A DNA stretch of 64,000 nt from a virus (lineage: Duplodnaviria; Caudoviricetes): IMG/VR virus record IMGVR_UViG_3300036773_000046, positions 15,067-79,066 of that record, one strand, 5' to 3'. Positions within the stretch are counted from its first letter, which is position 1, and each line of letters opens with the position of its first letter. The translations under genes were made by a program, and so were the position numbers. Below the pieces are notes generated by a model. It ran no database searches. It was given only the letters and a program-made list of their open reading frames with translations, and was not told where the DNA came from. Positions 1 through 64,000 of this stretch are shown here, one piece after another.

Positions 1-477
1 GTACGCACCCACCTGCGTGTTGTAGCAGTGCGGCCACGCGTTGTACACGTACTGCGCAAGACCCGCGGCGTTGCACGCGCCCGCGCCTGCCACGCGCTGC
101 CACACCTCCATCGAGTAGTGCGCGCTCGACGGGCCCTCGGACAACGCAAAGCCCATGCCGCTAACGGGTGCCGACGTGACGAGCTCACGTGCGGACAGCA
201 CGTACGGCATCATGTCCGGGTCCACCGTCAGGAGGTCCGTCTGGAGCGACATGCGCTTCAAGATCGGAGGATCGACCTGGTTGACGCCAATGCCGCCGTC
301 GGCGGTACGCTCGAAGAAGTCGGTGCCCGCCTCGTACTGCGGCGTCATTGCGACCTGGGTGAACAGGTTGGTGACGACGACGTGACTCGACGCGCCGGTG
401 ACGGGGTTGCCGCAGACGTCCAGCTGAACGATGCGAATGACGACACCCTTGATAGGTGCGCCGCAGACTGATGCCAT
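1..477 (-). CDS. Major tail protein, N-terminal part (runs off left edge)
   Basis: Not in ORF track because no stop is in the window. ATG at 477 gives MASVCGAPIKGVVIRIVQLDVCGNPVTGASSHVVVTNLFTQVAMTPQYEAGTDFFERTADGG..., which resembles cluster-B-type actinophage major tail proteins; lies directly after the capsid genes. Confidence 0.7.
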   Translation of the reverse strand, partial: MASVCGAPIKGVVIRIVQLDVCGNPVTGASSHVVVTNLFTQVAMTPQYEAGTDFFERTADGGIGVNQVDPPILKRMSLQTDLLTVDPDMMPYVLSARELVTSAPVSGMGFALSEGPSSAHYSMEVWQRVAGAGACNAAGLAQYVYNAWPHCYNTQVGAY

Positions 478-484
478 GATTACC

Positions 485-1414
485 TCACGTTCCCTTCGGA
501 ACACCAAGTGATACTTGCGCTGCGAAGAGGCAGCAATCCCAGCCGAGCACGTAGGTGCGCTCGGCGATCATTCGCATCGTGTTCACCGCACGGTCCATCG
601 CCTGCGCGCCCTGCGGGGCGCGCACGCGAACCTGCGACCGATAGCCAAACACGTTGCCCGTGCCGTACATCCAACACGCGTTTCCACTGCGGTTGGAGCC
701 GTCAGGACCAGTGCCCTGGAAGCCAATGCCCACCGCCACCTTGTTCCCGTTCGCCGTGTAGAGCGTCGGGGAGTTGCCGGTACGCTTGATCAGGTCCCAG
801 GCGTCGAGCGTGGGTAGCAAGATGTCGGGGACGTGGATGACGCCGACGCCTCCGTAGCAGTCTCCCATCGCGGATTCGATCAACCCAAGTGCGGTTGCCG
901 CGTTCAGCAGGTCGCCACTTACACCCGTAACGTTCACCGCCGAAGGCTGAAGCAGCACACCATCCGAATCCCTCACCACGGCATTCGCAGCTAGGTGCGG
1001 GAAGACTACTTGCTGCCCACCAGCTTGACCAGTCCAAAACGCGTTCTCCACCTGCCATGGTTCGGCGACGGACAACGCGCGTTCCGCGGTCGCCTGCGCC
1101 TGCTGATTCCCCACGGGTGCGCAGTCAAACTCTGAGTACACGACGAACGAGGTGGCGCCACGCGTCACCGAGCTCACCGTGTTGGCGAGATTCGCGGGTG
1201 ACGGCGGCGAACCCGTTCCGGTAACGGCAATGCAACCCGCCGCGTACGTGCTCGCGCCGAGGTGCCCGGACGGTCCACCCGAGTCGCACAGCGACTGATA
1301 CGTGATGCCCTGCATCCAGTGCTCAGGCGCGGGTGGAAACTCAACCGCAGTGAGTAGACCGAAGGGACTAGGAGTGTACGATGGCGGGTCGACCACCTGC
1401 CGCATACCCGCCAT
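485..1414 (-). CDS. Second capsid protein (putative major capsid pentamer protein)
   Basis: 309 aa, starts VVDPPSYTPSPFGLL; directly downstream of the 590-aa capsid gene, the hexamer/pentamer arrangement of cluster-B-type actinophages. Confidence 0.6.
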   Translation of the reverse strand: MAGMRQVVDPPSYTPSPFGLLTAVEFPPAPEHWMQGITYQSLCDSGGPSGHLGASTYAAGCIAVTGTGSPPSPANLANTVSSVTRGATSFVVYSEFDCAPVGNQQAQATAERALSVAEPWQVENAFWTGQAGGQQVVFPHLAANAVVRDSDGVLLQPSAVNVTGVSGDLLNAATALGLIESAMGDCYGGVGVIHVPDILLPTLDAWDLIKRTGNSPTLYTANGNKVAVGIGFQGTGPDGSNRSGNACWMYGTGNVFGYRSQVRVRAPQGAQAMDRAVNTMRMIAERTYVLGWDCCLFAAQVSLGVPKGT

Positions 1415-1459
1415 CGTTCACCTCGTCTCCTTGATCGTAGCCACGTAGTCCGCTGTGGC

Positions 1460-3232
1460 TTAGATGCGCGCCGTCGGGGTGCCGAGGACGTACGCCGAAC
1501 CACCCGTGGCGCCATTGACGCCAAAGTTAAGGTTGTAGACGCGCGACTCGTTGCCGACCTTCGCCACCAGGTGGCATTCCTCGGACCACGCGGCGGTGAA
1601 GTCGTTCGTCGCGTTGAGGACGGAGTCGCGAACGACGCCGAGGTCGAGGGTAAGGCCGTTGCCCTTGATGAACGTACCCGCCGCGTAGACCATGATGCTT
1701 GCGGTCGTAGGCCAGGCGATCATCGAGGTGTTCGGGTTGCCGAACTGACCCGCTCCGCGGAACTGCCAGTCGCCGACCCACTGGACGCGAATGTTACGCG
1801 CCGCCAGGTACTGGTCGATTTCGGTATCCGAAACCGACAGCGTGTTGCCGAACGCGCGCCACGCGAGGTCCGCCTGGATGAGGTCCTTGACCCAGTACGG
1901 CAGCACCGTCTCCAACGGCACCTCGTCCGGGATGGCGAACTTGGCACGGTAGTCGGTGCAGGCGAGGTCGATGCCGTTCACGACGGTCTGGTATACGGGC
2001 GAGCTGCCCGCCGAGCCGAGGCCGGTGGCGACTGTGGTCGAGAGCGCGACCATCTGGGAGATGATGCGCGCGTTCTGCGCGTGCTGCCACGCGGTGAGGA
2101 GCAGACGCAGCGTGTGCGCGGTGGCCTCGGGGTACGCGTCATCCGTCAGGTTGCCCGCGGTCAGCGTAATGCCATAGCACTCAAGCCGCTGCTCGGAGAA
2201 CGACGGGCAGGCGACTCGGATCGTCGGCTTGGTCGGCGAGCCGGTAACCGCCGCGATGTCGTCGGTCTCCGTCCAGACCCAGGGATCCGAGCCCGAGGTG
2301 AACGCGACGGCGAACGGCGCGAGACCCTTCGAGCCGAAGGCGTCGGCGATGGACGGCGAGACCGGGAACTTCAGGCCGCCGCGACTGATGCCGACGGTGG
2401 GAAGGTCGATCAGTCCGTCCACGCCCGAGACGTTGAAGAAGTCGTACTTGATCTCGGACGGCGCGCACCAGCCGCCACCCGCGACGAGGGACTGCATCTT
2501 CTCGGGACGCCGCAGGTAGTTGATGAGCTCGTCCATCTGCGCGGGCGACGTGCGGTCGTCCACGGTGTGCTCGAACTCGTTGCGGATCGTGCAGACCAGA
2601 CGCTCCTGCGGCGCGTTGCGCGTCACGGGCGCCGACTTGGCGGCGCGCTGGAACGCCTCGACGATGTCGTCGAGTGAGGTCATGTTTGAGCCACGCGCGA
2701 CGCCAGGAATGTCGACGCCAGCGGTGACAGCCAGCTTCTTGTTCTTCGACACGTCCACGGGCGGCGCAGCCTTGCGCGCGTCGGCCAGCGTCGCGAGTCC
2801 GCCGTTCCCACGCACCCGACGCTCGCCGGCCGCCGCGACTAAGGTCTGCGCGACGCCACGTGACGCGGCCTCGGTGATCGCCGCGAGGACCTCGGCCGAC
2901 AGCTCGCCGGGAACCGCGCCGTTGCCGCCGCCTCCACCTTCGCCGTCGCTGGGGCCGTGAACACGCTCGCGCAACGCCTCGCGAGTCTCGAGCATGCGCG
3001 CACGCTCGGTCTCTGCGGCGAGTTCAGCGCGGGCGGTGCGCCCGGCCTTCTCGGCGTTGATGCGGTCGATGTCGTTCGCCAGCCGCATTTGGTACTCGAG
3101 GCCCTCCGCGGTGACGTTGTCGTCGTTTGACAACCGATCGAACTCGGCGGTCGCCCGCTCTTCGACTTCCGCCAGCTCTTCATCACTGATGAGCGTGAGG
3201 TCCGCGGGGACCTGAACAATGTCGTCAGCCAT
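1460..3232 (-). CDS. Major capsid (hexamer) protein
   Basis: 590 aa with a helical scaffold-like N-terminus, then SLVAGGGWCAPSEIKYDF, DLPTV.ISRGG and ITAGNLTDDAYPE motifs typical of this HK97-fold capsid family; position after portal/MuF/protease. Confidence 0.85.
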   Translation of the reverse strand: MADDIVQVPADLTLISDEELAEVEERATAEFDRLSNDDNVTAEGLEYQMRLANDIDRINAEKAGRTARAELAAETERARMLETREALRERVHGPSDGEGGGGGNGAVPGELSAEVLAAITEAASRGVAQTLVAAAGERRVRGNGGLATLADARKAAPPVDVSKNKKLAVTAGVDIPGVARGSNMTSLDDIVEAFQRAAKSAPVTRNAPQERLVCTIRNEFEHTVDDRTSPAQMDELINYLRRPEKMQSLVAGGGWCAPSEIKYDFFNVSGVDGLIDLPTVGISRGGLKFPVSPSIADAFGSKGLAPFAVAFTSGSDPWVWTETDDIAAVTGSPTKPTIRVACPSFSEQRLECYGITLTAGNLTDDAYPEATAHTLRLLLTAWQHAQNARIISQMVALSTTVATGLGSAGSSPVYQTVVNGIDLACTDYRAKFAIPDEVPLETVLPYWVKDLIQADLAWRAFGNTLSVSDTEIDQYLAARNIRVQWVGDWQFRGAGQFGNPNTSMIAWPTTASIMVYAAGTFIKGNGLTLDLGVVRDSVLNATNDFTAAWSEECHLVAKVGNESRVYNLNFGVNGATGGSAYVLGTPTARI

Positions 3233-3416
3233 CTGACGACTCCTTTCGAGATTGGTTACCCATCAGTGGGGTTCGTAATGAACAGTATCAGGTTCACACG
3301 GTGTGTACGGCGTAATCACTTCACTTGGCAGGTTCCGGAGTCTGTACCGGCTCGGGCTGCGGCGGCGGAGCCGGGGGCGCCTGGATCACTGGCTTGTTGC
3401 ACCCACACATTTTGGC

Positions 3417-5129
3417 TTACACCTCCCTCTTACCGTGAACACGCTCGATCAACTTGCGCTGCACGGCGCGCATCGCGATCTGCTCGAGCTCTTCCTCAGA
3501 AAGTTCAGCCTGCTTGGGCCGCTGCACCGGGACGATGCCGGACGCGACGAGCGAACGGATCTCTCCCGAGGCGACGAACGAGCGACTCGACGGTGCCTGG
3601 TAGCCGGAGGTATTCACCGTGAGAAGCGCGACCATCCGAAGCGCTCCGCCAATGCGCCGCCAGTCGGGAGAGACCTGCCCCGACGCACGCAGTGAGTGCA
3701 CCCGGGACGCGTGAGCCCACGGCCGGATCGCGCCCGCGACCCAGATGCCGTGCTTGTCGTTACCTACGACCACGTCGGCGACGCACGCGTCGGTGTTCTC
3801 GTAGTGCTCCTTCGCCTTCGACGCGCTCAGGTGAAGTGCGGCGTGCTCGATTCCCGCGGTGATCTGGCCGACGGCGACGGTGGTGCCGTCGTCCAGCGGA
3901 ACCTCACCCGTGAGGAAGTACGCGTGAAGATCTTCGCGCGGCGGCATGACGCACTCGTCCATGTAGCCAAGGTGACACTGCGCCCACGCGGCCGCGTGGC
4001 CGTACACACGACCCGCGTCGGTGACCATGATCGGCACGTACTGTCCGAGCCCAGGGTTGGTGAACCACTCCGCAGGCGGACGCCACACCTGGTCCGTCCA
4101 GCTCGACGCGACGATCACCTCGGCTGAAGTCTCGAAGGGCGGCGGCGTCTGGCCCGCGTCCTCGAGATGCTTCGCCAAGTGATCGTAAGCGAGACGACGA
4201 TCAGACTCGGAAAGTTCAGAGCCACCACGTCCGCCGTGAAGCAAGCCAATTCCCGCGGCGCAGGCGGTGACGTTGGCCGCACCCGCGACGCCGTCCTCGC
4301 CGACCTCGTGATGCAAGATCCCGAAGACCTCGTGATCGACGGTGGCTTCGACGACGCGGCTGGCGTGAACCGCCGAGTCCCAGGTGCCGTCGGACGTTGC
4401 GGTCTCGTGCACGTTCGACTTCGCGGCTTCGAGTGCCATCGCAGATCGCTCATCCTCGGGGATGGGCATGATCTTAGCCTCGACGAACGCGGGAATGTCG
4501 CAGAGAGTGGCGGCGCGAACGCGGGCCGAGTGAAAGATGATCTTGTCTGGCGCCGCGAACAGCATCTTGAACAAGCTGTCCTCGTCGTCTTCCTCACCCT
4601 CTTCGGGATCGGCCCACACGTACTCGACGTCGGCGTCGGTGATGTCGTCGGCATCGATGCTGATTCCCGTGAGCGCACCTGCCTGGTTGCGCCGGTACGC
4701 CTCGTGTGACAGGTCGTCGTCGGATCCGCCGAGGTCGAAGATCCCCTCGGCCATGATCTGGTTCGTGCCGTCGGGTCCGGGCTCGCGGTACACACGCTGT
4801 ATCGTGCCGACGTTCACGGTCTTGTTCTGCGGCACGCCGCCGTGAGAGTCCTCGTATTGCCAGCGCAGCGGCAGTGGCGGGTCCGCCCAGGAAAGCGAGT
4901 CGAGCGCGAACTCACGCCCGTCGCCAGTCGGCGTTCCCTCGACGACGAGGGGCCCGCGCCACATGGGCGCTTCGGTCATGACGGGTGGGGCGTCCATCTC
5001 GGTGTCGTCCGCCGCGGCCTTCTTCGCCGCACCCGGCTTGTTGACCCTCTTACGCTTGTCGGCTGGAGTGCCGGGACTCGGCTTACCGCCGAAGTCTTCT
5101 TCGGACTCAGGTGTGAGTAGCTCGGTCAT
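3417..5129 (-). CDS. Head assembly protein / capsid maturation protease-like
   Basis: Start moved to ATG 5129 (GGAGG RBS upstream). W.GPLVVEGTPTGDGR N-domain and GRVYGHAA.W..CH.G C-domain; sits between MuF and capsid genes. Confidence 0.55.
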   Translation of the reverse strand: MTELLTPESEEDFGGKPSPGTPADKRKRVNKPGAAKKAAADDTEMDAPPVMTEAPMWRGPLVVEGTPTGDGREFALDSLSWADPPLPLRWQYEDSHGGVPQNKTVNVGTIQRVYREPGPDGTNQIMAEGIFDLGGSDDDLSHEAYRRNQAGALTGISIDADDITDADVEYVWADPEEGEEDDEDSLFKMLFAAPDKIIFHSARVRAATLCDIPAFVEAKIMPIPEDERSAMALEAAKSNVHETATSDGTWDSAVHASRVVEATVDHEVFGILHHEVGEDGVAGAANVTACAAGIGLLHGGRGGSELSESDRRLAYDHLAKHLEDAGQTPPPFETSAEVIVASSWTDQVWRPPAEWFTNPGLGQYVPIMVTDAGRVYGHAAAWAQCHLGYMDECVMPPREDLHAYFLTGEVPLDDGTTVAVGQITAGIEHAALHLSASKAKEHYENTDACVADVVVGNDKHGIWVAGAIRPWAHASRVHSLRASGQVSPDWRRIGGALRMVALLTVNTSGYQAPSSRSFVASGEIRSLVASGIVPVQRPKQAELSEEELEQIAMRAVQRKLIERVHGKREV

Positions 5130-5290
5130 GGTGCCTCCAGACGTGGTTACCGTACCAAAACGAGAATGCGTGCCAGCAGTGATGACTCCACGACTCCCCA
5201 AGTGCAGCTCCGCATCAGGTGTGTAGTCCTTGCGGAAGAAGAATCCCGGTGTGATCTCTTCCGCATCAGTGGGTGCGTTACGCGGACTCG

Positions 5291-7036
5291 TCATGGGCAC
5301 CTTCCTAAGTCAACGCAAAGCGGAGTGGGATCAAGACCTAGTTCACGCATGAATGTCTCACCCCACTTGACTACCCAATCAGGTCGTCGTGTGCCACCCA
5401 TGTTGTAGTTGGCCCACAGCTCAGCATCACGCTCACCTGCGGACTCCTTAGCGTAGTCAGATACGTGTAAACCCTGCGGCGCACCTGCGGCACGGGCGGC
5501 GCTATTCGCTGCTGATACTGCACGTGAGTACTCGCGTGATGCAGGAACCCAGCCACCCGCCGGCCGCATGAGGACGTGTCCGAACTCATGCACCAGTGTG
5601 TCCTCAATGCCACCCGACCCATGCTGAAGCCAACCGGACTTCTCGTCAGCCCTGATGAATTTGTCGATCAGTTCGTTACCATTCACACCTAGGTAGTTAC
5701 CGTCACGCACGTACGCTATGACTTCGTAGCCTGGCTTACCGTACATCGCCGAAGCTGCGTTCTCAGCTGATGTAAAGTGATAGCCGAATCGCTCCTCAAG
5801 AACCTTATTCAAGTTCAAGATACGCGTGCGATACGCCGAGTTGGTGATACCAGCGTACTTCAAGTTCTCGGCGGTCAAGGCATCTGCTCGAAATCCTGCA
5901 TTACCGCTAAGATCGTATCGTGCGTTCTGTCCAGGAGATAGTGTGGCAAAGCGATCAGTCACAAGAGATGTATCAGAAGATATCCCTGCGCATGCGCACG
6001 GCGATTCAAGTGCAGTCGACTCCGCCGCGGTGTCATCGAGAAACTTCTTAGCAGGTGCGGCGACGGGTGGCGGCACGTAACCTTCGGCGGCTGCCTTCTC
6101 CGCCGCACGCTTAGCCTTCTGCTTCTCACGGTAAGCCTTGGCGTACGCGGGGTCGTAACCGGCGAACGTGATCAACGCACTCGCACTTAAGCCAACGCCG
6201 ACGGGACTTGTGCACCCACACGCCTGCTGAACAAACGAGTCCTGGCTGCTGATCGGCTCGCCGGTCTGAACGTCGGTGGTGATCGTGTCATCGTCCGCGA
6301 TGTCAAAGCCCAGTGTGCAGCGACAGTTAGGCTCATCACCCGGGTCGTCGCCCGTGGAGAACACGGAGTCCAGCGGAACCTGCTCGCCGTCAACCTCGGC
6401 ATGCTCGGGACGAGTGCGGTCATCGTTGACCGCAATCCACTCCTTCATGGTCTGCACGTTGGTCAACATCTTCATCTGATCCAACGAGCCCTGGTTCATC
6501 GCGTGTCCGGTCTCTGATCGCGCGATCACCTCGGCGCGCGATCCTGACACGTTCGCCGACTCGACGACACGCTGCCTCAGCGCGGGCAAACCTTCACCCG
6601 CCTGAATCCCCTCAAGTAGTTGAGATCGCGCCGCGCCCCACACGTCGTTGCCGACGCCGACGAGCCGGTTGCGCGCGTTCGCCAGGAAGGTGTCCACCTG
6701 CGGGTTGTGCACCTTCGGAATCTTGAAGCTATCGTCGCCCGCGCCGACGGGTTCGCCCGCGGCCGCGGTGAGGCCGAGGTGCTGCACGATCGCCTCATGC
6801 TGGTTGATGCGCGTGATGCCCGACCCAAGGTCGTAAGACTGCTGCACGAAGTCAATCAGCGAGTCGACTTCGCGGGTCCAGTGACTCTTCACAAGCGTCA
6901 GGTCGTCCACCGTCACCACGCCGTGAAGTCCACTCGCCGTCTTGTCGAGCACGCGGTTGATCGCGTTCCACGCGGCCTCGGTGAAGACGTCCCCCATGAG
7001 ACCGATGTCGTCCGACGTGGGTCCCTTTAGCTTCAT
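5291..7036 (-). CDS. MuF-like head morphogenesis protein with C-terminal HEXXH metallopeptidase-like domain
   Basis: MuF motifs IARSET, KEWIAVNDDRTRPEH, EPNCRC; C-terminal DTLVHEFGH and SDYAKESAGE.DAE. Confidence 0.75.
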   Translation of the reverse strand: MKLKGPTSDDIGLMGDVFTEAAWNAINRVLDKTASGLHGVVTVDDLTLVKSHWTREVDSLIDFVQQSYDLGSGITRINQHEAIVQHLGLTAAAGEPVGAGDDSFKIPKVHNPQVDTFLANARNRLVGVGNDVWGAARSQLLEGIQAGEGLPALRQRVVESANVSGSRAEVIARSETGHAMNQGSLDQMKMLTNVQTMKEWIAVNDDRTRPEHAEVDGEQVPLDSVFSTGDDPGDEPNCRCTLGFDIADDDTITTDVQTGEPISSQDSFVQQACGCTSPVGVGLSASALITFAGYDPAYAKAYREKQKAKRAAEKAAAEGYVPPPVAAPAKKFLDDTAAESTALESPCACAGISSDTSLVTDRFATLSPGQNARYDLSGNAGFRADALTAENLKYAGITNSAYRTRILNLNKVLEERFGYHFTSAENAASAMYGKPGYEVIAYVRDGNYLGVNGNELIDKFIRADEKSGWLQHGSGGIEDTLVHEFGHVLMRPAGGWVPASREYSRAVSAANSAARAAGAPQGLHVSDYAKESAGERDAELWANYNMGGTRRPDWVVKWGETFMRELGLDPTPLCVDLGRCP

Positions 7037-7038
7037 GA

Positions 7039-8817
7039 CTAGGCCCCACTAATGCCGGCCATTGCGGTGTGATGCTTCTTTGAAGGATGCATGTCCGCCG
7101 CGTCACCGTTGTAGATCCGCTCGCCGATCACGGGGGCACCGGTGGCGTTGAGCCAGCAACGGTACGTGCCCGAGCTCCCGGGCAACGCGCCGACGGCGGG
7201 CTTCCACATCGCGTGCGTCATGGGACACGAGAACATGTGATCAACGCAGTCGTGCGGATGCAGGATCGTCCAGCCGTCGAACTCGATCTTAAGACCGTGC
7301 GTCAGCGTCGCCTGGTGCGCGAGCTGCTCGGTGATGCCGCGCGACTTGGGTGGCTGCACGTCACGCTGCGGCTGAGGTGCCGGCGGGTTCTTATCGGTGG
7401 GCGGCGGGTTGTCCGGTGGTGGCTCGGCGGGAGGACGCGGCGCGGTGGGTGGCGTGTCGTGTGTCACCTCGAGTCCAAGCTCGTCCATTGCGGCGAACGC
7501 GTTCACGGGTTCGGTGGCGGTCTTCAGCAAGATCATGCGTCGCAGGTCGTCGTCGCCCGGCTTGTCAAGATCGCTGAACCCAGTCTCACGACGCAGCGCG
7601 TCGCCGTTGATCTCCAGCCTGTCGTAGGCGTCCTTCGCGTTCTCGCTACGGTCGGGACGAAGGATGAGCTCGGATGCGTCGTACCAGACGACCCAATCTT
7701 CCGGGTCCTCGCCCGCCGCGTCGAGCATCGGCTTGAGGTAGCCCGTCGTGAGCGCGTCGCAGATGATCTCGACGTCGGGCGCCACGTGGATCTTCACTCC
7801 CTGCTCGTCGATGAGCCAGGCGTTCCAGTGGTTGACGTCCTTCGTGCCGAGGAGCGCCTCGGGCGGCATGTCCAGTGAGATCGCCAGTCGAGAGAGCGTG
7901 CTGTCACGCTTATTGATGATCTGATCGTCGAGCCGAAGCGTGAAGTCGATGTGCCGTACCTTATCGACGAACTCACCCGGCACCTTGATCGGGATCGGGA
8001 TGACCGCAGACGCCGTGCCGGGAGTCTTGATCGCCTCGGCGGCGATCTCGATCCACTCGGCAACGAACGGATCAGGCTCATCTGCGAACTCAGGACGCAC
8101 CGGGAAGGTGATCTCGTCGGGGAACACCACGATGCCTGCCGACGCGAGACGACTCATGTACTGCGCGGCGATGTGCCGGTTGATGAGCTCAAGTTCGCGC
8201 AGCAGTGGCCGTGCGGCGCGTGCGGACGAGTCGGCGACGGCGTGCCAGCGGTGATGCGGACGCCACACGCGTACGACAATGGAGTTGTCTGGAAGATCGC
8301 GCCACCTGCCGTACGGCTGCGCCACGGACATAATGCTCGGGTCGAACGAGCTGGGCCGCACCTCCTCGATGGAGCGAATGTACCACTTGTTTGTGCCGTC
8401 GGGCTGGGTCTCGCCAATGAGGTAGCACTCGCCGGGTGCGCTGACGTAGACGGCGAACCCGCGCATGAGACTCGACTGGCCGCCGATGCCACCCGCGAGA
8501 TTGGCGACGATGTCCGCGGCGGGTCCGGTGTCCTGGCGCTGCGGCTCATCCACGCCCTGGACCTTCTTAGCCGCGACGAGGCGGACGCGAGAAAGCATGT
8601 TCGCCTTCCACGTGATGCCCTGACGGAACTCTCCGAGGGAGTCGTAGAAGTCCCAGACCTCACGCTGCCAAACGTCAGGCGTGCGATACAGGCGACGACG
8701 CGGGTCGGTGACGCGATCTTCATCGGCGTTCGCGCCGGGACCTTGCACGACCTTCGCGTCCGCGGTAAGTGCCTGCGGCACGGTCTTGGTCCTACGACTA
8801 AACCACGCCACGGACAC
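7039..8817 (-). CDS. Portal protein
   Basis: 592 aa between terminase and MuF; WQREVWDFYD..GEF, VWRPH, AGIVVFP, RLAISLDMPPE.LLG..D.NHWNAW are characteristic of this actinophage portal family; Pro-rich C-terminal extension. Confidence 0.85.
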   Translation of the reverse strand: MSVAWFSRRTKTVPQALTADAKVVQGPGANADEDRVTDPRRRLYRTPDVWQREVWDFYDSLGEFRQGITWKANMLSRVRLVAAKKVQGVDEPQRQDTGPAADIVANLAGGIGGQSSLMRGFAVYVSAPGECYLIGETQPDGTNKWYIRSIEEVRPSSFDPSIMSVAQPYGRWRDLPDNSIVVRVWRPHHRWHAVADSSARAARPLLRELELINRHIAAQYMSRLASAGIVVFPDEITFPVRPEFADEPDPFVAEWIEIAAEAIKTPGTASAVIPIPIKVPGEFVDKVRHIDFTLRLDDQIINKRDSTLSRLAISLDMPPEALLGTKDVNHWNAWLIDEQGVKIHVAPDVEIICDALTTGYLKPMLDAAGEDPEDWVVWYDASELILRPDRSENAKDAYDRLEINGDALRRETGFSDLDKPGDDDLRRMILLKTATEPVNAFAAMDELGLEVTHDTPPTAPRPPAEPPPDNPPPTDKNPPAPQPQRDVQPPKSRGITEQLAHQATLTHGLKIEFDGWTILHPHDCVDHMFSCPMTHAMWKPAVGALPGSSGTYRCWLNATGAPVIGERIYNGDAADMHPSKKHHTAMAGISGA

Positions 8818-8851
8818 CTCCTAGTCGGAGGAATCGTATCGCGTCGTTAGG

Positions 8852-9223
8852 CTATGAAGTCACCTTCGCTAGGAACGCTCCTAGACCCCACACCGCAAGC
8901 CAGCACAAGATCGGCGCCGGCATACCCCACATCAGCCACGCGACGAGCACCAAGCCACCCGACACGTACGCCGACGCGCACCAAATGCAGCCAATCAATT
9001 CGCCCAGCCACCAGTAATCCTCGACGTAGCCGAACCGAATGATGCCGTCTTCGTGCACGTCCACCTCGTGTCGCACGAACGGGCGCGCGTGCTGGATCTT
9101 TCGCCGTGACCACGCGATGGGAGGGAACGTGTCGAAGACGATCAACCGTGTGACGCGAAAGGTCGCGAAGCTGAGGACGACTAGTAAGAGCCAGAGACTC
9201 ATCGACTGGCGACCTTGCGCCAC
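8852..9223 (-). CDS. DUF1360-like membrane protein
   Basis: FRVTRLIVFD ... GELIGCIWCAS motif with hydrophobic helices. Confidence 0.6.
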   Translation of the reverse strand: MAQGRQSMSLWLLLVVLSFATFRVTRLIVFDTFPPIAWSRRKIQHARPFVRHEVDVHEDGIIRFGYVEDYWWLGELIGCIWCASAYVSGGLVLVAWLMWGMPAPILCWLAVWGLGAFLAKVTS

Positions 9224-9262
9224 TCCGCCTTTGCAAGCGCCGCACCCGCGATCTTCAGAGCG

Positions 9263-9484
9263 TCACGGCGTGTTAGTTCCATCATCTTTCTTCTTCCCAT
9301 CGGTCTTTCCGATTGTCCAGTTGTTGTTCGCAAACATTACACCACCGAACGCGATCAGCGCGGACACCGCCGAGGCGATGTACTGATGCAGGGTGATGGG
9401 AGTGTTATCGGCGGTCGCCGTGTAGAGAGATCCCAGGCCGGCGACCAAGAGGGCTACCACTGCCTTCACGTAAGTTAGGTTCAC
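9263..9484 (-). CDS. Holin-like small membrane protein
   Basis: 73 aa, two hydrophobic segments, charged C-terminus KTDGKKKDD. Confidence 0.5.
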   Translation of the reverse strand: MNLTYVKAVVALLVAGLGSLYTATADNTPITLHQYIASAVSALIAFGGVMFANNNWTIGKTDGKKKDDGTNTP

Positions 9485-9485
9485 G

Positions 9486-10052
9486 TTACCATCCCGTAGG
9501 TAGTCCCGACGTGTTGCCGGGAATGTGATGTCGCCAGATCCACGTCATCTCCGGTAAGTGAACGATGTGAGCGCCCGCCTTGACGCAACCTAGCGTAAAC
9601 CGCCAATCCTCCCCACCCACGGTGGCACCTTCGTCCGGCGCCGTGAACCCGACCTCCTGCGCAAGATCGGTCTTGACTCCAACGATCATGGTGGTGTGCG
9701 TCGGTTCATCTGGATTGAACTCGTGTCCGAACAACCGAAGCACGTCCAACGAGACCGAGGTGTCGTAGTAGCTGAAGACGTAATCCGCGTCCGTGTCCAC
9801 CGCGCACTGCAGCAGGTGCGCGGTGTGCTGTGGCTTGAAGAGGTCGTCGTCGTCGAGGAAGAACGTCCACGTCGTCCGCACGGCGTCCAGCGCGCGCTGT
9901 CGCGTCAGCCACGCGCCCTCACGGTTCACGTCCATGGCCACCGACACCGCGGTGGCCGGCAGATCTTGGCACCACACCGAATTCAACGCCGCCTGTCGCA
10001 GCTCTCGACGTGGCGGAATCGTCGGCATGGCCACCGCGTAATCGAACTTCAC
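9486..10052 (-). CDS. Glycosyltransferase family 2
   Basis: VAMPTIPPR N-terminus, FFLDDDD (DxD), GEDW; GTG start overlaps the upstream stop (GTGA). Confidence 0.75.
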   Translation of the reverse strand: MKFDYAVAMPTIPPRRELRQAALNSVWCQDLPATAVSVAMDVNREGAWLTRQRALDAVRTTWTFFLDDDDLFKPQHTAHLLQCAVDTDADYVFSYYDTSVSLDVLRLFGHEFNPDEPTHTTMIVGVKTDLAQEVGFTAPDEGATVGGEDWRFTLGCVKAGAHIVHLPEMTWIWRHHIPGNTSGLPTGW

Positions 10053-10474
10053 TTGAGCAACTTCGTCACGCACGCCTCGATCTCGGAGAGAGACTGCACG
10101 CCGGGTCGGTCTTGACACCCATTGGCATAGATGATGATCTGCTCAAGAGTCTTGATCGCGTCCGTGGTGGCCTTCTGGCTTCGTAGGTTGCACGCGTGTC
10201 CCGGCGTTGTGCAGTCAATTAAGATCCGCAACGCCTGCTGAGTCTCCTGCTGACTACGATGAGTGGTTACCTGCTGCGCGCGAATCGCGTTGAGGATGTC
10301 ACCGTTCTTAGTCTGCTGTGCAATGATCAGCACTATCGCGATGGCAAGAACTAGCGCAAGCAGCGCGAAGATCACACTTCGAGTTATGGTGATCCACACG
10401 CGCAGCTTCGAGATCTTTTCGTTCTCGACGTCATTGCCGTTACCGTTGACGCGTCGGTCGAGTGTTGCGATCAA
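10049..10474 (-). CDS. Membrane protein, probable lysis-region gene
   Basis: One long hydrophobic helix followed by a Gln-rich segment with Cys pairs. Confidence 0.5.
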   Translation of the reverse strand: MIATLDRRVNGNGNDVENEKISKLRVWITITRSVIFALLALVLAIAIVLIIAQQTKNGDILNAIRAQQVTTHRSQQETQQALRILIDCTTPGHACNLRSQKATTDAIKTLEQIIIYANGCQDRPGVQSLSEIEACVTKLLK

Positions 10475-10814
10475 TCTCAGTCACCTTCTTTTCGATCCGC
10501 TCGGCGCGCTCATCGTGCTTCTTAAGTTGAACCATGACGTCGCCAATCTCTTTCTTACTCGTCACCACAAGCTCGAGTGCCTCACGCCGGCCACGTTCGG
10601 CGTCACGCTCGGCGACGACGCGTAAGATCTCTTTGTCTTGAAGATCACGCTCAACGATAAGGTCATCTCGAACCGACCGCAGCTGGGTAAGCTGCTCCTT
10701 CGCCATCGCCGCGCGAATGATGACGAAAAGACCTGCGGCGAGTGTGAGGACGCTAAGGGTCGCGAAGATCGCACCCGGTACGGTGACGTAAGACAGGGAG
10801 ACCGCATCAGTCAC
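10440..10814 (-). CDS. Membrane-anchored coiled-coil protein, probable lysis-region gene
   Basis: N-terminal TM helix then a charged heptad-like region; GTG start near the upstream stop with gaaggga RBS. Confidence 0.5.
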   Translation of the reverse strand: MTDAVSLSYVTVPGAIFATLSVLTLAAGLFVIIRAAMAKEQLTQLRSVRDDLIVERDLQDKEILRVVAERDAERGRREALELVVTSKKEIGDVMVQLKKHDERAERIEKKVTEIDRNTRPTRQR

Positions 10815-11475
10815 TCCCTTCACTGCGGTGAAGCTCAGCCATGCGATCATGCCCTCTGCCTCCGACGTTTCCTCCCCAGACGTTATAGTTCCAGGTCCTC
10901 ACGCCGGTAACGTGGTGGAACTTCGCCCCTACGTTCAAGAGGCGTAGCAGCAAGCCGTAGTCCTCGCAGTCCTGCGACTTACTCGCGTCAAACGCGTAGG
11001 GCGCGGGGAATCCACCGACGCGTCTGACGAGCTCTGTCTTCACCATGTAGGTGACGGGAATGAAGTTACCGAAGGTACGGAGGGAGTGTTCCGCCTGCGC
11101 ACTCCACGGGACGTTGATCGGCTCAGGAATCAACTGCCCATTGATCCAACACGCGAGTGGGTCACGCGACCCAATGAAGTTGGCATACGTGAAGACCATG
11201 TCGGCGTGCGACTTGTTCGCACCACGCACTAGCACCTTCAAGTGATTGGGACAGAACTCGTCGTCGTCGTCAAGAAACGCAACCCAGTCCGTCATCACCG
11301 CCTTGAGAGCGGCGTTGCGAGCCGCGTGCGCGCCGTGACGTTCGCTGTCGAGCTGCACGACGACGTTGCCCGGCTGCACCCGCTGGGCCGTAACCGACGC
11401 GTACGCGCGCCGCAACATCTCCTCGCGACCCTCGATGGTCGGAATGAGGACGGTGACGTCGCTGCCCTTGATCAC
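10807..11475 (-). CDS. Glycosyltransferase family 2
   Basis: VTVLIPTIEGR, AARNAAL, VAFLDDDDEF, EDYGLLLRL; GTGA overlap start. Confidence 0.8.
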   Translation of the reverse strand: MIKGSDVTVLIPTIEGREEMLRRAYASVTAQRVQPGNVVVQLDSERHGAHAARNAALKAVMTDWVAFLDDDDEFCPNHLKVLVRGANKSHADMVFTYANFIGSRDPLACWINGQLIPEPINVPWSAQAEHSLRTFGNFIPVTYMVKTELVRRVGGFPAPYAFDASKSQDCEDYGLLLRLLNVGAKFHHVTGVRTWNYNVWGGNVGGRGHDRMAELHRSEGSD

Positions 11476-12170
11476 GACGCCACCCCCGGATGCATGATCG
11501 CTCCGAGCAGTTGCTCGCACCACTCATCACGTATGTACTGAAGATCACGATACCTTTGTGGGTTATTGTCAGTGATATCTCGATTGAGTCGGTCTTGGTG
11601 TGTCTGGTCAAGTGGACCCTTGCCGACGGCAGGGTGCATGTGCTCGGTCAAGATCTCAGGAATGAAGATGCGACGACCGATCCGCTCAGCGACACGATCT
11701 ATCCATAGATCTGCAAAGTCGCAGGAAAAATAGGATGGCAAGAACTCACCGACGATCTCCACCCACTCCTTGCTCAGGAACCCGTGCGTGCCGAGGTTCT
11801 GATCGTGAACGCCGTCACGTCCGTACACAAACGCTATGCGGTCTGGGATCTTGTCGAACGCGGTCTTGACGTGAAGATCCCAGTCGGGCGTGCGGAACCG
11901 AATGTCGTCGGCGCAGTGCATGTATATATCCCCGTGGGCGTGATCATACGAGTCGTTCCACAACGCGGACATCGTGTCTCGACGACCAGAGACCCAATGA
12001 ACTTGACCTCTCGCGCCTCGTGACCGCAGCAGATCATACGACGAGTCGTCATCGTCAACACGCACCACCATTTCAACGTCATCAATGTCCGTGGCAGTCT
12101 CGCACGCGGTGTGCCACATCTCTACGAGCTGTGTGGGTCGCCCCCGGCTTGGAAGCAACAGCGAGATCAC
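11472..12170 (-). CDS. Glycosyltransferase family 2
   Basis: ISLLLPSRGRP, VDDDD, IYMHCADDIRF (DxD-like), EHMHP. Confidence 0.75.
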   Translation of the reverse strand: MISLLLPSRGRPTQLVEMWHTACETATDIDDVEMVVRVDDDDSSYDLLRSRGARGQVHWVSGRRDTMSALWNDSYDHAHGDIYMHCADDIRFRTPDWDLHVKTAFDKIPDRIAFVYGRDGVHDQNLGTHGFLSKEWVEIVGEFLPSYFSCDFADLWIDRVAERIGRRIFIPEILTEHMHPAVGKGPLDQTHQDRLNRDITDNNPQRYRDLQYIRDEWCEQLLGAIMHPGVAS

Positions 12171-12397
12171 TGCGGCACCTTTGTGTTCGCCTTGTCCACG
12201 GCGTTGAGCACCTTGAACATCTCCAGCAGGTCGTTCTCCATCTTCACTTGTTCGCTTGAGTGTGGAATCTTATGGTTCTCATTGAGCAGCTCCCTAAGCT
12301 GCGTGAGGTAAACGTCCATGACCGGCGGCGACGCCACTAGTCTGTCGTACCGCATGCGTACGGACTGCACACGTTCCTTCGTGGTCATGGTGATCAT
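12167..12397 (-). CDS. Hypothetical protein
   Basis: ATGA overlaps with terminase stop and GT2 start; MITMTTKERVQ... Confidence 0.5.
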   Translation of the reverse strand: MITMTTKERVQSVRMRYDRLVASPPVMDVYLTQLRELLNENHKIPHSSEQVKMENDLLEMFKVLNAVDKANTKVPQ

Positions 12398-13770
12398 TGC
12401 GGCCTCCGCGTCAGGCGACGGTGCGCCATCTGACTGCCGCCGAAGGACCCGACGGCCTTGAAGATTGTGGACACCAACTTCATGTACCACGCGGGCCACA
12501 CCATCGCGTCAAGACGGTCGGGTGACCAGTCAGACGAGTCGACCCACGTACAGAGCTGATCTTCAAGCTCAGGGTGTTCGTTCACCATGTGCCATCGCCC
12601 CTGCACGGCCATCGCCGACACGGGCTGCGCACGCGGAGACTTACCACGCGACGCGTGAACGGTCTTCACTGGGATCGGAACGCCCATGTGCTCGGCGGCC
12701 GTGGTGATCGTGCTGACGGCCATGTCGCCGCCGAAGTTCGTCTCGACGATTACCGCGTTAGCCTCCCAGTCCACCGCAGTCTGCACCGCCGCACGGCCCC
12801 AGCCCTCGGGGTTGGTGTGCACCGTTGCGTCCTTCAGCACGAACCCGTGCTTAGTTGGTCGACCCTTCGACTCGGCAGTGATGATCTGCCCCGAGCCGAC
12901 GACGACGATTCCCTGCTCGCCAGCACCACCCGATGGGTCGACGCCAACCGCGATCTTGTTCATCCACCCGGGTGCTACCGTGAGTCGGTTGTCGTTGAGG
13001 TTGGCGCGCGTAAAGAGCGCGTTCTCGTCCTGCTCCACCAGGCGGCCGTAGAGTTCCTGCGCGCCAATCGTGGTCCCGGCGTACGCCTCCTCAAGATCGT
13101 CCTTGACCGACTGCGGTAGGTAAGGGTTGTCGTACATCGTCGCGTACGTCAACACGACGTTGCGGTAGTCACCCTTCGCCAACTTCTTAATGAGTGGACG
13201 TGGCTTAGGAGTCGTCGACCCGATCCACCGCGGGTGCTTGCCGATGCGAAGACCGAAGCGAAACTGATCCCAGGCGTCCTTCAGGTAGCGCCACGCAGCC
13301 ATCTCTTCTGCCCAGACAAGGCACACATTGCCGCCCGCTCGAAGTCGCTCGATGTCGTCCGGATCACGGGTGCCAAACATCTTAGCCTGCGAGCCGTTGG
13401 GCCAGGTGATCAGCAGCCCACCGGGCTTCGACTGCATTTGTGCCTCGGGTGAGTAAGTGTGAATGCCGGACGGACCAGCGAAGCACGCGGTGGCCGCGTC
13501 ACCTAGCGTCGGCGCGATGATCGCCATCCAGTGTGGCGTCGGGCCGGGTAGGCAGGGTGGTCCGTTGACGTGTCGCACCATGTAATTCGAGCAGGCGTCC
13601 GTCTTGCCGGCACCACGACCGGCGAGTAGCATCCACCCGTACCAATCATCGCCAGGAGGCGGCACCTGGTGTGGCAGCGGCTTCCACCTAGGCCGCAACA
13701 CCTGCTTCTGAATGTTCTGCGCGATGATCTCACGCAGGCGCTCTTCAGGATCGCCCTGCCAGTTCGCCAC
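12394..13770 (-). CDS. terL: Terminase large subunit
   Basis: Walker A AGRGAGKT, Walker B VWAEE, GSTTPKP, nuclease VGVDPS and C-terminal SPDRLDA. Confidence 0.95.
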   Translation of the reverse strand: MANWQGDPEERLREIIAQNIQKQVLRPRWKPLPHQVPPPGDDWYGWMLLAGRGAGKTDACSNYMVRHVNGPPCLPGPTPHWMAIIAPTLGDAATACFAGPSGIHTYSPEAQMQSKPGGLLITWPNGSQAKMFGTRDPDDIERLRAGGNVCLVWAEEMAAWRYLKDAWDQFRFGLRIGKHPRWIGSTTPKPRPLIKKLAKGDYRNVVLTYATMYDNPYLPQSVKDDLEEAYAGTTIGAQELYGRLVEQDENALFTRANLNDNRLTVAPGWMNKIAVGVDPSGGAGEQGIVVVGSGQIITAESKGRPTKHGFVLKDATVHTNPEGWGRAAVQTAVDWEANAVIVETNFGGDMAVSTITTAAEHMGVPIPVKTVHASRGKSPRAQPVSAMAVQGRWHMVNEHPELEDQLCTWVDSSDWSPDRLDAMVWPAWYMKLVSTIFKAVGSFGGSQMAHRRLTRRPQ

Positions 13771-13785
13771 GCGTGATCACCGCCC

Positions 13786-14040
13786 TCAGCCCAACGTGCC
13801 GAAGGGAACGTGCGTGGCGGTGATCAAGCCCGATCCCGCTTCACGCGACGCATTCAGCAACGAGTCGCCGAGTTCCTTCGCACCAGCCGAGTTAAGGAAC
13901 ACGTACTTCACGCCCGACGCGTCGTGGATCTCCAGCACCACCGCCTGCGTGCCGTCAGACATCGGCAGCACCTTAGTCTCGACGCGCTGCGGCACCGGGC
14001 TCGGCGGAACGACGATCTGAAAGATAGGTCCAGGCATCAT
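13786..14040 (-). CDS. Hypothetical protein
   Basis: MMPGPIFQIV... compact ORF in the packaging operon. Confidence 0.5.
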   Translation of the reverse strand: MMPGPIFQIVVPPSPVPQRVETKVLPMSDGTQAVVLEIHDASGVKYVFLNSAGAKELGDSLLNASREAGSGLITATHVPFGTLG

Positions 14041-14414
14041 GCGGGAAGATCCATTTCTTGCCGGTGGCATCGACGGGAAGTGCGTTGACAGCGCATCGCA
14101 CGACGCATGTCATGCGCAAGTTCGTAGGAGAGTCGGTAAAGCGTCATTATCTCAGTAATGGTGGCGCCACGCGCAAATGATCGTTCCACGTTCTCCTTGA
14201 GAACTGCGCGTGCGCCCGGAGACAGCGTGCTTCGACTGGTAATTATCACGACGCCTCCCACCGACATGACCACCTAAAGTTGTGACAAGGATGAAGTCGC
14301 CTTGGAAACGGCGTGGTGGGTAGTGCGGCTGCGACGGCACAACGAGCACACGACCCGTGACCGTCAAGATGTGCGGAGGCAGGGTGGTCGCAGAAGCAGA
14401 TGTCCTGTGAGGGA

Positions 14415-14702
14415 CTACTCGTCGAGCTCGTCGAGTTCATCTGCGTCAAGCTCATGAAACTCACCGGCCACCGAAAGGTTGCGCTTCTGCATGTTCATCC
14501 AGTGAAGCGCCTCATCGAGCGTCTGCACGTACTTAGTCATCGTCACGGTCATCATGTAGTGCTGCACACCCTCGTGCTCACCGGTGTCCGCACTTACCAT
14601 GAAGTGCGTGTCACCTAAGTGCAGTTCCGACGCGACGAGAACGGTCATTCGCTTGCCTCCTACTACGCGAACGGTAGCAAACGGCGAACGGTCGAACGTC
14701 AC
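14415..14702 (-). CDS. Hypothetical protein
   Basis: 95-aa ORF with acidic tail, in operon orientation. Confidence 0.4.
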   Translation of the reverse strand: MTFDRSPFATVRVVGGKRMTVLVASELHLGDTHFMVSADTGEHEGVQHYMMTVTMTKYVQTLDEALHWMNMQKRNLSVAGEFHELDADELDELDE

Positions 14703-14712
14703 ATAACAATGA

Positions 14713-15291
14713 TCAGGACTCGTCGTCCGAAGGCGGAAGCTGCGGCGGAAGCGCGTCGCCGCCGGGTAACTCTCGATCTCCGACCAGCGCCTGATGCATC
14801 GACTCCAACGCGTGAATGCGCTGATCGGGTGAAAGGTCCAGTGAGTCGAGACCGGCGACGAGCGCGTCGGTGATCAGTCGACCCTCCATGTCCAGCCGAC
14901 GAATCATCGCCTCGGCCACACCCGCGTCGATGGCCATCTTGGCAGTTCGCTGCAGTATGCGCTCTTCGTTGCGAGACTCGGCCATCCAGGCGCGCGCCTC
15001 CTGCGGCGGCACCTCGGGGTTCCCTTCGCCAGTCTCTTCACACTGCGCACGCCACCTCTTCATCACCTCGTCGGTAACTCGATCGCAGATGCGAACCCGA
15101 CGTGCGCGACGCTTCACGCCCAGCAGCAACGCGTCCCAGGGCGAGATGTCTTCAAGATCGGCGATGTCGAACGTGTCCATCCAGATCTTAACCTCCAGCG
15201 TCGAACCGGACCAGCGTGGAGACGCATCGCCCGTGTTTCGACGGTGCCGCGCCTCCTGGTACGCCTTGACGCTACGCCGTGGGAGTGGCAT
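14713..15291 (-). CDS. Possible terminase small subunit
   Basis: Helical protein (ISPWDALLLGV...KMAIDAGVAE...) upstream of terL; start moved to ATG 15291. Assignment is positional. Confidence 0.45.
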   Translation of the reverse strand: MPLPRRSVKAYQEARHRRNTGDASPRWSGSTLEVKIWMDTFDIADLEDISPWDALLLGVKRRARRVRICDRVTDEVMKRWRAQCEETGEGNPEVPPQEARAWMAESRNEERILQRTAKMAIDAGVAEAMIRRLDMEGRLITDALVAGLDSLDLSPDQRIHALESMHQALVGDRELPGGDALPPQLPPSDDES

Positions 15292-15832
15292 CAGTCCACT
15301 CCATCCACCGTCGGTTGAGGTTGAAGTCGGTCCAGTCGGCGGGCATGATAAACCGACCGCCACCACCTGACGGCCGTGGCATCTTGCGCACCGAGTAAAG
15401 GTATGCCGCAAACGACGAGCACACGACGTGTCCCGGAACACCCGTGCCGTGCCAGTCTTCAGAGAAGAGGTTGTGAATGCCGAGCGACATCAGCGTGTCG
15501 GTCATGATCGCATCCCAGTCGTAGGCACGTCCTAGCATCACCTCGGCCTGGGTGACGACCCATGAACGGTCGGCCAGCTCTTTCGGCTGATGCACGTTAG
15601 AAGTGGTGCGTGGATCGCGCAGGTAGTTGGTTAGGTCGGCCCAGCCAACGCCGCCTGGCTTGCCTTCCAAGCCCCACCAGACGCCGTTCGTCTGATGATG
15701 CACGACGACGACGTGGTTATTGAGCCCAATCTTGCCACGCAAGATCTCGCCAATGTCGATCAGCTTAGTGGACAGACCCGTCTTCGTGGCGACGGCGAGG
15801 ACGTCGGCGGGTTGCACCTGCAGCGTTGACAT
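15272..15832 (-). CDS. Permuted NlpC/P60 (YiiX/YebB-like) papain-fold enzyme
   Basis: His motif NHVVVV precedes AYDW and the catalytic VVCSSFAAYLY, the permuted order. Confidence 0.6.
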   Translation of the reverse strand: MSTLQVQPADVLAVATKTGLSTKLIDIGEILRGKIGLNNHVVVVHHQTNGVWWGLEGKPGGVGWADLTNYLRDPRTTSNVHQPKELADRSWVVTQAEVMLGRAYDWDAIMTDTLMSLGIHNLFSEDWHGTGVPGHVVCSSFAAYLYSVRKMPRPSGGGGRFIMPADWTDFNLNRRWMEWTDATPTA

Positions 15833-15841
15833 GGTCTGATC

Positions 15842-16882
15842 CTAACGTAGCCACTCTGAGTGGGTAAGCGTCCACTCGACGGTCTTTAGCAACGAAGCTT
15901 CGAGTGGCACAGGTGGCTTCCAACCCAGCGTACCAATGAGGTCGCCGTTCAGCGCGTAGCGTAAGTCGTGTCCCGGCCGTGAGCTATGAAAATCGACGAT
16001 CTTCGACTCGGGTACGGCACGTCCACTCAGCCATCCGGTGTGCGCCGCAACGATGTTGAAGATCTCTTGGTTGGTGAGCTCACGCTCGCCGACGACGTTG
16101 AAGCGCAGCAGGTCGGCACGCGCGTCGGCGGCGTGGTGCAGAGGCTTGATGTTGTCGATCAGCCACACCAACGCGTCGGCCTGGTTGCGTGCGTGCAGGT
16201 AGAAGCGCGATCCCGTCTTACCCGTCTTGGGATCGCCGTGAAGTTCCATCACCTCGCCGGCAAGAACCGACTTGATGATTTTCGGCACCATCTTCTCGGG
16301 ATCTTGCATCTCGCCGACGAGGTTCATCGTGTTCGTGATTATGATGGGTAGCCCGTAGGTGCGCCAGTAAGAGAAGCACAGCGACTCCTGCGCCGACTTG
16401 CTCGCGGAGTAAGGGTTGGACGGACGGTGTGGTTCACCCTCTTCGTGTCGGTACCCCTCGGGCGCGGGACCGTAGACCTCGTCGGTGCTGATGTGAATGA
16501 ACTTGCTAACGCCGGGTCGTCGCTGGCGCAACCACTCCAGCATCGTCAACGTCACCGCCACGTTGTTCTCGACGAACTCTCGTGGCTGCTCGATGCTGCG
16601 ATCCACGTGCGACTCGGAGGCAAGATCGAGAACAAAGTCCACCTTGCCCATGTTCACGTCAAGTTGCGGAGAGATTGGGACGCGAAGATCGTGCGCGAAC
16701 ACGCTCACGCGCGCCGCGTCTTCGCCCTCCAGCTGCTGCCGAATGCGATCGGTCTTACCTCGATGTCGAAACGAGTCCAGCGCGACGATCTCCCAGTCGG
16801 TAGTCTCAAGCACGTGACGCAACACGTGAGACCCAACGAAGCCACCCGCTCCAGTGACGAGTACTCGTTGCCTAGACGGCAT
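15842..16882 (-). CDS. rmlB: dTDP-glucose 4,6-dehydratase-like extended SDR
   Basis: VTGAGGFVG, LASESHVDRSI, ISTDEVYG, PSNPYSASK, RPGHDLRYAL. Confidence 0.85.
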   Translation of the reverse strand: MPSRQRVLVTGAGGFVGSHVLRHVLETTDWEIVALDSFRHRGKTDRIRQQLEGEDAARVSVFAHDLRVPISPQLDVNMGKVDFVLDLASESHVDRSIEQPREFVENNVAVTLTMLEWLRQRRPGVSKFIHISTDEVYGPAPEGYRHEEGEPHRPSNPYSASKSAQESLCFSYWRTYGLPIIITNTMNLVGEMQDPEKMVPKIIKSVLAGEVMELHGDPKTGKTGSRFYLHARNQADALVWLIDNIKPLHHAADARADLLRFNVVGERELTNQEIFNIVAAHTGWLSGRAVPESKIVDFHSSRPGHDLRYALNGDLIGTLGWKPPVPLEASLLKTVEWTLTHSEWLR

Positions 16883-16954
16883 AATCACTTCCCAGTTCGA
16901 AGTTGTAGGGCCTCGTAATGACGCTATAGAGCTTTTCGGATTCCGGAGTCTCGG

Positions 16955-17266
16955 TCACAGTTCGAGCCGTTCCAGAGTCATGTTGATCATATCGATCAGG
17001 TTCCGCGCCCGGTTGGTCTGCACTTGAAGGAATTGCACTTGCTGTGATCGTGCATCATCACCGTCCGACGTCACTCGAATAGCCGAATTTGGATCAGCAG
17101 TCGGCACCGGAGTCAACACCGGTTCGAGGGATCCGATCAACTGAGTGATCGACTCGTGCAACAATCCGTATGTCTTGTCCAATTCGATCGACGCTCGGGT
17201 CACCGGCGACTCTTGTGGATCACGAGCTACCGCCTCGCGTGACGGTGAATTTTCGAAGTCTCTCAT
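16955..17266 (-). CDS. Hypothetical protein
   Basis: 103-aa helical ORF in operon orientation. Confidence 0.5.
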   Translation of the reverse strand: MRDFENSPSREAVARDPQESPVTRASIELDKTYGLLHESITQLIGSLEPVLTPVPTADPNSAIRVTSDGDDARSQQVQFLQVQTNRARNLIDMINMTLERLEL

Positions 17267-17269
17267 TAC

Positions 17270-17563
17270 TCAACCTTTCTGTTCATTCATTTGGTTCTTG
17301 ATCAATCTCAGGGTCATGTCGATGATCTCTACGGTGACGCCAGCGGACTGCCCGTAGGTAGCCCACGCGAGCGCGCACCGACGGCATGGGCAGGTGGACT
17401 TCTTGTTGCCCTTACGCTGGTTACACTTGTAACACGCGTACACGACGTTGGACACGCCGTTGATGACGACGCCGCTAAGCCCACTGGCCCGCAGGATCGC
17501 CTTGGGTACGATGTGATCGCGAGTCGTGCCGCCAGCATCCGACCCACAGTAGTGACATACCAT
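17270..17563 (-). CDS. HNH endonuclease
   Basis: CHYC, TRDHIVP, NVVYACYKCNQRKG. Confidence 0.75.
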   Translation of the reverse strand: MVCHYCGSDAGGTTRDHIVPKAILRASGLSGVVINGVSNVVYACYKCNQRKGNKKSTCPCRRCALAWATYGQSAGVTVEIIDMTLRLIKNQMNEQKG

Positions 17564-17567
17564 TTGC

Positions 17568-18494
17568 CTACGCGGACTGTAGTTCCGTCATGAAGTCGTC
17601 GTTGAGGCGCCCGATGCAGTCGGCGCACAGGATGAACGAGCGACTAGGGTGAGCAAGCACAGAGACGCACGCCCAGTTGCGGGGAAGATCCAACTTCATT
17701 CCCTGGACAACGGGCGGCGACTCTTCGCGCGTGCAGCGCTTGCACTTGCTCATGCGGTGAACCTACTTGCTCTTGGGGCCCTGCACTTGATCCGGAGTGG
17801 CGTCGACCTGCGCCGGGTCGGGCGCGCTGTCGCTCTCCTGCGCGGCCTTCACCTGCGACTCGTCGGGTACGGTCGGGTCGTCCGACGCGGACACCTCGGT
17901 CTCAGACTCTTGCCGGTCCGCCGTGCTTGAGTTCGTCATTGCGTTCTTCAGCGTGTCGTTCACCGTGTCGCCGCCAACGACGTCCTTCAACTTCTTCTCG
18001 GTCATGATCTTCTCTCCTAGAAGTGGCCCGATACGTGTAGTCTAACCGCCGTTAGAGATCAACGGTGACGATGGGAGGAGGCAACGGAACCCTGCCAGCT
18101 GCGATCATGATCGTGTGTCGTCTCGCCTCGGCGAGGGTGCGCGCGCCAGTCGGATACCGCACGACCTCGCCACCGTCACGCCACCGACCGTAGCACTTAC
18201 CCGACCGTGTGACCGCACTTGAGTCGGCGCACTCGTGCACCTCGTGTGGCCCACGAAGCCGGCAGTGACAGGCGCTCAACGTCGCCTGACAGATGGGAAG
18301 CGCATCATCACTCACGCGGTCGCATCCCTCATGCCCTTAGGCTGACGTCCCGGCTTGCGACGTAGCTCTTCACCCGTCGCCAGGGCGGACCCGTGCCAAC
18401 GCTCACCCTGACCGTTAGGCGGTAGGACTACGATGCGGTCGCCGACGCGCACACGACGTGCGGTGAATCGTTCACTTTCGTCAAGAACTGCCAT
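17568..18494 (-). CDS. Four small hypothetical genes (17568-17753, 17763-18005, 18052-18315, 18312-18494)
   Basis: Tandem short ORFs with RBS-like purine tracts and short spacing or overlap; two have Cys/His clusters. Confidence 0.5.
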
Positions 18495-18518
18495 TGCGTA
18501 ATCTTCCTAAGTGTTTAC

Positions 18519-18685
18519 GAGGTGGGAGTGGTCCAGACGGATGTCCTTCTTACGGTAGACGGCCGGTGTGATCAACGGACGACGGTAGGAGCAAGGACCG
18601 TCGCGCTTACCGTCTAGCGTGTCCTGGCAGGACACCCTTCACGGAACGAAGGGAGCCGCTAGTCCCGGGCCACTAGCCCCACCTC
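18519..18685. ncRNA. Candidate structured non-coding RNA (multi-stem junction)
   Basis: ORF-free gap closed by GAGGTGGG/CCCACCTC and AGTGGTCC/GGGCCACT with at least four internal helices; no known family recognised. Confidence 0.45.
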
Positions 18686-18744
18686 CTCGGGTGACCTCAC
18701 CTTGCGCTGCAACGCGTTAGGCTTGTTGGTCAAGTTCAGTTTCA

Positions 18745-18753
18745 ATCCTAGCA
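18745..18753 (-). promoter_or_regulatory. Extended -10 promoter element (TGC-TAGGAT) facing the left-arm operon
   Basis: Same TTGCTAGGAT as the promoter at 58009-58037; a -35 at canonical spacing is not evident. Confidence 0.4.
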
Positions 18754-18968
18754 ACGTCTTAGGTCAACTCATCGCCACGGAACTCTTATGGGCCCCGGCG
18801 ACTTCCAGCTGTTGAGGGCGTGGGGGTGGTCCGCCCCAGCCTGGAGCTGTCGTCCCGCAGGGAGTCGGTGAACGACGTTATCGCCGAGGCCGTTTGGTTG
18901 TGCGTGTTCAACGTAGCGCACCATATCTCTCAATCTTCATTGAGAACTCGACTGTCAATAAAGCGCGC

Positions 18969-19957
18969 TCACGCTTTCTCCGCGGCGTGACGCATTACCT
19001 CGGCGGCGCAGTGCGCGGACGGACGGTAACAGTCGTTCCACGTCCACACGAGCCCAAGCCCAATTGGCATCTCGTGATAGAGTCTCTTGCCATTACTCCT
19101 CGCAGAGTATGGCGCCACCTCATCGGCGATGTAGTTGCCGAGCAGCTCCACCGCCTGCTTGGCGTCACGGCGTGGTCGCTTATACTCCGAGTACGGGCTT
19201 ACGTGATCGCCGAACACCGAGTAGTCCTTGATCTTGGAGATACGCTTTGGCGAAAAGCCCGCGCCCAGCAAGATCGCGCCAAGCGGGCACACCTCCGCAT
19301 CGTCGAGATCCTCGGCCAAGATGTCGATTAGCTGGCCGTAATGCGCACCACGTCGTTCCAGCTCATCGGCGCCGTCAAGCAAGATTTGCTTGGGAGTCTT
19401 TCTAGTGGTCACAGTTCACCCGCCGGTTGACGATGTGAGTTTGCTTCAACATTTTGATCTTCCATTCCTTCGAGTTAATGGTTTCCTTCGAAGTCAATCG
19501 TACCAGCGTTAGCTGGACACCGTCGCACACCGTAGCGAGGAGGGGCGGACGTGGAAATGCCCGCCCTTCCACAGTGTGTGCTACAGGCCCAAACGCCGAC
19601 TTAAGATCGACGGCGGTGGCCGCGTTCGCGAGGTAGCCAACGCCCGCGTTGTCTTCCCACCGGCGTCGCACGCCAGCGTGCGGTCTGGTTCACGTAATCG
19701 TCGGGAAGATCACCGTAAGTGTAGTCACGCCCGTCCATCCACGGCCCGAACCAGATCACATCCTCACGTCGGCCGGTAACGCGATGCGCCACGTACGCGA
19801 CGTGCGCGCCCTCGTGATTCTTCGGCAGCGAGCAGCGATGACGGCTTCCTGGCAACGGCAAGGCGTTTGCCCTGGTTGCGTCGCCAGCCATCATGGACAT
19901 GCGGCAGAGATGTGACCAGTCGCGCAGGGTGCGCACAGGTTGATCTTCTTCAGTCAT
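18969..19957 (-). CDS. Hypothetical genes (18969-19412 and overlapping small ORFs up to 19957)
   Basis: ORFs in operon orientation; exact starts uncertain. Confidence 0.4.
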
Positions 19958-20448
19958 ACTACCCTTCCTACTAGCTTATTTTGCTCGTGCGTTTCGGTAC
20001 CCTCAGTGAACCACGTCACGGGTACTCCCGCGTCACGCGCACGGCGGATGGTGGCCCACGTGCCCGACCGGCGATGCCGTGACTCTTGCCCCGACGGGAG
20101 CGCGAGAATGAGGTCGCTGCACTGCACCACGTCTAGGTTGCGCACCATGGGTGGCTTGACCTCGTGCGTGACGTCAGACGTGGTGAACGCGCGCATGCCC
20201 TCGATGTCGCACGGGTGTGAGTGGATGACCGGCAGGCACGGGTCACGACGGTAGCCACCGTCCTCATCCGTGTAAGCTAGGTTGGTGCGGAACCACAGCG
20301 TCAGCCGCGCGAAGAACTCGTCCGCGCCGACGCAGTCGCCGTGATGTACCTCGGTCACGTCGTCGCGCAGCTCGAGGTACCGTGAGATGAGCCAGAGCCG
20401 CTGATCGTCCGTGGGGACGGAGCGGCGACCCGTGAAGCCTAGTCGCAT
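19954..20448 (-). CDS. SLOG-superfamily (DprA/YspA-like) nucleotide-binding protein
   Basis: LGFTGRR, VHHGDCVGAD, RN.DVVQCSDLILA, SGTWATIRRA. Confidence 0.65.
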   Translation of the reverse strand: MRLGFTGRRSVPTDDQRLWLISRYLELRDDVTEVHHGDCVGADEFFARLTLWFRTNLAYTDEDGGYRRDPCLPVIHSHPCDIEGMRAFTTSDVTHEVKPPMVRNLDVVQCSDLILALPSGQESRHRRSGTWATIRRARDAGVPVTWFTEGTETHEQNKLVGRVV

Positions 20449-20464
20449 GGCCAGATCATAACGG

Positions 20465-23400
20465 CTACACGCCACCCCGAAGCGCCACGGCGATGAGGAT
20501 GATGCCGCCGATCACGAGTAGCCAAAACAGCGGGTGCACCGCTAGTCCGAGCACGAGCGCGGCAATGATGATGATGACGGCGAGAAGGATCAGCATGATT
20601 CGAACTGTACGCCGCGCTAGCTGGTGCCGCCGTGCGGCAACTTGGCCCGCTCACGCTCACGTCGCCGTCCCGCCGCAGCCTTGGACGCCTCCCACGGCGT
20701 GAGCTCACCTCGCGCGCGCAGGTCGCGGTTGCGCGCCTCCGCGTCGCGCGCGGCTGCGCGTCGCGCCTCCTTGCGCAGGCGCGTGTTCTCGCGGCAGCGC
20801 GCGTGACGCCGCTTCCGCGCCTCGTTGCTCATTCGCTTCGACGCGGGATTACCCTTGCCGCCCTGCTGCCTAGCCATCACTCCTCCTCCAGTCGTCGCAC
20901 GTCGTCGGCGTTGGTAACGCCCACGGTGGCCACAACGACCTCGCGCACGACGCGGCCGTAATCGTCGTACGTGAGCGTGGTGACCGTGCGCGTCACATAC
21001 GGCGGTAGCAACGACGGCTGCGGTGGTGGGTAGTTCGCGGCGGGCGACGCCTGCGGCACGTCGGTGCGGCCCCACTCGTCTTCGTCTTGGTTCAACTTCT
21101 TACTCTTTCTCTTGGGGTTTTCAAAAGCGACGCGCACATCGGCAACGTCGAGCAGTGGCCACGAACGACCACCGCGCGTCAGGTTTGTCTCGCAGCTCAC
21201 CCGTGCCTGCCAGTCAGCTTCGCTCAGCGTGAGACTCAGGGCCGTGGTCATTCGCTGCGCTCCTTCAGTGTGTGGATCTCGATGACCGACCCGCCTTCGC
21301 GATGCCATGCCGCACAGTCGAGGCACAACAGGTACTCGGGCGTCAGGTCGCCGGCCATCGTTGCGCCGTAAACCGCAGGGTTGCGGTCGCAGTCGTAGCA
21401 GCGACGGGTCACGTCTGCTCCCCTGCCGTAACCGACCCAGACGCAGCAAGAGCGGCGCGCAACCGGTCGGGAACGTCGCTGAGTATGTGCGCTTCTTCCC
21501 ATGTGATCTCGCAATGGTCGCCGCCGTCTGTGGTTGCGAGATCATCCAGTCGATCCGCCTGCGCCGTGACCGTCTCCCGTAGTTCGGCCAGGTCCCGCAC
21601 AGCCGCGTCCCGCTCGGCGGTCAGTCGTTGAATCCCGGCGATCAATCCGCGCACTGTCGTGTAGGCGACTGCCGTCCCTGCCATGCCGATGCCGAACATG
21701 CATCGCTGCGCGTCGTTGACGTGCGCCGTGAGTTCGTCCTCGCTGCGCTCCGCGTCCCCAGTCACGACTGGCCCCGGTGGTCAGCGAGCAGAGCCAAGAT
21801 CTCATCGGCCATGGTCAATAGCTGCTCGCGCAGAACGCGGTCATGTTGAGTCAGATGGGCCGGGTCATCCCGCATCCAGTTCGACATGATCGCGCGGTCC
21901 TCGGCGTTGGTGTAGCCCTCCTGGAAGCACCACATGAGCCACGCCAGATGAACGCGGGCTTCCTCGTTGGGTTCTGCCGCAGGCGAAGTCACGACGACAA
22001 CACCTCGTCCCAAGTGCCGCCGCCCGGATGTGCGATCACCGGACGCCAGACCACGTAACTGCCGGTCGTAGCGTCGGCGAGCCGATCGAAGCAGGCCACA
22101 CAGAACACGCCGCAACCGCGAGCATGAGTCGCCGCCTCGTAGAGATCATCGTCGGCATGCCACACCACTTCGACCTTCCGCCCGCACTGCTGGCAGATTT
22201 CGAGGTAGTAGCCACGACCGACGACCAGCCAAGCGGCCCGGAGAAGCGCGCTCCAACGGTGCATCCGCGCGTAGTACCTGACGGTGTTGGCGGTGAGCGC
22301 CGCCCAGTAGCCGAAGCCGTTGTCATGGGCGGCGTGCCCGATCTCCGCGCTCATTGCTTCTCCCCTTCGGTGGTGTCCCCAGGTAGGGACGGAACAGACG
22401 ACAGAGCAGCGAGAGCGTGCAGTTCGGACGCGAGGCGTTGTACGTCGAGGTCTGGGCACCGGACCAACGTCGCGGCGATCTCGTCCATCTGCTCGATCGC
22501 GGCCTGCTGCCGCTCCACCTCGGCGAGTGCCGCCTCAACCTGCCGCGCGCAGTAGTCCAGCTTCTCGGATCGCAGCCGCTTCGCGATCGAGAGCAGGTCG
22601 TCGGCCAGCCGCTGCCGGTCCGGGGCCGTCACGATTCGTACCCCTTTCCGCGACACGTCACCAGTCCCGCCAGATCGGTCATGCGATCCGCGCGGGGCAG
22701 GTCGAACGGCGTCTTGCCGCAGCACTGCGTGACCGCTTCACCGCGACCGGGGCACTTGTGCACGGTCTCCCGCCCTTCCGGCGCACCACCCACGCCGGTC
22801 ACGAGGTGACCTTGGATTGCGACGACTGCAATCGGTCGATCTCGGCAGCGACGAGAGCGCCAGCCTTCACCAGTTCCCGGATACGCCCCTCCCGGAACTG
22901 CTGCTCGTGATCTTCCGCCGGAGTGCCTTCCGGGAGCGCGAACGGCTTCCAGTGCCAGGTCGCCCACGGCCACGTCGTCGGAACGGGAACCCACTGCGAG
23001 ATGCCGTCCTTGACAACCCGCGCCTGCTTGAACCGCCGCCATGGCCACGGGATCGCGTAGGAGCACGCTGCCAGCGCCAGTGACTCATCCGCGTGGGCAG
23101 TGTCGTGCTCGGGCTCATAGCCCTCGACCTCGATCTGCCGCTGCCGCTCTGCCGCGATCAACTCGGCCCCGGTCATGCGAAGTTCCCGGAGTCGGCCTGC
23201 ATCCACGTCATGTACACGGCGCGCAGCTTGTCCTCGTCGCGGTCGTCGTAGAACGCGCGGACCGCTGCGGCGAGATCGTTACCCATCGAGCGGATACGTT
23301 CGGATCGCGTCTCAGCCTTGTCGAGCGCCGATGCCAGCCACTCAACATTGCTCACAGTCACGTCGGCTATGTCCTGAGTCTGGGATTTACTCATGATCAG

Positions 23401-24602
23401 TTCTCCTGTTCGGTTGCTTCTCGGTTATCGAGCGAGTGATGCACGTAAATGACGCCGGTCTCGGCGTCGGACCACAAGGGCAGTTGGTGTTCTTCGTGGT
23501 GGATGTGGTCCGACACGTGGGACGGACGTGCAATTCGCTGGTCACAAGGCACCCTCCGCGATGTTCGCTGCTCGCGACATGCCGTTGCGGTACGGACCTT
23601 CCGCGTTGCGCGACTTGGCATCGCGAAGCCGCTGCAAATCGGCACGGATCTCACCCGCCACCTTCGCCCGCACTTCCCGCTCCACCTCGTCACGCGACAC
23701 CAGGGCTTGCAGGTCAGACCACACAGCGGCGAGAGCGGCATCGGCAGCCCACTTCGTATGCGTCGGGCCGCTGCGGTGAATGTGCCACCACGACTCGTCC
23801 GCGGTCGGCTGTGATCCCGCGCACACAGCCCACGCATCGAACACGGCACGCTCGGCCTTCTCGCGCAGCTCGTCCGGCACCTCGCCGGATTCCCCGCCCA
23901 CACCCGTCACGGCTGTGTCCTTCCAGGTTGAGTTCGGCGTCCTTGCCAGCCACCACTGCGCGGCAAGCACGCACTCCGCGAGCATCTGCCCGTGGTGTTC
24001 GTCGCCGTTCGTCATCCAATTGCGGGCCATGCTCATCAGGTATTCGGCGTTCGCGGCCACAGACTCAGCAATCAGTGGGACGATGCTCGGCGACGCCTTC
24101 ATCAGCCGCGCGATCTGCTCGTCCGTCGCCTGCTCGGCAGCCAGCAACCGTTCCCGTTCCTTGCTCACTTCGGCTCCTTCTCGGTGGTGCCTACGCCGAG
24201 GTAGACGACGCAACCAGCTACGCGCCAGGTAACGGGGACGGACGGTCATAGCCGCACCTCGTACGGCTCCTCGCACACCCTCACCGGTGGCGTGCGGACG
24301 AAGTCGCTGGGAATCGGGCACCGCACAGACGCCCGCACGCCGCCAGGAGGCAGCGCCGGGTTCTCTCGAATCAGACGCTCGATCTCACGGACCTTGGTCC
24401 GGTAGGCGTCCAACGCCCGGGCGTACGCGGCACGCTCCAGATCACGCTGGCGAACCAGTCGGACGGCCTCGGCCCGGGCCGCCTCCCTCGTGGCAAAGAG
24501 TCCGTAGTCCAGGTCCACCACGTACCGACCCCGGTAGTCCGAGTTCACGTCCTCGACCTCGATCACCCAGACCAGGGCGTGACGATGACTCGACTCGCTC
24601 AA
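20465..24602 (-). CDS. Chain of about 14 small overlapping hypothetical genes
   Basis: ATGA/GTGA stop-start overlaps at 21409-12, 21989-92, 22351-54, 22629-32, 22799-802, 23173-76, 24246-49. Includes a 43-aa TM peptide (20465-20596), an Arg-rich protein (20617-20877) and a common phage protein starting MTGAELIAAERQRQIEVEG (22799-23176). Confidence 0.55.
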
Positions 24603-24695
24603 CTTGATCTCTTCCTAGGCTGGCTGGCTGGAACCTTCGACTCGATCGTACCAAGTTGAGTCGACGACGGGCGCACACACCAGCTACCGGGACTC

Positions 24696-24724
24696 ATTAT
24701 CTCAAGTCTGAACGTGCGATACAA
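24696..24724 (-). promoter_or_regulatory. Putative sigma70/HrdB-type promoter
   Basis: Minus strand TTGTAT-17 nt-GATAAT just upstream of the small-gene chain. Confidence 0.4.
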
Positions 24725-24779
24725 CTGCACCTAGGAACGTGAGATTACTCGGGGGTCTCTCTCCGGGGAGTCACACTCC

Positions 24780-25712
24780 GGCACCGACCCTCTCTCACCG
24801 TGAGTGAGAGGGTGTGGATCTTGTGAGTGAGATCTTGTCCTCACCCTCGACGAGGACTCCGCACCACGGTGAAGTCTTCACCCAGCGTGATGTGATCTCG
24901 ACGGGATCTTGGTGATCACCCGCGCCGCGTCGCCAGTCCAGCGGGCCCACGCCTCGACGGGATCTTACACCACCCCGCCTCGCCGGCCACTTGAAGTGCG
25001 CCACACCACTTAAGATGCGATCTTGGTCACTCTCAGACGTGATCTCTTAACCACACGAGAAGAGTGTGAGGGTGATGTGGGTGTGTGAGGTGGGTGTGAG
25101 AGTGAGTGACACACACTCTCTTCCCTTGTGAGTGTCTTCACCTTCTCTGCTTGCTTCTCTCTGCTTGCTTGCTCTCTGGTGTTGCTTCCCTTGTCTTGTT
25201 GATCAAGAAGGGTACCCAAATGGCAGCACATCGCGAAGAGTCTCCTGCTAGGTTTCAGCCACCCTAAACAATCTTGTAAGCTTGTAAGCAAGTTTTTAGT
25301 TGGCGTCTCGAGCGCGCGTAGCGCACGCGTACGTTCCGGTGTACGTTGTCTGAATATCAAATAGTTACTTACATACTTACAACTAGATCTTCCATCTACC
25401 CAGACCCGTTGTAATCGTTGGGCCCAGGTGACTTGCTTGCCTGTAAGCAGTCGATAAGCAAGCAACAAACTGCCTACAACACAGCTGCTTTGCCTACGAT
25501 CAGATCTTGCAGTTATCCGCACGGCGGCCACGGTTGTCTCAACGATTGCCCGCGATGTAACGAACGTGAAAGGTCCAGTTACTACCAAACAAGCCACAGA
25601 CAAGTACCAACCCGCCGTCGTTGCAAGATCCACTACACCACGATTTCCCGTCGTCGCACTACGCATTAGACCCAGCTCACATGCACTACGCTAAGCTCAC
25701 ATGCACTACGCA
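24780..25712. other. Low-complexity, lower-GC non-coding region; candidate replication origin
   Basis: GTGAG/GTGTG and CTCTGCTTGCT runs, inverted repeats, AT-rich stretch near 25350-25400, GATCT cluster; lies beside the primase/helicase genes. Confidence 0.35.
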
Positions 25713-25717
25713 TTAGA
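25656..25717. repeat. Short direct repeats
   Basis: GCACTACGC at 25656, 25683, 25703; AGCTCACATGCACTACGC at 25674-25691 and 25694-25711. Confidence 0.85.
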
Positions 25718-26156
25718 GCCGAAGATCTCCAACCCAGGGCTCGTCGTCGTCACGCGGGTGTAGTGCGATCCCATCCCACGCGGGTTGGTAGCCCGGGTAC
25801 GTCACCACCGCACGCAGCCGTGCCTGGGTGATCGCCGTGACGCCGACGTCTGTGCCGGTGACGTCAACCTCGACGCCGCACGGCAGCTGCCAGCGACCCA
25901 AGGAAGAGAGCTCGAGGTACTGCTCTTTGCCCGCGTCCAGCGTGCCGCGTGCCCAGATGTCGTTGCGTACACGCCAGACGAAGTCCACGGCGCCCAGCGT
26001 GCGGTACTCCCGCGAGCTTGAGCCCCGGTCACGCGTGAGGATGGGCACGGGTAGCTCGTCCGCCGTCATGGGCAGCTTGAACGCCCCCGGCGCGATGACG
26101 CGGCCGTCCAGCGTGGGTACGCCCTCGTAGGCGATGACGTCGCTCCAGATCTTCAC
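25713..26156 (-). CDS. Stand-alone paralogue of the N-domain of the head protease-like protein
   Basis: IWSDVIAYEGVPTLDGRVIAPGA...LGAVDFVWR...IWARG matches MWRGPLVVEGTPTGDGREFALDS...VGTIQRVYR...IMAEG of 3417-5129. Confidence 0.6.
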   Translation of the reverse strand: MKIWSDVIAYEGVPTLDGRVIAPGAFKLPMTADELPVPILTRDRGSSSREYRTLGAVDFVWRVRNDIWARGTLDAGKEQYLELSSLGRWQLPCGVEVDVTGTDVGVTAITQARLRAVVTYPGYQPAWDGIALHPRDDDEPWVGDLRL

Positions 26157-26243
26157 GTCGCGTCCCCTTTCCACGGCTCAACTCATGCCTTGCCACGTTG
26201 ATCTCTTTCTAACCTTTCGCTTCCTAGCTCTATCCTATCAAGT

Positions 26244-27755
26244 CTAAATGATGAAGAGCGATCCCAGTGGTGCGAGCTTACCCGCCCACCGCGTGCCGCC
26301 CGACACGTGTGACTCCCAGCCCATGCCTCGCAGCTCGCCGTTGAAGACACGGTGACTTAGCTGCGTACGCTTCTCCTCCGTGCTGCCGTACTCGTGCACC
26401 CACTGCTTGTACACACGGTAGAGATCTTCGGCCTTCCAGTAGTTCGACCACGGCGTGCTCAGTGGGAACGGGTCGTGGACCAGGTAGCCGTGCTCTTCCA
26501 TGAAGCTGATGAACTCGCCGACGCTGGTAAGATCGCCGAACGCCTTCGCGGTGGCCTCGACCCACGTCTGTGGCCGGTCCGCGCCGTGCACGTCGTGCTC
26601 GTCGTTGTAGGCGCGTGCGCAGCCAATGATCAGCTGGGTCAGCAGCGCGTCGAGGGTGTTAGGATCGCCGCTGAAGATCTCGCGCTTACGTGTGTCCTCG
26701 GCGGCCGCCACGCTGTGCGGGAACGGCAGCACGTGCAGTCGACGCTTGACGCCCGAGTCGGCGCCCTTCACCTTGGGCACCGTGTTGCAGACGATCAACG
26801 GCGTGAAGTCGGGTACGCGCTCCACCATCACGTTGCTGCGCATGCCTCGTGCGGTTAGTGGGTCGCCGCCCGACATACGCTTGACGTGATCTCCGTGAAG
26901 CTCCCAGGCGTCCGCGCCCTCGCTGGCGTACACAAACCGCGCGGACAGCGCCCGCAGTAGGTCGGGTCTGGGCTTGTCGTCCTGGTTGGCACGGAACACG
27001 CTGGTGCCGACGGGTACGGCGTAGTCGCCCACCGCCCGCGCGATGGTCTCGACGAGTTGGCTCTTACCAGTCGTGGTGGTGCCGTGCATGATCGTCCAGA
27101 TGCGGAAGTGATTGCCGCCGTAGAGCATCGAGCCTAAGATCTTCATGAGGTAGTCCCAGTAGCCCGGCTCGGGTACGAACGTGCGCTGGAACTCGTAGAG
27201 CGGCTCGCTCCACTGCACCGGCGGGTTGAAGGATGCGCGCGTGATGTGCGTGATGAGGTCGAGTGGGTCGTGCGGCTTGAGCGTGAGGTTGGCGAGGTCG
27301 ACGGTGCCCGTCGGCGTGTTAAGCAATTGTGGCGTCGCGTCCAGCTCCTCGCCGCGCACGATCATGAGTGGCTGCGCGAGCTTGAGAATCGCGGTGCGGC
27401 GACCGACGGACTCGGTGGCGTCGCCCCAGCGTTGCCACACCCCACGCTCGTCGTCGTCGGCTACCCGCCTAGGCATGCGACGTACGTCTTGACACACCCG
27501 TAGCGTAAGGTTGAGTGCGACCTGCACGTCGTCACGACGCCATCGCGTTCCGTCCCAGTGCAGCCAGCAGTCCTCGGATGCCAGGTACTTAAGCTCGGGG
27601 CATAGGCGCTTGAACCTGAAGGCGTTCCCGGTGTCGGTTGGCGTCTCTTGGGCGTGGGTAATGTCTTGAATAGTCGCCGAAAGGTCGCCCAGGTCACCTA
27701 GGTCACCCTCGGGTTGCGGGATCGGCGGCAGATCTTCGACGGGAGGCTCGGTCAA
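26244..27755 (-). CDS. D5/P4-type primase-associated SF3 helicase
   Basis: D5_N-like motifs (GNAFRF, WLHWDGTRW, LLNTP.GTVDL, ITHIT), Walker A GTTTTGKS, KRMSGGDPLTAR, RRLHVLPF. Confidence 0.85.
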   Translation of the reverse strand: MTEPPVEDLPPIPQPEGDLGDLGDLSATIQDITHAQETPTDTGNAFRFKRLCPELKYLASEDCWLHWDGTRWRRDDVQVALNLTLRVCQDVRRMPRRVADDDERGVWQRWGDATESVGRRTAILKLAQPLMIVRGEELDATPQLLNTPTGTVDLANLTLKPHDPLDLITHITRASFNPPVQWSEPLYEFQRTFVPEPGYWDYLMKILGSMLYGGNHFRIWTIMHGTTTTGKSQLVETIARAVGDYAVPVGTSVFRANQDDKPRPDLLRALSARFVYASEGADAWELHGDHVKRMSGGDPLTARGMRSNVMVERVPDFTPLIVCNTVPKVKGADSGVKRRLHVLPFPHSVAAAEDTRKREIFSGDPNTLDALLTQLIIGCARAYNDEHDVHGADRPQTWVEATAKAFGDLTSVGEFISFMEEHGYLVHDPFPLSTPWSNYWKAEDLYRVYKQWVHEYGSTEEKRTQLSHRVFNGELRGMGWESHVSGGTRWAGKLAPLGSLFII

Positions 27756-27888
27756 AACTTGGCGTCCCGTTCATCATGGTCTTGGCGCCTTTGGATGGCA
27801 CGGTCGATGCGCACGCAGAGCACGACGTAGATCACCAGCAGCAGCGATCCGAACGAGGCTCCAATGAGTACGATCCACGGCCAGCTGA

Positions 27889-28592
27889 TCACAGCGGAGT
27901 CACCGACGTGATCGTGAACCGAGACCTACAGGGTACGTGCTTGCTGATCGCGCCCTTCATGCGCGGTAGTCGCTGGATCAGCGCGGTGTGCTCGGCGCAG
28001 AAGATGTACGACGGCGTGCCGCAGCCGCACTTGAGTCTAACGGAGTGAGTCGCGATCTTTATGCAACGCCGCTGCCGGCCACGCCACCACAGAAACACCC
28101 ACTGCTTCATGAGCTGGCAGCGCGGGTTGAGGTTCCAGTCGACGCCCTCGAACGGCTTGGGCAGCGCGGTCTCAGGCTTGAGCTTGGGCAGGGTGGGCGC
28201 GATCACGGCCGCCGCCGTGCGCGTGCGTTGAAGATCTTACGCCACCACGATCGTTCCAAGTCGCGAAGTCGAGTCTCGACGTCGTTGAGTCGCTTGGCAT
28301 CCTGCACCGCCCAGCGGTACAGGGCAACGAGTCCCGTGTCGCTGTGCACGAACTGCACTACCGTGTCGCGGTCGGGCATGCCGCCGCAGACTTCGTCATA
28401 CGCGGCGCGCTTCCAGGGCTGATCGAGCTCACGGTGCACTACGTCGAGCAGCTCGGATAGGTCGTCAAGCTCCTCGGTGGGCACCCACGCGTCGTCGCTG
28501 GTGTAGGTCCATAGTCGGTGGTTGCAACGTCGGACGGCACCTACGTGGTCGGGCGTGATCCAGCCTCTTGGGCAGCTACACAAGCTCGTCAT
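27889..28592 (-). CDS. Two hypothetical genes (27889-28206, 28203-28592)
   Basis: Overlapping stop/start with neighbours; Cys motifs. Confidence 0.5.
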
Positions 28593-29761
28593 ATCAACTT
28601 TCCCCTACCTTGGACGACGCATCGTATCAACGCCGCCTCGTCTCCGTGGTAGATGCGCTTGAGCGCGAATACCCACTTGCTGCAAATGACCTGACCTCGC
28701 TCGGTGACGTGCTCAAACAGATCTTCGAGGCTGGGGTCACGCGAGTAAATCGTCATCACCCGCCGTGTGTAGCCCTGTGCGTCGGTCCAGTCGGTGGCGG
28801 CGGACTTTCCGTCCGTGACGTCCTTGCCCGGGCGGGTCCAGTAGCGGCAGCTGCTGATTCCTCCGCGCACGTCGTCGTTGAGCTTCCACCCGTCCCACTT
28901 GAGCAACGGCTCCCAGTCTTGATCACGGTTGAAGGTTGCCACGATTCGGTCGTAGTCTTCCAGGTCGAGGCCACGCGACGACACGTCACGACGGCGACCC
29001 TCGTCGTTGACCCGTCGCCGCTCGGCGATCTCTCGCCTAAGCTGCACGGCCTCCTCGTGGGCGGCGTCGCTAAGCATGCGCAGCTCGTCGGCGTGGTACC
29101 GCGGCCCAAGATCGTGAATCGTCACCAGCTGCGGGGTGGCGTTGCGCTCATCACCCTTAGGCCACCGCACGGTACCCGCGAGTCGTAGGATGCGCACCGT
29201 GTCGTGAACGTGGTCGATGGCGTAACCACCCGCCTCGGCCAGTAGGAAGTCACGCCAGCGAATCAGCAGCTGCTCGCCGTCACGACCCTCGGGCCGCTGG
29301 TTGGTGTGCACGAGCCAGTAGAGGTGACGCCCACCCGACCCGCTATTCACCTGCAGGGTGGGCTTAGGCAGCAACTTCACGTAGTTGTCCAGCTCTGCCT
29401 GATCTTGAAAGTAGCCGTCCGCGCCGGGCTTCACGTCGAGGTCGGCCCAGACGCCGGGTATCGACTGCACGTCGTCCCGCCGGCCACGCCCTCGTTCCGG
29501 CACGGAGGTGAACGAGGCGCACGCCGTGTAGACGTTCCAGCGATCGTTCACGACGTCCTGTAGCGCCTCGACGGAGGCGGCCACGTCGTCGGCGTAGGAC
29601 AGCTCATCCACGGAGGTGAACGAGTGCGCCTCGGGGCGGTTGTTGCCCAGGAGGTTCAACGAGATGAACCCTTGGGCACCCTCGTGGAGCAGCTCGAGGT
29701 GCCGTGTCGCCTGATCGGCATCGACGGTGGGCTGCAGTTCCGAGGCGTATCGCGTTGCCAA
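28589..29761 (-). CDS. RepB-like archaeo-eukaryotic primase (AEP)
   Basis: VWADLD, NSGSGGRHLYW, RILRLAGT; C-terminal YWTRPGK domain. Confidence 0.75.
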   Translation of the reverse strand: MATRYASELQPTVDADQATRHLELLHEGAQGFISLNLLGNNRPEAHSFTSVDELSYADDVAASVEALQDVVNDRWNVYTACASFTSVPERGRGRRDDVQSIPGVWADLDVKPGADGYFQDQAELDNYVKLLPKPTLQVNSGSGGRHLYWLVHTNQRPEGRDGEQLLIRWRDFLLAEAGGYAIDHVHDTVRILRLAGTVRWPKGDERNATPQLVTIHDLGPRYHADELRMLSDAAHEEAVQLRREIAERRRVNDEGRRRDVSSRGLDLEDYDRIVATFNRDQDWEPLLKWDGWKLNDDVRGGISSCRYWTRPGKDVTDGKSAATDWTDAQGYTRRVMTIYSRDPSLEDLFEHVTERGQVICSKWVFALKRIYHGDEAALIRCVVQGRGKLI

Positions 29762-30084
29762 TGTGCAGATTCCTAATTCTTAAGTTCGGCGATCGCCTAA
29801 ACCCCCACCTACGATCTTGGCGCGCTCCCTGTCCGTTAGTGCGCTAGGTTCCCACCCGTGGCGTCGCGCGCTACGCCCCCGCCTCACGCGCCACCACGTC
29901 GTCGCAACGCTACCAGCTACGGGAACGACGCACCCGCCACGGCGGTGATCAACTACGTTCACACCGTCGCCGAACACTTGACGCGCACTTTGGTATCGTG
30001 GACCACGACGAGTTTTGAAAGGAAGAAGTGGAACCACAACTTAGGTCAAGTGATGGCGTGACGCCAATCTTGCCGGCCGCGGAC

Positions 30085-31452
30085 ATGGTGAACACCACCA
30101 CGACGTGGGAGCTGCCGAACGGCAACGGCGAGGTGGTGAGGGTGCACGCGGACTTCATTGGGTTTGCCTCGAGCCAGGGCCAAGAGCACTGGGGACACGT
30201 GCCGGGACACTTCGCCTCCGTGCAGGCACGTTGCCGCGCCTGCCGTTGGTTCGAGACGCGCATCTTCCGCGAGGTGCCCGAGCCGGAACGGTACCTAGTC
30301 CACTTCGCGGGCGTCACCACGGTGCCGGGTGAGGTGCAGCTTACCCGGGTGCACTGGGCGTTCAGCGCCGACGAGGTCGTGGACGCGCTGCAGCTGCAGC
30401 GGTCGGTGAACAAGGAGCCTAAGAGGTGCCCGGTCTGCAACGGCACCAAGGTGGTCTCCCGCCCGCCGGGTGTGGCAAGCGATCAGTCGTCGTGGGTGTC
30501 GTCGGGCGTTGGGCCGTACCCATGCGTGGCGTGTGACGGCAAGGGAATCATCCTCGCGCCCGGCACTGAAACCTTCTTCTCCATACCGGCGAGGCGCGTG
30601 ATCAGCCAGGCTGCCTCCTTCGACGAGGAGATCAACGAGGCTAAGATGCGGCGGGGATTGTGAGCGACACGGACACCGGACCCATCGTGATCAACTCGAT
30701 TGATCCCGCGACTGGTCTACCCATCCCCGTGGAAGTGCCCAAGATTCAGCCGCGCTACTCGCCCAAGCATGACATCATACCCGTGGACGCCGCGACGTAC
30801 GAACAGAACGCGGGTCGGGTCTGGGTTTTGCGGTCCCTCATGGAGTTCAGGCATAGGCACCAACCACCACGACGGTACTTCGATCAGCACGTGTGGCACC
30901 AGGGATTGCACCGTGCCGATGACTGAGGGGTACGTTGATCGCGTTCACCCAGGTCAATCGTGGCGCTGGGACACGCCCTACGACGAGCAGTCGTGGAGGC
31001 ACTGCAGCTATTGCGGCTCGATGGATCCTGAGTTCGTCGCCACCAACGAGGCGATCACCCACATCGAGTGGGCTGACTATAAGTACGGATGGCCGCACAA
31101 GTTTTACGCCAACGTGATCAACCACGAGTCGCACAAGCTCTACGTCATTGGTAGCATGTACACCCGGGACGACGAGGCGGCGAAGCGGCGTGGCTACGTC
31201 GACATTCGACATCGCCGTAAGTTGACCGGCGCGCAGCGTGACGCACTTGATCGTTACAGGTTCGGAGGTCGTCGGCCTAACTGGGTGACGTTTGGTCATC
31301 GCGACATGCTCATGGGTAAGTTTTACACCGTGCATCTCGCGGAGGACAGCCTTGACCCTGCACTCATTGATGCGGTGGAGAAGAAGTGCGGGTTACGATT
31401 CACGTTTAGGAACGGCAAGGTTGGCTGGAAGCCGTACGATGGGGACGTGTAA
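30085..31452 (+). CDS. Three hypothetical genes (30085-30663 with CxxC pairs; 30660-30926; 30919-31452)
   Basis: First genes of the plus-strand operon; overlapping starts and stops. Confidence 0.55.
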
Positions 31453-31453
31453 G

Positions 31454-31978
31454 ATGGCGCTGATCGCGTTGACGATGTTCACCGCCGCCGCGTGCACTCC
31501 TACTAAGATCGACGTCGGCGGCGGCACGCCGCCCTCTGCGCCGATCCCCTTCGACCCAGACGTCGCCGCGTCGTGGCCCGCGCCCGACCAGTCGCTGACG
31601 CCGGGTGACGTGATACCCAGCTGCACCTACCCACGACCCGCGTCGCAACGGTACGTCAGCGCCGCGACGCGCAACGAGGCGATCAGTAGCTACGGCTACG
31701 TGGGCAGCACGGGCATCACACACGTTGAGTTGGATCACCGTGTGCCGTTCTCGCTTTGCGGCGGCAACGACGTGCGCAACGTCTGGCCCGAGCCCTACGA
31801 CGGCGTAAACACGTCGCTATACGTGCACAATCGCAAGGATCAGCTAGAGCTGTTCGTGGCACGGCAGGTTCGGGACGGCGGCTTCACGCTGACGTTCGCC
31901 CAAAACCTGTTCTTGAACGACTGGCGTGCGGCGTGGTGCGCCTACGTCGGCCCGCACTACCCAAGTATCAAGTGTTGA
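31454..31978 (+). CDS. Secreted/lipoprotein HNH-like nuclease
   Basis: Signal/lipobox-like N-terminus FTAAAC; ELDHRVPFSLCGGNDVRNVWPEP, KDQLE. Confidence 0.6.
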   Translation: MALIALTMFTAAACTPTKIDVGGGTPPSAPIPFDPDVAASWPAPDQSLTPGDVIPSCTYPRPASQRYVSAATRNEAISSYGYVGSTGITHVELDHRVPFSLCGGNDVRNVWPEPYDGVNTSLYVHNRKDQLELFVARQVRDGGFTLTFAQNLFLNDWRAAWCAYVGPHYPSIKC

Positions 31979-31988
31979 AAGGGAAGAC

Positions 31989-33086
31989 ATGACCGGAGTG
32001 TTACAGCAGTACGCCCGAGGAGTTGACTTCTCGGGTGCCAACGTCACACCCGCGCAGGTGAAGGCGAGTCCGTTTGGCTTCGTCGTTCGCTACAGCGCGG
32101 GCGCGTTCAGCCACGACTCAAGCATGCAGTGGAAGCTATGCGGCGTCAACGAGCTGCGTGACTTCGTGAAGGCAGGCGTTGACTTCATTGCGGTGGACGA
32201 GTCGTCCGCTGGTCGCGTCACCCAGGGTTACTCGGCTGGGTTGGCCGACGGCAAGGCGGTGCTGCCGTTCTGGAAGCATCGCGGCTACGCCTACGGTGGC
32301 GCGATCTTCGCGTCGTGGGACGAGGGTCAACCCAACGCCGCACTGCACGACGAGGTGATCGCCTACCTGCGTGGCTTCGGCAAAGGACTCGCGGGCTACT
32401 ACAACGTCGGGCTGTACGCCGGTGACGTGGTCATCAGGGCGGCGTTGAAGGCGGGCGTCATCGTCGCCGGTTGGCGTGCGGAGGCGGAGAGCTGGAGCAA
32501 CGACGAGCCCGTGGGCGCGGGTTGGTACCAGCCCGGTAGGCAGTGGAAGCAGGCGGCAACCGACGTGGCGAAGATCTCACCCGCCGCGTTCTGGCAGAAC
32601 GGCAACGTTGCGTTCAGCAACGGGGCGGATGAGGACGTCGTCTTGCGCACGTTCAGGTACTCGCACTTCGGCGTGCAAGGTTCGCCAACGCCGCCGCCTC
32701 CAACTCCAACGCCCACGCCCACTCCCAAGCCCAAGCCGCCGAAGGTCGGCTCGTACACCGTGCAGCCGAACGACACGCTCTCTGGCATCGCGGCGCACTT
32801 CCATACCTCGGTGTCCGCACTGGTGCGTCTCAACGCCGAGGCGCACCCGTCGTTGCGCTTCAACCCCGACCGACTGATCATCGGGTGGAAGCTGAAGGTG
32901 CACGGCACTCCTGTACGCGTGGCGCAAAAGAGCTACACCGTCAAGCAAAACGACACCCTGGGTAAGATCGCCGGCAAGTTCCACACCTCGGTCACGCAGC
33001 TGATCGCCTGGAACGTCCACGAGCACCCAACGCTGCGGCACCACGCCGATCACATCGAAGCTGGGTGGAAGCTTCGAGTCTCGTAG
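31989..33086 (+). CDS. Endolysin: DUF1906/GH25-like glycoside hydrolase + PT linker + 2 LysM
   Basis: GVDFS...FVVRY catalytic barrel, PTPTPTPTPKP linker, YTVQPNDTLSGIAAHF and YTVKQNDTLGKIAGKF. Confidence 0.85.
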   Translation: MTGVLQQYARGVDFSGANVTPAQVKASPFGFVVRYSAGAFSHDSSMQWKLCGVNELRDFVKAGVDFIAVDESSAGRVTQGYSAGLADGKAVLPFWKHRGYAYGGAIFASWDEGQPNAALHDEVIAYLRGFGKGLAGYYNVGLYAGDVVIRAALKAGVIVAGWRAEAESWSNDEPVGAGWYQPGRQWKQAATDVAKISPAAFWQNGNVAFSNGADEDVVLRTFRYSHFGVQGSPTPPPPTPTPTPTPKPKPPKVGSYTVQPNDTLSGIAAHFHTSVSALVRLNAEAHPSLRFNPDRLIIGWKLKVHGTPVRVAQKSYTVKQNDTLGKIAGKFHTSVTQLIAWNVHEHPTLRHHADHIEAGWKLRVS

Positions 33087-33096
33087 GAAGTGGATC

Positions 33097-33762
33097 ATGC
33101 TGGTGCAGCGAGGTGAGATCAAGTTGGCGTGCGTGTGCGGTCCGTTCATCGTCAACGGCAACGTATACCCTCGCCCGCCGTTTCGACACTTGATCACCAC
33201 CTGCCCGGACTACCGACGCACCTGGTCTTTGCCACCGAAGGATCCGAAGGTTGGCGACCTGGTGGACGTGCACGGGTCGCTGGCCGTGGTCACCGAGATC
33301 GTCGCGGGTACGAACTACGAGGTGGTGATGGAGCCGTGAAGGTTGGAGATCGCGTACACTCGAACGAACTTAGCGGCACCGTGAACCGTGTCGAGGTGCG
33401 TCGGATCATCAACGGCCGCGGCTCGGTGTACGTCGAAGAGATCTACGTCACGTGGGCGGGCGGTCTTCCCGACCCACCGCCGTTCGAGAGACGAGATCAA
33501 CGCCCTTGATACGTTGCGATAGCTAGGAAACGTTGAAGGATGATAGGTGCCACCACCATCCCCGCAGCTTCGGCAGGTGAGCGTGAGCTTAGGCACACGC
33601 GCGCTGCCCGACGTGAAGGCGGCGGTGGATCACGCGACACAGAACAAAGATCATGACCCGATCGTGTTCTTGATCTTAACCGACCAAGGACAGCAGCAGA
33701 CCAGGTGGTATTGCGAGAAGTGTATGCAGATCAACGGCCTACCGTACTTTGGGACCTCGTAA
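33097..33762 (+). CDS. Small hypothetical genes (33097-33339, 33336-33509, 33547-33762)
   Basis: Short tandem ORFs in operon orientation. Confidence 0.4.
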
Positions 33763-33763
33763 C

Positions 33764-34699
33764 GTGTTGATAATTTTGGAAGGACCTGATGGGAGCGGCA
33801 AAAGTACCCTCGCTAAGCTGATATTCGATCACCTAAACGAGACGCTGCCGGGTGATCACGTCGAGCTACTGCACAAGGGTCCGCCGCACGTGCACCCACT
33901 TAAGGAGTACGAGGCGCCGATCTTCTGGATGCGCGACTACCGACCGGGAACCAGCGAGCACCTCATCTGCGACCGATGGCACCTGGGCGAGGTGATCTAC
34001 CCGGCGGTGTTGGATCGCCCATCCGCGATGACGCCCGAGGTGTTGTGGCACATCGAGATGTTTCTGCGGTCGCGAGGCGCGCTGATCGTTCACGTGGATG
34101 AGCACACCGACACGCTGATGGAGCGGGTACGCACGCGAGGCGACGATCTTATCAATCCCGATCAGCTGCAGGACATCCGTCGGCGGTACTACGACGTGCT
34201 GGCTGATTCGATGTTACGTACCACGATGAGTCGACGACCCGAAGAGATCGTGAAGATCGCCCAAGAGCTAGACGCGATCTCGTCTCACCTGAATAACTTC
34301 GGCACGTACGTCGGACCACGGTACCCCGACGTCTTGCTGTTTGGCGAGGTACGCAACGTCCCTCAGCTGGTGCTGGATCGGCCAACGCCCGCCTTCATGC
34401 CCTACCCCGCGACGTCGGGTGCGTACCTGCTACGTTCGCTGCTCAACTGCCCAGAGAAGCGCGACAAGATCGGCGTTGCGAACGCATGCGACCGTGACGA
34501 CCCGTTCGACTTGTGGTGGGAGTTGGGTCAGCCCTTCGTCGTGTCGCTAGGCGCGAAGGCGACGTTGACGCTGCGACGCAAGGAGATCTTCGTCTCACGG
34601 GTGGTGAATCACCCACAGTACGTGAGACGCTTCAAGTCAAGATTCGGCGCGCAGTACGCACGACAGATTCTCTACGGCGAGGAGCCGACGTGGAGTTAG
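33764..34699 (+). CDS. dNMP (thymidylate-like) kinase fused to a uracil-DNA-glycosylase-fold domain
   Basis: LEGPDGSGKST, ICDRWHLGE, RVRTRGD; C-terminal LLFGE, SGAYLL, VVSLGAKA, NHPQY. Confidence 0.7.
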   Translation: MLIILEGPDGSGKSTLAKLIFDHLNETLPGDHVELLHKGPPHVHPLKEYEAPIFWMRDYRPGTSEHLICDRWHLGEVIYPAVLDRPSAMTPEVLWHIEMFLRSRGALIVHVDEHTDTLMERVRTRGDDLINPDQLQDIRRRYYDVLADSMLRTTMSRRPEEIVKIAQELDAISSHLNNFGTYVGPRYPDVLLFGEVRNVPQLVLDRPTPAFMPYPATSGAYLLRSLLNCPEKRDKIGVANACDRDDPFDLWWELGQPFVVSLGAKATLTLRRKEIFVSRVVNHPQYVRRFKSRFGAQYARQILYGEEPTWS

Positions 34700-35523
34700 T
34701 GATCAAGGACCTTCGCGAGGACTACGTCAAGATCTGTCGTGACGTGGTGACGTACGGCGAGATGGTCTACGGACGTGGCACGGCGACGAAGGAGTGGACG
34801 GGCGTCACGCTACTGTGTCCCGACCCGACCGTCCCGCTGCTGCCCGTCGGCGTCGGACGTCGCGTCAACCTGAAGCTCGCGGCGCTTGAGGCGCTGGGCA
34901 TGATCGCCGGTGAGTGGCCGTGGGACTTGATCACGCGGGTGGCGCCTCTTTACTCGTCTGTGCTGGTGTCGGGTGACGACCCAGGCGCCGCACAGTACGC
35001 CGCGTATGGACCGCGCATTTCGCGGCAACTACCCGTCGTGCTCGACATGCTGCGGGAAGACAACGCGACGCGGCAGGCGGTCTTGCAGATCTGGAAGCCG
35101 GAAGATCTCACGCACCAGGGCGACCGTCCTTGCACGATCTCTCTGCAGTTCTTACGTCGCAACGCAAAGCTAGAGTGTCACACGTACATGCGATCTCAGG
35201 ACGTGTGGCTTGGACTGGCGATGGACGTGTTCGTGTTCACGCAGCTACAGCTGACGATGGCGGCGGCGTTGGGCGTCTCACCCGGCAAGTACGTGCATCA
35301 CGTCGGTAGCCTACACGCGTATCAACGCGACTTCGAACGCATCCACGAGATGGCTGAACACCCGATCTCAGCGGCGGTCGACGAGTTGCCGCAGGGCTTA
35401 CGCGTCGTGAAGAACCCGCAGATCATGGCGAGCCTGATCTTAGCAGGCTCGGCGCAGTCGTCGGACAACGAGTGGTACCTACGCCAGATGGCACTGATCA
35501 GGAAGATCAAGACGAATGCTTGA
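34690..35523 (+). CDS. Thymidylate-synthase-family enzyme, probable dCMP hydroxymethylase
   Basis: YGPR, TRQAVLQIW, catalytic PCT, RSQDVWLGLAMD with Asp where E. coli ThyA has Asn177, SLHAY. Confidence 0.75.
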   Translation: MELVIKDLREDYVKICRDVVTYGEMVYGRGTATKEWTGVTLLCPDPTVPLLPVGVGRRVNLKLAALEALGMIAGEWPWDLITRVAPLYSSVLVSGDDPGAAQYAAYGPRISRQLPVVLDMLREDNATRQAVLQIWKPEDLTHQGDRPCTISLQFLRRNAKLECHTYMRSQDVWLGLAMDVFVFTQLQLTMAAALGVSPGKYVHHVGSLHAYQRDFERIHEMAEHPISAAVDELPQGLRVVKNPQIMASLILAGSAQSSDNEWYLRQMALIRKIKTNA

Positions 35524-35947
35524 AACGAGAACACGGCCCAGCGAGGACGAGGTGCTACTGCACGTCGCCTACGCCATCGCCGCGCGCGGTACCTGCCCGA
35601 ACCTACAGGTCGGCGCGGTGATCGCCCGCGACGGTAGGATCTTGAGCACCGGGTACAACGGCGTGCCGTCTGGCTTCGAGCATTGCACGCACCCGAGGCG
35701 GCAGCCGGGCGACCCGATCGTGAAGTGTGGCGCCATCCACGGCGAGGCTAACTCCATCGCGTGGGCGGCGCGCAACGGAGTGTCAACCGTTGGTGCGACG
35801 ATGATCTGCACCGACACGCCGTGCTGGACGTGCGCTCAGATGATCGTGCAGGCGGGAATCGTGCGCTTTGTTGCGGATAGAGAGTACCGGCGAACCGAGG
35901 GTGTGGACCTACTGCGGCAGGCGAACGTGCAGGTGGCAATGCTGTGA
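35516..35947 (+). CDS. dCMP deaminase
   Basis: QVGAVI, STGYNG, HGEANSI, TPCWTCAQMIVQAGI. Confidence 0.9.
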   Translation: MLETRTRPSEDEVLLHVAYAIAARGTCPNLQVGAVIARDGRILSTGYNGVPSGFEHCTHPRRQPGDPIVKCGAIHGEANSIAWAARNGVSTVGATMICTDTPCWTCAQMIVQAGIVRFVADREYRRTEGVDLLRQANVQVAML

Positions 35948-35962
35948 CGTTGGTGTTGATTA

Positions 35963-37858
35963 GTGGGTGACATCATACCCCTGCGTCCCAATGAGAACAC
36001 GATCGTTGGGCAGGGGTATCGACCCTTAGGTGAGGCGCGTGCGCACCTCGTCGAAACCACCGACGACGCGTTCGAGTTGCTACGGTGGCTCAGCACGAAG
36101 ACGGAGATCGCCCTCGACACGGAGACCACCGGCATCGACCGTCAGAAAGATCGTCCACGCATGGTCCAGATCGGCGACGAGATGGACGGCTGGGCGATCC
36201 CGTTCGAGCGCGCCGCGTTCATCGTCGATGACGTCGTACGCCGCTTTGAGGGCGAGTACGTGATGCACAACGCGACGTTCGACGCGCACATGCTCGAGTT
36301 TCGCGGCGCCGTCAAGCCCATACCCACCAACAAGATTCACGACACGCGCATCATGGCGCACGTGCTGTCGTCCACCGGACCACTCGGCCTCAAGCCTCTC
36401 TCCCAGCGCTTTGTGGACGCGGGTGCCACCGCCGCGCAGGAGGCGCTGAACGACGGCATTGGCAAGCACGGCGGGTGGACGTGGGCAAACGTGCCAGTTG
36501 ACTACGAACCCTACTGGGTGTATGCCGCGTTAGACACCGTGTTGACCAAGCGATTGAAAAATCACTTGTGGCCGCAGGTGCAGACCATCGCGCCCAACTC
36601 GTACTCTCTCGAGATGCTCGTCATGTGGGTGTGCGCGAAGATGGAACGTAAGGGCGCGAAGATTGACCGCCAGTACACCCAGGAGTTCAGCGACAAGCTC
36701 GAGGTGTACGCGGGCCAGGTTGAGGACTGGGTGCGACAACACTACGGCGCCAGCGCGGGATCCGACGAGGCAATCGTTGCGATCTTAGAACGTGAGGGCG
36801 TGCCGCTGTGGAAGCGCACGCCGTCGGGCAAGCGGTACTCGCTCGACAAGGAAGTGATCGGCGAGATCGAGCACCCATTGGCGAAGGCGGTGCAGGGTCG
36901 CCGGCAAGCCGTGAAGATCATGTCCACCTACCTACGGCACTACCTACTTGAGACCGACGCGAACGACCGTGTGCACCCGTCGATCAACACCGTCGGCGGC
37001 ACCAGCAAGAGTCCCTTCGAGTCGGGCGGCGCGCGTGGCGTGCGCACGGGTCGTATGTCGATGGACTCGCCCAACCTGCAGAACGTACCCATCCGCACCA
37101 AGGAGGGTAAGAAGATCCGCAACTGCTTCATCGTGGACGACGAGGAGACGTGGATCAAGTGCGACTTCGATCAGATTGAGATGCGTCTGTTCGCGCACAT
37201 CGCGGATGACAAGGCGCTCATCGACGCGTTCGTGCAGGCGCACATGGGCGGTGTCGACATGTTCACCCGCGCCTGCCGCGACATCTTTCAAGATCAAGCA
37301 ATCTTAAAGAGCGACGACCGACGGCAGTACGTGAAGAACGGGTTCTACGCGATCTTATACGGCGCGGGTCTCGAGCAGTTCGCGAAGACGGCGGGCATCA
37401 GGCATCCCGACGGCGCTCCCGATCTTGGCTCGGCGAACGCGTTCCTCGTGCAGCTACACCGACGATATCCCGGCATCAAGCAGCTGCAGGCGATCACCGA
37501 GCAGGATGCCATGCAGCGACTGGCAAGTGAGGGTGAGGCGTACGTGGAGTCTCCGTTGACGCGTCGTCGATTCGTCGCCGACCGTGGTCGCGAGTACGCG
37601 CTCATGAACTACATGGTGCAGGGCGCCGCGGGTGAGATCTTGAAGATGAAGATTGTGCAGGCGGACATGGCCGGGCTGGGCGACTACATGCTCTTTCCGG
37701 TTCACGACGAGATCGACTTTGCGATCCCGACGAACGACCTACCCGATGCGACGCAGACGATCAAAGAAGTAATGAACGACGACGAGTTGCTCTCCGTGCC
37801 CGTGACCTCGACGATGTCGCTGGGTGATCGCTGGGGCGACGTGAAGGATGAAGAATGA
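35963..37858 (+). CDS. polA: DNA polymerase family A with 3'-5' exonuclease
   Basis: LDTETTG, HNATFD, HDTRIM, TGRMS..SPNLQN, DFDQIEMR, RQYVKNGFYAILYGAG, NYMVQG.A, VHDE. Confidence 0.95.
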   Translation: MGDIIPLRPNENTIVGQGYRPLGEARAHLVETTDDAFELLRWLSTKTEIALDTETTGIDRQKDRPRMVQIGDEMDGWAIPFERAAFIVDDVVRRFEGEYVMHNATFDAHMLEFRGAVKPIPTNKIHDTRIMAHVLSSTGPLGLKPLSQRFVDAGATAAQEALNDGIGKHGGWTWANVPVDYEPYWVYAALDTVLTKRLKNHLWPQVQTIAPNSYSLEMLVMWVCAKMERKGAKIDRQYTQEFSDKLEVYAGQVEDWVRQHYGASAGSDEAIVAILEREGVPLWKRTPSGKRYSLDKEVIGEIEHPLAKAVQGRRQAVKIMSTYLRHYLLETDANDRVHPSINTVGGTSKSPFESGGARGVRTGRMSMDSPNLQNVPIRTKEGKKIRNCFIVDDEETWIKCDFDQIEMRLFAHIADDKALIDAFVQAHMGGVDMFTRACRDIFQDQAILKSDDRRQYVKNGFYAILYGAGLEQFAKTAGIRHPDGAPDLGSANAFLVQLHRRYPGIKQLQAITEQDAMQRLASEGEAYVESPLTRRRFVADRGREYALMNYMVQGAAGEILKMKIVQADMAGLGDYMLFPVHDEIDFAIPTNDLPDATQTIKEVMNDDELLSVPVTSTMSLGDRWGDVKDEE

Positions 37859-38625
37859 CTGATCTTGAAGTGCAGCTGGTCGCAACCACGCAGTTCCACT
37901 TGCCGGTAGGCGTGCCGTGGAAGCCTGACATCGCGTCGGCAAGCTATCAATACAGCGACGATCCTGCCTACCTGATCGAGTTCGCAGGACGTGCGTGTTA
38001 TCAGTCGTGGAACCGCCCCAACGTGAATACCGCAACCGTCGCCGGGTACATCGCTCATCTCATTGAGGTGGGCCACCTGTCAGTGCTGGAGCACGCGTCG
38101 GCATCGTTCTACATTCGTGGGATCACGCGTTCATTGTCACACGAGCTGGTGCGCCACCGACACTTTAGTTACTCACAGCTGTCGCAGCGGTACGTGGACA
38201 GCGGCGGCACCGAGTTCATCATGCCACCCGAGGCGGTCGGTGACGCGTTCCTCGAGGCGATCATCGCCGATCACCACGAGAAGTCGTTGGCGACGTACGA
38301 TGACATCGTGAATCACCTCATGGAGAAGCTGAAAGACGAACCTGGAACGTCGGTGGAACGGCGTAAGCGTGCACGGCAGACGGCACGTGCAGTGTTGGGC
38401 AATGACGTCGAAACGCAGATCGTCATGACTGGCAACTACCGCGCGTGGCGACACTTCATCCGCATGAGAGCAACGGCGGGTGCAGACACCGAGATCCGAA
38501 AGCTAGCCGTCAAGATCTTACTGCGCCTACAAGAGTTTGATCCCGCGGTGTTCGGCGACTTCACGTTAGACACGCATACTGACGGCACGCTGATCGCTTC
38601 AACCGAGGTGGGGCAAGAACAATGA
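37855..38625 (+). CDS. thyX: Flavin-dependent thymidylate synthase
   Basis: EFAGRACY, HLSVLEH, ELVRHRHFSYSQLSQRY, TGNYRAWRHF, EIR. Confidence 0.95.
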   Translation: MTDLEVQLVATTQFHLPVGVPWKPDIASASYQYSDDPAYLIEFAGRACYQSWNRPNVNTATVAGYIAHLIEVGHLSVLEHASASFYIRGITRSLSHELVRHRHFSYSQLSQRYVDSGGTEFIMPPEAVGDAFLEAIIADHHEKSLATYDDIVNHLMEKLKDEPGTSVERRKRARQTARAVLGNDVETQIVMTGNYRAWRHFIRMRATAGADTEIRKLAVKILLRLQEFDPAVFGDFTLDTHTDGTLIASTEVGQEQ

Positions 38626-38790
38626 GGAAGTTTCGCAAGGAGTACATGCTTAAGTTACCCGCGCACGAGCTACGAAAGCTTCACGCCCAGATGCAGTACG
38701 ATCTCGAGTACCTCGAGCAAGAGCGCCGTAGGGCGCGTGAGAACCTCGAGCTGGTGCGTGACGCGTTGCGCGTGAAGGGAGTGATCATCG

Positions 38791-39051
38791 GTGGTTGACG
38801 CCGAGAAACGTAGCACCACCGGTAACGAGATCGACGCAGGCGGCGTGGATCATCCTGCGCACTACAACCAGCATCCATCTGGCGTCGAGTGCGTCGACAT
38901 CGTGCGGCACCATGATTTCGATATCGGTAACGCGATCAAGTACCTGTGGCGGCAAGGACTGAAGGACGGCGAGCCCAGCGTGCGCGATCTTCGTAAGGCG
39001 ATCTGGTACATTGAGGATGAGATCAAGATGATCGAGAGTAAAGATGCCTAG
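38791..39051 (+). CDS. DUF3310 family protein
   Basis: VDHPAHY...GNAIKYLWR.G.K...DLRKAIWYI. Confidence 0.85.
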   Translation: MVDAEKRSTTGNEIDAGGVDHPAHYNQHPSGVECVDIVRHHDFDIGNAIKYLWRQGLKDGEPSVRDLRKAIWYIEDEIKMIESKDA

Positions 39052-39359
39052 GACGACGGTCGGCAAGATCGGCTTTCTCTGGGTTGCCGCGGTGATCAAC
39101 GACTTCGATCAGCTGCGTGACATACGCATCGGCTTTACTGCCGAACACGCGTTACGCCGTACACTGAAGGTGCATGGACGATGACGCCACTTGAGCAGGC
39201 TGAGACACTCGAGGCGCGCGCAGCGTTTCTCGGCGACGTACGCATCCCGATTGAGCAGCGATTGAACGTCGTCGAGATTGAACGCACCGTGCTCGCGTTA
39301 CGTGGCGCAGCGGACACTCTTCGTTTAGTTCATCGGCACGATCTTGAGAGGTTGCAGCA

Positions 39360-39830
39360 GTGACACGCATCGTTGTGGGCGTTGACCCAGGTGACAGCAC
39401 CGGAGTGGCGATCTTCAAAGACGGCGAGTTCGTGTCGGCGCATCAGGGACCGCCGGGCGACATGATCACCCTCGTCGAGTTTATCGTGAAGAAGGTCGCG
39501 GGCAACGACAGCTGTTGCGTCGCCGTTGAACGGTTCGTGCAGGGCGGTCGCGTCGCGCACTCGCACCAGCCAGTCGCGCAGCAGGTGGTCGGCGCCGTCG
39601 TTTCGCTTTGCGAAAAGTACGGCATACCTACGACGATGCAGGGACCGGCGGACGCACGTGCGGTCGCGTCGAACGACACGCTGCGTGCGATGGGTTTGTG
39701 GCAGACGAAGAATGACGTGGATCGGCAGGATGCGAACGACGCGAACTCGGCGGTGCGTCACGCGTTGCTGTACATGGCCGGACACTACGCCACGGACTTC
39801 ATCAAGCTACGGCAGCGTGCGGGAACTTGA
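39360..39830 (+). CDS. RuvC-like Holliday junction resolvase
   Basis: VGVDPGDSTGVA, VAVERF, DANSAVRHAL. Confidence 0.7.
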   Translation: MTRIVVGVDPGDSTGVAIFKDGEFVSAHQGPPGDMITLVEFIVKKVAGNDSCCVAVERFVQGGRVAHSHQPVAQQVVGAVVSLCEKYGIPTTMQGPADARAVASNDTLRAMGLWQTKNDVDRQDANDANSAVRHALLYMAGHYATDFIKLRQRAGT

Positions 39831-39857
39831 TACGTTGATCGTCCAACGAAGGGAATC

Positions 39858-41765
39858 ATGGTTCACGCAACGCTGAGTGCGGCGAAGGACGCCATCAAGC
39901 TCGATTTAGCTTGGAATGAAATCGAGTTGGCGAAGATGCTGCCCGGCTCAAGCTACTCAGGACGCACCAAAGAGTGGACCGTGCCGTTGACGTGGGCGGC
40001 GATGATTCAGCTACGCAACCAGTTCAGAGAGAGCTTCACCTACGGTCAAGATCTGATCGACTGGACGTGGGAGGTGCGCCAGCACCGCGTCGATCCCGCG
40101 CTTGAGCTGCGTAACGTCATCGAGTGGCCCGACGACGAGCAGCAAGATCTCTACGAGTTTCAGCGTGCGGGCGTGAAGTGGATGCTCGTCGCGCAGAGTG
40201 GTCTCTTGGGTGACGAGCTGGGCGTCGGTAAGACGCCACAGGCACTCGTGTTCTTACAGGTGACGCAGGCCCTACCCGCCGTGATCATCTGTCCTAACCG
40301 TGTAAAGTGGCACTGGGCGTCGCGGCTACCACGTTGGTGTCCGGGCGCGGTGCCCTACGTGCTCGACGGCAGCGCGGGTGCGCGACGTAAGATCTTGAAG
40401 GCGGCCGCCGAAGATCCGATGGCCGTCGTGATCGTCAACTTCGAGGGTGTGCGCGCGTTCAGCCGGTTGGCACCCTTTGGCAACATCAAGCTGAAGCGGT
40501 GCAAGGAGTGCGATCCCAGGTGGGGCGACGGCATCAAGCCGTCGCAGTGTCACGTGCATCCCAAGGAGCTCAACGGCTTTGGCTTTGCCACGGTGATCAT
40601 CGACGAGGCTCATCGTATTGGCGACCCAAAGACGTTGACGACGCGCGCCGCCTGGGCCATCACACACGATGAAAGCGTGCGTTACCGCTGGGCGTTGACC
40701 GGAACGCCCGATAACGTCAAGCGGCTGTGGTCGATCATGCACGCCGTGCAGCCTAACGAGTACCCGACGCGGTCGAAGTGGATGGACCGCTACGCGCTGG
40801 TGGCGTGGAACGCGTACGGCGGGCAAGACGTCGTCGGCCTGCGACCCGACACTCGTGAAGAGCTGTACCGGATCTTGGACCCACGCTTTAGGCGCATGAT
40901 CAAGTCCATTGTGCTGCCGCAACTGCCGCCCATTGTGCGCAAGGCTGAGTTCTCTGAGCTCACACCCGCGATGCGTAAGTCGTACGAGGAGTTGGAGCAA
41001 CAGCTGTTCACGATGCTGCCCAACGGCCAGTCGTTCATCTCGCAGAACAAGCTCGTGTCACGCACCCGCCTCATGCAGTTCGCCGCGGGATCCGTCGAGG
41101 TGGATAAGGAAGACGAAGACGACGTCTCGACGTGGAAGGTCAAGATCCTTGAGCCGTCGCCGAAGCTGGACACGTTTCAAGAGATCATCGAAGACATGCG
41201 ACCTGGGCGTCCGTTCGTCGTCGCGTGTGAGTATCGTGACGTGGTGGACATGGCGGCGGAGCGGCTGTCGAAGCTCGGCATCCGACACGCGATGATCGTC
41301 GGCGGCGTGCACCCACGCGCCGCCGAGGAGGCATGCGTGGCGCTACGGTCAGGCGCGGTGCAGGGATTGATCTTCACGCACAAGGCGGGCGGCACCGGCC
41401 TCGACATGTCGGGTGCCGACCTGATGATCATGTTGCAGCGGTCGTGGTCGTTCATCGAGAACGTGCAGACTGAAGGGCGTGCGCACCGGATCGGCAGCGA
41501 GGTGCATGAGTCGGTGGAGATCATCGACGTCGTGACTCGTGGCACTCGTGAAGAGCGGCAGATCGAGGTGCTGTACCAAAAGCTTGAGCAGTTCGAAGAG
41601 ATCGCCCGCGACCGCAAGCAGGTGCAGGAACAGATCTTGAGGACTCCGTTCACCAGTGAGGAATTCGCACGATTGGTTGCTAGATTGGATCAACTGAACG
41701 CCGCGCAAGAGAAGCTCATGCGGAATGATGACCTAGAAATGTTACTCCAGCAGGAGGAGTTGTGA
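39858..41765 (+). CDS. SNF2-family helicase
   Basis: DELGVGKT, IIDEAH, LTGTP, AGGTGLD, QTEGRAHRIG. Confidence 0.9.
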   Translation: MVHATLSAAKDAIKLDLAWNEIELAKMLPGSSYSGRTKEWTVPLTWAAMIQLRNQFRESFTYGQDLIDWTWEVRQHRVDPALELRNVIEWPDDEQQDLYEFQRAGVKWMLVAQSGLLGDELGVGKTPQALVFLQVTQALPAVIICPNRVKWHWASRLPRWCPGAVPYVLDGSAGARRKILKAAAEDPMAVVIVNFEGVRAFSRLAPFGNIKLKRCKECDPRWGDGIKPSQCHVHPKELNGFGFATVIIDEAHRIGDPKTLTTRAAWAITHDESVRYRWALTGTPDNVKRLWSIMHAVQPNEYPTRSKWMDRYALVAWNAYGGQDVVGLRPDTREELYRILDPRFRRMIKSIVLPQLPPIVRKAEFSELTPAMRKSYEELEQQLFTMLPNGQSFISQNKLVSRTRLMQFAAGSVEVDKEDEDDVSTWKVKILEPSPKLDTFQEIIEDMRPGRPFVVACEYRDVVDMAAERLSKLGIRHAMIVGGVHPRAAEEACVALRSGAVQGLIFTHKAGGTGLDMSGADLMIMLQRSWSFIENVQTEGRAHRIGSEVHESVEIIDVVTRGTREERQIEVLYQKLEQFEEIARDRKQVQEQILRTPFTSEEFARLVARLDQLNAAQEKLMRNDDLEMLLQQEEL

Positions 41766-43306
41766 CACAGACGACGCTGACTGGCACGCAGGTGCGGCAG
41801 GCACGTGAGGCCGCAGGCTTGTCCCGTCGAGAGTTCGCCGAGCGTGCGGGCTTTTCCACGCAGACGCGGATCTTCAACATCGAGTCCAAGGACAGTTGGA
41901 AGCCGGGTGACCGTGAGAGGGTGCAGTCCGTGTTGGACGACCTCGCCACGAACCCGCCGAAAGAGACTCACGGCAGGAAGAAAGGTCGTACGCGTAAGGA
42001 GAGTGCCGACGAGCGACTTGATCGACTTGAGTCGGCGTTGCGCGCGAACGGCAAGCTCTACCGCGACATGGTTGAACCCGACGAGGACAAGGGTCCCACG
42101 CTAGTCAACCCGGAGGTCGACTTCGACCCTGATCTTGAAGGCCTGTTCACCCCCTCCGAAGAGCAGGCCGACGACGACGGCTGCGCGCCCGACGAGTGCG
42201 CGACCGAGGAGGACGTTGAGGAGCCCGAGGAAGATCGCCTGGAGCACAGTGACCCGGCGCAAGATTGGGACGATCTTGACGACACCAAGGAAGAAGTCAA
42301 CGCGTTGCCCACCGACGTCAAGTTGCTGACCAACAGCGAGGTGGCGGTGTGGAATCGGTGTCGTCGTAAGTGGTGGCTCGCGTTCTACCGACGGCTGATC
42401 TTCGGGCAGCGTGACTACTTCGGCGCGCGAGAGATCGGCAACCGTGTTCACCGCGCCCTAGAGGGTTGGTACGTACCCGAAGGGCAGGAGCGCGTAGACC
42501 CTCGCGACGCCCTAGAGCGCGCAATCGTTGACGACTGGACGCAAATCTCAAGGCAGGTCCACGAGCATGGCGTTCAGGGCGACGAAGAGCAGGTGCTCGG
42601 TGAGCTGGCAACGAAGTTCAACGACGCGGTCAGCCTCGAACGCGCCATGATCGAGGGCTACGTCGAGTGGCTGCAAGAGACGGGCGAGGATGCGAACCTG
42701 AAGATCGAGCAGCCCGAGGCGATCATTCACACTCCGATCGAGGGTGAGGTGGCCGGCGAGCACGTGGAGTTCGTGGCACTTGCCAAGCTTGACGTACGCG
42801 GCACGCGCGTCACCGACGGCACGCGCCTCTTCGTGGACCACAAGACGGTGGGTAACTTCACTGAGCCTCGCAAGGTACTACACATGGACCCGCAGATGCT
42901 GCACTATCACCTCATCGAGTGGCTAACGATGGAGGGTGGGCAGCGTTGCGACGCCGCGCTCTACAACATGCTTCGAAAGGTGAAGCGCACGCAGAGCGCG
43001 AAGCCGCCGTTCTTCGAGCGCGTCGAGGTGCATCACAACGCGTACGAGATCGAGAATTACAAGAAGCGGTTGATCGGCGCGGCACGCGACATTCAGCGTG
43101 CGACGCGCGAGCTGGACGAGGGTGCGGACCCGATGAGCGTCGCGTACCCCAACCCAACCAAGGCGTGCAGCTGGGATTGTGACTTCTTCATGATCTGTCC
43201 GATGGTGGACGACGGGTCACGCGTTGAGGACGCGATCACCACCCTCTACCATCAGGGCGACCCGCTTGCGCGCTACGCTAAAGATCAGGAAGTAGGAGGA
43301 ATCTAG
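41762..43306 (+). CDS. XRE-HTH + acidic linker + PD-(D/E)xK (Cas4/RecB-like) exonuclease
   Basis: VRQAREAAGLSRREFAERAG HTH; NRCRRKWWL, AKLDVRG...FVDHKT, CSWDCDFFMIC. Confidence 0.75.
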   Translation: MTQTTLTGTQVRQAREAAGLSRREFAERAGFSTQTRIFNIESKDSWKPGDRERVQSVLDDLATNPPKETHGRKKGRTRKESADERLDRLESALRANGKLYRDMVEPDEDKGPTLVNPEVDFDPDLEGLFTPSEEQADDDGCAPDECATEEDVEEPEEDRLEHSDPAQDWDDLDDTKEEVNALPTDVKLLTNSEVAVWNRCRRKWWLAFYRRLIFGQRDYFGAREIGNRVHRALEGWYVPEGQERVDPRDALERAIVDDWTQISRQVHEHGVQGDEEQVLGELATKFNDAVSLERAMIEGYVEWLQETGEDANLKIEQPEAIIHTPIEGEVAGEHVEFVALAKLDVRGTRVTDGTRLFVDHKTVGNFTEPRKVLHMDPQMLHYHLIEWLTMEGGQRCDAALYNMLRKVKRTQSAKPPFFERVEVHHNAYEIENYKKRLIGAARDIQRATRELDEGADPMSVAYPNPTKACSWDCDFFMICPMVDDGSRVEDAITTLYHQGDPLARYAKDQEVGGI

Positions 43307-43597
43307 GTGGAGTTTGAAAGAGCAAGTACCACCGCAGTAGGCGCGTATAAGCAAAAGTGTGAAGCGTGTAGCGGTGAGTTGTATCAGCAGCCCATCGCGC
43401 GTGCAGTTATTAGCGAAACACACAAGCCTTGGATCCACGCATCTCTTAAGTGTGCATCAATCATGGGTGAACGCTACAGCTCACAACTGTGGAGTGACGC
43501 AACACGTAAGAGTGAGTGTGAAGAGGCTGCGCGAAAGGGTGCATCCATGCGTTACGTTGGTGGAGGCCGCGGTAAAGACTGGGTACACACGCTATGA
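43307..43597 (+). CDS. Hypothetical protein (lower GC)
   Basis: 96 aa with Cys pairs; overlaps the next start. Confidence 0.4.
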   Translation: MEFERASTTAVGAYKQKCEACSGELYQQPIARAVISETHKPWIHASLKCASIMGERYSSQLWSDATRKSECEEAARKGASMRYVGGGRGKDWVHTL

Positions 43598-45375
43598 CAG
43601 CTTCTACACAGCCTGCAACCCAGCAGGCTACACCCGTCACGCAGCAGGCGCCGCAGCCGATCCAGGTGATCACGCCGTTTGGCGTACAGCAGCGCATGTC
43701 GTGGCTGATCCACGGCCGGTCGAAGCGAGGCAAGTCCACGCTCGCGTCGTCGGCGCCCAAGCCCCTCCTTGTGCTCGATGCCGAGGGCTCGTGGCGATTC
43801 ATTCCGCCGGGTGAGGGGAAGGTGATCAAGTACTGGGACCCACTACGTGAGACGCCACCGGTCTACGACGGAACCTGGGAAATCTGCGTCGTGCACGTGC
43901 AGGAGTGGAACACGGTCGACCTCGTGTACAAGTACCTCACGCAGTGGCCGTTGCCGTTCGTGTCCGTGATCGTCGACTCGATCACCGAGATTCAGCGGCG
44001 GTGCTTTCTCCCGGACACCGAGGTGTTGACGCCTAGCGGCTGGGTAGCAATTACTGACGTACGTGAGGGTGACGCCATTGCTCAATACCACGCCGATGAT
44101 GAGCGAATTACGTTTGCGGCGACCACTGATGTGCAGTCATTTGATTACTCTGGTGACGTCGTTCGTACGCAAACAAACTTTGCAGATCTTGCGGTAACGC
44201 CCGATCATCGGATGCTTGTTCGTAACACCAAGCAACATGTTCCCTATGAACGCACAGCTTGTCAGTTGCTTGGTGGCACCTACTACCTACCGGTTGCGGG
44301 AAGATACCACGGTGGATCGGCTGACACCCCAACCGACGATGAGATTCGTTTGCTCGTCGCGTTGCAGGCTGACAGCTATCACGCCACCACCAACGTGTAC
44401 GCGTTCAACCTTCGCCGTGACCGTAAAAAGACTCGTCTTGAACGTCTATGTCAAGCTACGGGCACACGGTACCGACGCATTGACCGAGGTGACGGGTGGA
44501 CTCACTTTAGGGTCTGGCGAACTGCAGTGATCGACAAGTGGTTGCCTGAGAAGACGTTCCAATGGATCATGCTAGACTGGTCAGAGCATGGACGCACCGT
44601 GTTTCTTGACGAGCTTGCGTCGTGGGATGGTTCACGCGCCCCAAGATCGGTGCATTACGGAACGATCAACGACCAAAATGCAGACATTGTGTCGGCAGTT
44701 GCCGCATTGACGGGTCGTGGCTCAAGCGACATGATTGGGCGCACACGCATCGGCACTCCGTATCATCGCATGACGGTCAGTGACTACACGTGGCGCCGTG
44801 TTGGACGAAGTGACTTCACGACTAGCGAGAAGTATGTTGGACGTGTGCACTGCGTCACTGTACCGTCTGGATTTATAATTACACGACGTAACGGCAAGGT
44901 AACCATCGCTGGGAACTGCAAATCAAATCTCAAGGGCACCGACGCCATGAAGATCCAAGACTGGGGCGTGTTGCTCTCGGTCATGGACGCGACGATTCGC
45001 GGGTTCCGTGATCTCTGCCTGATGCCCCAGCTCAACGTTCGGTGCGTGGTCTTCGTCGCGGAGACGAAGGACGGCCCACTGGGTCGTCTCATCCCCGCAA
45101 TGCAGGGTCAGATCGCAGGTTCGCTACCCTACTGGGTAGACGTTTGCGGCTTCCTCTACGAGGACTACGAGCTCGACGAGAACCAGCAGGCGACACGCGA
45201 GGTTCGGCGCCTGTGGATCAGTCCTCATCAGATGTACGAGGCGGGAGAGCGAGTGCAGGGACGACTCGGCAAGGTACTCACCGTCGCTAAGCCACCCGAC
45301 GGGCAGGTCGGCGTGGAGATCAACTACTGGATGCATTTTGTATTTGGTATTCCCTGGAATCAACAAGCTTCTTAA
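43594..45375 (+). CDS. Sak4/AAA_24-like recombination ATPase interrupted by an intein
   Basis: Walker A HGRSKRGKST, Walker B VIVDS, later VFVAET, SLPYWVDVCG. Confidence 0.8.
   Translation: MTASTQPATQQATPVTQQAPQPIQVITPFGVQQRMSWLIHGRSKRGKSTLASSAPKPLLVLDAEGSWRFIPPGEGKVIKYWDPLRETPPVYDGTWEICVVHVQEWNTVDLVYKYLTQWPLPFVSVIVDSITEIQRRCFLPDTEVLTPSGWVAITDVREGDAIAQYHADDERITFAATTDVQSFDYSGDVVRTQTNFADLAVTPDHRMLVRNTKQHVPYERTACQLLGGTYYLPVAGRYHGGSADTPTDDEIRLLVALQADSYHATTNVYAFNLRRDRKKTRLERLCQATGTRYRRIDRGDGWTHFRVWRTAVIDKWLPEKTFQWIMLDWSEHGRTVFLDELASWDGSRAPRSVHYGTINDQNADIVSAVAALTGRGSSDMIGRTRIGTPYHRMTVSDYTWRRVGRSDFTTSEKYVGRVHCVTVPSGFIITRRNGKVTIAGNCKSNLKGTDAMKIQDWGVLLSVMDATIRGFRDLCLMPQLNVRCVVFVAETKDGPLGRLIPAMQGQIAGSLPYWVDVCGFLYEDYELDENQQATREVRRLWISPHQMYEAGERVQGRLGKVLTVAKPPDGQVGVEINYWMHFVFGIPWNQQAS
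44002..44916 (+). mobile_element. Intein (305 aa) with degenerate LAGLIDADG homing-endonuclease region
   Basis: N-junction QRR|CFLPDTEVLTPSGW, block B VTPDH, C-junction VHCVTVPSG...TIAGN|CKS; lower GC than flanks. Confidence 0.9.
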
Positions 45376-45392
45376 GAGAGGAAGCAAGCAAC

Positions 45393-46373
45393 ATGCCAGT
45401 GTACAACTTCGCCGACCTGCTGAAGGAAGCCAAGCAGGGAAGCGCGTGGCCACCCGGCGACTACGACTTCGAGATCGCGCAGGCGGACTCGGTGCTCGCG
45501 GGAACCGGATCGCCCATGATCAAGTCCAAGCTGCGGTGCATCGTCGGGCCGTATGCCAACAAGACCGTCGATAACAACTTCGTGCTGAAGGTCGACAGCT
45601 CGGGTGCGATGGCTCGGTTCTTCATGCACATGGCGATCCTGGGCGTCACCGAGCAGTTCCTCACCGAGCAGCTCAAGCAGCTCAACACGGACGATCCGAA
45701 CTGCCTTGCGCCGATCGCCGCGCAGATTCGCGGCAAGCGTTGCCGTCTCAACCTGCAAGAGCGCACGTACAACGGCATGAAGCAGAACGACATCAAGGAG
45801 TTCAAGGCAATCGACGGTGGCCTCACGGGTGGACCAGTCGGCTTCACCGGCGGGATGCCCGGGCCGGGACCCGGTCCGACGCTGCCCGCTGCGCCGCAGC
45901 AGTTCGCGCAGGGTGGCGTCGTTCCACCCGACGCGTCAGTGCCGCCCGCGTTCGTTCCGCCCGCGCCCGTGGCCAACGGGCAGGCGCAGCAGTTCGTACC
46001 GCCGCCGACGCCCGACGCGTCACAGCCACAGTACGCGCCGCCCGTAGCTCCTCCGGCACCGGCTGCACCACCCACCGCACAGCCGCAGTACGCGCCGCCG
46101 CAGGCCACACAGCCGTCGCCACAACCCGCCCCGGCGCCGCCGCCACCACCCACGCCACCGCCGCCGCCCGCACCTCCAGTGCAAGAGCAGGCGCAGCAGC
46201 CTGATCTGGCGAACGTCCCGGCACCTCCCGGCTACGAGGCAATGTGGAATCAGATTCCAGCGGACGCGCGCGCCTCGATCTTGCAGAGCGTCGCGGCGCA
46301 GCAGGTCGCGCAACCGCAGCAGGCACCACAGCAGCAGGCCGCCGTGCCACCTCCCCCACCAATGCCCGTGTAA
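45393..46373 (+). CDS. ssDNA-binding protein (DUF669-like) with long Pro/Gln/Ala tail
   Basis: WPPGDYDFEIAQAD...MIKSKLRCIVGPYANKTV OB-like domain next to the Sak4-like gene. Confidence 0.65.
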   Translation: MPVYNFADLLKEAKQGSAWPPGDYDFEIAQADSVLAGTGSPMIKSKLRCIVGPYANKTVDNNFVLKVDSSGAMARFFMHMAILGVTEQFLTEQLKQLNTDDPNCLAPIAAQIRGKRCRLNLQERTYNGMKQNDIKEFKAIDGGLTGGPVGFTGGMPGPGPGPTLPAAPQQFAQGGVVPPDASVPPAFVPPAPVANGQAQQFVPPPTPDASQPQYAPPVAPPAPAAPPTAQPQYAPPQATQPSPQPAPAPPPPPTPPPPPAPPVQEQAQQPDLANVPAPPGYEAMWNQIPADARASILQSVAAQQVAQPQQAPQQQAAVPPPPPMPV

Positions 46374-46458
46374 TGAACACGGCGGAGGTAATCACGCTGA
46401 TCATCTGCGCCACAATCGCGGTGATCGCCTGGGCGGAAGCTTGGGTGAAACGTAAGAA

Positions 46459-47832
46459 GTGATAATCTCATATGGGAAGGTCGGGCGTGCAGTCGCATTG
46501 ACAGAGGCAGGCTGGTCGACCGTTGGCGGTGACATGGAACCTCCTCGCCTACTCCACGACCTAGCGTCGCGCAACCCGCAGCACACGTTCGCCATCATCT
46601 CTACGTGTCGTGATGACCCACAGGCATGTGGCTTCCCGCCCAACGTGGTGAACACGTGGACACCCGAACGTCTCGCGTGGTATTCGTCGCAGGTAAAGCC
46701 GTTTCAAGAGATCATGCGGCAGGTGTCCAAGACGGACATGGCGATGCTCGACGCGATCAGGGGGATCGAGGGTGTTATCGACACCATGCTGCTGCCTCTC
46801 GCAGAGAAGATGGAGGGTGCCGTCATCTGGTCGGGCCAACATGGGACGGCGAACAGCGTTCTCCCGTCGGTCACCGACCGCTCGGGTATACCTGGATTCA
46901 CACGGCCATATGACTCCTTCACTTTTTACGGTGGTGGGATCTTCAGGCTCATCAACGCGTGGCGTGACCTAGATCCGAAGCGTAATGAGGAGGTGTGGCT
47001 GATCGCCGACGCACGTAACCACCTCAAGGCACGCGACCAGAAGTGGCCGTTGCGTCATCCCGTACTCGGGCAGTTCAACTTCACACGCGATCTTCATCAC
47101 GAACGCTTCGGCGACAAGTCGAACCCGGCGGAGTTCTTCGGGTATGGCGACCGCGAGGAGACCGCGTCGTGGAAGACCGATCACACGTGGAAGTCACGCA
47201 TCAGCTACGTGTACTCGGGTCTCGAGGCGTGCGGCGTCATGCCCGAGCACGTCGGCCACTGGTACACGGACGACAACTTCAATCAACGTGCGCACTTCGG
47301 TCTCTTCATCAACGAGGCGGGTGGACACGTCGGCCAGGGCGCGGATCAGAAGGCCAACGAACACAAGCTCGGTCGTGCGACGATCACTCGCGACTGGGTG
47401 CTGCCGATTCAACCGGCGTTCATCCACGGCAAATGGACTAAGGCGTCAATGGAGGCGCTTAGCATCGACGTCACCTCGGTGCCGTTCGATCAGTACTTCC
47501 CAACGCTACGAACCGTCAAGTGCACGTTCACGACGCCATCTTCCTACAGCGGCTGGGCAACCACGAAGGCGTGGGAGGCGTTCGCCGTTGGCACGGTGTG
47601 CTTTCGACACCCAGAGTACGACACCCAAGATCACATCTACGGACGACTACCCGACGAGGTGCGTGGGTGGCTCTCACCCAAGACTCCTGAAGATCTCAAG
47701 GCACGCGTCGAGTTCCTCAACGGCAGCGAGGTAACGTGGAAGTGGCTGGTGCAGGCGCAGTATGATCTCTACCTAGACGTGGTGCTCAATCGCCCATGGC
47801 TGCAGAAGATCGAGGAAAGGCTGTTTGGATGA
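46459..47832 (+). CDS. T4 beta-glucosyltransferase-like DNA glycosyltransferase (GT-B)
   Basis: C-terminal GWATTKAWEAFAVGTVCFRHPEYDTQDHI...EDLKARVEFL...LVQAQ parallels the T4 BGT C-terminus as recalled from memory. Confidence 0.6.
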   Translation: MIISYGKVGRAVALTEAGWSTVGGDMEPPRLLHDLASRNPQHTFAIISTCRDDPQACGFPPNVVNTWTPERLAWYSSQVKPFQEIMRQVSKTDMAMLDAIRGIEGVIDTMLLPLAEKMEGAVIWSGQHGTANSVLPSVTDRSGIPGFTRPYDSFTFYGGGIFRLINAWRDLDPKRNEEVWLIADARNHLKARDQKWPLRHPVLGQFNFTRDLHHERFGDKSNPAEFFGYGDREETASWKTDHTWKSRISYVYSGLEACGVMPEHVGHWYTDDNFNQRAHFGLFINEAGGHVGQGADQKANEHKLGRATITRDWVLPIQPAFIHGKWTKASMEALSIDVTSVPFDQYFPTLRTVKCTFTTPSSYSGWATTKAWEAFAVGTVCFRHPEYDTQDHIYGRLPDEVRGWLSPKTPEDLKARVEFLNGSEVTWKWLVQAQYDLYLDVVLNRPWLQKIEERLFG

Positions 47833-47941
47833 GTTGGCACACTTGGAAACGACTTGGAGCGTTCAATCCCGGCCCTTACACACTTGATCTTTGGTGGTGC
47901 GAGCGATGTGGAAAGATCAAGGGTAAGGGTTGGCGTCTATC

Positions 47942-48157
47942 ATGAGAATGTTTCAGCTGGTACGTAAGGAAGATGTGACCGGCGTGTCGGGCACAGGCGT
48001 CGTCGCCGAGGGGGTTGAGTTCTCGTCGGGCGTCGTCGTGCTGACGTGGCTCTCTGACTGGCCTACCAGCGTCGTGTTTCACGACCGTGGTATCGACTCG
48101 GTGAAGGCGGTTCATGGGCACAACGGCTCGACGGTCATTCACTGGATAAGTCCGTGA
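47942..48157 (+). CDS. Conserved small actinophage hypothetical protein
   Basis: FQLVRKEDVTGVSGTGVVAEGVEFSSG.VVLTW. Confidence 0.65.
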   Translation: MRMFQLVRKEDVTGVSGTGVVAEGVEFSSGVVVLTWLSDWPTSVVFHDRGIDSVKAVHGHNGSTVIHWISP

Positions 48158-48978
48158 AGTGGACCTTCGCCAGCGTACCCACGCGTGAGGTGGCACGCTG
48201 GTGGGATCAGCAGCCGTGTAACGTCAAGCACAGCGACGCGTCGCCGGGATCCGTCAAGTTTACGCGTGACGTGCGCGATAAGGTCCGGCGCGCCGAGCCA
48301 CATCGCGTCGAGTTCATGCAGCTCGAACGCTGGAAGGGCAAGTGCGTCGTCGAGATCGGGTGCGGCATCGGCACCGAGGCGTTGGACTTTGCACGTGCGG
48401 GCGCACGCGTGTTCGCCTGCGACTTGTCCATTGAGTCGTTGCGAATTGCAACCACCCGCGCGTACTCTGAGCACTTGCAGGGGCAAGTGAAGTGGATCCA
48501 CTGGAACGCCGAGCAGGAGCTGCATCACGAGCTGCGACGACGCAAGGCTGACCTGATCTACTCTTTCGGCGTGCTGCATCATACGCCCAACCCAGACACC
48601 GCGTTGCGTCACCTGCGTCAGATGGCTGGTCCCAAGACGGAACTTCGCATCATGCTTTACAATCGCTGGTCCACGAAGGGTCTACGCTTAGGACTCACCG
48701 ACCGTAAGATCGCCAAAGGGTCGGAGGCGCGGGCCGACTCGCCGGTCACCTACGCATTCACGAAGAGACGCGCACGCACGCTGCTACGTAAGACTGGGTG
48801 GCAGGTGAAAAGCATTCACGTCGATCACATCTTCATGTACGACGTAGACGCGTACCGTCGTGGTGAGTTCGTGCTCGCGTTTCCCTGGCGGCACCTACCC
48901 GCGTGGGTGCGAGATCAGATCAAGCGTTTGGTAGGATGGCATCTACTGATCGTCGCCGAGCCGAGGAACAGATCATGA
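48154..48978 (+). CDS. Class I SAM-dependent methyltransferase
   Basis: VVEIGCGIG, ACDLS, DLIYSFGVLHH. Confidence 0.85.
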   Translation: MKWTFASVPTREVARWWDQQPCNVKHSDASPGSVKFTRDVRDKVRRAEPHRVEFMQLERWKGKCVVEIGCGIGTEALDFARAGARVFACDLSIESLRIATTRAYSEHLQGQVKWIHWNAEQELHHELRRRKADLIYSFGVLHHTPNPDTALRHLRQMAGPKTELRIMLYNRWSTKGLRLGLTDRKIAKGSEARADSPVTYAFTKRRARTLLRKTGWQVKSIHVDHIFMYDVDAYRRGEFVLAFPWRHLPAWVRDQIKRLVGWHLLIVAEPRNRS

Positions 48979-49964
48979 GCGTCGCAATCGTCAGCACAAG
49001 CATTCATGCGCATCCCGCCGCGTACGAGCTGTGGGCGAAGCAAGGGCACCTGGTCGTCGCGGGCGATCAGAACGCGCCGTCGTCGCTGCAGTACTTCATT
49101 AAAGATCTTGGCGGCACATACCTCACGCCGGAGCATCAGACGTCGTGGTCGTTCAGCGATAGCATCGGGTGGAAGTGCATTCAGCGTCGCAACGCGGCGG
49201 TGATGCACGCGTACCGCGAGGGCTTCGACTACGTGGCGACGGTAGACGACGACAATCAACCCGTGGACGACGACTTCATCGAACGGCACGTGGCGCACCT
49301 CAACGGCTCACTGCCCAACGACGTGCGGCTGTTGATCGGCGACAAGGACTGGACCGACATCGGGTGCATGTGCGTACCAGAGATCAGACAACGCGGCACG
49401 CCGTGGGGAATGATCCAAGCAAACTACACCGTGTCGACTGGTCACTTACCGAAGGTAGTCGCGTCGCAGGCGCAGGTGCTCGGCGATCCCGACTGCTGCG
49501 CGGTGACGCGTATCACTAAGAACCCGCAGGTGTCGGGCGTCGTACACAACGTCGTCGTCGGCGCCGATCAGTACGCGGCGTTCAACTCGCAGGCAACCGT
49601 GTGGGCTGGCAGGTGGGCGCCGTTGATCGCGTGCCTGCCGCACGTAGGTCGCTACGACGACATCTTCGCGTCATTCATCGCGAAGCGGATCATGATGGCA
49701 CACGGCGTAAGCTTCTTCGCGGGCGCGCCCTTTGTGTGGCAGCTGCGCAACGCGCACAACTTCGACAAAGATCTCAGTGAAGAGATCTTCGGCATGGACA
49801 ACACCGTGCCGCTCGTGGCGCGTATGAACAAGCTTCAACTGCCAGAGAGCCTGCCGAAGTCTTACGCGCAGATTGCCAACGCGCTTGAGGAGATCTTACC
49901 CGAGCGCACTCATCAGTTCATGCTCAAGTGGGCGCAAGAGTGGCTTAAGTTGGAGGCTAAGTGA
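48975..49964 (+). CDS. RGP/UDP-arabinopyranose-mutase or STELLO-like GT-A protein
   Basis: VVAGDQNAP, RRNAAVMHAY, ATVDDDN, GRYDDIFASFIAKRI. Confidence 0.6.
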   Translation: MSVAIVSTSIHAHPAAYELWAKQGHLVVAGDQNAPSSLQYFIKDLGGTYLTPEHQTSWSFSDSIGWKCIQRRNAAVMHAYREGFDYVATVDDDNQPVDDDFIERHVAHLNGSLPNDVRLLIGDKDWTDIGCMCVPEIRQRGTPWGMIQANYTVSTGHLPKVVASQAQVLGDPDCCAVTRITKNPQVSGVVHNVVVGADQYAAFNSQATVWAGRWAPLIACLPHVGRYDDIFASFIAKRIMMAHGVSFFAGAPFVWQLRNAHNFDKDLSEEIFGMDNTVPLVARMNKLQLPESLPKSYAQIANALEEILPERTHQFMLKWAQEWLKLEAK

Positions 49965-51145
49965 CGACGGTTGGAGTGCTGGGACTCGGTAAGCTCGGGT
50001 TACCACTTGCGCTGACGTTCGCGGAGGCAGGACACAAGACGCTGGTGTGGGATGTGGATGAACTGCCGCGTGACGCCGTGCGACGTAGGCAGAGTCACAT
50101 CGACGAACCCGACGTGCAGGGTATGCTGGAGTCGTTGCGTCTGCAACTCGCGCCGCCGGGACTTATGTCGGAGATCGCCGAGGTGGTGTTCGTGATCGTG
50201 CCGACGCCCTCGCTGCCTAGCGGCGCGTTCTCCGACGAGCACGTTGAGACGGCGATCGACATGATGGCGTACAACCGGTCGTCGTTGGACGGGCCCATCA
50301 TCGCGTGCGTAAGTACCCTATCACCCGGCTCGTCGTTGTGGCTGTCGAAGATGTCACGTGACCGCGGCATGCCCTTCGTGTACACGCCTACCATGATCGC
50401 ACTTGGCAGCGTTGTTCACGATCTTCGCGAGGCAGAGATGCAGATCATCGGCCAGGGCGCGTTGCCCGAAGAGCAGCGTGCGGCGCGCGTCGTGGGACGC
50501 GTCATGAAGAGCGTCGCGCGTTCGACGCCGCAGGCTTACATGCGTTACAGCTCGGCAGAGATCACGAAGATCGCAAGCAACGCGTTCTCCACCATGAAGA
50601 TTACGTTTGCGAACATGCTTGGGCACATGGCCGACGCACATGGCGCGAACGTCAACGAGATCAGCTACGGGTTGGCGCTGCGCGGACACGTCGGCTCGAA
50701 GTTGATCACCGCGGGTGCGGGCTTTGGCGGCCCGTGCTTCCCGCGTGACACGCACGCGTTCGACGCGGCGGGTGGCATGATGGGTAAGACGGTCCATGAG
50801 CTCAACGACAGGCACGCGTACATGATTGCGAGCCGAGTGGTCAACGCCCACCAAGAGCCGCCGACGACCTTCAGCATTCTTGGGCGCGAGTACAAGGAAG
50901 GTTCGAACTACCGCATCGAGCCGTTCAGCGACAAGGTGTCGGCGGTGCTTGAAGACGGCTACGAGCTGAAGCCGGTGGACAGCCGGGAGGCAGACGTCGT
51001 GGTCATCGCGATGCCACTGCGCAACGTGAACCTGTGCGATAAGATACGCGAGGGGGCGACGGTGATCGACCTCTGGCGCACGCATCCCTACCTAGGAATG
51101 TGTCCCGTACGCTACATCCCGTTTGGAATTGGAGAGACCAGTTGA
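49961..51145 (+). CDS. UDP-glucose/GDP-mannose 6-dehydrogenase family
   Basis: GLGKLGLPLA, IVPTP, STLSPG, AEITKIASNAF...KITFAN, GFGGPCFPRD. Confidence 0.9.
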   Translation: MTTVGVLGLGKLGLPLALTFAEAGHKTLVWDVDELPRDAVRRRQSHIDEPDVQGMLESLRLQLAPPGLMSEIAEVVFVIVPTPSLPSGAFSDEHVETAIDMMAYNRSSLDGPIIACVSTLSPGSSLWLSKMSRDRGMPFVYTPTMIALGSVVHDLREAEMQIIGQGALPEEQRAARVVGRVMKSVARSTPQAYMRYSSAEITKIASNAFSTMKITFANMLGHMADAHGANVNEISYGLALRGHVGSKLITAGAGFGGPCFPRDTHAFDAAGGMMGKTVHELNDRHAYMIASRVVNAHQEPPTTFSILGREYKEGSNYRIEPFSDKVSAVLEDGYELKPVDSREADVVVIAMPLRNVNLCDKIREGATVIDLWRTHPYLGMCPVRYIPFGIGETS

Positions 51146-52122
51146 CTAGGAAGGCGCTCGTTACCGGAGCCGGTGGCTTCATTGGTGGTCACCTCGTGCA
51201 GAGTTTACTTCACGAGGGCATGGACGTCATGGCAGTTGATCGTAAGCCGCGTGAAAGGTGGTATCAGACGCCACACGACGTGCGTAGCTTCACCGACACG
51301 AGCGTGCGTGAGCTCGTACCGGCAAACCTATCGGGCATCGACGAGGTGTATCACCTAGCCGCCGACATGGGCGGCATTGGCTACATCACGCACAACCTCG
51401 TGTCGTGCAGCCGCAACGTCGTCGACACGATCAACTTGCTGGACTGCGTGCATCCCGACACGCTGGTCTTCTTCTCCTCGTCGGCGTGCGTGTACCCCGT
51501 ACACATGCAGGAGAAGGGCGGGAACGTGTCGCTGGCAGAGCACATGGTGTGGCCCTACGATCCCGAACCCGGCTACGGATTCGAGAAGCTCTACGGCGAG
51601 CAGCTCATGAAGTGGTACCACGAAGAGCGCGACGTGCAAACACGCGTCGCGCGTTATCACAACGTGTACGGCCCGCACGGATCATGGAACGACGGTCGTG
51701 AGAAGGCACCCGCCGCCATCTGCCGCAAGGTCGCAATCGCAAAGCTCACGGGTGAACACACGATCGACATCTGGGGAGACGGCGAGCAGACGCGTAGCTT
51801 CATGTACGTCGATGACTGCGTCGAGGGCACGAAGCTGATTACCCGTGACACCCGACCTGACGCGTATGAGCCAGTCAACCTCGGCACCGAAGACTGGGTG
51901 ACGATCAACGAGCTGGTGTCCATCGTCGAGCAGATCGCGGGCGTGCACCTGCGACGACGTTACGATCTTACCGCGCCGCAAGGCGTGCGCGGGCGTAACA
52001 GCGACAACACCTTGATCGCCGAACGACTTGGGTGGGAGCCCAAGCTCACCCTCGAGTACGGGCTAGAGAAGACGTACCACTGGGTGTACGACCAGGTAAA
52101 GGCTGCGGCCGAAGGGTCGTGA
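51142..52122 (+). CDS. GDP-mannose 3,5-epimerase-like NAD-dependent epimerase
   Basis: TGAGGFIG, HLAADMGGIGYI, SSSACVYP, YGFEKL, GREKAPAAICRK, GVRGRNSDN. Confidence 0.85.
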   Translation: MTRKALVTGAGGFIGGHLVQSLLHEGMDVMAVDRKPRERWYQTPHDVRSFTDTSVRELVPANLSGIDEVYHLAADMGGIGYITHNLVSCSRNVVDTINLLDCVHPDTLVFFSSSACVYPVHMQEKGGNVSLAEHMVWPYDPEPGYGFEKLYGEQLMKWYHEERDVQTRVARYHNVYGPHGSWNDGREKAPAAICRKVAIAKLTGEHTIDIWGDGEQTRSFMYVDDCVEGTKLITRDTRPDAYEPVNLGTEDWVTINELVSIVEQIAGVHLRRRYDLTAPQGVRGRNSDNTLIAERLGWEPKLTLEYGLEKTYHWVYDQVKAAAEGS

Positions 52123-52997
52123 CCAACGAACTCAACACCACGCTGCTTGCACGCCTTGGCTGGTACGTCGCCGAGCGGCAAGCGACGTGGCATCGCCGGC
52201 AGCTTGGGATCACTCCGTGGTCGCCCGATCCCGTGATGTCATCAAACCACTTCACCAACGTCTACCGTGAACTTGATCCCGGCACGATCTATGCCCAAGA
52301 GCAACTCTCACAGCTTGATGAACTGCGTGACCGTATGTGGTTCGCGGTCGCGTATCGATTGGTCAACCGCCGCTCCACCTTCGAAGAGTACCCGGGTGGG
52401 TTCGGATGCTCATACACCGACGAGTGGCTGGCGTACCTTGAAGATCGTTACCAACGCGGGCTGACCGTCAAGACCAATCGACACCTCACCCCACGTCGTG
52501 AGTGGTACGAGAAGGCGTTGCGAACGATACCCACATTTCTACCTCGCGACGCGTCGGCGGCGTTCAAGACGTTGCACGGCGTCACGGGAGTGGGCGTGTT
52601 CACGGGTTGGCAGATACACTGCGATCTTGTGCAGTTCGGCGACATCGACTACGACCCATCATTCGTCGTCGTAGGTGACGGCGCGAGCTACTCGATCAGC
52701 TGCCTCTACGGGCAGCGACGGTTCGCCGACTACTGGCACGACGGGCGTGCGGGCACGAACATCGGACGTAAGCGTGCGGTAGGTGGCCGGGTGCGATCTT
52801 ACGCACACCCGTGGTTCAAGGAGGTGCTGCTGTGGCTAGTGGATCAGCAAGTTCATTGGCTGCCGTCGTACTGGCAGCCGTGGGATGGGCGTGCGCTCGA
52901 CCCCAAGAACGTCGAGCACTCACTCTGTGAGTGGCTGCGTTACGAACGTCATCTCATCAAGGATGCGGATGCGACACTTGATATACGATCAAGCTAA
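52119..52997 (+). CDS. aGPT-Pplase / 5-hmdU DNA kinase helical-domain family protein (HhH-glycosylase fold)
   Basis: ERQ.TW.RR..G..PWSPDPVM...HFTNVYRELD.GT, GVG.FTGWQI.CDL, EHSLCEW.RY. Confidence 0.6.
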   Translation: MTNELNTTLLARLGWYVAERQATWHRRQLGITPWSPDPVMSSNHFTNVYRELDPGTIYAQEQLSQLDELRDRMWFAVAYRLVNRRSTFEEYPGGFGCSYTDEWLAYLEDRYQRGLTVKTNRHLTPRREWYEKALRTIPTFLPRDASAAFKTLHGVTGVGVFTGWQIHCDLVQFGDIDYDPSFVVVGDGASYSISCLYGQRRFADYWHDGRAGTNIGRKRAVGGRVRSYAHPWFKEVLLWLVDQQVHWLPSYWQPWDGRALDPKNVEHSLCEWLRYERHLIKDADATLDIRSS

Positions 52998-53015
52998 GAC
53001 AGATTGGATTTTGAA

Positions 53016-53462
53016 ATGAGCGACTTCAACGACGTGGGCGACTTTCATCGTAAGATGGGACTACGCACGTCATCGGTTAGTCGAGTGGCGATGCTGCCTG
53101 ACCTCGACGACGCCGACGTGGACGACATGCTTCAGTTCCGCGTCGACTTCATGGACGAAGAGCTCACCGAGTTCAAGGATGGGTGGGCGGAGCAAGATCA
53201 CGCGAAGATGGCCGACGCGCTGATCGACCTCGTGTACGTCGCGATGGGAACGGCACACCTGCTCAACTACCCGTGGGCGGCGTTGTGGAACGAGGTGCAG
53301 TATGCGAACATGCAGAAGGAGCGCGCCGACGGCGCGGAAGACGCACGTTCAACGCGTAAGCACATGCTGGACGTCGTGAAGCCCGAGGGCTGGCAGCCGC
53401 CTGACGTCGAGGGTGTACTCAAGTACCATCGTAAGATCGACGACGATAGCTACGCGCACTGA
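53016..53462 (+). CDS. MazG-like all-alpha NTP pyrophosphatase (dUTPase/dCTPase-like)
   Basis: DFHRKMG, EELTEF, DALIDLVYVAMG, EVQYANMQK, VVKPEGWQPPD. Confidence 0.85.
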   Translation: MSDFNDVGDFHRKMGLRTSSVSRVAMLPDLDDADVDDMLQFRVDFMDEELTEFKDGWAEQDHAKMADALIDLVYVAMGTAHLLNYPWAALWNEVQYANMQKERADGAEDARSTRKHMLDVVKPEGWQPPDVEGVLKYHRKIDDDSYAH

Positions 53463-53464
53463 TC

Positions 53465-54700
53465 ATGTATCGAGCGTGTGATGTCATGGGCTTCGCGGGT
53501 GGCTTCACCCTGGGCATGGTGCAGGCAGGGTTTGAGCTCGCCGGCAAGAGAGAGCTACCCGGCGGCTTCGGCGCGTCCAACTGCCTAGCCAACCGCGATC
53601 TTCTTGGCGACGAGTGGGAACTCGAAGTGGGTCCCGGCGAGACGTGGACACCCGTGCAGGCTGACGCCGTGTTCGGCAACCCGCCGTGCTCGGGCTTCTC
53701 GGTGATGACGGCGCAGGCGCACCGCGGAATCGACGCAAAGATCAACGCGTGCATGTGGCACTTCAGCAACTACGTCGCACGGGTGAAGCCGCAGATCTCG
53801 ATCATGGAGAGTGTGCGCATGGCGTACACGACTGGTCGCCCACTGATGCAGCAGCTGCGCGCGAACGTCGAGCTGCAGACGGGTCTTAAGTACAACCTGA
53901 TTCACGTGTATCAGAACGCACTCGAGCTCGGTGGTGCGGCGCATCGTCCGCGCTACTTCAGCGTCATGGCGCGCGTACCCTTCGGCGTCGAGTACCCAAA
54001 CGTGCGCACACCTGTTCTTCGTGACGTCATTGAAGATCTCGAAGGACTCGACCTGACGTGGGAGCCACAGCCGTACAGACGTCCGCCGACGTGGTGGAGC
54101 AAGCCATCACGGTCGGACACGGGCATCGTAGACGGACACATGGTGTCTCGATCACCCGTCGTGACGCGCGCACTCGATCTTCTCGAGGCGAACGGCGGCT
54201 GGCCGCAGGGCAAGGCGGTGGGTAAGGTTCTCGAGGCGTACTACAAAGAGCACGGCACCCTGCCGAACAGCTGGCTCTACCAGAAAGATCGACTGGTCGC
54301 GCGTGACTTCTTCATGGGCTTCACCACGATGGTACGGTGGCGTGAAGATCGCCCAGCACGAGTGATCACGGGCGCGGCGTTGCAGTCGGTGCTTCACCCG
54401 TGGCTTGATCGAACGATCACACACCGTGAGACCGCACGTATCATGGGCTTCCCGGACGACTGGAAGATCAAGCCCATCGCCGGTAACGGCACGGCACCCA
54501 CGTGGGGCAAGGGCATCACGGTGCAGTGTGGTAAGTGGATCGGCGACTGGACCCGGCGGTCCATCGACGGCGAGCCGGGATCGAACCAAGGCATGCGCAT
54601 CGGAGACCGCGAGTACTTCATCGAGGCGACGCCACGCGTATGGAAGGCTTCCGTACCCGAACCCGACGTTGATCTAGACCCACTGGTGATCGGTGGCTAG
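53465..54700 (+). CDS. C5-cytosine DNA methyltransferase family
   Basis: GFAGGF (motif I), GNPPCSGFS (IV), MESV (VI, normally ENV), HRPRYF (VIII), RTITHRETARIMGFPDDW, GKGI (IX-X). Confidence 0.8.
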   Translation: MYRACDVMGFAGGFTLGMVQAGFELAGKRELPGGFGASNCLANRDLLGDEWELEVGPGETWTPVQADAVFGNPPCSGFSVMTAQAHRGIDAKINACMWHFSNYVARVKPQISIMESVRMAYTTGRPLMQQLRANVELQTGLKYNLIHVYQNALELGGAAHRPRYFSVMARVPFGVEYPNVRTPVLRDVIEDLEGLDLTWEPQPYRRPPTWWSKPSRSDTGIVDGHMVSRSPVVTRALDLLEANGGWPQGKAVGKVLEAYYKEHGTLPNSWLYQKDRLVARDFFMGFTTMVRWREDRPARVITGAALQSVLHPWLDRTITHRETARIMGFPDDWKIKPIAGNGTAPTWGKGITVQCGKWIGDWTRRSIDGEPGSNQGMRIGDREYFIEATPRVWKASVPEPDVDLDPLVIGG

Positions 54701-54778
54701 CCACTCTTAGGCGGCTAAAATTGGTCTTGTTCGACGGGTAAGGGACCCGTTCGACGGTCAAAATGAAAGGGACAGCAA

Positions 54779-55408
54779 ATGTCTCGTAGATTCAGAGCGC
54801 TCTTAAGTGTCGTCGCCATCACGGTGGCGTGCTTCGTGGCGCTGATCGGATCGGGAACGACGTCTGCGAACGCGAAGCCCAAGGCGGCTAGGACCGAGGT
54901 GTGTCAGACGTACACGGTTGCGTTTCTCGACGAAGACGCGAACCCAGGCAACTACCGACACAAGCCTGGTGTTCAATGTTTCGGATCGTATGCAGATTTC
55001 CACGATTTCATCACTCGATTCGTGAATCAAGGTGGACACTGGTTCGGCACCGGATACGACACATGCTGCTCAGAGGGTGGTGATCGTGTCGCGTTCCTCG
55101 ACGGTCGCAACAACGCTGGCTGCGGAAACATCGACTACCGCATTGATCTCATGCCCGACGGGTGGAACGACCGGCTCTCCGAGTTCCGCACCGAGCAGAC
55201 CGCGTGCACCAACTGGAAGTTCTACGATGGGTCATCGCTCGGAAACCCGAACTACGCAGGGAACACTCTTCCTGAGCCGAACGGCAACCCGAACGCACAT
55301 CTCCTAACGACGAGCGAGCCGTGCTTGATCTACTTCCAGACGTTTACCAGTCTGGACAATCAGGTCTCGTCCATCTCGTTCAACAACAACGCGAACCCTG
55401 CCTGCTGA
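54779..55408 (+). CDS. Secreted protein with beta/gamma-crystallin-like (peptidase inhibitor I36-like) repeats
   Basis: Sec signal peptide; WNDRLSEF and LDNQVSSISF motifs; multiple Cys. Confidence 0.55.
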   Translation: MSRRFRALLSVVAITVACFVALIGSGTTSANAKPKAARTEVCQTYTVAFLDEDANPGNYRHKPGVQCFGSYADFHDFITRFVNQGGHWFGTGYDTCCSEGGDRVAFLDGRNNAGCGNIDYRIDLMPDGWNDRLSEFRTEQTACTNWKFYDGSSLGNPNYAGNTLPEPNGNPNAHLLTTSEPCLIYFQTFTSLDNQVSSISFNNNANPAC

Positions 55409-55487
55409 CATCACACTGCATCATCACTTGGCCGCCGCATCTGGTAATGTCATCGTTGACCATCCAATTGAGAGGACGTGAGGTTGT

Positions 55488-55766
55488 ATGACGGAGGCAC
55501 CAGCCGAGGGTGCGGCGGCCGAGGAGTCGGGCAGGCGCGGGCGACCGCGACCGCAAGACACCATCGACCGCGACGAGCAGGTGTACCAGCTGCTCACCAA
55601 GGGCGCGCTGTCGCGCGTCGAGATCGCCGAGAAGCTCGGCATCGAACCCAAGGCGGCGTACCTGTCGCTGTTCCGGCTCAAGCGTGACGGCTACGTCAAG
55701 CGGACGCAGGGCGCTAAGGGCGATGCCAAGTCGAACACCTGGGAGGCCGTGAGCGCGTCGGACTAA
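55488..55766 (+). CDS. Winged-helix DNA-binding protein with RGRP motif
   Basis: RRGRPRP, LSRVEIAEKLGIEPKAAYLSLFRLKRDGYV. Confidence 0.75.
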   Translation: MTEAPAEGAAAEESGRRGRPRPQDTIDRDEQVYQLLTKGALSRVEIAEKLGIEPKAAYLSLFRLKRDGYVKRTQGAKGDAKSNTWEAVSASD

Positions 55767-55795
55767 GTGGTCCGGCACGAATCAAGTCAGTCGGT

Positions 55796-55840
55796 AGACC
55801 CCGGCTGCCGACGAACTAGAGTCGTTGGTAGTCGGGGTCT
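55796..55840 (+). terminator. 19-bp hairpin (3 G-U pairs), probable terminator
   Basis: AGACCCCGGCTGCCGACGA / TCGTTGGTAGTCGGGGTCT, 7-nt loop; wobble pairs form only on the plus strand. Confidence 0.6.
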
Positions 55841-55861
55841 TCGACGTTCGAGGAGCAGTGG

Positions 55862-56590
55862 ATGGCCAACGATCTTAAGCTGAAGTTGTGGTCCAGTGAT
55901 CCACGACTCAAGCGACACATCAACCACGACCCGCGTTCGCTGAACTACAAACTCGACGTGTCGAACTTGGCGCTCGTGGACGTCGAGTGGCCCATGCACA
56001 TCGCCCTGCGCGACCAGGGTCAAGTCGGCCAGTGTACGGCGGAGGCGGCCACCGAGGCGTTGGGCAGCGATCCCTTCTTCACCACTCTTGCCGGCGACGT
56101 CCAGTCACAGCTCGACACCGAAGAGTTCTCCCTGCAGTTCTACAGCAACGAGGAGACGCTCAACGGCGACGGTCCCTACCCACCCAATGACAACGGCAGC
56201 GACGGCCTTACGTCGGCGAAGGTCGCGCAGGCACGCAACTTGATTAGTGGGTACGAGCACACGTTCGCCGCCGAGGACGCGCTGAAGGGTCTACAGCTAC
56301 GACCCTTTAGCTGGGGCACGTTGTGGAAGACGGGTATGGACGACGTGGACGCGTCGACTGGTCAAGTCACGTACGCGGGGAACACCCGCGGCGGGCACGA
56401 GATGTGCGGCTACAAAGTGGACGTGTTGAACGAACACCTGTGGGTTCGCCAGTCGTGGGGCCCGTGGGGGTATCAGAACGGCGGAGTCTTTTGGATCAGC
56501 TTCACAGACTTCGAGAAGTCGTTGGCCGACCAGGGCGACGTCACGTTCTTCACGCCACTCAACCTTCCCGCGCCTACACCTTCAAGCTGA
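55862..56590 (+). CDS. Papain-like cysteine peptidase (C1 family)
   Basis: RDQGQVGQCTA, GGHEM, VRQSWGPWG. Confidence 0.8.
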   Translation: MANDLKLKLWSSDPRLKRHINHDPRSLNYKLDVSNLALVDVEWPMHIALRDQGQVGQCTAEAATEALGSDPFFTTLAGDVQSQLDTEEFSLQFYSNEETLNGDGPYPPNDNGSDGLTSAKVAQARNLISGYEHTFAAEDALKGLQLRPFSWGTLWKTGMDDVDASTGQVTYAGNTRGGHEMCGYKVDVLNEHLWVRQSWGPWGYQNGGVFWISFTDFEKSLADQGDVTFFTPLNLPAPTPSS

Positions 56591-56605
56591 AGGGAGGTGA
56601 CATTC

Positions 56606-56761
56606 ATGGGAGTGATCGCGGCGGTCTTCTTCCTCATCGCTCTGCTGGTGGGCAAGCCCGACACAGGCGGAAGTACGTTCTGGGTTATCCTAGGACTGAT
56701 CTTCCTGGCACTCGCCGTCGAGTTCGGTGGGTATGTGCGTGAGCGGTTCGTTCGCCGGTAA
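56606..56761 (+). CDS. Small two-TM membrane protein
   Basis: GGAGG RBS; MGVIAAVFFLIALLVG...FWVILGLIFLALAVEF; below the ORF-track cutoff. Confidence 0.6.
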   Translation: MGVIAAVFFLIALLVGKPDTGGSTFWVILGLIFLALAVEFGGYVRERFVRR

Positions 56762-56772
56762 GCGCACAAAGA

Positions 56773-56805
56773 TCGGCGCGCGACCCAAGTGCGGTCGCGC
56801 GCCGA
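56773..56805. terminator. 13-bp hairpin between convergent genes
   Basis: TCGGCGCGCGACC / GGTCGCGCGCCGA perfect stem. Confidence 0.7.
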
Positions 56806-56814
56806 CGTGTGTTA

Positions 56815-57132
56815 CTAGCTATCAGCCACCCAGGCCATGATTTGATCGTGCCCGGCGATCAATCGCGTGAGGGCGTCGTCGTGTGACAGCCCGTGCGCGT
56901 CTGTCCACACGTTGATCGTCTCGGCGACCATTTCGTCGAGGGTGTCGACGGTGGGTGTCATTTCCGAGTCGTCGTAGTCCAGCTCGTCGCCGGGCTCGGA
57001 GAGCATCCACCTGATCATCGCGGTGAGGGTGTGCGCCGCGTCGTTCCACTCGACGTTGCGCGTGTCTGCCCACGCGCTGATCCAATTGATCACGTGATGA
57101 TCGGCGTCGGGTACGGTGAGTGTTGCGTTCAT
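56815..57132 (-). CDS. Hypothetical protein with internal duplication (INWISAWAD / INVWTDAH)
   Basis: Strong RBS ggaaaggaaacgatc before ATG. Confidence 0.65.
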   Translation of the reverse strand: MNATLTVPDADHHVINWISAWADTRNVEWNDAAHTLTAMIRWMLSEPGDELDYDDSEMTPTVDTLDEMVAETINVWTDAHGLSHDDALTRLIAGHDQIMAWVADS

Positions 57133-58008
57133 GATCGTTTCCTTTCCTTGCTTTCCTGGACGCGACCAATCTTACCAGCGTTGACCGTGACGTGCAACGA
57201 GGCGCACGACGAGAAGATCGTTTATACGGAAATGAAAATGATGCGGCGACACGCCGTACGAAGATCAATAAACCGACTGTCGCATTTGTCGGGTTAGCCA
57301 GGTCACCCGAGAGACAAGATCTCTGGACTCCGAATACGTTCCAGCACGCAAGCTGGTCGCGCCCGCCAGCCTGCACGACGGGGCGGTCAGCCGCGATCGC
57401 TCTCGTCGATCTTCAAGCGGATTTCGGGTCACCCGTAGTTCACGAACGGCTGACGCCGTGGACGTACTAGCACGCGCGCTAGCTGGTCCGCCCTACGCCC
57501 ACGTCGGGGTCGTCGCGGGCAAATCGCACGCGACCCGCGCGTTTTGGCGGGCTACGTTGCGCGTGGCCAAAGGCGGCGTAGGGCGGCGTTGATCTCCGTC
57601 GCGCGTCGTTGGTCGCGCGACCCGCTGCACCCCGCAGAAAGAAGATCAACGAGGGTGTTATCGTTTCGTTATCGTCCTGAATCCCACTCTGCGGTGGCCG
57701 GCAATTTCTTGATCAAACCACACGGCCCAATCGCCCTAGACCCATCGTAGGACGGCGGGCCGTTTCGTCCCCCTAAAACGTTGGGCCGTAGCTGGCGATT
57801 GGCCGCCCCGTACGCGGCGACGACGGGTCACCTGCGCTAGCGTGATAGAACGTAGTCGGAAGAAGATCAAACCACGTTAGACGTGGACTGGTCGCCGCCC
57901 TGATTCTCCTTTTGATCTTGGTTGGGGGCAAAACGATCAGTTGTCTAGGTCCCTCGTTTTTCGCCCTGCGTCGCCGCGTAGATGGCTGGCGAGGGTACGC
58001 TACGCCTA

Positions 58009-58037
58009 TTTACAAGTGATGTCATCATTGCTAGGAT
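58009..58037 (+). promoter_or_regulatory. Sigma70/HrdB-type promoter upstream of the cassette array
   Basis: TTTACA-17 nt-TAGGAT with extended -10 TG. Confidence 0.65.
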
Positions 58038-58748
58038 GAACGTAGTTCATTCAAAACAAAACAGCGACCGGGACTCCGAAACCGTACGTACTCGATCAAC
58101 GCGCGAATCGCCACCCGTCCGATCTTGATGAATTCGATCAAGTGCTGGAACGTCCAACGATTTCTTGATCCAAGTGGAAATGGATCAAGATGGTAGCAAT
58201 CGAGAACTGGATCTTTGATCCTTGACGTCCACCCAACCGGTGATCATGAACGCATTTGATCTCTCCGAGAACCAGCCTGGTCGCTGAATGAATACGATCA
58301 AGAAACCACGTAGATCTTGCGCGGCTGCTTGACCCAAGATCCAGTCACTCGTCGTAGTCGTTCCCGCGATCACGATACGACGAACGACGACACGATCTTC
58401 GGCACCGGCCCTTCGACGCACGTCTTGATCAAATAACGGGTCAGCCCGCGACCTTGAACGCGGGTGGGTTGATCGACAGCCCGAAGAGCCTGAAACTTCA
58501 CCGTGCGGCTCCAAACGATCAAACGCCCTGGCGATCAGCTAGGGCGATCAACTAGAACAACTTCATAAGATCCAACAAGTTGCGTGGCGGCGCGTCTAAC
58601 GACGCGCCGACCGCGTTGCTTGCTTGATCCACAAGCAAGATCGAGGAAAGGGAGATCAACAAAATGCGTCACTACTGGTTCCACCTCTACACCATCACCA
58701 ACACCCTGCTCGTCGCCCTCTGCTACCTGCCGTAGCCAAGGAGAGAAC

Positions 58749-59024
58749 ATGATCCACTACGTCACCTCCGTTTCGATCCCTTGGGATCCAATGATCTTCG
58801 GCATCGCGCGCGACGACACGCCCGACGACCTGGGTGCGTTGATCCAAGAGCAATATCGCGATGCGTTGATCACCTGGGCCGAAGAAATGGGGCCCAACGT
58901 TTTGATCACCTGCGCGAACACCAGCTACGCGACGTGCGAACGATTCCACGAAGAGTTCGACGATCAAGCGATGACGCCCGACGACTGCTACGCGATCATC
59001 GCCGTAGCCGTCGCCGACGACTGA
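58749..59024 (+). CDS. Cassette gene, hypothetical
   Basis: RBS aaggagag; its TGA is the first 3 nt of the repeat at 59022. Confidence 0.7.
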   Translation: MIHYVTSVSIPWDPMIFGIARDDTPDDLGALIQEQYRDALITWAEEMGPNVLITCANTSYATCERFHEEFDDQAMTPDDCYAIIAVAVADD

Positions 59025-59100
59025 TCTCGTTGCGTTGCGATCAGCGTTCGCGCTGATCGCTTCGTTGCACGATCAAGTCGATCATGCAAGAGAGGAAATC

Positions 59101-59286
59101 ATGACCACCTGGCAACCCACCAACACATCGGCATCCAACGTTGACGCCGAGCTCGACGAGCTGCTCGACTCATTGGCGACCGTTCGCGTTCCCGCGCGTC
59201 GTCGCCGTACCGACGACGAAGCCGTCCGCGATCTTCGCGAGCACGGCTACGTCAACCACGTTCCCTCGCGCTGGACGCGCTGGTGA
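59101..59286 (+). CDS. Cassette gene, hypothetical
   Basis: RBS gagaggaa; stop lies 1 nt before the repeat at 59288. Confidence 0.65.
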   Translation: MTTWQPTNTSASNVDAELDELLDSLATVRVPARRRRTDDEAVRDLREHGYVNHVPSRWTRW

Positions 59287-59378
59287 CTGATCGCGTTGCG
59301 TTGCGACGACGTTCACACGTCGTCGCTTCGTTGCATGATCAGCCGATCGTGCTACACACCCCTACGAGGGAGAAGATC

Positions 59379-59741
59379 ATGTCCCACAAGATCGAGCTAG
59401 TCGACCGCACGCCCGCGTTCGTCGTCCCGGAAGACGTCGCACTCGAGCTCAAAGAGATCGCGTCGAAGCTGGACGCGAACCCACTGCAGGTCGCGCGCCT
59501 GACGTTCACCGACGCGAAAGAGATCACGTTGTTCGTCAAGCAAGCGAAGAGCTGGGCGGCCGCGAACGGCTACGTGTACGGCAAGCGGCGCAACCTGACC
59601 ACGTCCGACAAGGAGTTGACGTTCGTGCTGGTGCCAGCGGCCAAGGCCGAGGCGCGCAAGCAAGAGCTGGCCGCGAAGCGCGCGGAGCGCGCGGCGAAGG
59701 CAGCTAAGACGAACACGAGCAAGGGCAACAAGAAGAGCTGA
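59379..59741 (+). CDS. Cassette gene, hypothetical with Lys/Ala-rich tail
   Basis: gagggagaagatcATG; stop is the start of the repeat. Confidence 0.7.
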   Translation: MSHKIELVDRTPAFVVPEDVALELKEIASKLDANPLQVARLTFTDAKEITLFVKQAKSWAAANGYVYGKRRNLTTSDKELTFVLVPAAKAEARKQELAAKRAERAAKAAKTNTSKGNKKS

Positions 59742-59830
59742 TCGCGTTGCGTTCGACGGCGACCCAACGTCGCCGTCGTTCGTTGCATGATCAGACGATC
59801 AAGCAGCACACCGACGAAGGGGAAGAGATC

Positions 59831-60202
59831 ATGGGCAAGCACTCGATCATCGGCACGACGTTGGAGGTCGGGTACGACGACCTCAACGAAGAGATCGACG
59901 TCATACAGGTGGGTGCCGAGTCGTTTTACGGCGTGAAGCTGGACGTGCTGGAAGCCGACAGCTCTTCGGTGCGTTTCGGCTTGACTGGTCGCGAAGATTG
60001 CGTCATGGGCTTCCTCGTTGACTACTTCATCGGCGACGAAGATCTCGCCGTGCTGCACGTGTCGATTCACAAGCTCTTCGTCGTGAACCCAGCCGACTAC
60101 GACCCCGCGAACGCGCGACCGTACGACCCACGTCATGCCGCGCATTGCGCGCGTTGTGGCGCGCAGACTGACGAGCTTGGTCACTGCGTCAACGACTGCT
60201 GA
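59831..60202 (+). CDS. Cassette gene, hypothetical (C-terminal CxxC...HC)
   Basis: gaaggggaagagatcATG; stop is the start of the repeat. Confidence 0.7.
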   Translation: MGKHSIIGTTLEVGYDDLNEEIDVIQVGAESFYGVKLDVLEADSSSVRFGLTGREDCVMGFLVDYFIGDEDLAVLHVSIHKLFVVNPADYDPANARPYDPRHAAHCARCGAQTDELGHCVNDC

Positions 60203-60256
60203 TCGCGTTGCGTTGCGTAAGACATCGATCTTACGCTTCGTTGCACGATCACCTAG

Positions 60257-60322
60257 GCCAGCTGTGAATGAAACTTGGTAGCGCCCGAAGGGGTAAGGGG
60301 GGTTCGATTCCCCTCGCTGGCA
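60257..60322 (+). ncRNA. tRNA-like element with truncated anticodon arm
   Basis: GCCAGC/GCTGGC acceptor-like stem + A discriminator, canonical T-arm GGGGG-TTCGATT-CCCCT, D-loop-like TTGGTAG, only a 3-bp CCC-GAA-GGG mini-arm; 66 nt; no encoded CCA. Confidence 0.45.
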
Positions 60323-60362
60323 CTTGACACAACAAAGCACACAACCGAGAAGGGAAACGATC

Positions 60363-60685
60363 ATGGCAATGCTAGTGCACGCCGTTTGCGCCACGTGTGG
60401 TGGCAAGGTGCAACCCAAGAACAAGTCAGGCAAGGTGTACGTGCACTCTGGCCTGCACGCCGTCGGCGATCTTCGCAGTCGCGACGACGTCACGCGCGCC
60501 GAACCCGTTGATCACCTGATCACGGGAATCAAGATGGTCACCGACGAGGAGAGCTACTGATGAAGAGCACAGCATGCCTCGGCAAGCGCGTCAGCGCCGC
60601 GTTCGCCGCCCAGCATCCCACGTCCGTAATCTACGGCGGCGGTGGTCGCTGGTACCTGAAGCCCACGAGCAAGTTCAACCGCTGA
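60363..60685 (+). CDS. Two small cassette genes (60363-60560, 60560-60685)
   Basis: TGATG overlap; second stop is the start of the repeat at 60683. Confidence 0.6.
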
Positions 60686-60772
60686 TCGCGTTGCGTTGAG
60701 CAAGATTCTGATCTTGCTCTTCGTTGCTTGATCAGACGATCAAGTGCACGACGACGACGAAGGGAACAACCC

Positions 60773-60943
60773 ATGACACCTTCCCCCTGGCAGTGCCGAC
60801 GCTGCCTACACCCGTTCTACGAACACCGTGAAAGCAAAGAGTGGCAACTGCTGAACCCGCGGCGCAAGCGCGATCTTCACGGCTGCACACGCAAAGAGTG
60901 CGCGTGCGTCGCCGCCGACGCGTCGCACGCCACCACGCACTGA
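60773..60943 (+). CDS. Cassette gene, Cys/His-rich small protein
   Basis: CRRC.H...H, HGC...CAC; stop is the start of the repeat. Confidence 0.65.
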   Translation: MTPSPWQCRRCLHPFYEHRESKEWQLLNPRRKRDLHGCTRKECACVAADASHATTH

Positions 60944-61026
60944 TCGCGTTGCGTTGCGATGATCACATGATCATCGCTTCGTTGCTTGATCAGTCGATCA
61001 AGTTAGGAAATGAGAAGGAAGAGATC

Positions 61027-61634
61027 ATGACGCTGGAGCAGCTGCCCGTGGGCACGCGCGTTACCAACCGTGACGACGACGGCATCGTCGTGGCGCACAC
61101 GATCTTCCGTGACGCCGTGCGCATCAAGTGGGATGCGGGCTTCGAGATGCACACGCTGATCGCCGCACTCCACCCGATCATGAAGGGCTGATCGTCATGC
61201 ACCACGACAAGCACATCGTGATCATGACCACCGACTACGGCGACGGCACGCAAGACAGCGAGTCGTTCGGCCCGTTCGCCGACGTCACCGCCGCACGCGC
61301 GTTCATCGACAACATCGAGGGTGCCTTCGACGGCAACACGACGTGGTGGATCACCCGCCTGTCGAACCCTCGACCCGTCGTTGACGCGTTAGCGTTAGTC
61401 ACGCACTAGAGGGAAAAGATCATGACGCTGCAAGAGCTGATCGACATCGCGAACGAGAAGAACGTCACACCCGAGGAAGTTGAGATCTTCACCGAGGTCG
61501 ATGGGATGATGTCGTTTGCGTACGAACCCGACGTCGATGTTCGCACCGACGACCTCGGTCGCGGCGAGGGTGCCGTGACGCTGATCATCAGCGCCACCAA
61601 CGCCTACATCGTCCTGCCCGACGACGAAAGCTGA
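61027..61634 (+). CDS. Three small cassette genes (61027-61191, 61197-61409, 61422-61634)
   Basis: Purine-rich RBS upstream of 61027 and 61422, both with gatcATG starts; 61197 follows 5 nt after the previous stop; last stop is the start of the repeat. Confidence 0.65.
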
Positions 61635-61710
61635 TCGCGTTGCGTGATCATCACGAGAGATCGTGATGGTCGCGTTGCCTGATCAGATCCGACGGGCAAG
61701 AGAGAAAGGT

Positions 61711-62013
61711 ATGATCATGGGTGGTTACGCACAAGAGCTTGATCGTGTGCAGAAGCTGATCGATGACAAGATCATCGACGGCGCAACGGTCACCGTCGAG
61801 CTCGACGTGGCGTTCGGCGAGGTCGGCGGCTCACTCGACAAGGCGATCAGCGCGCTCACCGCTGACACCGCAGTGACGTCGCGCGTTCTCGTCGAGCACG
61901 GACCTGGCGGCGGTTGGCCCGTCGTCGAGTTCCACGGCACACCGGGTGATGTGCTGGTGCTGCTGCGCCGGTACTTCGTCAACGACGGCGACATGAACGA
62001 GTACTTCAGCTGA
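61711..62013 (+). CDS. Cassette gene, hypothetical
   Basis: VELDV...GPGGGWPVVEFHG motif; stop is the start of the repeat. Confidence 0.7.
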   Translation: MIMGGYAQELDRVQKLIDDKIIDGATVTVELDVAFGEVGGSLDKAISALTADTAVTSRVLVEHGPGGGWPVVEFHGTPGDVLVLLRRYFVNDGDMNEYFS

Positions 62014-62096
62014 TCGCGTTGCGTTGCCAACGGGCGTCACGCCCGTTGGCTTCGTTGCCCGATCACGGGCAGTCACTACGACCGAAGGGAAAGATC

Positions 62097-62789
62097 ATGC
62101 CTCAAAGTGTACAGCATCACGGGACGTTCGCGCAGGTGCGCGAAGGCGACTTCCTATCGACATTCGGCAACGACCCAATCACCGAGGTCGTTCGCAAGCC
62201 CGTGTGGTTGACGATCACGCGCGCGTCGGGCGAGGTGTTGCGTCGCCGCCGCACCGACCCCGTCACGTTCTACCGCGACGAACCCACCGAGGCCGAGCGC
62301 AACGACGAGACGCTGCGGTACGCGCAACGGCGAGCAGCATCGACGTTCGACGAGTTCGTGCAACGCGACTACGTGCAGAACTTGCACGAAGAGATCGACA
62401 AGCGTGCCGACTACCAGGAGATCTTCGACTGGTCAAACACCGCGTCGATGTTCAAGCGGCAGGCGTACCGCAAGCTCGGCATGGAGCTGATCTACATCGC
62501 GCAAAAGGTGCTGAAGATTGACGATCTTCGCACGGACGCCGAGTGCTTCGAGGCTCTTGCGGTGTGGTACGCGGAGGAAGTGCTTGGGAGTGGAAGCTAC
62601 AAGCAGCGCGTTTCCGACCCGCTGTCACGTTCTTCAGCGGTGTTGTCTTCGATCTTTGAAGATCTCGACCGCTGGGCGCGCGCTCAGCTGATCGAGCAGA
62701 TCAAGTGGATGGGCGAGCCGTTCACCGATCGCGCGAAGGAGATTCGCGCGAAGTTCGATGAAGAAGTCAAAAACAACACCCGACTCTGA
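62097..62789 (+). CDS. Cassette gene, hypothetical (230 aa)
   Basis: gaagggaaagatcATG; stop is the start of the repeat. Confidence 0.75.
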   Translation: MPQSVQHHGTFAQVREGDFLSTFGNDPITEVVRKPVWLTITRASGEVLRRRRTDPVTFYRDEPTEAERNDETLRYAQRRAASTFDEFVQRDYVQNLHEEIDKRADYQEIFDWSNTASMFKRQAYRKLGMELIYIAQKVLKIDDLRTDAECFEALAVWYAEEVLGSGSYKQRVSDPLSRSSAVLSSIFEDLDRWARAQLIEQIKWMGEPFTDRAKEIRAKFDEEVKNNTRL

Positions 62790-62870
62790 TCTCGTTGCGT
62801 CACCCACGGTCGTCGACCGTGGATGGCGTTGCACGATCAAGGTGGTCGTGAGGGAAAGGAAGTGGAGATC

Positions 62871-63252
62871 ATGAAGCCAGAGGCATTGATCGAGTACCTG
62901 GTTCGGCAACGCGACGAAGCGATCAACGTCGAGTTCTCGCGCTCGCTGCCCGATCACACGCGACGCAACGCGACCGAGCGCGCCGATCACCTCGAGCGTA
63001 GAATCATCGAGGCGCAGGCGCGCTACCGCGATCTCATCGAGCGGGGGTGCTGACATGAAGAGAGTCGTCAACGCGCTGATCAAGTTCTTCGCGTCTCCCG
63101 TCATCTACGTCGACCGACGCGAGGTCGCGGTGGAGGCGCACTACGAAGCCGTGGCGATGGACGCGCTCATCACGTCGTCGTTGCCCTACGTCGTCGTGGT
63201 CCAGATGATCGCGGACGAGGAACGTGACGCACTCAACGCACTCAACGACTGA
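62871..63252 (+). CDS. Two small cassette genes (62871-63053, 63055-63252)
   Basis: RBS + gatcATG; second stop is the start of the repeat. Confidence 0.65.
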
Positions 63253-63336
63253 TCTCGTTGCCTTGCGATCAAGCATCCCGCTTGATCGCCTGGCTGCGAC
63301 TGATCAGAGTGATCACGCAAATGAAGGAGGAAGATC

Positions 63337-63510
63337 ATGGGTTTCTACTATCGCAAGCGCGTACCCGTGGGCAAGCGCAAGCGCACGTGGATCAACGTCA
63401 GCAAGTCCGGACTCTCGGTGTCCCACCGTCGAGGCAATACCACGGTCAACACCCGTGGCCGCTTCTGGGTGAAGCTGGGCAAGGGCTTCGGCTATCGAGG
63501 GAAGATCTGA
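63337..63510 (+). CDS. DUF4236-like basic protein
   Basis: MGFYYRKRVPVG...INVSKSGLSVS; aaggaggaagatcATG. Confidence 0.65.
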   Translation: MGFYYRKRVPVGKRKRTWINVSKSGLSVSHRRGNTTVNTRGRFWVKLGKGFGYRGKI

Positions 63511-63785
63511 TGCGAACGCTACGCGACATGACCGAAGACGAGGAGTTCGACGCCGAGGAGGCGGAGATCGAGGGTCGCGCCATGGGCCTGCTTCGATGCT
63601 ACGTCTGCTACACGAAGCAAACCGGCAAGATCGACGAAGACTCACGTGCGGCCAGCGTGTTCCACGGCAAGGGTCCGCTGCGCGGCATCAAGCGTGAGGG
63701 ACTTACGCCGCCGCATCCCGACCCACGTTCGTTCGACGCCACGGCGACATACGAACTCGTCCCGTGCGGACACGTCATCATCTGA
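63510..63785 (+). CDS. Cassette gene, hypothetical (CxxC ... PCGH)
   Basis: TGATG overlap with the previous gene; stop is the start of the repeat at 63783. Confidence 0.65.
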   Translation: MRTLRDMTEDEEFDAEEAEIEGRAMGLLRCYVCYTKQTGKIDEDSRAASVFHGKGPLRGIKREGLTPPHPDPRSFDATATYELVPCGHVII

Positions 63786-63866
63786 TCTCGTTACGTTGCC
63801 ACCCGCCAGTCGGGTGGCTTCGTTGCACGATCAGCGTGCAGGTAGGCAAGAGAGGAAGTGGAAGCT

Positions 63867-64000
63867 ATGACCGAGAGTGCCGAAGATGCCAAGCGGCCGT
63901 ACGCCGAGCGCATCGCGAAGTTGCTCACGCGAGCGGAGGGCACCGACAACCAGCACGAGGCGGACCTCGCGAATGAGATGGCCGCACGTCTCATGGAGAA
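63867..64000 (+). CDS. DUF2786-like protein, partial
   Basis: ERIAKLLTRAEGTDNQHEA; runs off the right edge. Confidence 0.6.
   Translation, partial: MTESAEDAKRPYAERIAKLLTRAEGTDNQHEADLANEMAARLME

Follow-up and report, generated by a model that had tools for sequence, protein, structure and literature searches.

Phage T4 glucosylates 5-hydroxymethylcytosine (5hmC) in its DNA by means of the dCMP hydroxymethylase gp42, the dNMP kinase gp1, the dCTPase gp56, the deaminase Cd and alpha- and beta-glucosyltransferases (AGT and BGT). Phages RB69, DLP3 and RL38J1 have arabinosyl or galactosyl 5-hydroxycytosine systems (PMC13326640). Thymidine is hypermodified in phages M6, ViI and PaMx11, where a 5-HMUDK kinase and an amino-acid:DNA transferase are used. 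MtdL and Hyg20 are GDP-L-galactose (fucose) mutases of the A201A and hygromycin A pathways; MtdL converts GDP-L-galactopyranose to GDP-L-galactofuranose (PMC9937993).

The 64-kb window, the whole stretch of DNA analysed here, comes from an uncultured soil phage whose host is probably a high-GC actinobacterium. In common with T4, it encodes a kinase, a dCMP deaminase, an all-alpha NTP pyrophosphatase and a GT-B protein that is structurally closest to BGT. A ThyA-fold enzyme is shared as well; it carries the Asp of cytosine specificity and the Asp/Glu of hydroxymethylases. We propose, with moderate confidence, that this phage performs T4-style cytosine replacement and glycosylation with a donor-sugar pathway of its own. 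The predicted sugar is a ring-contracted L-hexose made by the phage from GDP-mannose, which would be a variant of the T4 trick of concealing DNA from host nucleases.

Results

All genes named in the original prediction were found at or near their expected positions, and their families agree with it within family resolution. They lie on the + strand, within the replication and nucleotide-metabolism block of the phage genome:

33749..34699, +, nucleotide kinase-UDG-fold fusion (Pfam and PDB sequence matches to thymidylate kinase and YorR)
34690..35523, +, ThyA-fold pyrimidine hydroxymethylase, predicted to convert dCMP to 5hm-dCMP; overlaps the kinase stop codon
35516..35947, +, dCMP deaminase (PF00383, E 6e-21; phrog_174)
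37855..38625, +, ThyX flavin-dependent thymidylate synthase, dTMP supply (PF02511, E 7.5e-52)
46459..47832, +, GT-B fold glycosyltransferase of an uncharacterised family, 457 aa, predicted DNA (5hmC) glycosyltransferase
47942..48157, +, small conserved phage protein, 71 aa, between GT-B and MT (phrog_7499, E 1.5e-25)
48154..48978, +, class I SAM-dependent methyltransferase (MT), small-molecule/sugar type (Methyltransf_11/12/25, E about 1e-14; phrog_22502, E 1e-39)
48975..49964, +, GT75-family NDP-pyranose/furanose mutase-like protein, MtdL/RGP type (PDB MtdL 7xpr/7yua, E 1e-15)
49961..51145, +, NDP-sugar 6-dehydrogenase (DH), UDP-glucose/GDP-mannose dehydrogenase family (PF00984, PF03721; TIGR03026, E 7e-47)
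51142..52122, +, GME, a 3,5-epimerase of GDP-mannose, GDP-D-mannose to GDP-L-galactose/L-gulose (PDB Arabidopsis GME 2c59, E 2.4e-79)
52119..52997, +, HMUDK_hel protein, formerly 'aGPT-Pplase clade 1', like phage M6 gp55 (PF18723, E 1.3e-22)
53004..53462, +, MazG-like all-alpha NTP pyrophosphatase (PF01503, E 2e-11; phrog_671)
53465..54700, +, divergent C5 cytosine DNA methyltransferase-like protein (PF00145, E 1e-17)

The five genes from MT to HMUDK_hel are chained by 4-nt start/stop overlaps into a compact unit. A PolA gene also belongs to the module and follows the kinase, ThyA homologue and deaminase genes. Contigs from a second soil sample are identical to 51004-52534 and to other parts of the window, so the gene arrangement is not an assembly artefact.

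The ThyA homologue had been predicted to carry the dCMP-type Asp, and an Asp does stand at the Asn177 position. Read by the published rule for positions 143, 146, 169 and 177 (PMC13326640), its signature is L143D, Cys146, a retained D169 and N177D. Every ThyA homologue of the lineage has this dCMP-hydroxymethylase signature (37 in total, the window and 36 relatives), whereas an M6-like dUMP hydroxymethylase used as control has Asn177. The best solved relatives are structures of the CMP hydroxymethylase MilA (5b6d/5jnh, E 3e-20). Because of N177D, 5hmC is favoured over 5hmU, so that from the original '5hmC (or 5hmU)' the first base stands and the second is disfavoured. All tested 5-hydroxy-dCMP (5hodCMP) synthases carry a diagnostic D169N (PMC13326640). 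We rejected this type for the ThyA homologue, as Asp169 is retained in 37/37 lineage members, and the retained D169 likewise favours 5hmC over 5-hydroxycytosine.

The fusion of a dNMP kinase to a UDG-fold domain was confirmed by database matches and by structural comparison of both domains in an AF2 model (pLDDT 94.3). The P-loop domain (YorR/thymidylate-kinase-like, residues 1-181) aligned with YorR 2axp at Z 16.4 over residues 6-181 (VIA-align). The UDG-fold domain (residues about 178-314) resembles UdgX and family 4/5 UDGs at Z 9.6-9.9; over residues 178-310 the values were 9.9 for UdgX 6ail and 9.6 each for the T. maritima (1l9g) and T. thermophilus (2d3y) UDGs. At least 1487 cluster representatives match the fusion, the majority along its full length. 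The kinase domain is a candidate 5hm-dCMP kinase.

The deaminase and the separate ThyX of the original prediction also proved correct (PF00383 and PF02511). The deaminase gene overlaps that of the ThyA homologue and is present in 38 of the 42 relatives with enough upstream flank; by analogy with Cd in T4, the enzyme may provide dUMP for dTMP synthesis. ThyX occurs in just two of 42 relatives and is thus outside the conserved core.

The 457-aa GT-B protein had no match in Pfam, PHROG, NCBIfam or PDB sequences, nor any detectable sequence similarity to T4 BGT; at least 550 homologues occur in metagenomes. A database gene call of 432 aa was rejected as too short, the start being at 46459. In a Foldseek search with the AF2 model (pLDDT 89.8, pTM 0.88), T4 BGT took the top six places, in agreement with the 'BGT-like transferase' expected here. 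VIA-align gave Z 20.2-20.6 for T4 BGT, with 288-295 residues aligned at rmsd 3.6-4.0; the next family scored 17.9 and T4 AGT 15.8. Such a likeness between a model and a known fold would not by itself prove a DNA acceptor.

Of the donor-sugar enzymes, the 'GME-like epimerase' turned out to be a true GME: 323 residues align with 2c59, among them the catalytic Cys145, Lys217 and the YxxxK motif (residue roles from PMC2279256). The protein originally described as RGP/STELLO-like is RGP-like, as predicted, but its MtdL matches place it with the GT75 mutases and not with the STELLO transferases. Compared with MtdL, it keeps the DDD motif, the catalytic Arg159, Asp195 and Asp260, and also Ser228, Gln229 and Arg257; His287, which binds Mn in MtdL, is replaced by Gln, and Asp87 by Ile (residue roles from PMC9937993). 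Neither His287 nor Arg257 is conserved in AtRGP5, which is inactive (PMC9937993). An orthologue in one relative (L004) matches Pfam RGP (E 4e-12). From the pairing of GME with a GT75 mutase, we predict a GDP-L-hexofuranose donor of the GDP-L-galactofuranose type.

The NDP-sugar dehydrogenase was likewise recovered, with both Pfam domains and a catalytic GFGGPC motif that includes the catalytic Cys. It is predicted to form a uronic-acid version of the donor. It is closer to UDP-glucose dehydrogenases (PDB matches, E 7e-27) than to GDP-mannose dehydrogenase (E 2.5e-12), which makes its place in a GDP-sugar route uncertain; the dehydrogenase gene adjoins the epimerase gene in L084-L087 as well. 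The SAM methyltransferase has a homologue after the GT-B gene in the closest relative (L009), and its predicted substrate is the sugar or its uronic acid. A possible further methylation had been suggested; a candidate enzyme for it is present and, given its small-molecule/sugar-type appearance, most likely acts on the sugar.

The family assignment of the 'aGPT-Pplase-like' protein was upheld (PF18723; 23% identity to an M6-like gene annotated aGPT-Pplase clade 1). However, it belongs to a clade without proven activity and not to the validated amino-acid:DNA transferases, and gp55 was dispensable when the M6 pathway was reconstituted. The validated thymidine-hypermodification enzymes 5-HMUDK (PF18748) and ADDT (PF18724) were not found in the genome. 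With the HMUDK_hel clade alone present, the analogy drawn to the aGPT-Pplases of 5hmU phages is weak. In L006, L007 and L084/85, HMUDK_hel recurs as a neighbour of the C5 methylase.

Both the MazG-like pyrophosphatase, a candidate dCTPase that would keep dCTP from phage DNA, and the C5 methyltransferase were identified as expected. The methylase motifs FAGG, PPCS, ESV, HRPR and TxRExARxxGFPD could be read in the sequence, and the catalytic Cys and Glu are kept.

The core module recurs in more than 70 uncultivated viral contigs (72 IMG/VR loci), in the order kinase, ThyA, deaminase, PolA ... GT-B, (GT75, SDR), NTP pyrophosphatase, C5 methylase. Where a locus extended 5 kb or more downstream (47 loci), an NTP pyrophosphatase of MazG or dUTPase_2 type at the MazG position and the C5 methylase were each present in all 47, and GT75 in 32. 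No gene of the block is better conserved than the methylase (44-65% identity), whose constant presence is hard to reconcile with full cytosine replacement. The nearest relatives retain GT75, DH, GME and HMUDK_hel, and the genes for DH and HMUDK_hel recur only there. All relatives come from a single phage lineage, so the shared order of their genes says little about functional linkage.

Discussion

The hydroxymethylase signature, the BGT-like fold and the pairing of GME with GT75 favour the original model, in which a phage-made non-glucose NDP-sugar is attached to 5hmC, as does the location of the genes in a nucleotide/replication module beside a MazG-type NTP pyrophosphatase. In the pathway we envisage, the ThyA-fold enzyme would convert dCMP to 5-hydroxymethyl-dCMP before replication, the fused kinase would phosphorylate this to the diphosphate, and the triphosphate would be completed by host enzymes. 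The MazG-like pyrophosphatase, if its predicted specificity is right, would destroy dCTP, while deaminase and ThyX would maintain the dTTP supply. At the level of families, GME is expected to turn host GDP-mannose into GDP-L-galactose and the GT75 mutase to contract the ring to GDP-L-galactofuranose. The dehydrogenase may then oxidize C6 to a uronic acid, here and in the nearest relatives, and in the window phage the SAM methyltransferase may methylate the sugar. After replication, the GT-B protein would place the sugar on the hydroxymethyl group of 5hmC in DNA, where it would shield against host nucleases. HMUDK_hel, the C5 methylase and the UDG-fold domain are members of the module outside these steps.

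Alternatively, the modified base could be 5hmU: the deaminase would turn 5hm-dCMP into 5hm-dUMP, thymine would be partly replaced, and the GT-B protein would make a base-J-like glycosyl-5hmU, with HMUDK_hel acting as presumed in thymidine-hypermodifying phages. This would suit the overlap and conservation of the deaminase gene and the presence of HMUDK_hel, a protein otherwise encountered in 5hmU phages, M6 among them. Moreover, folds of the T4 AGT/BGT type alone cannot distinguish 5hmC from 5hmU acceptors, and an AGT complex with HMU-containing DNA is among the structure matches. However, T4 pairs dCMP deaminase with 5hmC synthesis, and the deaminase is therefore equally expected with 5hmC; ThyX would compete by producing dTMP; HMUDK_hel is absent from 47/47 IMG/VR relatives that otherwise retain the module; 5-HMUDK and ADDT are missing; and known dUMP hydroxymethylases keep Asn177. 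We consider 5hmU unlikely. It is also improbable that the sugar genes and the GT-B protein act off DNA, whether on a protein of the virion, a polymer of the host envelope or a small molecule, with ThyA homologue, kinase and MazG giving plain 5hmC or only changes in the nucleotide pool. GT-B enzymes at Z 15-18 to the model do have many acceptors, and polysaccharide and antibiotic pathways are known to employ enzymes of the GME and GT75 types, but T4 BGT scores above every other GT-B structure. The genes, moreover, lie outside the structural module: recombination/replication genes flank them on one side, the NTP pyrophosphatase and DNA methylase on the other, a position held in every relative even where the sugar genes are swapped.

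That the ThyA homologue is a 5-hydroxy-dCMP synthase, with the sugar ether-linked directly to the C5-OH as in RB69, DLP3 and RL38J1, is very unlikely given its Asp169, even though the proven 5hodCMP synthases, too, have MilA as their closest structural match and such phages also have a YorR-like kinase beside a glycosyltransferase and a ThyA homologue. We give hardly any weight to a phage DNA with mainly 5-methylcytosine, made by the C5 methylase, next to an ordinary or inactive thymidylate synthase and unrelated sugar genes. The conservation and catalytic residues of the methylase would agree with it, but dUMP methylation is not compatible with N177D or L143D, a separate ThyX exists, and NTP pyrophosphatase, methylase and sugar genes are tied together in a tight operon.

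Even with glycosylated 5hmC, the reading that we prefer, this phage differs from T4 in several respects. Its kinase is YorR-like and fused to a UDG fold instead of gp1-like, and its transferase is about 100 residues longer than BGT. The predicted donor is a phage-made GDP-L-hexofuranose, whereas T4 uses host UDP-glucose, and C5 methylase and HMUDK_hel are additions. With RB69, DLP3 and RL38J1 it shares a MilA-like ThyA homologue, a nearby YorR-like kinase, GT-B DNA glycosyltransferases and a phage-encoded furanose NDP-sugar, which in those phages is UDP-Araf, or UDP-Galf made by a mutase (PMC13326640). They make it by way of arabinose-5-phosphate or with an FAD-dependent UDP-galactopyranose mutase; the window has GME and a metal-dependent GT75 mutase for GDP-sugars. 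The MtdL/Hyg20 pathways have the same GT75 fold, DDD motif and catalytic Arg and Asp, and likewise pair the mutase with a GME-type epimerase that leads from GDP-mannose to an L-hexofuranose donor; they serve nucleoside antibiotics, whereas the phage has a predicted DNA acceptor and an added dehydrogenase and methyltransferase. M6, ViI and PaMx11 have in common with the window a ThyA-fold hydroxymethylase, which here is cytosine-type (Asp177), and a protein like gp55, but their PLP or radical-SAM tailoring enzymes are missing from its genome. The metagenome-assembled Actinomycetia phage DSL-LC01 (OQ999401.1) has the same order of kinase-UDG fusion, ThyA homologue (D/C/D/D signature), deaminase, PolA, helicase, nuclease, recombinase, glycosyltransferase, pyranose mutase, MazG and C5 methylase. 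GME, GT75, dehydrogenase and HMUDK_hel are all absent there, and its 348-aa glycosyltransferase was not found by tblastn with the window GT-B. Its mutase is annotated as a UDP-galactopyranose mutase, and this substitution within the same layout again points to a furanose donor.

Gene order and source of the modification block

All genes that the original prediction had named for a sugar-modified pyrimidine were found on the + strand of the window. The sugar and transfer block, with one small additional gene, reads as follows.

46459-47832, + strand: GT-B, a 457-aa BGT-like protein
47942-48157, + strand: 71-aa gene of the conserved phage family phrog_7499, function unknown, between GT-B and MT and overlapping the MT start by 4 nt
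48154-48978, + strand: MT, a SAM methyltransferase
48975-49964, + strand: GT75, an MtdL/RGP-type protein
49961-51145, + strand: DH, an NDP-sugar dehydrogenase
51142-52122, + strand: GME, a GDP-mannose 3,5-epimerase
52119-52997, + strand: HMUDK_hel, formerly aGPT-Pplase clade 1
53004-53462, + strand: MazG-like pyrophosphatase
53465-54700, + strand: C5 MTase, a C5 cytosine methylase-like gene

Five of these genes (48154-52997, + strand) are coupled by 4-nt overlaps. Contigs of a second sample, from another study, are identical in sequence and span several stretches of the block, the dehydrogenase-epimerase-HMUDK_hel junction among them; they leave ~44.4-45.1 kb without cover. Because these contigs bridge the block parts, the gene order is genuine rather than a product of assembly.

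The source virus record comprises 79,066 bp and was judged 98% complete (the window being its bases 15067-79066). GC content of the window is ~61% and tRNA genes were not found in its 64 kb. The window sequence is present in soil metagenomes; public soil contigs are evidence of presence and of identical sequence, and base modification is not visible in them. The DNA polymerase shares no more than 37% identity with those of Microbacterium, Arthrobacter and Gordonia phages, and relatives of the window phage carry WhiB and DUF397 genes. We regard it as an uncultivated soil phage whose host most likely belongs to the Actinomycetota. No cultured relative was found: neither the 8.2-kb block in megablast nor GT-B in tblastn matched any of 50,697 GenBank phage records. 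The literature we searched on actinophage 5hmC, and on GDP-mannose epimerase together with hypermodification in phages, contains no description of such a system.

Several neighbouring features were recorded on the way. The AAA_24 recombinase-like gene at 43594-45375 encodes 593 aa, compared with 259-281 aa in relatives, contains Hint/intein-splicing domains and is probably interrupted by an intein; one relative (L084) has it in a similar 580-aa form. At 45755-46421, summed contig depth was 48-91x in three of three soil runs, as against ~10x or less elsewhere. This stretch, the 3' end of an SSB-like gene, is GC-rich and of low complexity, and many unrelated contigs match it; the loose ends consist of GCC repeats. 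Directly downstream of the modification block, 55862-56590 encodes a 242-aa protein of the phage 'peptidase' family phrog_16701 (E 3e-32), preceded by a 209-aa gene without family match.

Synthesis of the modified base

Among solved structures, those of the CMP hydroxymethylase MilA come closest to the ThyA homologue (E 3e-20). The active site of the homologue reads Asp143, Cys146, Asp169 and Asp177 (D/C/D/D), as it does in 36 of the 36 homologues extracted from related contigs, while a dUMP hydroxymethylase like that of the thymidine-hypermodifying phage M6, used as control, has D/C/D/N, i.e. Asn177. The substitution Asn177 to Asp sets cytosine as the substrate, and Leu143 to Asp/Glu accompanies a non-methyl product through water access (Lee et al., NAR 2026, PMC13326640). 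The window protein has the four active-site features examined for a T4-type dCMP hydroxymethylase, namely the catalytic Cys146, Asp at Asn177, an acidic residue at Leu143 and a retained Asp169.

A 5-hydroxy-dCMP synthase of the RB69 gp48 type was also considered. The flavin-dependent enzymes of this kind in RB69, DLP3 and RL38J1 are marked by Asp169 to Asn (PMC13326640); this substitution is absent from the window protein, which keeps Asp in the motif RSQDVW, and the candidate is very unlikely. Since the active site reads as the T4 gp42/MilA hydroxymethylase signature, we predict 5hm-dCMP as the product. The D/C/D/D signature argues against 5-hydroxycytosine and equally against direct synthesis of 5hm-dUMP.

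The stop codon of the kinase-UDG fusion gene is overlapped by the gene of the ThyA homologue, and YorR-like kinases also stand beside a ThyA homologue in RB69, DLP3 and RL38J1. The P-loop domain of the fusion is YorR/thymidylate-kinase-like (Z 16.4). Its C-terminal domain (residues 178-314) folds as UdgX and the family 4/5 uracil-DNA glycosylases (Z 9.6-9.9) over the whole domain; for the UDG alpha/beta fold of residues 178-310, VIA-align gave UdgX at Z 9.9 (116 aa, rmsd 2.9) and both 1l9g and 2d3y at Z 9.6. Foldseek of the whole kinase model returned kinases only, the UDG fold surfacing solely in the exhaustive VIA-align search, and the C-terminal 156 residues alone had no Pfam match at E up to 1. 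Canonical family-4 glycosylases carry a catalytic GE(A/G)PG, an HPS motif and Fe-S cysteines. The window domain has GEVRN and HPQ, without the four-Cys cluster, and the family consensus is G-D-x-R ... HPQ. The architecture is common: at least 1487 cluster representatives match, and most among the matches listed align over the full length. By analogy with the polymerase-fused UDG domains of modified-thymine phages, the domain may simply remove uracil; alternatively, the kinase may receive a flipped base from it.

The dCMP deaminase, ThyX and the MazG-like NTP pyrophosphatase, with their putative specificities, would complete a T4-like nucleotide set. The MazG-like protein, a candidate dCTPase with a role like that of T4 gp56, belongs to the MazG/PRA-PH fold family. 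It aligns poorly with the dUTPase_2-type proteins found at the same position in relatives, and we treat the two as functional analogues, not orthologues.

A transferase with the fold of T4 beta-glucosyltransferase

By sequence, GT-B lies outside GT63 and the Pfam family of T4 BGT, as the protein had no Pfam, PHROG, NCBIfam or PDB sequence match; in metagenomes it has at least 550 homologues. The AlphaFold2 model from a 35-sequence alignment (pLDDT 89.8, pTM 0.88) shows a two-domain fold for which T4 beta-glucosyltransferase took the first six places in Foldseek. In VIA-align, the top four rows were T4 BGT with Z 20.2-20.6, rmsd 3.6-4.0 and 288-295 residues aligned, compared with Z 17.9 for the next group, BshA-type GT4 enzymes, and Z 15.8 for T4 alpha-glucosyltransferase. 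The earlier designation 'BGT-like' is therefore apt for the fold, of which T4 BGT is the top structural match, and does not extend to membership of the sequence family. The gene starts at 46459; because the N-terminal 'IISYGKVGR' encoded from there agrees with the family consensus, the database call of 432 aa is too short. Judged by its model, GT-B is a predicted 5hmC-DNA glycosyltransferase.

The sugar donor

The epimerase, originally predicted as GME-like, turned out to be a genuine GDP-mannose 3,5-epimerase. It matches the Arabidopsis enzyme 2c59 with E 2.4e-79 over 323 residues, and the alignment includes the catalytic residues Cys145 and Lys217 as well as the Tyr/Lys of SDR enzymes (SSAC, YGxxK, EKAPAA; residue roles from PMC2279256). 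For the GT75 protein, 'RGP/STELLO-like' had been proposed. Its RGP-type half stands, as this is the GT75 mutase family and the protein matches MtdL with E 1e-15; the reading as a STELLO glycosyltransferase (Pfam E 0.0085) was dropped, the MtdL match being far stronger. MtdL is a GT75 enzyme that converts GDP-L-galactopyranose to GDP-L-galactofuranose (PMC9937993). In a phmmer alignment to MtdL, the phage protein keeps the DDD (DXD) motif, the nucleophilic Arg159, Asp195, Asp260, Arg257 and Ser228/Gln229 (residue roles from PMC9937993). The Mn-coordinating His287 is replaced by Gln and the sugar-binding Asp87 by Ile, which leaves the MtdL set incomplete; Gln occupies the His287 position in four of the four phage GT75 copies aligned.

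Together, the GME and GT75 mutase genes predict an L-galactofuranose donor, for which we infer both the order of steps and the exact sugar. GDP-D-mannose would be converted to GDP-L-galactose by GME and then to GDP-L-galactofuranose by the mutase. DH has the catalytic Cys and is closer to UDP-glucose dehydrogenases, with neither UDP-glucose nor GDP-mannose specificity assignable from its sequence matches. Because it adjoins the epimerase in the nearest relatives, we propose that it acts in the same route, where it would give a uronic form of the donor. MT is of the small-molecule type.

HMUDK_hel and the C5 methylase

Two genes of the block do not fit this pathway readily. The first, predicted as aGPT-Pplase-like, does belong to HMUDK_hel, once called aGPT-Pplase clade 1 (PF18723; 81 bits, cut-off 25), and the likeness ends short of the validated enzymes: the 5-hmdU DNA kinase PF18748 and the amino-acid:DNA transferase PF18724 were not found anywhere in the 79-kb genome at E up to 1, while M6-like controls match both. 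The M6 counterpart of HMUDK_hel, gp55, was not needed when the M6 modification was reconstituted. HMUDK_hel is of the same superfamily as the amino-acid:DNA transferases, and in a language-model atlas it is placed with the ADDT and aGPT-Pplase3 clusters. This placement is a lead towards a possible role as a group transferase. An IMG/VR pattern scan with HMUDK_hel gave no relative; relatives were found via the protein database.

The second is the C5 MTase (PF00145, 64.8 bits), the best conserved gene of the module. Canonical C5 methylases have motifs I (FxGxG), IV (PCQ), VI (ENV) and IX/X. The window protein has FAGG, PPCS (Gln to Ser, giving PCS instead of PCQ), ESV, HRPR and RExARxxGFPD; the catalytic Cys and Glu are retained. 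If replacement of cytosine is complete, it is hard to see what a cytosine methylase would act on, and the invariable link of this gene to a cytosine-replacement pathway is a puzzle. In a further reading, which we consider improbable, the module has functions beyond the glycosylation of 5hmC: the kinase with its base-flipping UDG fold would phosphorylate 5hmC in DNA, and HMUDK_hel, the C5-methylase-like enzyme or both would then replace or derivatize the group. This would be a cytosine counterpart of thymidine hypermodification, and would exist beside a methylated L-hexofuranuronic sugar, a kind not so far observed on DNA.

Conservation of the module

A profile scan of IMG/VR yielded 72 loci. 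By tblastn, their order is kinase-UDG, ThyA, deaminase, PolA ... GT-B, a variable 0.5-3.7 kb, NTP pyrophosphatase and C5 methylase. In 47 of these loci the sequence continues for 5 kb or more downstream of GT-B; the pyrophosphatase and the C5 methylase were each present in all 47 and a GT75 gene in 32, of which 20 also had an SDR epimerase; DH, MT and HMUDK_hel were found in none of the 47. These three genes occur among the closest relatives, which came from other collections: L084/85 carry GT-B, GT75, DH, GME, dUTPase_2, HMUDK_hel and C5 MTase, and L009 has GT-B followed by MT. Elsewhere the sugar slot holds a nucleotidyltransferase, an isomerase and a phosphatase (L006, L007, L079) or, in the freshwater, metagenome-assembled GenBank phage DSL-LC01 (L083, OQ999401.1, 4382-19619), a UDP-galactopyranose mutase. 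Close to its module, on the opposite strand, DSL-LC01 also encodes a tryptophan halogenase and a second glycosyltransferase. Two close relatives of the window phage carry within the sugar cassette a neprosin-like gene (PF03080), an odd family for a phage DNA-modification block, between the GT75-like gene and DH (L086, 11301-12398; L087, 6880-7977).

The picture suggested by these gene orders is a fixed scaffold for base replacement and transfer with an exchangeable sugar cassette. The window cassette is the longest seen (5.6 kb) and, with oxidation and methylation, would be the most elaborate. Since all contigs represent one phage lineage, the shared gene order does little by itself to prove a functional coupling.

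Implications and comparison with known systems

By coating hydroxymethylcytosine with sugar, phages classically evade restriction enzymes and CRISPR. To our knowledge, the DNA sugar chemistry described so far comprises only glucosylated 5hmC and, since 2025-26, 5-hydroxycytosine bearing arabinose or hexoses. Together with more than 70 relatives, the window locus points to a large lineage of soil phages of high-GC bacteria, all of it uncultivated. This lineage appears to place an L-furanose on DNA via GDP-sugar chemistry (GME and a metal-dependent GT75 mutase). We think that the phage DNA probably contains glycosylated 5hmC, and are less confident of the exact sugar. If true, a new sugar would join those known on DNA, together with a new family of DNA glycosyltransferases (at least 550 members). 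GT75 mutases and GME would then have a function in virus biology, DNA labelling would have new enzymes to draw on, and type IV restriction systems would have new targets.

The proposed pathway works like that of T4 for glucosyl-5hmC, from which it differs by a transferase of another family, GDP-based L-furanose donor chemistry and extra genes. The same differences separate it from the arabinosyl- and galactosyl-5-hydroxycytosine pathways (2026), which also work alike and from which the hydroxymethylase signature with Asp169 kept sets it further apart. Of the families PF18748, PF18724 and PF18723 of thymidine hypermodification (5-HMUDK and AADT), it has only the last, HMUDK_hel. DSL-LC01 has the same module, whereas its annotated UDP-galactopyranose mutase and its glycosyltransferase are different. 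Particular to the window are the oxidizing and methylating extension and the HMUDK_hel gene.

Follow-up and report, generated by a model that had tools for sequence, protein, structure and literature searches.

The question raised by this locus is whether a long open reading frame in the genome of an uncultured virus encodes a distant relative of the beta-glucosyltransferase (BGT) of phage T4 and, if so, which sugar the enzyme would transfer to which acceptor. The window analysed here, a stretch of 64,000 nucleotides, belongs to an IMG/VR virus genome with a whole record of 79 kb. The reading frame occupies positions 46459..47832 of the plus strand, as do all further genes given below with coordinates, and it begins with GTG. 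Its translation of 457 aa contains the strings TKAWEAFAVGTVCFRHPEYDTQDHI, PEDLKARVEFLN and LVQAQYD, for which the preliminary description had proposed a likeness to T4 BGT. The BGT strings quoted there proved accurate, with residues 265-336 of PDB entry 1bgt reading FITLRVWETMASDAVMLIDEEFDTKHRIIN...AELIDRVNELK...LSIQHD, and the size of about 350 aa given for the T4 enzyme agrees with the actual 351 aa. The start at 46459 is supported by the conserved N-termini of the homologues, because Y5, K7 and R10 are invariant in the profile of close homologues (A1); the call of 432 aa in the public collection begins 25 residues too late.

Searches with the single sequence did not reveal a relative of known function. 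A phmmer search of the PDB returned no match for the transferase, searches of Pfam (none at E ≤0.1), PHROGs and NCBIfam were equally empty, and neither tblastn of the transferase nor megablast of 20 kb of the window found anything in 50,697 phage records. BGT ranked first when the A1 profile was compared with the PDB, at a non-significant E-value of 0.24, and it was the sole PDB match of a broader profile of 59 sequences (A3), with an E-value of 3.5e-7 over BGT residues 192-349. Comparison with BGT-family alignments using hhalign gave 88.8% and, in a second run, 96.1% (E 3.7e-9, 149 columns). The proposed divergent likeness to T4 BGT is therefore above chance, but only with profile methods, and the identity is only 9-13%. 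It is the C-terminal domain whose homology to T4 BGT (GT63; PDB 1bgt, 1j39, 1nzd) is significant by profile. For the N-terminal domain, where the catalytic base and the majority of the acceptor contacts lie, no significant similarity to the BGT sequence was seen; the Pfam family for the N-terminal domain of BGT, PF09198, scores T4 BGT itself at 8.7e-98 and misses the transferase, and precomputed Pfam domains are missing from all of the 120 homologues listed.

The AF2 model of the transferase (pLDDT 91.4, pTM 0.91) has a GT-B fold, and BGT appears as the nearest solved structure across both of its domains. In a Foldseek search with this model ranks 1-6 were all T4 BGT, with a best E-value of 3.3e-8. 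The concern that the best structural match might be a GT-B enzyme that does not act on DNA was not borne out, as T4 BGT surpassed all non-DNA transferases by about 5 Z units. An ESM Atlas search returned generic GT-like and viral clusters only, and the isoelectric point was uninformative as a proxy for DNA binding (family median 6.5, BGT relatives 6.8). By fold and homology, the transferase is a GT-B enzyme, probably inverting, of the T4 BGT lineage (GT63-like in the CAZy classification).

Four residues, D184, R306, K370 and D388, are the same in every sequence of the A3 profile, the members of which go down to 21% identity. R306, K370, E373 and D388 align with R195, R269, E272 and D287 of BGT, so that the UDP-binding residues Arg195, Arg269 and Asp287 all have counterparts, the second of them swapped for Lys; E373 varies between Glu and Gln across the family. 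A counterpart of BGT Arg191 was not found in the alignments, in which N285-E286 fill that region. The segment D184-x-R186...W196-P197 aligns with D100-x-R102...W109-P110 of BGT, in a local hhalign alignment that is weak (E 0.0099, probability 4%), and the pairing of D184 with D100 recurs in the global alignment. As the latter places the first 40 residues wrongly, it was used just for the surroundings of D184 and for the C-terminal domain. In the model, D184 comes after the beta-strand 179-182. Judged from these alignments, D184 is probably the counterpart of the catalytic base Asp100 of BGT, and a counterpart of Glu22 is probably kept as well, namely E27, which is invariant in the A1 profile and pairs with it.

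The enzyme had been described as longer than BGT due to insertions that may alter donor or acceptor specificity. Insertions indeed account for the difference: the N-terminal domain comprises about 270 residues versus about 165 in BGT, and the C-terminal domain is nearly gap-free. The roughly 100 extra residues thus lie almost wholly in the acceptor-side domain, where they are modelled as a helical hairpin (about residues 69-116) and a beta-hairpin region (about 202-252). The insertions therefore concern mainly the acceptor (DNA) side and less the donor side.

The family comprises at least 550 proteins and was found in 71 IMG/VR phage loci. A profile search of contigs from 185,579 species genomes of bacteria and archaea did not yield a homologue, and therefore the family looks virus-specific. 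Neighbours were counted within 10 kb in the 43 of the 71 loci that have a length of at least 15 kb. The slot of the transferase and the gene order are fixed across loci, with a dNMP kinase, a thymidylate synthase (ThyA) homologue, a dCMP deaminase and PolA upstream and a variable NDP-sugar cassette, an NTP pyrophosphatase and a C5-methylase downstream. The C5-methylase is present in all 43 long loci, Sak4, a PD-(D/E)XK nuclease and SNF2 in 42 each, PolA in 39, the deaminase in 34 and the ThyA homologue in 32. In 42-43 of the 43 loci the transferase gene is located inside a replication/recombination module, where it stands between SSB and the enzymes of the nucleotide pool, away from the structural genes.

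The neighbouring nucleotide-modification genes bear on the identity of the acceptor. The ThyA homologue (34690..35523) carries a dCMP-hydroxymethylase signature. Its best PDB match is the CMP 5-hydroxymethylase MilA (3e-20), which outscores the thymidylate synthases; the substrate of this closest solved relative is CMP, for a nucleoside antibiotic, and not dCMP. In E. coli ThyA numbering the protein has Asp at positions 143 and 177, Cys146-Thr147 and a retained Asp169, so that both the catalytic Cys and the cytosine-specifying Asp (Asp179 of T4 gp42, N177D in ThyA) are present. BLASTP against gp42 revealed common D-x-x-C-T and MRS-x-DV...D motifs, and the complete signature D143/C146/T147/D169/D177 occurs in 35 of 37 related loci. 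The exchange D169N marks synthases of 5-hydroxy-dCMP (PMC13326640). A 5-hydroxycytosine pathway as in RB69 was rejected because Asp169 is retained, both in the window and in 35 of the 37 relatives.

Further members of a T-even-type pathway are linked to this gene. A P-loop kinase of the dNMP/thymidylate kinase type (33749..34699; P-loop region of Pfam Thymidylate_kin; phrog_761 thymidylate kinase, 3e-15) is syntenic in 22 of the 43 long loci and may convert hm-dCMP to its diphosphate in a gp1-type step. The dCMP deaminase (35516..35947; PF00383, 6e-21) is followed further on by a flavin-dependent thymidylate synthase, ThyX (37855..38625; PF02511, 7.5e-52), which would be able to supply dTMP without the ThyA homologue. 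An all-alpha NTP pyrophosphatase of the MazG/PRA-PH type (53004..53462; PF01503, 1.8e-11; phrog_671, 4e-26) could serve as a dCTPase like T4 gp56, and relatives have either dUTPase_2 or MazG in this slot. Kinase, pyrophosphatase and PolA are all present and syntenic, with substrates that are predicted from sequence. The C5-cytosine DNA methyltransferase (53465..54700; PF00145, 1.2e-17) has intact motifs I (FAGGFTLG) and IV (GNPPCSGFS). Such an always-linked, apparently intact C5-methylase is hard to reconcile with a full replacement of C by hmC. A TET-dependent post-replicative route was also considered: the TET domain PF12851 had no match in the scanned reading frames, in the relatives or in the whole 79-kb record, a search that was likewise without a match in the control genomes.

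Taken together, it is rather probable that this enzyme acts on the replicated DNA of the phage itself, in which it would supply 5-hydroxymethylcytosine with the base-proximal sugar. Acceptor, donor and order of steps would be as follows. The ThyA homologue would produce 5-hm-dCMP, which the adjacent kinase and host enzymes would convert to the triphosphate, while the MazG-type pyrophosphatase would lower the dCTP level and the phage PolA would incorporate hmC. The hmC would thus be made before replication, parallel to the T-even phages. The transferase would then bind the duplex in the cleft that separates its two Rossmann domains, with Asp184 as the general base acting on the hydroxymethyl oxygen, as Asp100 in BGT, and with Arg306 and Lys370 holding the diphosphate of the donor, in the roles of Arg195 and Arg269.

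It is probably the variable cassette directly downstream that determines the donor sugar. In nearly all loci the immediate downstream genes encode sugar-nucleotide enzymes of varying type, either a GT75 mutase and an epimerase or a nucleotidyltransferase and an APH-like kinase, and in a few loci (L066, L059) there is almost nothing between the transferase and the pyrophosphatase/methylase. In the window a protein of 75 aa with unassigned function comes first (47930..48157; phrog_7499, 4e-26), which was not found in related loci. A class I SAM methyltransferase (48154..48978; PF08242/PF13649, about 1e-14; phrog_22502, 1e-39) follows that is specific to this window among the related loci and might, as a guess, be a sugar O-methylase. 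The same specificity is seen for an NDP-sugar 6-dehydrogenase of the UDP-glucose/GDP-mannose dehydrogenase family (49961..51145; PF00984, PF03721; TIGR03026, 7e-47). Between these two lies a homologue of the GT75-family NDP-pyranose mutases of the MtdL/RGP type (48903..49964; MtdL, PDB 7yua/7xpr, E 1e-15). In MtdL, His287 binds Mn and Arg159, Asp195, Arg257 and Asp260 are catalytic (PMC9937993). Alignment with the residues of that study indicated that the phage protein keeps DDD109-111, N112, R159, D195, S228, Q229, R257, D260, R289 and H292, but has Ile at Asp87 and Gln at His287. The mutase gene adjoins the transferase gene in 26 of the 43 long loci and is missing in the other 17.

The cassette further contains a homologue of GDP-mannose 3,5-epimerase (GME; 51100..52122), which matches PDB 2c59 over residues 17-339 with an E-value of 2.4e-79; the next family, UDP-glucuronate decarboxylase, follows at 6e-30. 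This epimerase is missing from most related loci and the mutase from 17 of 43, and therefore the donor cannot be identical across the family. MtdM, a GME-type epimerase, is paired with MtdL, the GT75 GDP-L-galactose mutase, in the A201A pathway, and the phage genes for GME and GT75 are homologous to this pair. The A201A pathway is a bacterial secondary-metabolite sugar pathway unlinked to DNA. By its sequence, the pair in this phage suggests a GDP-L-galactose-type furanose donor, which may possibly be further oxidised or methylated. Against such a donor counts that BGT uses a UDP-sugar and not a GDP-sugar; in T4 it relies on host UDP-glucose.

The simplest alternative is that the enzyme is a plain beta-glucosyltransferase, which would convert hmC to beta-glucosyl-hmC with UDP-glucose of the host, while mutase, epimerase, dehydrogenase and methylase would serve a second decoration or be unrelated. 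BGT is its closest relative by structure and by sequence, and most of the diphosphate- and ribose-binding positions appear to be conserved. The 17 long loci without GT75 point in the same direction, as do L066 and L059; these are almost without a cassette, and therefore a donor supplied by the host must suffice in some relatives. However, a sugar-nucleotide gene of varying type is next downstream in nearly all loci, which fits a cassette that feeds the transferase, and domain searches of the replication arm of the window revealed no second DNA-type transferase for the cassette product. In addition, donor specificity is not transferable by homology at 9-13% identity. Overall, we regard plain glucosylation as rather unlikely for this phage.

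The acceptor proposed above, hmC in DNA, also has competitors. An acceptor other than DNA, such as a virion protein, a polymer of the host envelope or a small molecule of the cytosine-nucleoside type produced via the MilA-like enzyme, is improbable in view of the position of the gene in the replication/recombination module, apart from the structural genes, and of the absence of the family from cellular genomes. BGT stands well above the non-DNA transferases in structure and was the sole match of the sequence profile, and the phage has another transferase, of family GT2, together with a dehydratase beside the terminase. Transfer to 5-hydroxymethyluracil or another modified base, for example after deamination of hm-dCMP, is very improbable. 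In 34 of 43 loci the ThyA homologue has the dCMP deaminase as a neighbour, crystal structures of T4 AGT with HMU-containing DNA exist, and a protein of the window (52032..52997) matches the helical domain of 5-hmdU DNA kinase (PF18723, 1.3e-22). However, this match is restricted to the helical domain, the translation lacks a P-loop, and none of the 71 related loci has this protein. Both the Asp177 of the cytosine type, seen in 35 of 37 loci, and the availability of ThyX for dTMP also argue for hmC, and T4 has a dCMP deaminase, yet is not known to make hmU.

A more far-reaching interpretation would join all these elements. In a large clade of actinophage-like viruses, uncultured and of soil type, hmC would receive a sugar that is new to DNA, in this phage of the L-galactofuranose type and possibly oxidised or O-methylated, supplied by a GME and GT75 pair in the style of plants and antibiotic producers. 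A BGT-lineage enzyme would have switched to a GDP-linked furanose donor, and both the always-linked C5-methylase and the enlargement of the N-terminal domain would be parts of the system. As a whole, this combination is speculative and seems doubtful.

The system resembles T4 in its linked gp42-type dCMP hydroxymethylase, dNMP kinase, dCMP deaminase and NTP pyrophosphatase, and in the transferase Arg195, Glu272 and Asp287 of BGT have counterparts, as does Arg269 in the form of Lys and, probably, Asp100 and Glu22. It differs in the larger transferase, which PF09198 does not detect and for which no Arg191 equivalent was found, in the variable NDP-sugar cassette, and in genomes that are GC-rich, actinophage-like and of siphovirus size and not those of Straboviridae. 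Similarities also exist to the arabinosyl- and galactosyl-5-hydroxycytosine systems of RB69, DLP3, HY126 and RL38J1 (Lee et al., 2026, PMC13326640), namely a ThyA homologue, a nucleotide kinase, a dCTPase, GT-B transferases and a phage-encoded supply of furanose sugar nucleotides. However, the D169N ThyA homologues of those systems make 5-hydroxy-dCMP, and the mutase of RL38J1 is an FAD-dependent UDP-Galp pyranose-furanose mutase instead of a GT75 protein.

BGT-like DNA transferases from metaviromes have already been published (Pyle et al., 2023, bioRxiv 10.1101/2023.12.21.572611), and the present enzyme is a variant of them in kind. GT66 and GT94 (419 aa), both classed as GT63, and GT53 (GT4) are GT-B DNA glycosyltransferases of metaviromic origin. 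GT66 and GT94, of about 420 aa, have T4 BGT as best PDB match with similarly weak statistics (Foldseek E 1e-6 to 1e-7, 11-12% identity) and the GT63 fold, with a proposed catalytic Asp that overlaps D100 of BGT; they belong to the subclass III clusters, a subclass shown to glycosylate 5hmC, and the GT53 cluster was shown to add heptose to this base (Pyle et al., 2023). In the same study thymidylate-synthase homologues were more frequent partners of the GT-B matches in IMG/VR than TET. Sugar activation in those clusters involves an APH-like kinase and a nucleotidyltransferase, as in relatives of the present locus. In contrast, they modify DNA post-replicatively with a C5-methylase and TET (5mYOX), whereas no TET was detected here and hmC would be made before replication; the published descriptions of their pathways are without a GME and GT75 cassette.

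An entire clade of uncultured phages with GC-rich genomes carries members of the BGT lineage that Pfam, PHROGs and NCBIfam do not recognise. With their fixed slot in front of sugar cassettes that are interchangeable, these transferases represent a natural panel of enzymes that probably differ in their donors, which would be useful for studies of donor selection in GT63-type enzymes and for the development of reagents that label 5hmC. Should the GME and GT75 cassette feed the transferase, a new sugar would be added to known DNA chemistry. Glycosylation of DNA is a major counter-defence of phages, directed against CRISPR nucleases as well as restriction enzymes, while T4 BGT is in use as a tool for 5hmC mapping.

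The PolA of this phage is closest to those of Microbacterium, Arthrobacter and Gordonia phages (34-37% identity), and the phage appears to be actinophage-like. The syntenic Actinomycetia phage DSL-LC01 has a transferase in the equivalent slot, which was examined as a potential homologue and rejected, since hhalign gave less than 1% against both the family and BGT; it would be a positional analogue and not an orthologue. Apart from the locus studied here, the separate GT2 gene and the adjoining NDP-sugar dehydratase gene next to the terminase could serve any glycosylation of the virion.

The transferase gene (window 46459-47832, + strand) probably encodes an inverting 5-hydroxymethylcytosine (hmC)-DNA glycosyltransferase of the lineage of the phage T4 DNA beta-glucosyltransferase (BGT, GT63), with an uncertain donor. 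The reading frame proposed in the preliminary description is borne out, with a GTG start, 457 aa, and all quoted strings present in the translation, and the T4 BGT sequence quoted there is correct (PDB 1bgt residues 265-336; BGT length 351 aa). Homologues conserve the extreme N-terminus, i.e., Y5, K7, and R10 are invariant in A1, the alignment of close homologues. Therefore, the 457-aa reading is right, and the call of 432 aa in a public collection is 25 residues too short. Within the sequence GTGA, this start codon and the stop codon of a small preceding ORF overlap. This putative ORF (46374-46462) would encode a hydrophobic peptide of 29 aa (MNTAEVITLIICATIAVIAWAEAWVKRKK), and the overlap suggests translational coupling.

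Searches with the single transferase sequence yielded zero matches in Pfam, PHROGs, NCBIfam, and PDB (phmmer). With the A1 profile (54 close homologues) BGT was the top PDB match, yet with an E-value of only 0.24. An exhaustive search of 1.84 billion representatives revealed 240 related clusters and led to the broader alignment A3 (59 sequences, identity down to 21%), the profile of which had BGT as its sole PDB match (E 3.5e-7, spanning BGT residues 192-349). Compared with profiles of BGT relatives (T4, S16, nattely, and AB2I3), A1 scored 88.8% and A3 96.1% (E 3.7e-9, 149 columns). At the level of profiles, though not of single sequences, the resemblance thus exceeds chance. The AlphaFold2 model (input A1; pLDDT 91.4, pTM 0.91) has two Rossmann-like domains, and the top six Foldseek matches in the PDB are T4 BGT entries (E 3.3e-8 to 3.4e-7), while OtsA, WaaG, and T4 AGT rank lower. 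Therefore, the proposed refutation, a non-DNA GT-B enzyme as best structural match, did not occur, and the reading as a divergent BGT-like enzyme is supported by both structure and profile. In a library of viral models, an uncultured siphovirus protein labelled "DNA beta-glucosyltransferase" is among the top two matches.

Only D184, R306, K370, and D388 are invariant across A3. HMM alignments pair R306 with BGT Arg195, K370 with Arg269, E373 with Glu272, and D388 with Asp287. D184, which follows strand 179-182 of the model, was paired with the catalytic Asp100 by local and global hhalign, and E27, at the start of helix 1, with Glu22, in an N-domain alignment that is weak (E 0.0099, probability 4%). 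A D-x-R...W-P motif around D184 and Asp100 is common to both proteins (ADARNHLKARDQKWP vs. TDIRLPFSQSWP), and we infer that D184 is the counterpart of Asp100. No counterpart of BGT Arg191 was found in the mapping of the active site. The C-terminal domain aligns with BGT nearly free of gaps, whereas the N-terminal domain comprises about 270 residues versus about 165 in BGT and has two additions, a hairpin of helices (about 69-116) and a region of beta-hairpins (about 202-252). Thus, the insertions expected from the greater length (457 vs. 351 aa) are indeed present, and they lie on the acceptor side. The loop 290-298 has a low model confidence and is peculiar to the subclade of the window.

The window represents the final 64 kb of a 79,066-bp IMG/VR virus record with a CheckV completeness of 98%. 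Its replication arm (+ strand) encodes, in this order, a kinase, a ThyA homologue, a dCMP deaminase, PolA, ThyX, an SNF2 helicase, a PD-(D/E)XK nuclease, a Sak4-type ATPase, an SSB, the transferase, a small ORF, a SAM methylase, a GT75 homologue (48903-49964), an NDP-sugar dehydrogenase, an epimerase, a protein with a 5-hmdU DNA kinase helical domain, a MazG-type pyrophosphatase, and a C5 DNA methylase. The Sak4-type (AAA_24) recombination ATPase (43594-45375) is split by an intein (Hint_2 and Intein_splicing at about residues 137-424), and its PHROG matches to the intein-bearing RNR, PhoH, and ThyS families are consistent with this. The putative assignment as an "actinophage" is based on PolA, which is 34-37% identical to its counterparts in Microbacterium, Arthrobacter, and Gordonia phages, and on a lysin of the Rv2525c-like/LysM type.

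In IMG/VR, a pattern scan revealed 71 loci encoding transferase relatives, and synteny was counted only in the 43 loci of at least 15 kb. Gene order is nearly invariant among these, and within 10 kb of the transferase they encode the C5-methylase (43/43), Sak4, the PD-(D/E)XK nuclease, and SNF2 (42/43 each), and PolA (39/43); of these long loci, 34 have the dCMP deaminase, 32 the ThyA homologue, and 26 the GT75 homologue. Relatives were found in none of 185,579 bacterial and archaeal species genomes and in none of 50,697 deposited phage genomes, and all members of the family known to date are metaviromic. The metagenome-assembled Actinomycetia phage DSL-LC01 (OQ999401.1, 22564-24700 of locus L081) has the same module order, and at the position of the BGT-like gene it encodes a 348-aa "glycosyltransferase," followed by a UDP-galactopyranose mutase. 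Homology of the former to the transferase family or to BGT was not detectable. Across this wider range, it is the slot that is conserved and not the protein. It looks as if transferase and furanose-forming mutase had both been replaced non-orthologously.

Among solved structures, MilA, a CMP hydroxymethylase, is closest to the ThyA homologue (3e-20), and all thymidylate synthases score below it. At the positions of E. coli ThyA, numbered after its sequence and PMC13326640, the catalytic Cys146 is followed by Thr, Asp is present at 143 and at the substrate-specifying position 177, and Asp169 is kept. D169N marks 5-hydroxy-dCMP synthases (Lee et al., 2026, PMC13326640), and this type is ruled out. 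Direct alignment revealed that T4 dCMP hydroxymethylase gp42 shares the D-x-x-C-T and MRS-x-DV...D pattern, which is present in 35 of 37 related loci. The ThyA homologue, the kinase, the all-alpha pyrophosphatase, and the deaminase parallel T4 gp42, gp1, gp56, and cd, and together this signature and gene set point to hmC, formed before replication, as the most likely acceptor. An acceptor hmU (5-hydroxymethyluracil) is suggested only by the dCMP deaminase and by a window-specific 321-aa protein (52032-52997), the match of which is confined to the 5-hmdU DNA kinase helical domain (PF18723, 1.3e-22); however, a P-loop is not visible in its translation, and it has a counterpart in 0 of the 71 related loci. 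Its true start is probably later, because the reading frame as annotated shares 90 nt with the epimerase. A TET-dependent route is unsupported, as no TET-like partner was found in the window, the relatives, or the whole record, and control genomes were likewise blank. The C5-cytosine methylase (53465-54700) seems intact (motif I FAGGFTLG, motif IV GNPPCSGFS). In all 43 long loci it follows the BGT-like gene at a distance of about 1-5 kb, and some relatives have a longer version of about 550 aa, extended at the C-terminus. This linkage is hard to square with a phage expected to swap C for hmC.

Concerning the donor, the GT75 homologue, encoded after the small ORF and the methylase, resembles MtdL, a mutase that interconverts the pyranose and furanose forms of GDP-L-galactose (E 1e-15). 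The best match of the epimerase is GDP-mannose 3,5-epimerase of plants (GME; E 2.4e-79), far ahead of every other SDR. In A201A biosynthesis, MtdM is the GME-type partner of MtdL, and this enzyme pair makes GDP-L-galactofuranose; the window contains homologues of both. The GT75 homologue keeps the DDD motif, Arg159, Asp195, Ser228-Gln229, Arg257, Asp260, Arg289, and His292, but has Gln at the Mn-binding His287 and Ile at Asp87, mutation of which abolishes MtdL activity (PMC9937993). It may have another substrate or metal requirement, or be a transferase instead of a mutase. In relatives without mutase, the transferase is followed by sugar-1-phosphate nucleotidyltransferases and an APH-like kinase, and then by a dUTPase_2-type pyrophosphatase. 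A fixed transferase preceding interchangeable sugar-nucleotide cassettes is the pattern expected for a donor provided by the cassette. In some loci the cassette is almost absent, therefore the donor there must come from the host, e.g., UDP-glucose, and this is a live alternative also for the transferase of the window.

Metaviromic clusters of DNA glycosyltransferases acting on 5hmC have been described in a preprint (Pyle et al., 2023, bioRxiv 10.1101/2023.12.21.572611), in which GT-B hits in IMG/VR accompany thymidylate-synthase homologues more often than TET. Its GT66 and GT94 are GT-B enzymes of about 419 aa classed as GT63, with Foldseek figures to BGT much like those of the transferase. 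Cytosine derivatives that carry furanosyl sugars, together with mutases encoded by the phages, have also been reported (Lee et al., 2026, PMC13326640). Therefore, this kind of enzyme and system is already known. What is new is a specific, large, and unannotated family, in which the acceptor domain is enlarged and the gene occupies a fixed slot of an actinophage-like replication module; its pairing with a GME and GT75 cassette and its universal linkage to a C5-methylase are new as well. In the cultured Enterococcus phage nattely (NC_055833.1, 1-1758 of locus L003), a ThyA homologue with 31% identity to that of the window is followed, two genes downstream, by a true BGT homologue; this phage would give a Gram-positive case of this pairing and is a possible experimental stand-in. 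A second glycosylation gene set, apart from that of the replication arm, lies on either side of the large terminase (10807-11523, 12394-13770, and 15842-16888, all on the - strand), comprises a GT2 glycosyltransferase and an NDP-sugar 4,6-dehydratase/epimerase, and is possibly devoted to virion proteins.

What the first reader, a model, noticed from the sequence alone, without database searches (positions are those of the whole stretch)
58569..64000. Integron-like gene-cassette array in a phage: conserved arms around a sequence-variable hairpin at cassette boundaries
Seen: 11 elements of 51-57 bp. The left arm is TGATC(G/T)CGTTGCGTT and the right arm is TTCGTTGC..GATCA; two copies have 14-nt arms (61632, 62787) and one has a divergent right arm (63250). 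The cores differ in sequence but each forms an 8-11 bp stem, e.g. gcgatcagcg/cgctgatcgc, cgacggcgac/gtcgccgtcg, gagcaagat/atcttgctc, gccaacgggcg/cgcccgttggc, gccacccg/cgggtggc. Folded, each element gives an outer TGATC/GATCA stem, a conserved mismatched segment with CGTTG facing CGTTG, and the inner stem, so structure is conserved while core sequence is not. In 10 of 11 copies the first TGA is the in-frame stop of the upstream gene; the other is 1 nt off. An RBS and start follow within about 25-40 nt, except after the 60200 copy, which is followed by the tRNA-like element. Units are 258-776 bp and hold 1-3 unrelated small genes. Known: integron attC sites are likewise structure-defined ssDNA recombination sites abutting cassette stop codons; T4-type PeSL elements and T7 early RNase III sites are alternative precedents. 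Inference: a cassette-shuffling system or a repeated RNA-processing signal that I cannot assign to a described actinophage element. No recombinase is in the window; the array continues past the right edge.
Basis: partly seen in the sequence, partly recalled or inferred. Interest (0 to 1): 0.95.

Follow-up and report, generated by a model that had tools for sequence, protein, structure and literature searches.

The report
Stop-codon hairpins between phage early genes
An uncultured GC-rich phage separates its small, probably early genes with at least 13 copies of a folded RNA signal that begins at the upstream stop codon. The signal most likely marks where one long message is cut and its pieces capped, as RNase III sites do in phage T7, and it is not an integron-like DNA cassette system.

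Summary
Eleven 51-57 nt elements lie on the + strand (0.59 arm matches expected by chance). There is also a degenerate copy in the leader at 58570-58629, and two more copies lie past the record end on an overlapping metagenome contig.

The elements are structured and behave as sense-strand RNA:
- Fold z-scores run from -4.9 to -8.1.
- The inner stem covaries strongly.
- The conserved "mismatched" segment is a two-fold symmetric GUUGC/GUUGC duplex (U.G, U.U, G.U) that pairs only in sense RNA.

Further features:
- The element's first triplet is the in-frame stop in 12 of 13 copies.
- The 3' arm can pair instead with the sequence just downstream, and this complementarity is copy-specific.
- No sigma70-like promoter or U-tract terminator lies inside the array. 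One conserved promoter lies about 560 nt upstream.
- The 79-kb record holds no tyrosine or serine recombinase, no HUH enzyme and no RNase III gene.

Two other metagenomic phage contigs carry the same element family around mostly or wholly different genes, and gene units are permuted between two of them.

Best reading: intercistronic RNA processing and stabilising signals of the T7 RNase III type. Modular shuffling is a possible by-product. Cleavage has not been shown. This scan has noted similar stop-codon-anchored hairpin arrays, with different sequences, in other uncultured phages.

The parts
58009..58037 (+). Sigma70-like promoter candidate (TTTACA-17-TAGGAT) for the whole array, followed by the conserved near-palindrome ATGAACGTAGTTCAT
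   Evidence: This is the only convincing promoter-like site in 56500-64000. It is conserved in position in relative L224 as TTTACA-17-TAAAAT, with the same downstream block. Its function is inferred.
58570..58629 (+). Degenerate leader copy of the element, upstream of the first gene and not preceded by a gene
   Evidence: CM score 21.7 bits, E 7.7e-4. MFE -40 kcal/mol, z -7.6. An orthologous copy with a different inner stem lies after the same AACAACTTCATAAG block in L224.
59021..59076 (+). Element E1. Its TGA at 59022-59024 is the stop of the 91-aa gene 58749-59024
   Evidence: z -5.3
59287..59342 (+). Element E2. The upstream gene's stop is at 59284-59286, one base before the element's TGA
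   Evidence: z -6.5
59738..59794 (+). Element E3. Its TGA is the stop of the 120-aa gene 59379-59741
   Evidence: z -7.2
60199..60252 (+). Element E4. Its TGA is the stop of the 123-aa gene. It is the only copy without the downstream alternative hairpin, and it is followed by the tRNA-like stretch
   Evidence: z -5.3
60257..60323 (+). tRNA-like minihelix: an acceptor-like stem plus a T-arm with a UUCGAUU loop. It is not a callable tRNA
   Evidence: ARAGORN finds nothing. Rfam gives only weak tRNA-like and tmRNA T-arm matches. The fold is (z -0.76).
60682..60735 (+). Element E5. Its TGA is the stop of the 41-aa gene
   Evidence: z -6.2
60940..60993 (+). Element E6. Its TGA is the stop of the 56-aa gene
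   Evidence: z -6.1
61631..61686 (+). Element E7, of the subtype in which the UU/UU loop is replaced by G-C and U.G pairs. Its TGA is the stop of a 70-aa gene
   Evidence: z -6.1
62010..62066 (+). Element E8. Its TGA is the stop of the 98-aa gene
   Evidence: z -7.2
62786..62840 (+). Element E9. Its TGA is the stop of the 230-aa gene 62097-62789
   Evidence: z -4.9
63249..63307 (+). Element E10. Its arm carries a compensatory G-C to C-G change. Its TGA is the stop of a 65-aa gene
   Evidence: z -8.1
63782..63834 (+). Element E11. Its arm G.U is changed to A-U. Its TGA is the stop of a 91-aa gene
   Evidence: z -6.6
58664..64000 (+). Array of about 18 small co-oriented genes, nearly all without known relatives. 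Within a unit the genes overlap or lie at most 13 nt apart. Every longer gap holds an element. The last gene (from 63867) is a DUF2786/DUF7168 protein cut by the record end
   Evidence: ORF and RBS listing. PHROGs scans give only weak or no hits. The 230-aa and 120-aa proteins have no or one homologue among 5.8 billion proteins. L220 shows the full 267-aa DUF2786 gene and two further elements at L220 8760-8820 and 9299-9364.

Best explanation
The elements are cis-acting RNA signals on one long sense transcript of a promoter-proximal array of small genes, probably early genes.

ANATOMY OF ONE UNIT
1. The upstream gene's UGA.
2. A 5' arm.
3. A variable inner hairpin (H1).
4. A 3' arm.
5. A short partner sequence.
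6. The ribosome-binding site of the next gene.

TWO ALTERNATIVE FOLDS
- Fold 1: the two arms pair into a helix equivalent to about 22-27 bp. Its conserved centre is a two-fold symmetric GUUGC/GUUGC duplex (G-C, U.G, U.U, G.U, C-G).
- Fold 2: the 3' arm pairs with the downstream partner to form a small hairpin (H2).

MOST LIKELY MECHANISM (INFERRED, NOT SHOWN)
- A dimeric double-strand-specific endoribonuclease, probably the host RNase III, cuts the long helix in or near the symmetric core.
- The upstream message keeps H1 as a 3' cap.
- The released 3' arm refolds into H2, which caps the 5' end of the downstream message just ahead of its ribosome-binding site.
- A ribosome terminating on the UGA would melt the 5' arm and force the H2 state. 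Cutting or downstream translation could therefore also be gated by translation.

POSSIBLE BY-PRODUCT
Because the same arms recur at many gene boundaries, they probably also act as short homologies for modular gene exchange.
For: SHOWN HERE
1. Structure beyond chance. Fold z-scores run from -4.9 to -8.1. Over 25 copies from three phages, 95.9% of cells are paired against 73.7% in shuffles. The covariation score is 0.555 against 0.128 (0 of 500 shuffles), and slid controls give 28-54%. That alignment was fitted to the model.
2. Sense-RNA signature. The core U.G / U.U / G.U is present in 27 of 27 copies. Arm changes are compensatory or go from wobble to Watson-Crick. Sense RNA folds better than antisense in all 11 copies. 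CM scores are 58-75 bits on + against 15-29 bits on -.
3. Stop-codon anchoring. The element's first triplet is the in-frame stop in 12 of 13 own copies and 6 of 8 in L224. One L224 copy has TAA in place of TGA, so the stop function is kept. Only 7 of 93 other genes end in TGATC.
4. Alternative hairpin H2. With the first 15 nt blocked, all 12 tested copies fold into H1 plus H2. Matched arm-partner pairs beat permuted pairs in 162 of 20000 (own), 11 of 20000 (L224) and 150 of 20000 (L230) permutations.
5. One operon. The array holds no convincing sigma70-like promoter and no hairpin with a U-tract on the + strand. The only internal promoter-like hit, at 59312, lies inside E2 and looks spurious. 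One promoter-like site at 58009-58037 is conserved in L224.
6. A leader copy before the first gene, conserved in L224. This fits trimming of a long 5' leader and cannot be a gene-end function.
7. Comparative context. Relatives with homologous DUF2786 arrays fill the same gaps with other expression signals. L233, L235 and L236 have a repeated TGTACA-17-TGnTACAGT-type promoter plus a conserved leader. L222 has a hairpin plus TTGAC-17-TACTGT.

FROM ESTABLISHED KNOWLEDGE
T7 early mRNA is cut by host RNase III at conserved hairpins with internal loops between genes. That leaves a 3' hairpin which stabilises the upstream message.
Against: - Cleavage, its position and the nuclease are therefore all inferred.
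- The phage encodes no RNase III, and the host is unknown.
- No Rfam family matches. There is no sequence likeness to T7 sites.
- A sequence-conserved core kept across three divergent phages is more than RNase III usually needs. It could point to a different, specific RNA-binding protein.
- Stable GC-rich hairpins directly after stop codons could also act as U-tract-less terminators. My recollection is that such terminators were reported for the early region of actinophage phiC31; this was not checked here.
- The H2 statistics rest on my own windowing of arms and partners. GAUC is over-represented 3.2-fold genome-wide, which inflates background pairing. The permutation test controls for this only in part.
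Confidence: 0.5

Rival explanations
1. Ribosome-gated translational coupling switch with no cleavage. With no ribosome on the upstream stop, the 5' arm pairs with the 3' arm or with the GAUC just before the next AUG. A terminating ribosome melts the 5' arm, H2 forms, and the next start site is opened or closed. Expression of each unit would then depend on translation of the previous one.
For: - The stop codon is the first triplet of the element in 12 of 13 copies.
- A ribosome on the stop would cover about the 13-nt conserved 5' arm (inference from the known ribosome footprint).
- H2 covaries.
- RBS followed by GATCATG occurs 11 times in the 5.4-kb array and 9 times in the other 73 kb.
- In E9 the minimum-energy fold pairs the 5' arm with the GGAGAUCA before the start codon.
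Against: - Neither the long hairpin nor H2 covers the ribosome-binding site in most copies, so there is no clear off state.
- The leader copy has no upstream gene.
- Only about half of the array genes have GAUC before the AUG.
- This reading is not exclusive of processing.
Confidence: 0.2
2. Factor-independent transcription terminators or attenuators without U-tracts. They would give a stepwise fall of transcription along the array, possibly relieved when a closely following ribosome blocks the 5' arm.
For: - Stable GC-rich hairpins of -26 to -37 kcal/mol sit directly after stop codons.
- From my own knowledge, not checked here: terminators lacking poly-U tails were reported in the early region of actinophage phiC31.
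- In relative L222 a plain hairpin precedes each repeated promoter.
Against: - No U-tract follows any copy, and the scan finds no terminator-like site on the + strand of the array.
- No convincing promoters restart transcription. Fourteen terminators in series would starve distal genes such as the conserved DUF2786 gene.
- The leader copy would stop transcription before any gene.
- Termination does not need the conserved symmetric wobble core or the covarying H2.
Confidence: 0.15
3. Integron-like or other site-specific recombination sites. The elements would fold in single-stranded DNA and be exchanged by a dedicated recombinase as gene cassettes.
For: - The structure is conserved while the core varies in sequence.
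- The elements abut cassette stop codons.
- The array has one upstream promoter.
- The family occurs around different genes in three phages, and units are permuted between this phage and L224.
Against: - The 79-kb record holds no Phage_integrase, Resolvase or Y1_Tnp homologue.
- The conserved boxes are direct repeats, not inverted core sites.
- The conserved pairs are wobbles that exist only in sense RNA. In the bottom DNA strand they become C.A, A.A and A.C.
- Three samples of this phage and three of the L224 phage show no rearrangement.
- The conserved neighbours DUF2786 and the 155-aa gene have an element between them in two phages and none in L222 and L225. The element therefore comes and goes without its 'cassette'.
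Confidence: 0.04
4. Double-stranded DNA binding sites for a phage regulator. Two directly repeated CGTTGC half-sites would act like the stoperators of cluster A mycobacteriophages or other intergenic operator repeats of actinophages.
For: - CGTTGC is invariant on both arms.
- The sites have one orientation relative to transcription and sit in short intergenic gaps.
- Many actinophage clusters carry intergenic repeats of unknown role (PMC7302621).
Against: - A duplex-DNA site gives no reason for the compensatory changes that keep the inner stem, the arm pairs and H2.
- The spacing between half-sites varies with the inner stem length.
Confidence: 0.05

Closest known systems
RNase III processing sites of the phage T7/T3 early mRNA (R0.3, R0.5, R1, R1.1, R1.3)
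   Same: - Repeated hairpins between the genes of one long early transcript made from promoters at the genome end.
- Two helical segments interrupted by a conserved imperfect region.
- The hairpin can stay on the upstream message as a 3' cap.
- No promoter or U-tract in the unit.
   Different: - There is no sequence relationship and a different host phylum.
- Here the element starts on the stop codon.
- It has a two-fold symmetric GUUGC/GUUGC wobble core.
- It carries a covarying alternative hairpin with the downstream sequence.
- Cleavage has not been shown.
PeSL (promoter-early stem-loop) cassettes of T4-type phages (Arbiol 2010, PMC2839356; Comeau 2014, PMC4122927)
   Same: - Short repeated regulatory motifs flank small genes of unknown function in variable regions.
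- Recombination between copies explains module shuffling.
- Here, units bounded by elements are permuted between two phages.
   Different: - PeSLs hold a strong sigma70-like promoter and a stem-loop that terminates transcription. These elements hold no promoter and no U-tract.
- Mini-circles have not been tested here.
Integron attC sites
   Same: - Defined by structure rather than sequence.
- Conserved arms around a variable imperfect palindrome.
- Lie at cassette 3' ends, often including the stop codon.
- Promoterless genes behind one promoter.
   Different: - No integrase is present.
- There are no inverted R''/R' core sites.
- Pairing depends on G.U wobbles in the sense strand.
- No rearrangement is seen among samples.
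Intergenic repeats of actinobacteriophages: cluster M CR3/CR4 with upstream stem-loops (PMC7953290), cluster K SAS/ESAS, cluster O and EG inverted repeats, and EC/EI motifs (PMC7302621)
   Same: - Repeated motifs in short gaps between small non-structural genes near one genome end.
- Conserved between phages whose genes differ there.
- Gene insertions come with their own repeat copy in cluster M.
   Different: - Those motifs are short sequence repeats, mostly start-associated and 14-30 bp upstream of the start.
- They have no reported covarying long hairpin anchored on the stop codon.
- Their functions are also unknown.
REP/BIME-type extragenic palindromes that stabilise upstream mRNA
   Same: Repeated imperfect palindromes lie after genes inside operons and can protect the upstream message from 3' exonucleases.
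   Different: - Those are chromosomal and highly conserved in sequence between copies.
- They are linked to RAYT transposases, and none is found here.

Membership tests
Integron (attC array) | An IntI-type tyrosine recombinase with attI next to the array | tested here: not met
   PF00589 gives no match at E<=1 in the 79,066-bp record, and the control rings in 14 of 14 genomes. There is also no Resolvase and no Y1_Tnp. About 2% of the genome is unsequenced.
Integron (attC array) | Inverted core sites R'' (RYYYAAC) and R' (GTTRRRY) at the two ends of each site | tested here: not met
   The conserved boxes are the same word, CGTTGC, on both arms, so they are direct repeats. GTTGCAY departs from GTTRRRY, and no RYYYAAC lies on the left arm.
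Integron (attC array) | The recombinogenic fold is in single-stranded DNA of the bottom strand | tested here: not met
   The conserved pairs are U.G and G.U in the top, sense strand in 27 of 27 copies. Antisense folds are weaker in all 11 copies, and CM scores are 58-75 against 15-29 bits.
Integron (attC array) | Cassette gain, loss or reordering at the sites between close relatives | tested here: inconclusive
   Three samples of this phage have identical order, as do three of the L224 phage. Units are permuted between the two phages, which share about 50% amino-acid identity. Elements follow most gene units, so coincidence with them is weak evidence.
T7-type RNase III processing site | A hairpin of about two helical turns with an internal imperfect region, in RNA | tested here: met
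   There are 19-22 pairs plus internal mismatches. MFE runs from -26.5 to -37.5 kcal/mol and z from -4.9 to -8.1. Covariation is shown.
T7-type RNase III processing site | Located between cistrons of one polycistronic transcript | tested here: met
   Every gap longer than 13 nt in the array holds one. No convincing internal promoter-like site or U-tract terminator was found, and one conserved promoter lies upstream. The transcript itself has not been observed.
T7-type RNase III processing site | Cleavage by RNase III at a defined position | not testable with these tools
The phage has no RNase III of its own.
PeSL cassette | A strong sigma70-like early promoter inside each cassette | tested here: not met
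   The promoter scan gives only one hit inside the array (59312, within E2), and it is unconvincing. Only 25-38 nt separate an element from the next start, and the RBS fills that space.
PeSL cassette | A stem-loop that terminates transcription | tested here: inconclusive
   A stable hairpin is present, but no U-tract follows any copy. Termination cannot be assayed here.
Intrinsic (rho-independent) terminator | A GC-rich hairpin followed by a U-tract | tested here: not met
   The scan reports no terminator-like site on the + strand of 58569-64000. The 3' flanks read GAUCA followed by mixed sequence.
tRNA (for the stretch at 60257-60323) | A cloverleaf with D, anticodon and T arms | tested here: not met
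   ARAGORN finds none. No Rfam tRNA hit appears even at E<=10. Only the acceptor-like stem and the T-arm fold.

The most novel reading that the evidence does not exclude
A new family of ribosome-sensing, two-state 'punctuation' RNAs. Each element is a portable gene-end module made of a stop codon, a 3' cap hairpin, a cleavage site and a 5' cap hairpin for the next gene. Its two-fold symmetric GUUGC/GUUGC wobble core would be read by a specific dimeric protein, from the phage or the host, rather than by generic RNase III. Because each module carries all the boundary signals a gene needs, any gene placed between two modules is expressed. The same RNA element would then also be the unit of gene exchange between phages.
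Probability: 0.2. Interest if true: 0.75.

Novelty: new variant of a known kind. Interest (0 to 1): 0.55.

Why it matters
Little is known about how phages of high-GC Gram-positive hosts organise expression of their many small early genes. This element gives a concrete, testable signal with three notable properties:
- a covarying RNA with a defined symmetric core;
- a built-in stop codon;
- a built-in refolding partner.

If cleavage is confirmed, it extends the T7 model of intercistronic processing to a distant phage group. It would also supply a compact insulator part for building operons in actinobacteria.

The comparison with relatives is of interest for phage genome evolution. Homologous arrays use promoter cassettes, terminator-promoter cassettes or these hairpins, so boundary signals are swapped more freely than the genes they separate. 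The result also warns against reading every structured repeat at gene ends as an attC-like recombination site.

Tried and rejected
SEARCHES THAT FOUND NO FURTHER COPIES
- Near-identity search of the region against 50,697 phage records: no match.
- Exact left-arm and arm-pair patterns in IMG/VR: only single chance hits. Stricter two-arm patterns in IMG/VR: none.
- First strict pattern in metagenome and genome collections: none.
- A looser pattern found L230, which is real with 6 copies. It also found five contigs sharing one weak 26-bit hit and one hit in an Ancrocorticia genome that does not fold well. I treat these last two as chance.
- The CM on 13 other relatives found through the DNA polymerase or DUF2786: no copies.

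OTHER DEAD ENDS
- Rfam gave nothing relevant.
- PHROGs on 17 array proteins gave only weak or unknown-function hits.
- Homologue searches for the 230-aa and 120-aa proteins found only the protein itself, plus one L224 homologue for the 120-aa protein.
- tblastx between contigs was too noisy to use because of its sum statistics. It was replaced by tblastn.

READINGS CONSIDERED AND REJECTED
- Stop-codon readthrough or a SECIS-like signal: distances from UGA to the next AUG, such as 79 and 92 nt, are not multiples of three.
- Promoters hidden in the 3' arm: the RBS would then fall in the spacer.
- A MITE-like transposon: there are no target duplications, and the inner sequences are unrelated between copies.
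- A CRISPR-like array: the units are coding.

Full report
WHERE THE FINDING LIES

The window is the right 64 kb of a 79,066-bp IMG/VR virus record that is linear and rated 98% complete by CheckV. The window's right edge is the end of that record. The genome is 61% G+C.

Genes identified:
- a T4-type large terminase, 44% identical to those of Streptomyces phages;
- a family A DNA polymerase, a D5-type primase and an SNF2 helicase;
- NDP-sugar enzymes and a C5 DNA methylase.

The record holds no integrase. It therefore looks like a lytic phage of a high-GC Gram-positive host with no cultured close relative.

Layout around the array:
- Genes run leftward up to about 44.8 kb and then rightward.
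- A 1.5-kb non-coding, GATC-rich stretch (window 57140-58660) precedes the array.
- The array of small rightward genes runs to the record end.

- The left-arm motif gives 11 hits on the + strand at the stated coordinates, with 0.59 expected by chance.
- A covariance model built from them finds nothing else in the whole record except a degenerate copy at 58570-58629.
- Each copy folds into the same long hairpin, with z-scores of -4.9 to -8.1.
- RNAalifold finds eight inner-stem pairs kept through changes on both sides.
- On 25 copies from three phages, 95.9% of cells are paired against 73.7% in shuffles and 28-54% in slid controls. The covariation score is 0.555 against 0.128. That alignment was fitted to the model, which favours the structure.

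The array does go on. Contig L220 (JGI sample 3300036829) is 99.96% identical over 8,095 bp and extends 1.9 kb further. It shows:
- the full 267-aa DUF2786/DUF7168 gene that the record cuts;
- two more elements;
- three more genes.

Logan contig L221 is 100% identical.

THE CONSERVED 'MISMATCHED' SEGMENT IS A SYMMETRIC WOBBLE DUPLEX IN SENSE RNA

I anchored all 27 copies on the conserved words. The core is G-C, U.G, U.U, G.U, C-G, that is 5'-GUUGC-3' paired with a second 5'-GUUGC-3'. The U.G, U.U and G.U positions are kept in 27 of 27, 27 of 27 and 22 of 27 copies. The other five copies have G-C or A-U at the last position.

Arm variation preserves pairing:
- The 'divergent' arm of the 63250 copy is a G-C to C-G swap.
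- The 63783 copy turns G.U into A-U.
- In a second subtype (61632, 62787, both L220 copies, most of L230) the UU/UU loop next to the core becomes G-C plus U.G.

In antisense RNA or bottom-strand DNA these wobbles become C.A, A.A and A.C. Accordingly, antisense folds are weaker in all 11 copies. The model scores 58-75 bits on the sense strand and 15-29 bits on the other.

This is the main reason to place the function on the transcript. A two-fold symmetric duplex is what a dimeric double-strand RNA-binding protein would read; that step is inference.

THE ELEMENT IS ANCHORED ON THE STOP CODON

In-frame stop at the element's first triplet:

| Phage | Copies where the first triplet is the in-frame stop | Notes |
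|---|---|---|
| This phage | 12 of 13 | The remaining gene stops one base earlier |
| L224 | 6 of 8 | One reads TAA inside CTAATC, so stop function is kept rather than sequence; one is the leader copy |
| L230 | 3-4 of 6 | Other stops lie 2-5 nt upstream |

Elsewhere in the genome TGA is the stop in 58 of 93 long ORFs, and TGATC follows the frame in only 7 of 93.

Within a unit, genes overlap or lie at most 13 nt apart. Every longer gap holds an element, then 25-38 nt that include a purine-rich ribosome-binding site.

A SECOND, MUTUALLY EXCLUSIVE HAIRPIN

The 3' arm (GUUGC-NN-GAUC) is complementary to the sequence just downstream.
- When the first 15 nt are blocked, as a ribosome on the UGA would block them, all 12 tested intergenic regions fold into the inner hairpin plus this second hairpin, H2.
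- The complementarity is copy-specific. Examples are CAC with GUG, CUU with AAG, CCC with GGG and UCUGC with GCAGG.
- Matched arm-partner pairs are more stable than permuted pairs in all three phages: 162, 11 and 150 of 20,000 permutations reach the matched mean.
- The one copy without H2 (60200) is followed by the tRNA-like minihelix.
- An RBS followed by GATCATG occurs 11 times in the 5.4-kb array and 9 times in the remaining 73 kb. The GAUC before many start codons may therefore join this pairing scheme; this was not tested further.

ONE TRANSCRIPT

- The consensus scan finds only one other sigma70-like site in 56500-64000, at 59312 inside E2, and it looks spurious. It finds no hairpin with a U-tract on the + strand of the array.
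- One promoter-like site lies at 58009-58037.
- The non-coding leader is collinear with that of relative L224. Conserved blocks include the promoter (TTTACA-17-TAAAAT in L224), a near-palindrome just after it, and the block AACAACTTCATAAG followed by the leader copy of the element.
- A copy that precedes the first gene cannot serve as a gene end or a cassette boundary. It fits trimming of a long 5' leader.

RELATIVES

Homologues of the DUF2786 protein led to contigs from related phages.

| Contig(s) | Relation | What fills the gaps |
|---|---|---|
| L224 | DUF2786 53% identical | 8 copies, with arms CTGATCACGTTGCGT...CGTTGC...TCAG |
| L230 | Found by pattern scan; phage with tail fibre, amidase, a 385-aa DUF2786 protein, DUF6011 and SNF2 | At least 6 copies with more divergent outer stems; no detectable homologue of any of our array proteins |
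| L222, L225, L233, L235, L236, L242-L244 and five IMG/VR contigs | DUF2786 relatives | No copy |
| L233, L235, L236 | As above | A repeated TGTACA-17-TGnTACAGT-type promoter with a conserved leader |
| L222 | As above | A hairpin followed by TTGAC-17-TACTGT |

Homologous arrays thus use interchangeable boundary signals. Ours is the promoterless version.

IS IT A CASSETTE SYSTEM?

Shared genes are ordered differently:
- This phage: [61-aa gene][120-aa gene] ... [57+91 aa][DUF2786][155 aa].
- L224: [120][61+50] ... [244][DUF2786][75+155][91].

The units are bounded by elements, so recombination at the repeated arms is plausible, as shown for T4-type PeSLs (PMC2839356). The evidence is weak for four reasons:
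- Elements follow about 60% of all gene ends, so coincidence is expected.
- One breakpoint, left of the 91-aa gene, is not at an element in our phage.
- The DUF2786 and 155-aa neighbours have an element between them in two phages and none in L222 or L225.
- Three samples of each phage show no rearrangement.

The defining integron features are absent. There is no tyrosine recombinase, serine recombinase or HUH enzyme. There are no inverted core sites. The conserved pairs depend on the sense strand.

MECHANISM

I commit to intercistronic processing and stabilisation of a long message that is probably early. I put confidence in an RNA-level cis function at about 0.85, and in the specific cut-and-cap mechanism at about 0.5. 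The steps are:
1. The long helix is cut in or near the symmetric core by a dimeric double-strand RNase, most simply the host RNase III. The phage has none of its own.
2. H1 remains as a 3' cap on the upstream message.
3. The freed 3' arm refolds into H2 as a 5' cap next to the next ribosome-binding site.

All three steps are inferred from anatomy and from the T7 precedent, which is established knowledge. None has been shown. A translation-gated switch and U-tract-less termination are the main rivals. The first may coexist with processing.

PRIOR KNOWLEDGE

- Rfam has no such family.
- Actinophage papers describe many intergenic repeats of unknown function: cluster M CR3/CR4 with stem-loops, K SAS/ESAS, and O, EG, EC and EI motifs. 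I found no description of this stop-anchored, covarying two-state hairpin.
- Earlier notes of this scan report similar stop-codon-anchored hairpin arrays, with different sequences, in other uncultured phages. They reached the same T7-like reading. These are unchecked AI notes and are not independent support.
- No look-alike of this element's sequence is indexed in the scan.

I rate the finding a new variant of a known kind. It is real and well defined, but without functional data.

Noticed in passing
whole record (G000); window 53465-54700: GATC is the most over-represented tetranucleotide: 885 observed against 279 expected, or 3.2-fold, and densest in the array and its leader. The phage encodes a C5 cytosine DNA methylase. 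TGAT and ATCA are also enriched. GGGG and CCCC are strongly avoided (0.13-0.15 of expectation).
   Followed up: partly
window 57140-58660: A 1.5-kb non-coding stretch upstream of the array is packed with TTGATC/GATCAA-type words. It is collinear in short conserved blocks with the leader of relative L224, including GTTATCGTTTCGTTATCGTCCT and the near-palindrome ATGAACGTAGTTCAT just after the promoter candidate. It may hold operators, an origin or a genome end.
   Followed up: partly
window 60257-60323: A tRNA-like minihelix (acceptor-like stem plus a T-arm with a UUCGAUU loop) sits after the only element that lacks the downstream alternative hairpin. ARAGORN and Rfam do not call it. It could be a decayed tRNA or an RNase P/Z-type processing signal.
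   Followed up: partly
L233, L235, L236 (intergenic gaps); L222 5388-11467: Related phages fill the gaps of their small-gene arrays with other repeats. L233, L235 and L236 have CCTGTACA-N17-TGTGATACAGT followed by the leader ACAGCGACGAAGGGA (about 15, 6 and 4 copies). L222 has CCCCGCCGGGG followed by TTGAC-17-GGCTACTGT (4 copies). These look like phage-specific promoter cassettes and terminator-promoter cassettes.
   Followed up: partly
window 43594-45375: A 593-aa AAA_24-type ATPase carries Hint and intein-splicing domain matches, which suggests an intein inside a replication or recombination protein.
   Followed up: no
window 48903-53462: A block of NDP-sugar enzymes (UDP-glucose/GDP-mannose dehydrogenase, an NAD-dependent epimerase/dehydratase, a weak STELLO-like hit) and a PRA-PH/MazG-like pyrophosphohydrolase lies just before the C5 methylase. 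The PRA-PH, methylase and epimerase trio is syntenic in L222. Earlier scan notes read this as a DNA hypermodification pathway.
   Followed up: no
window 63867-64000 and L220 7962-9304: A DUF2786/DUF7168 protein followed by a 155-aa protein with an HExxH-like motif (VHEMAH) is the one gene pair conserved across all related arrays (L222, L224, L225, and in part L230), whatever boundary signal they use.
   Followed up: partly
window 58664-58735: A possible 23-codon hydrophobic mini-ORF with an RBS lies between the leader copy of the element and the first 91-aa gene.
   Followed up: no
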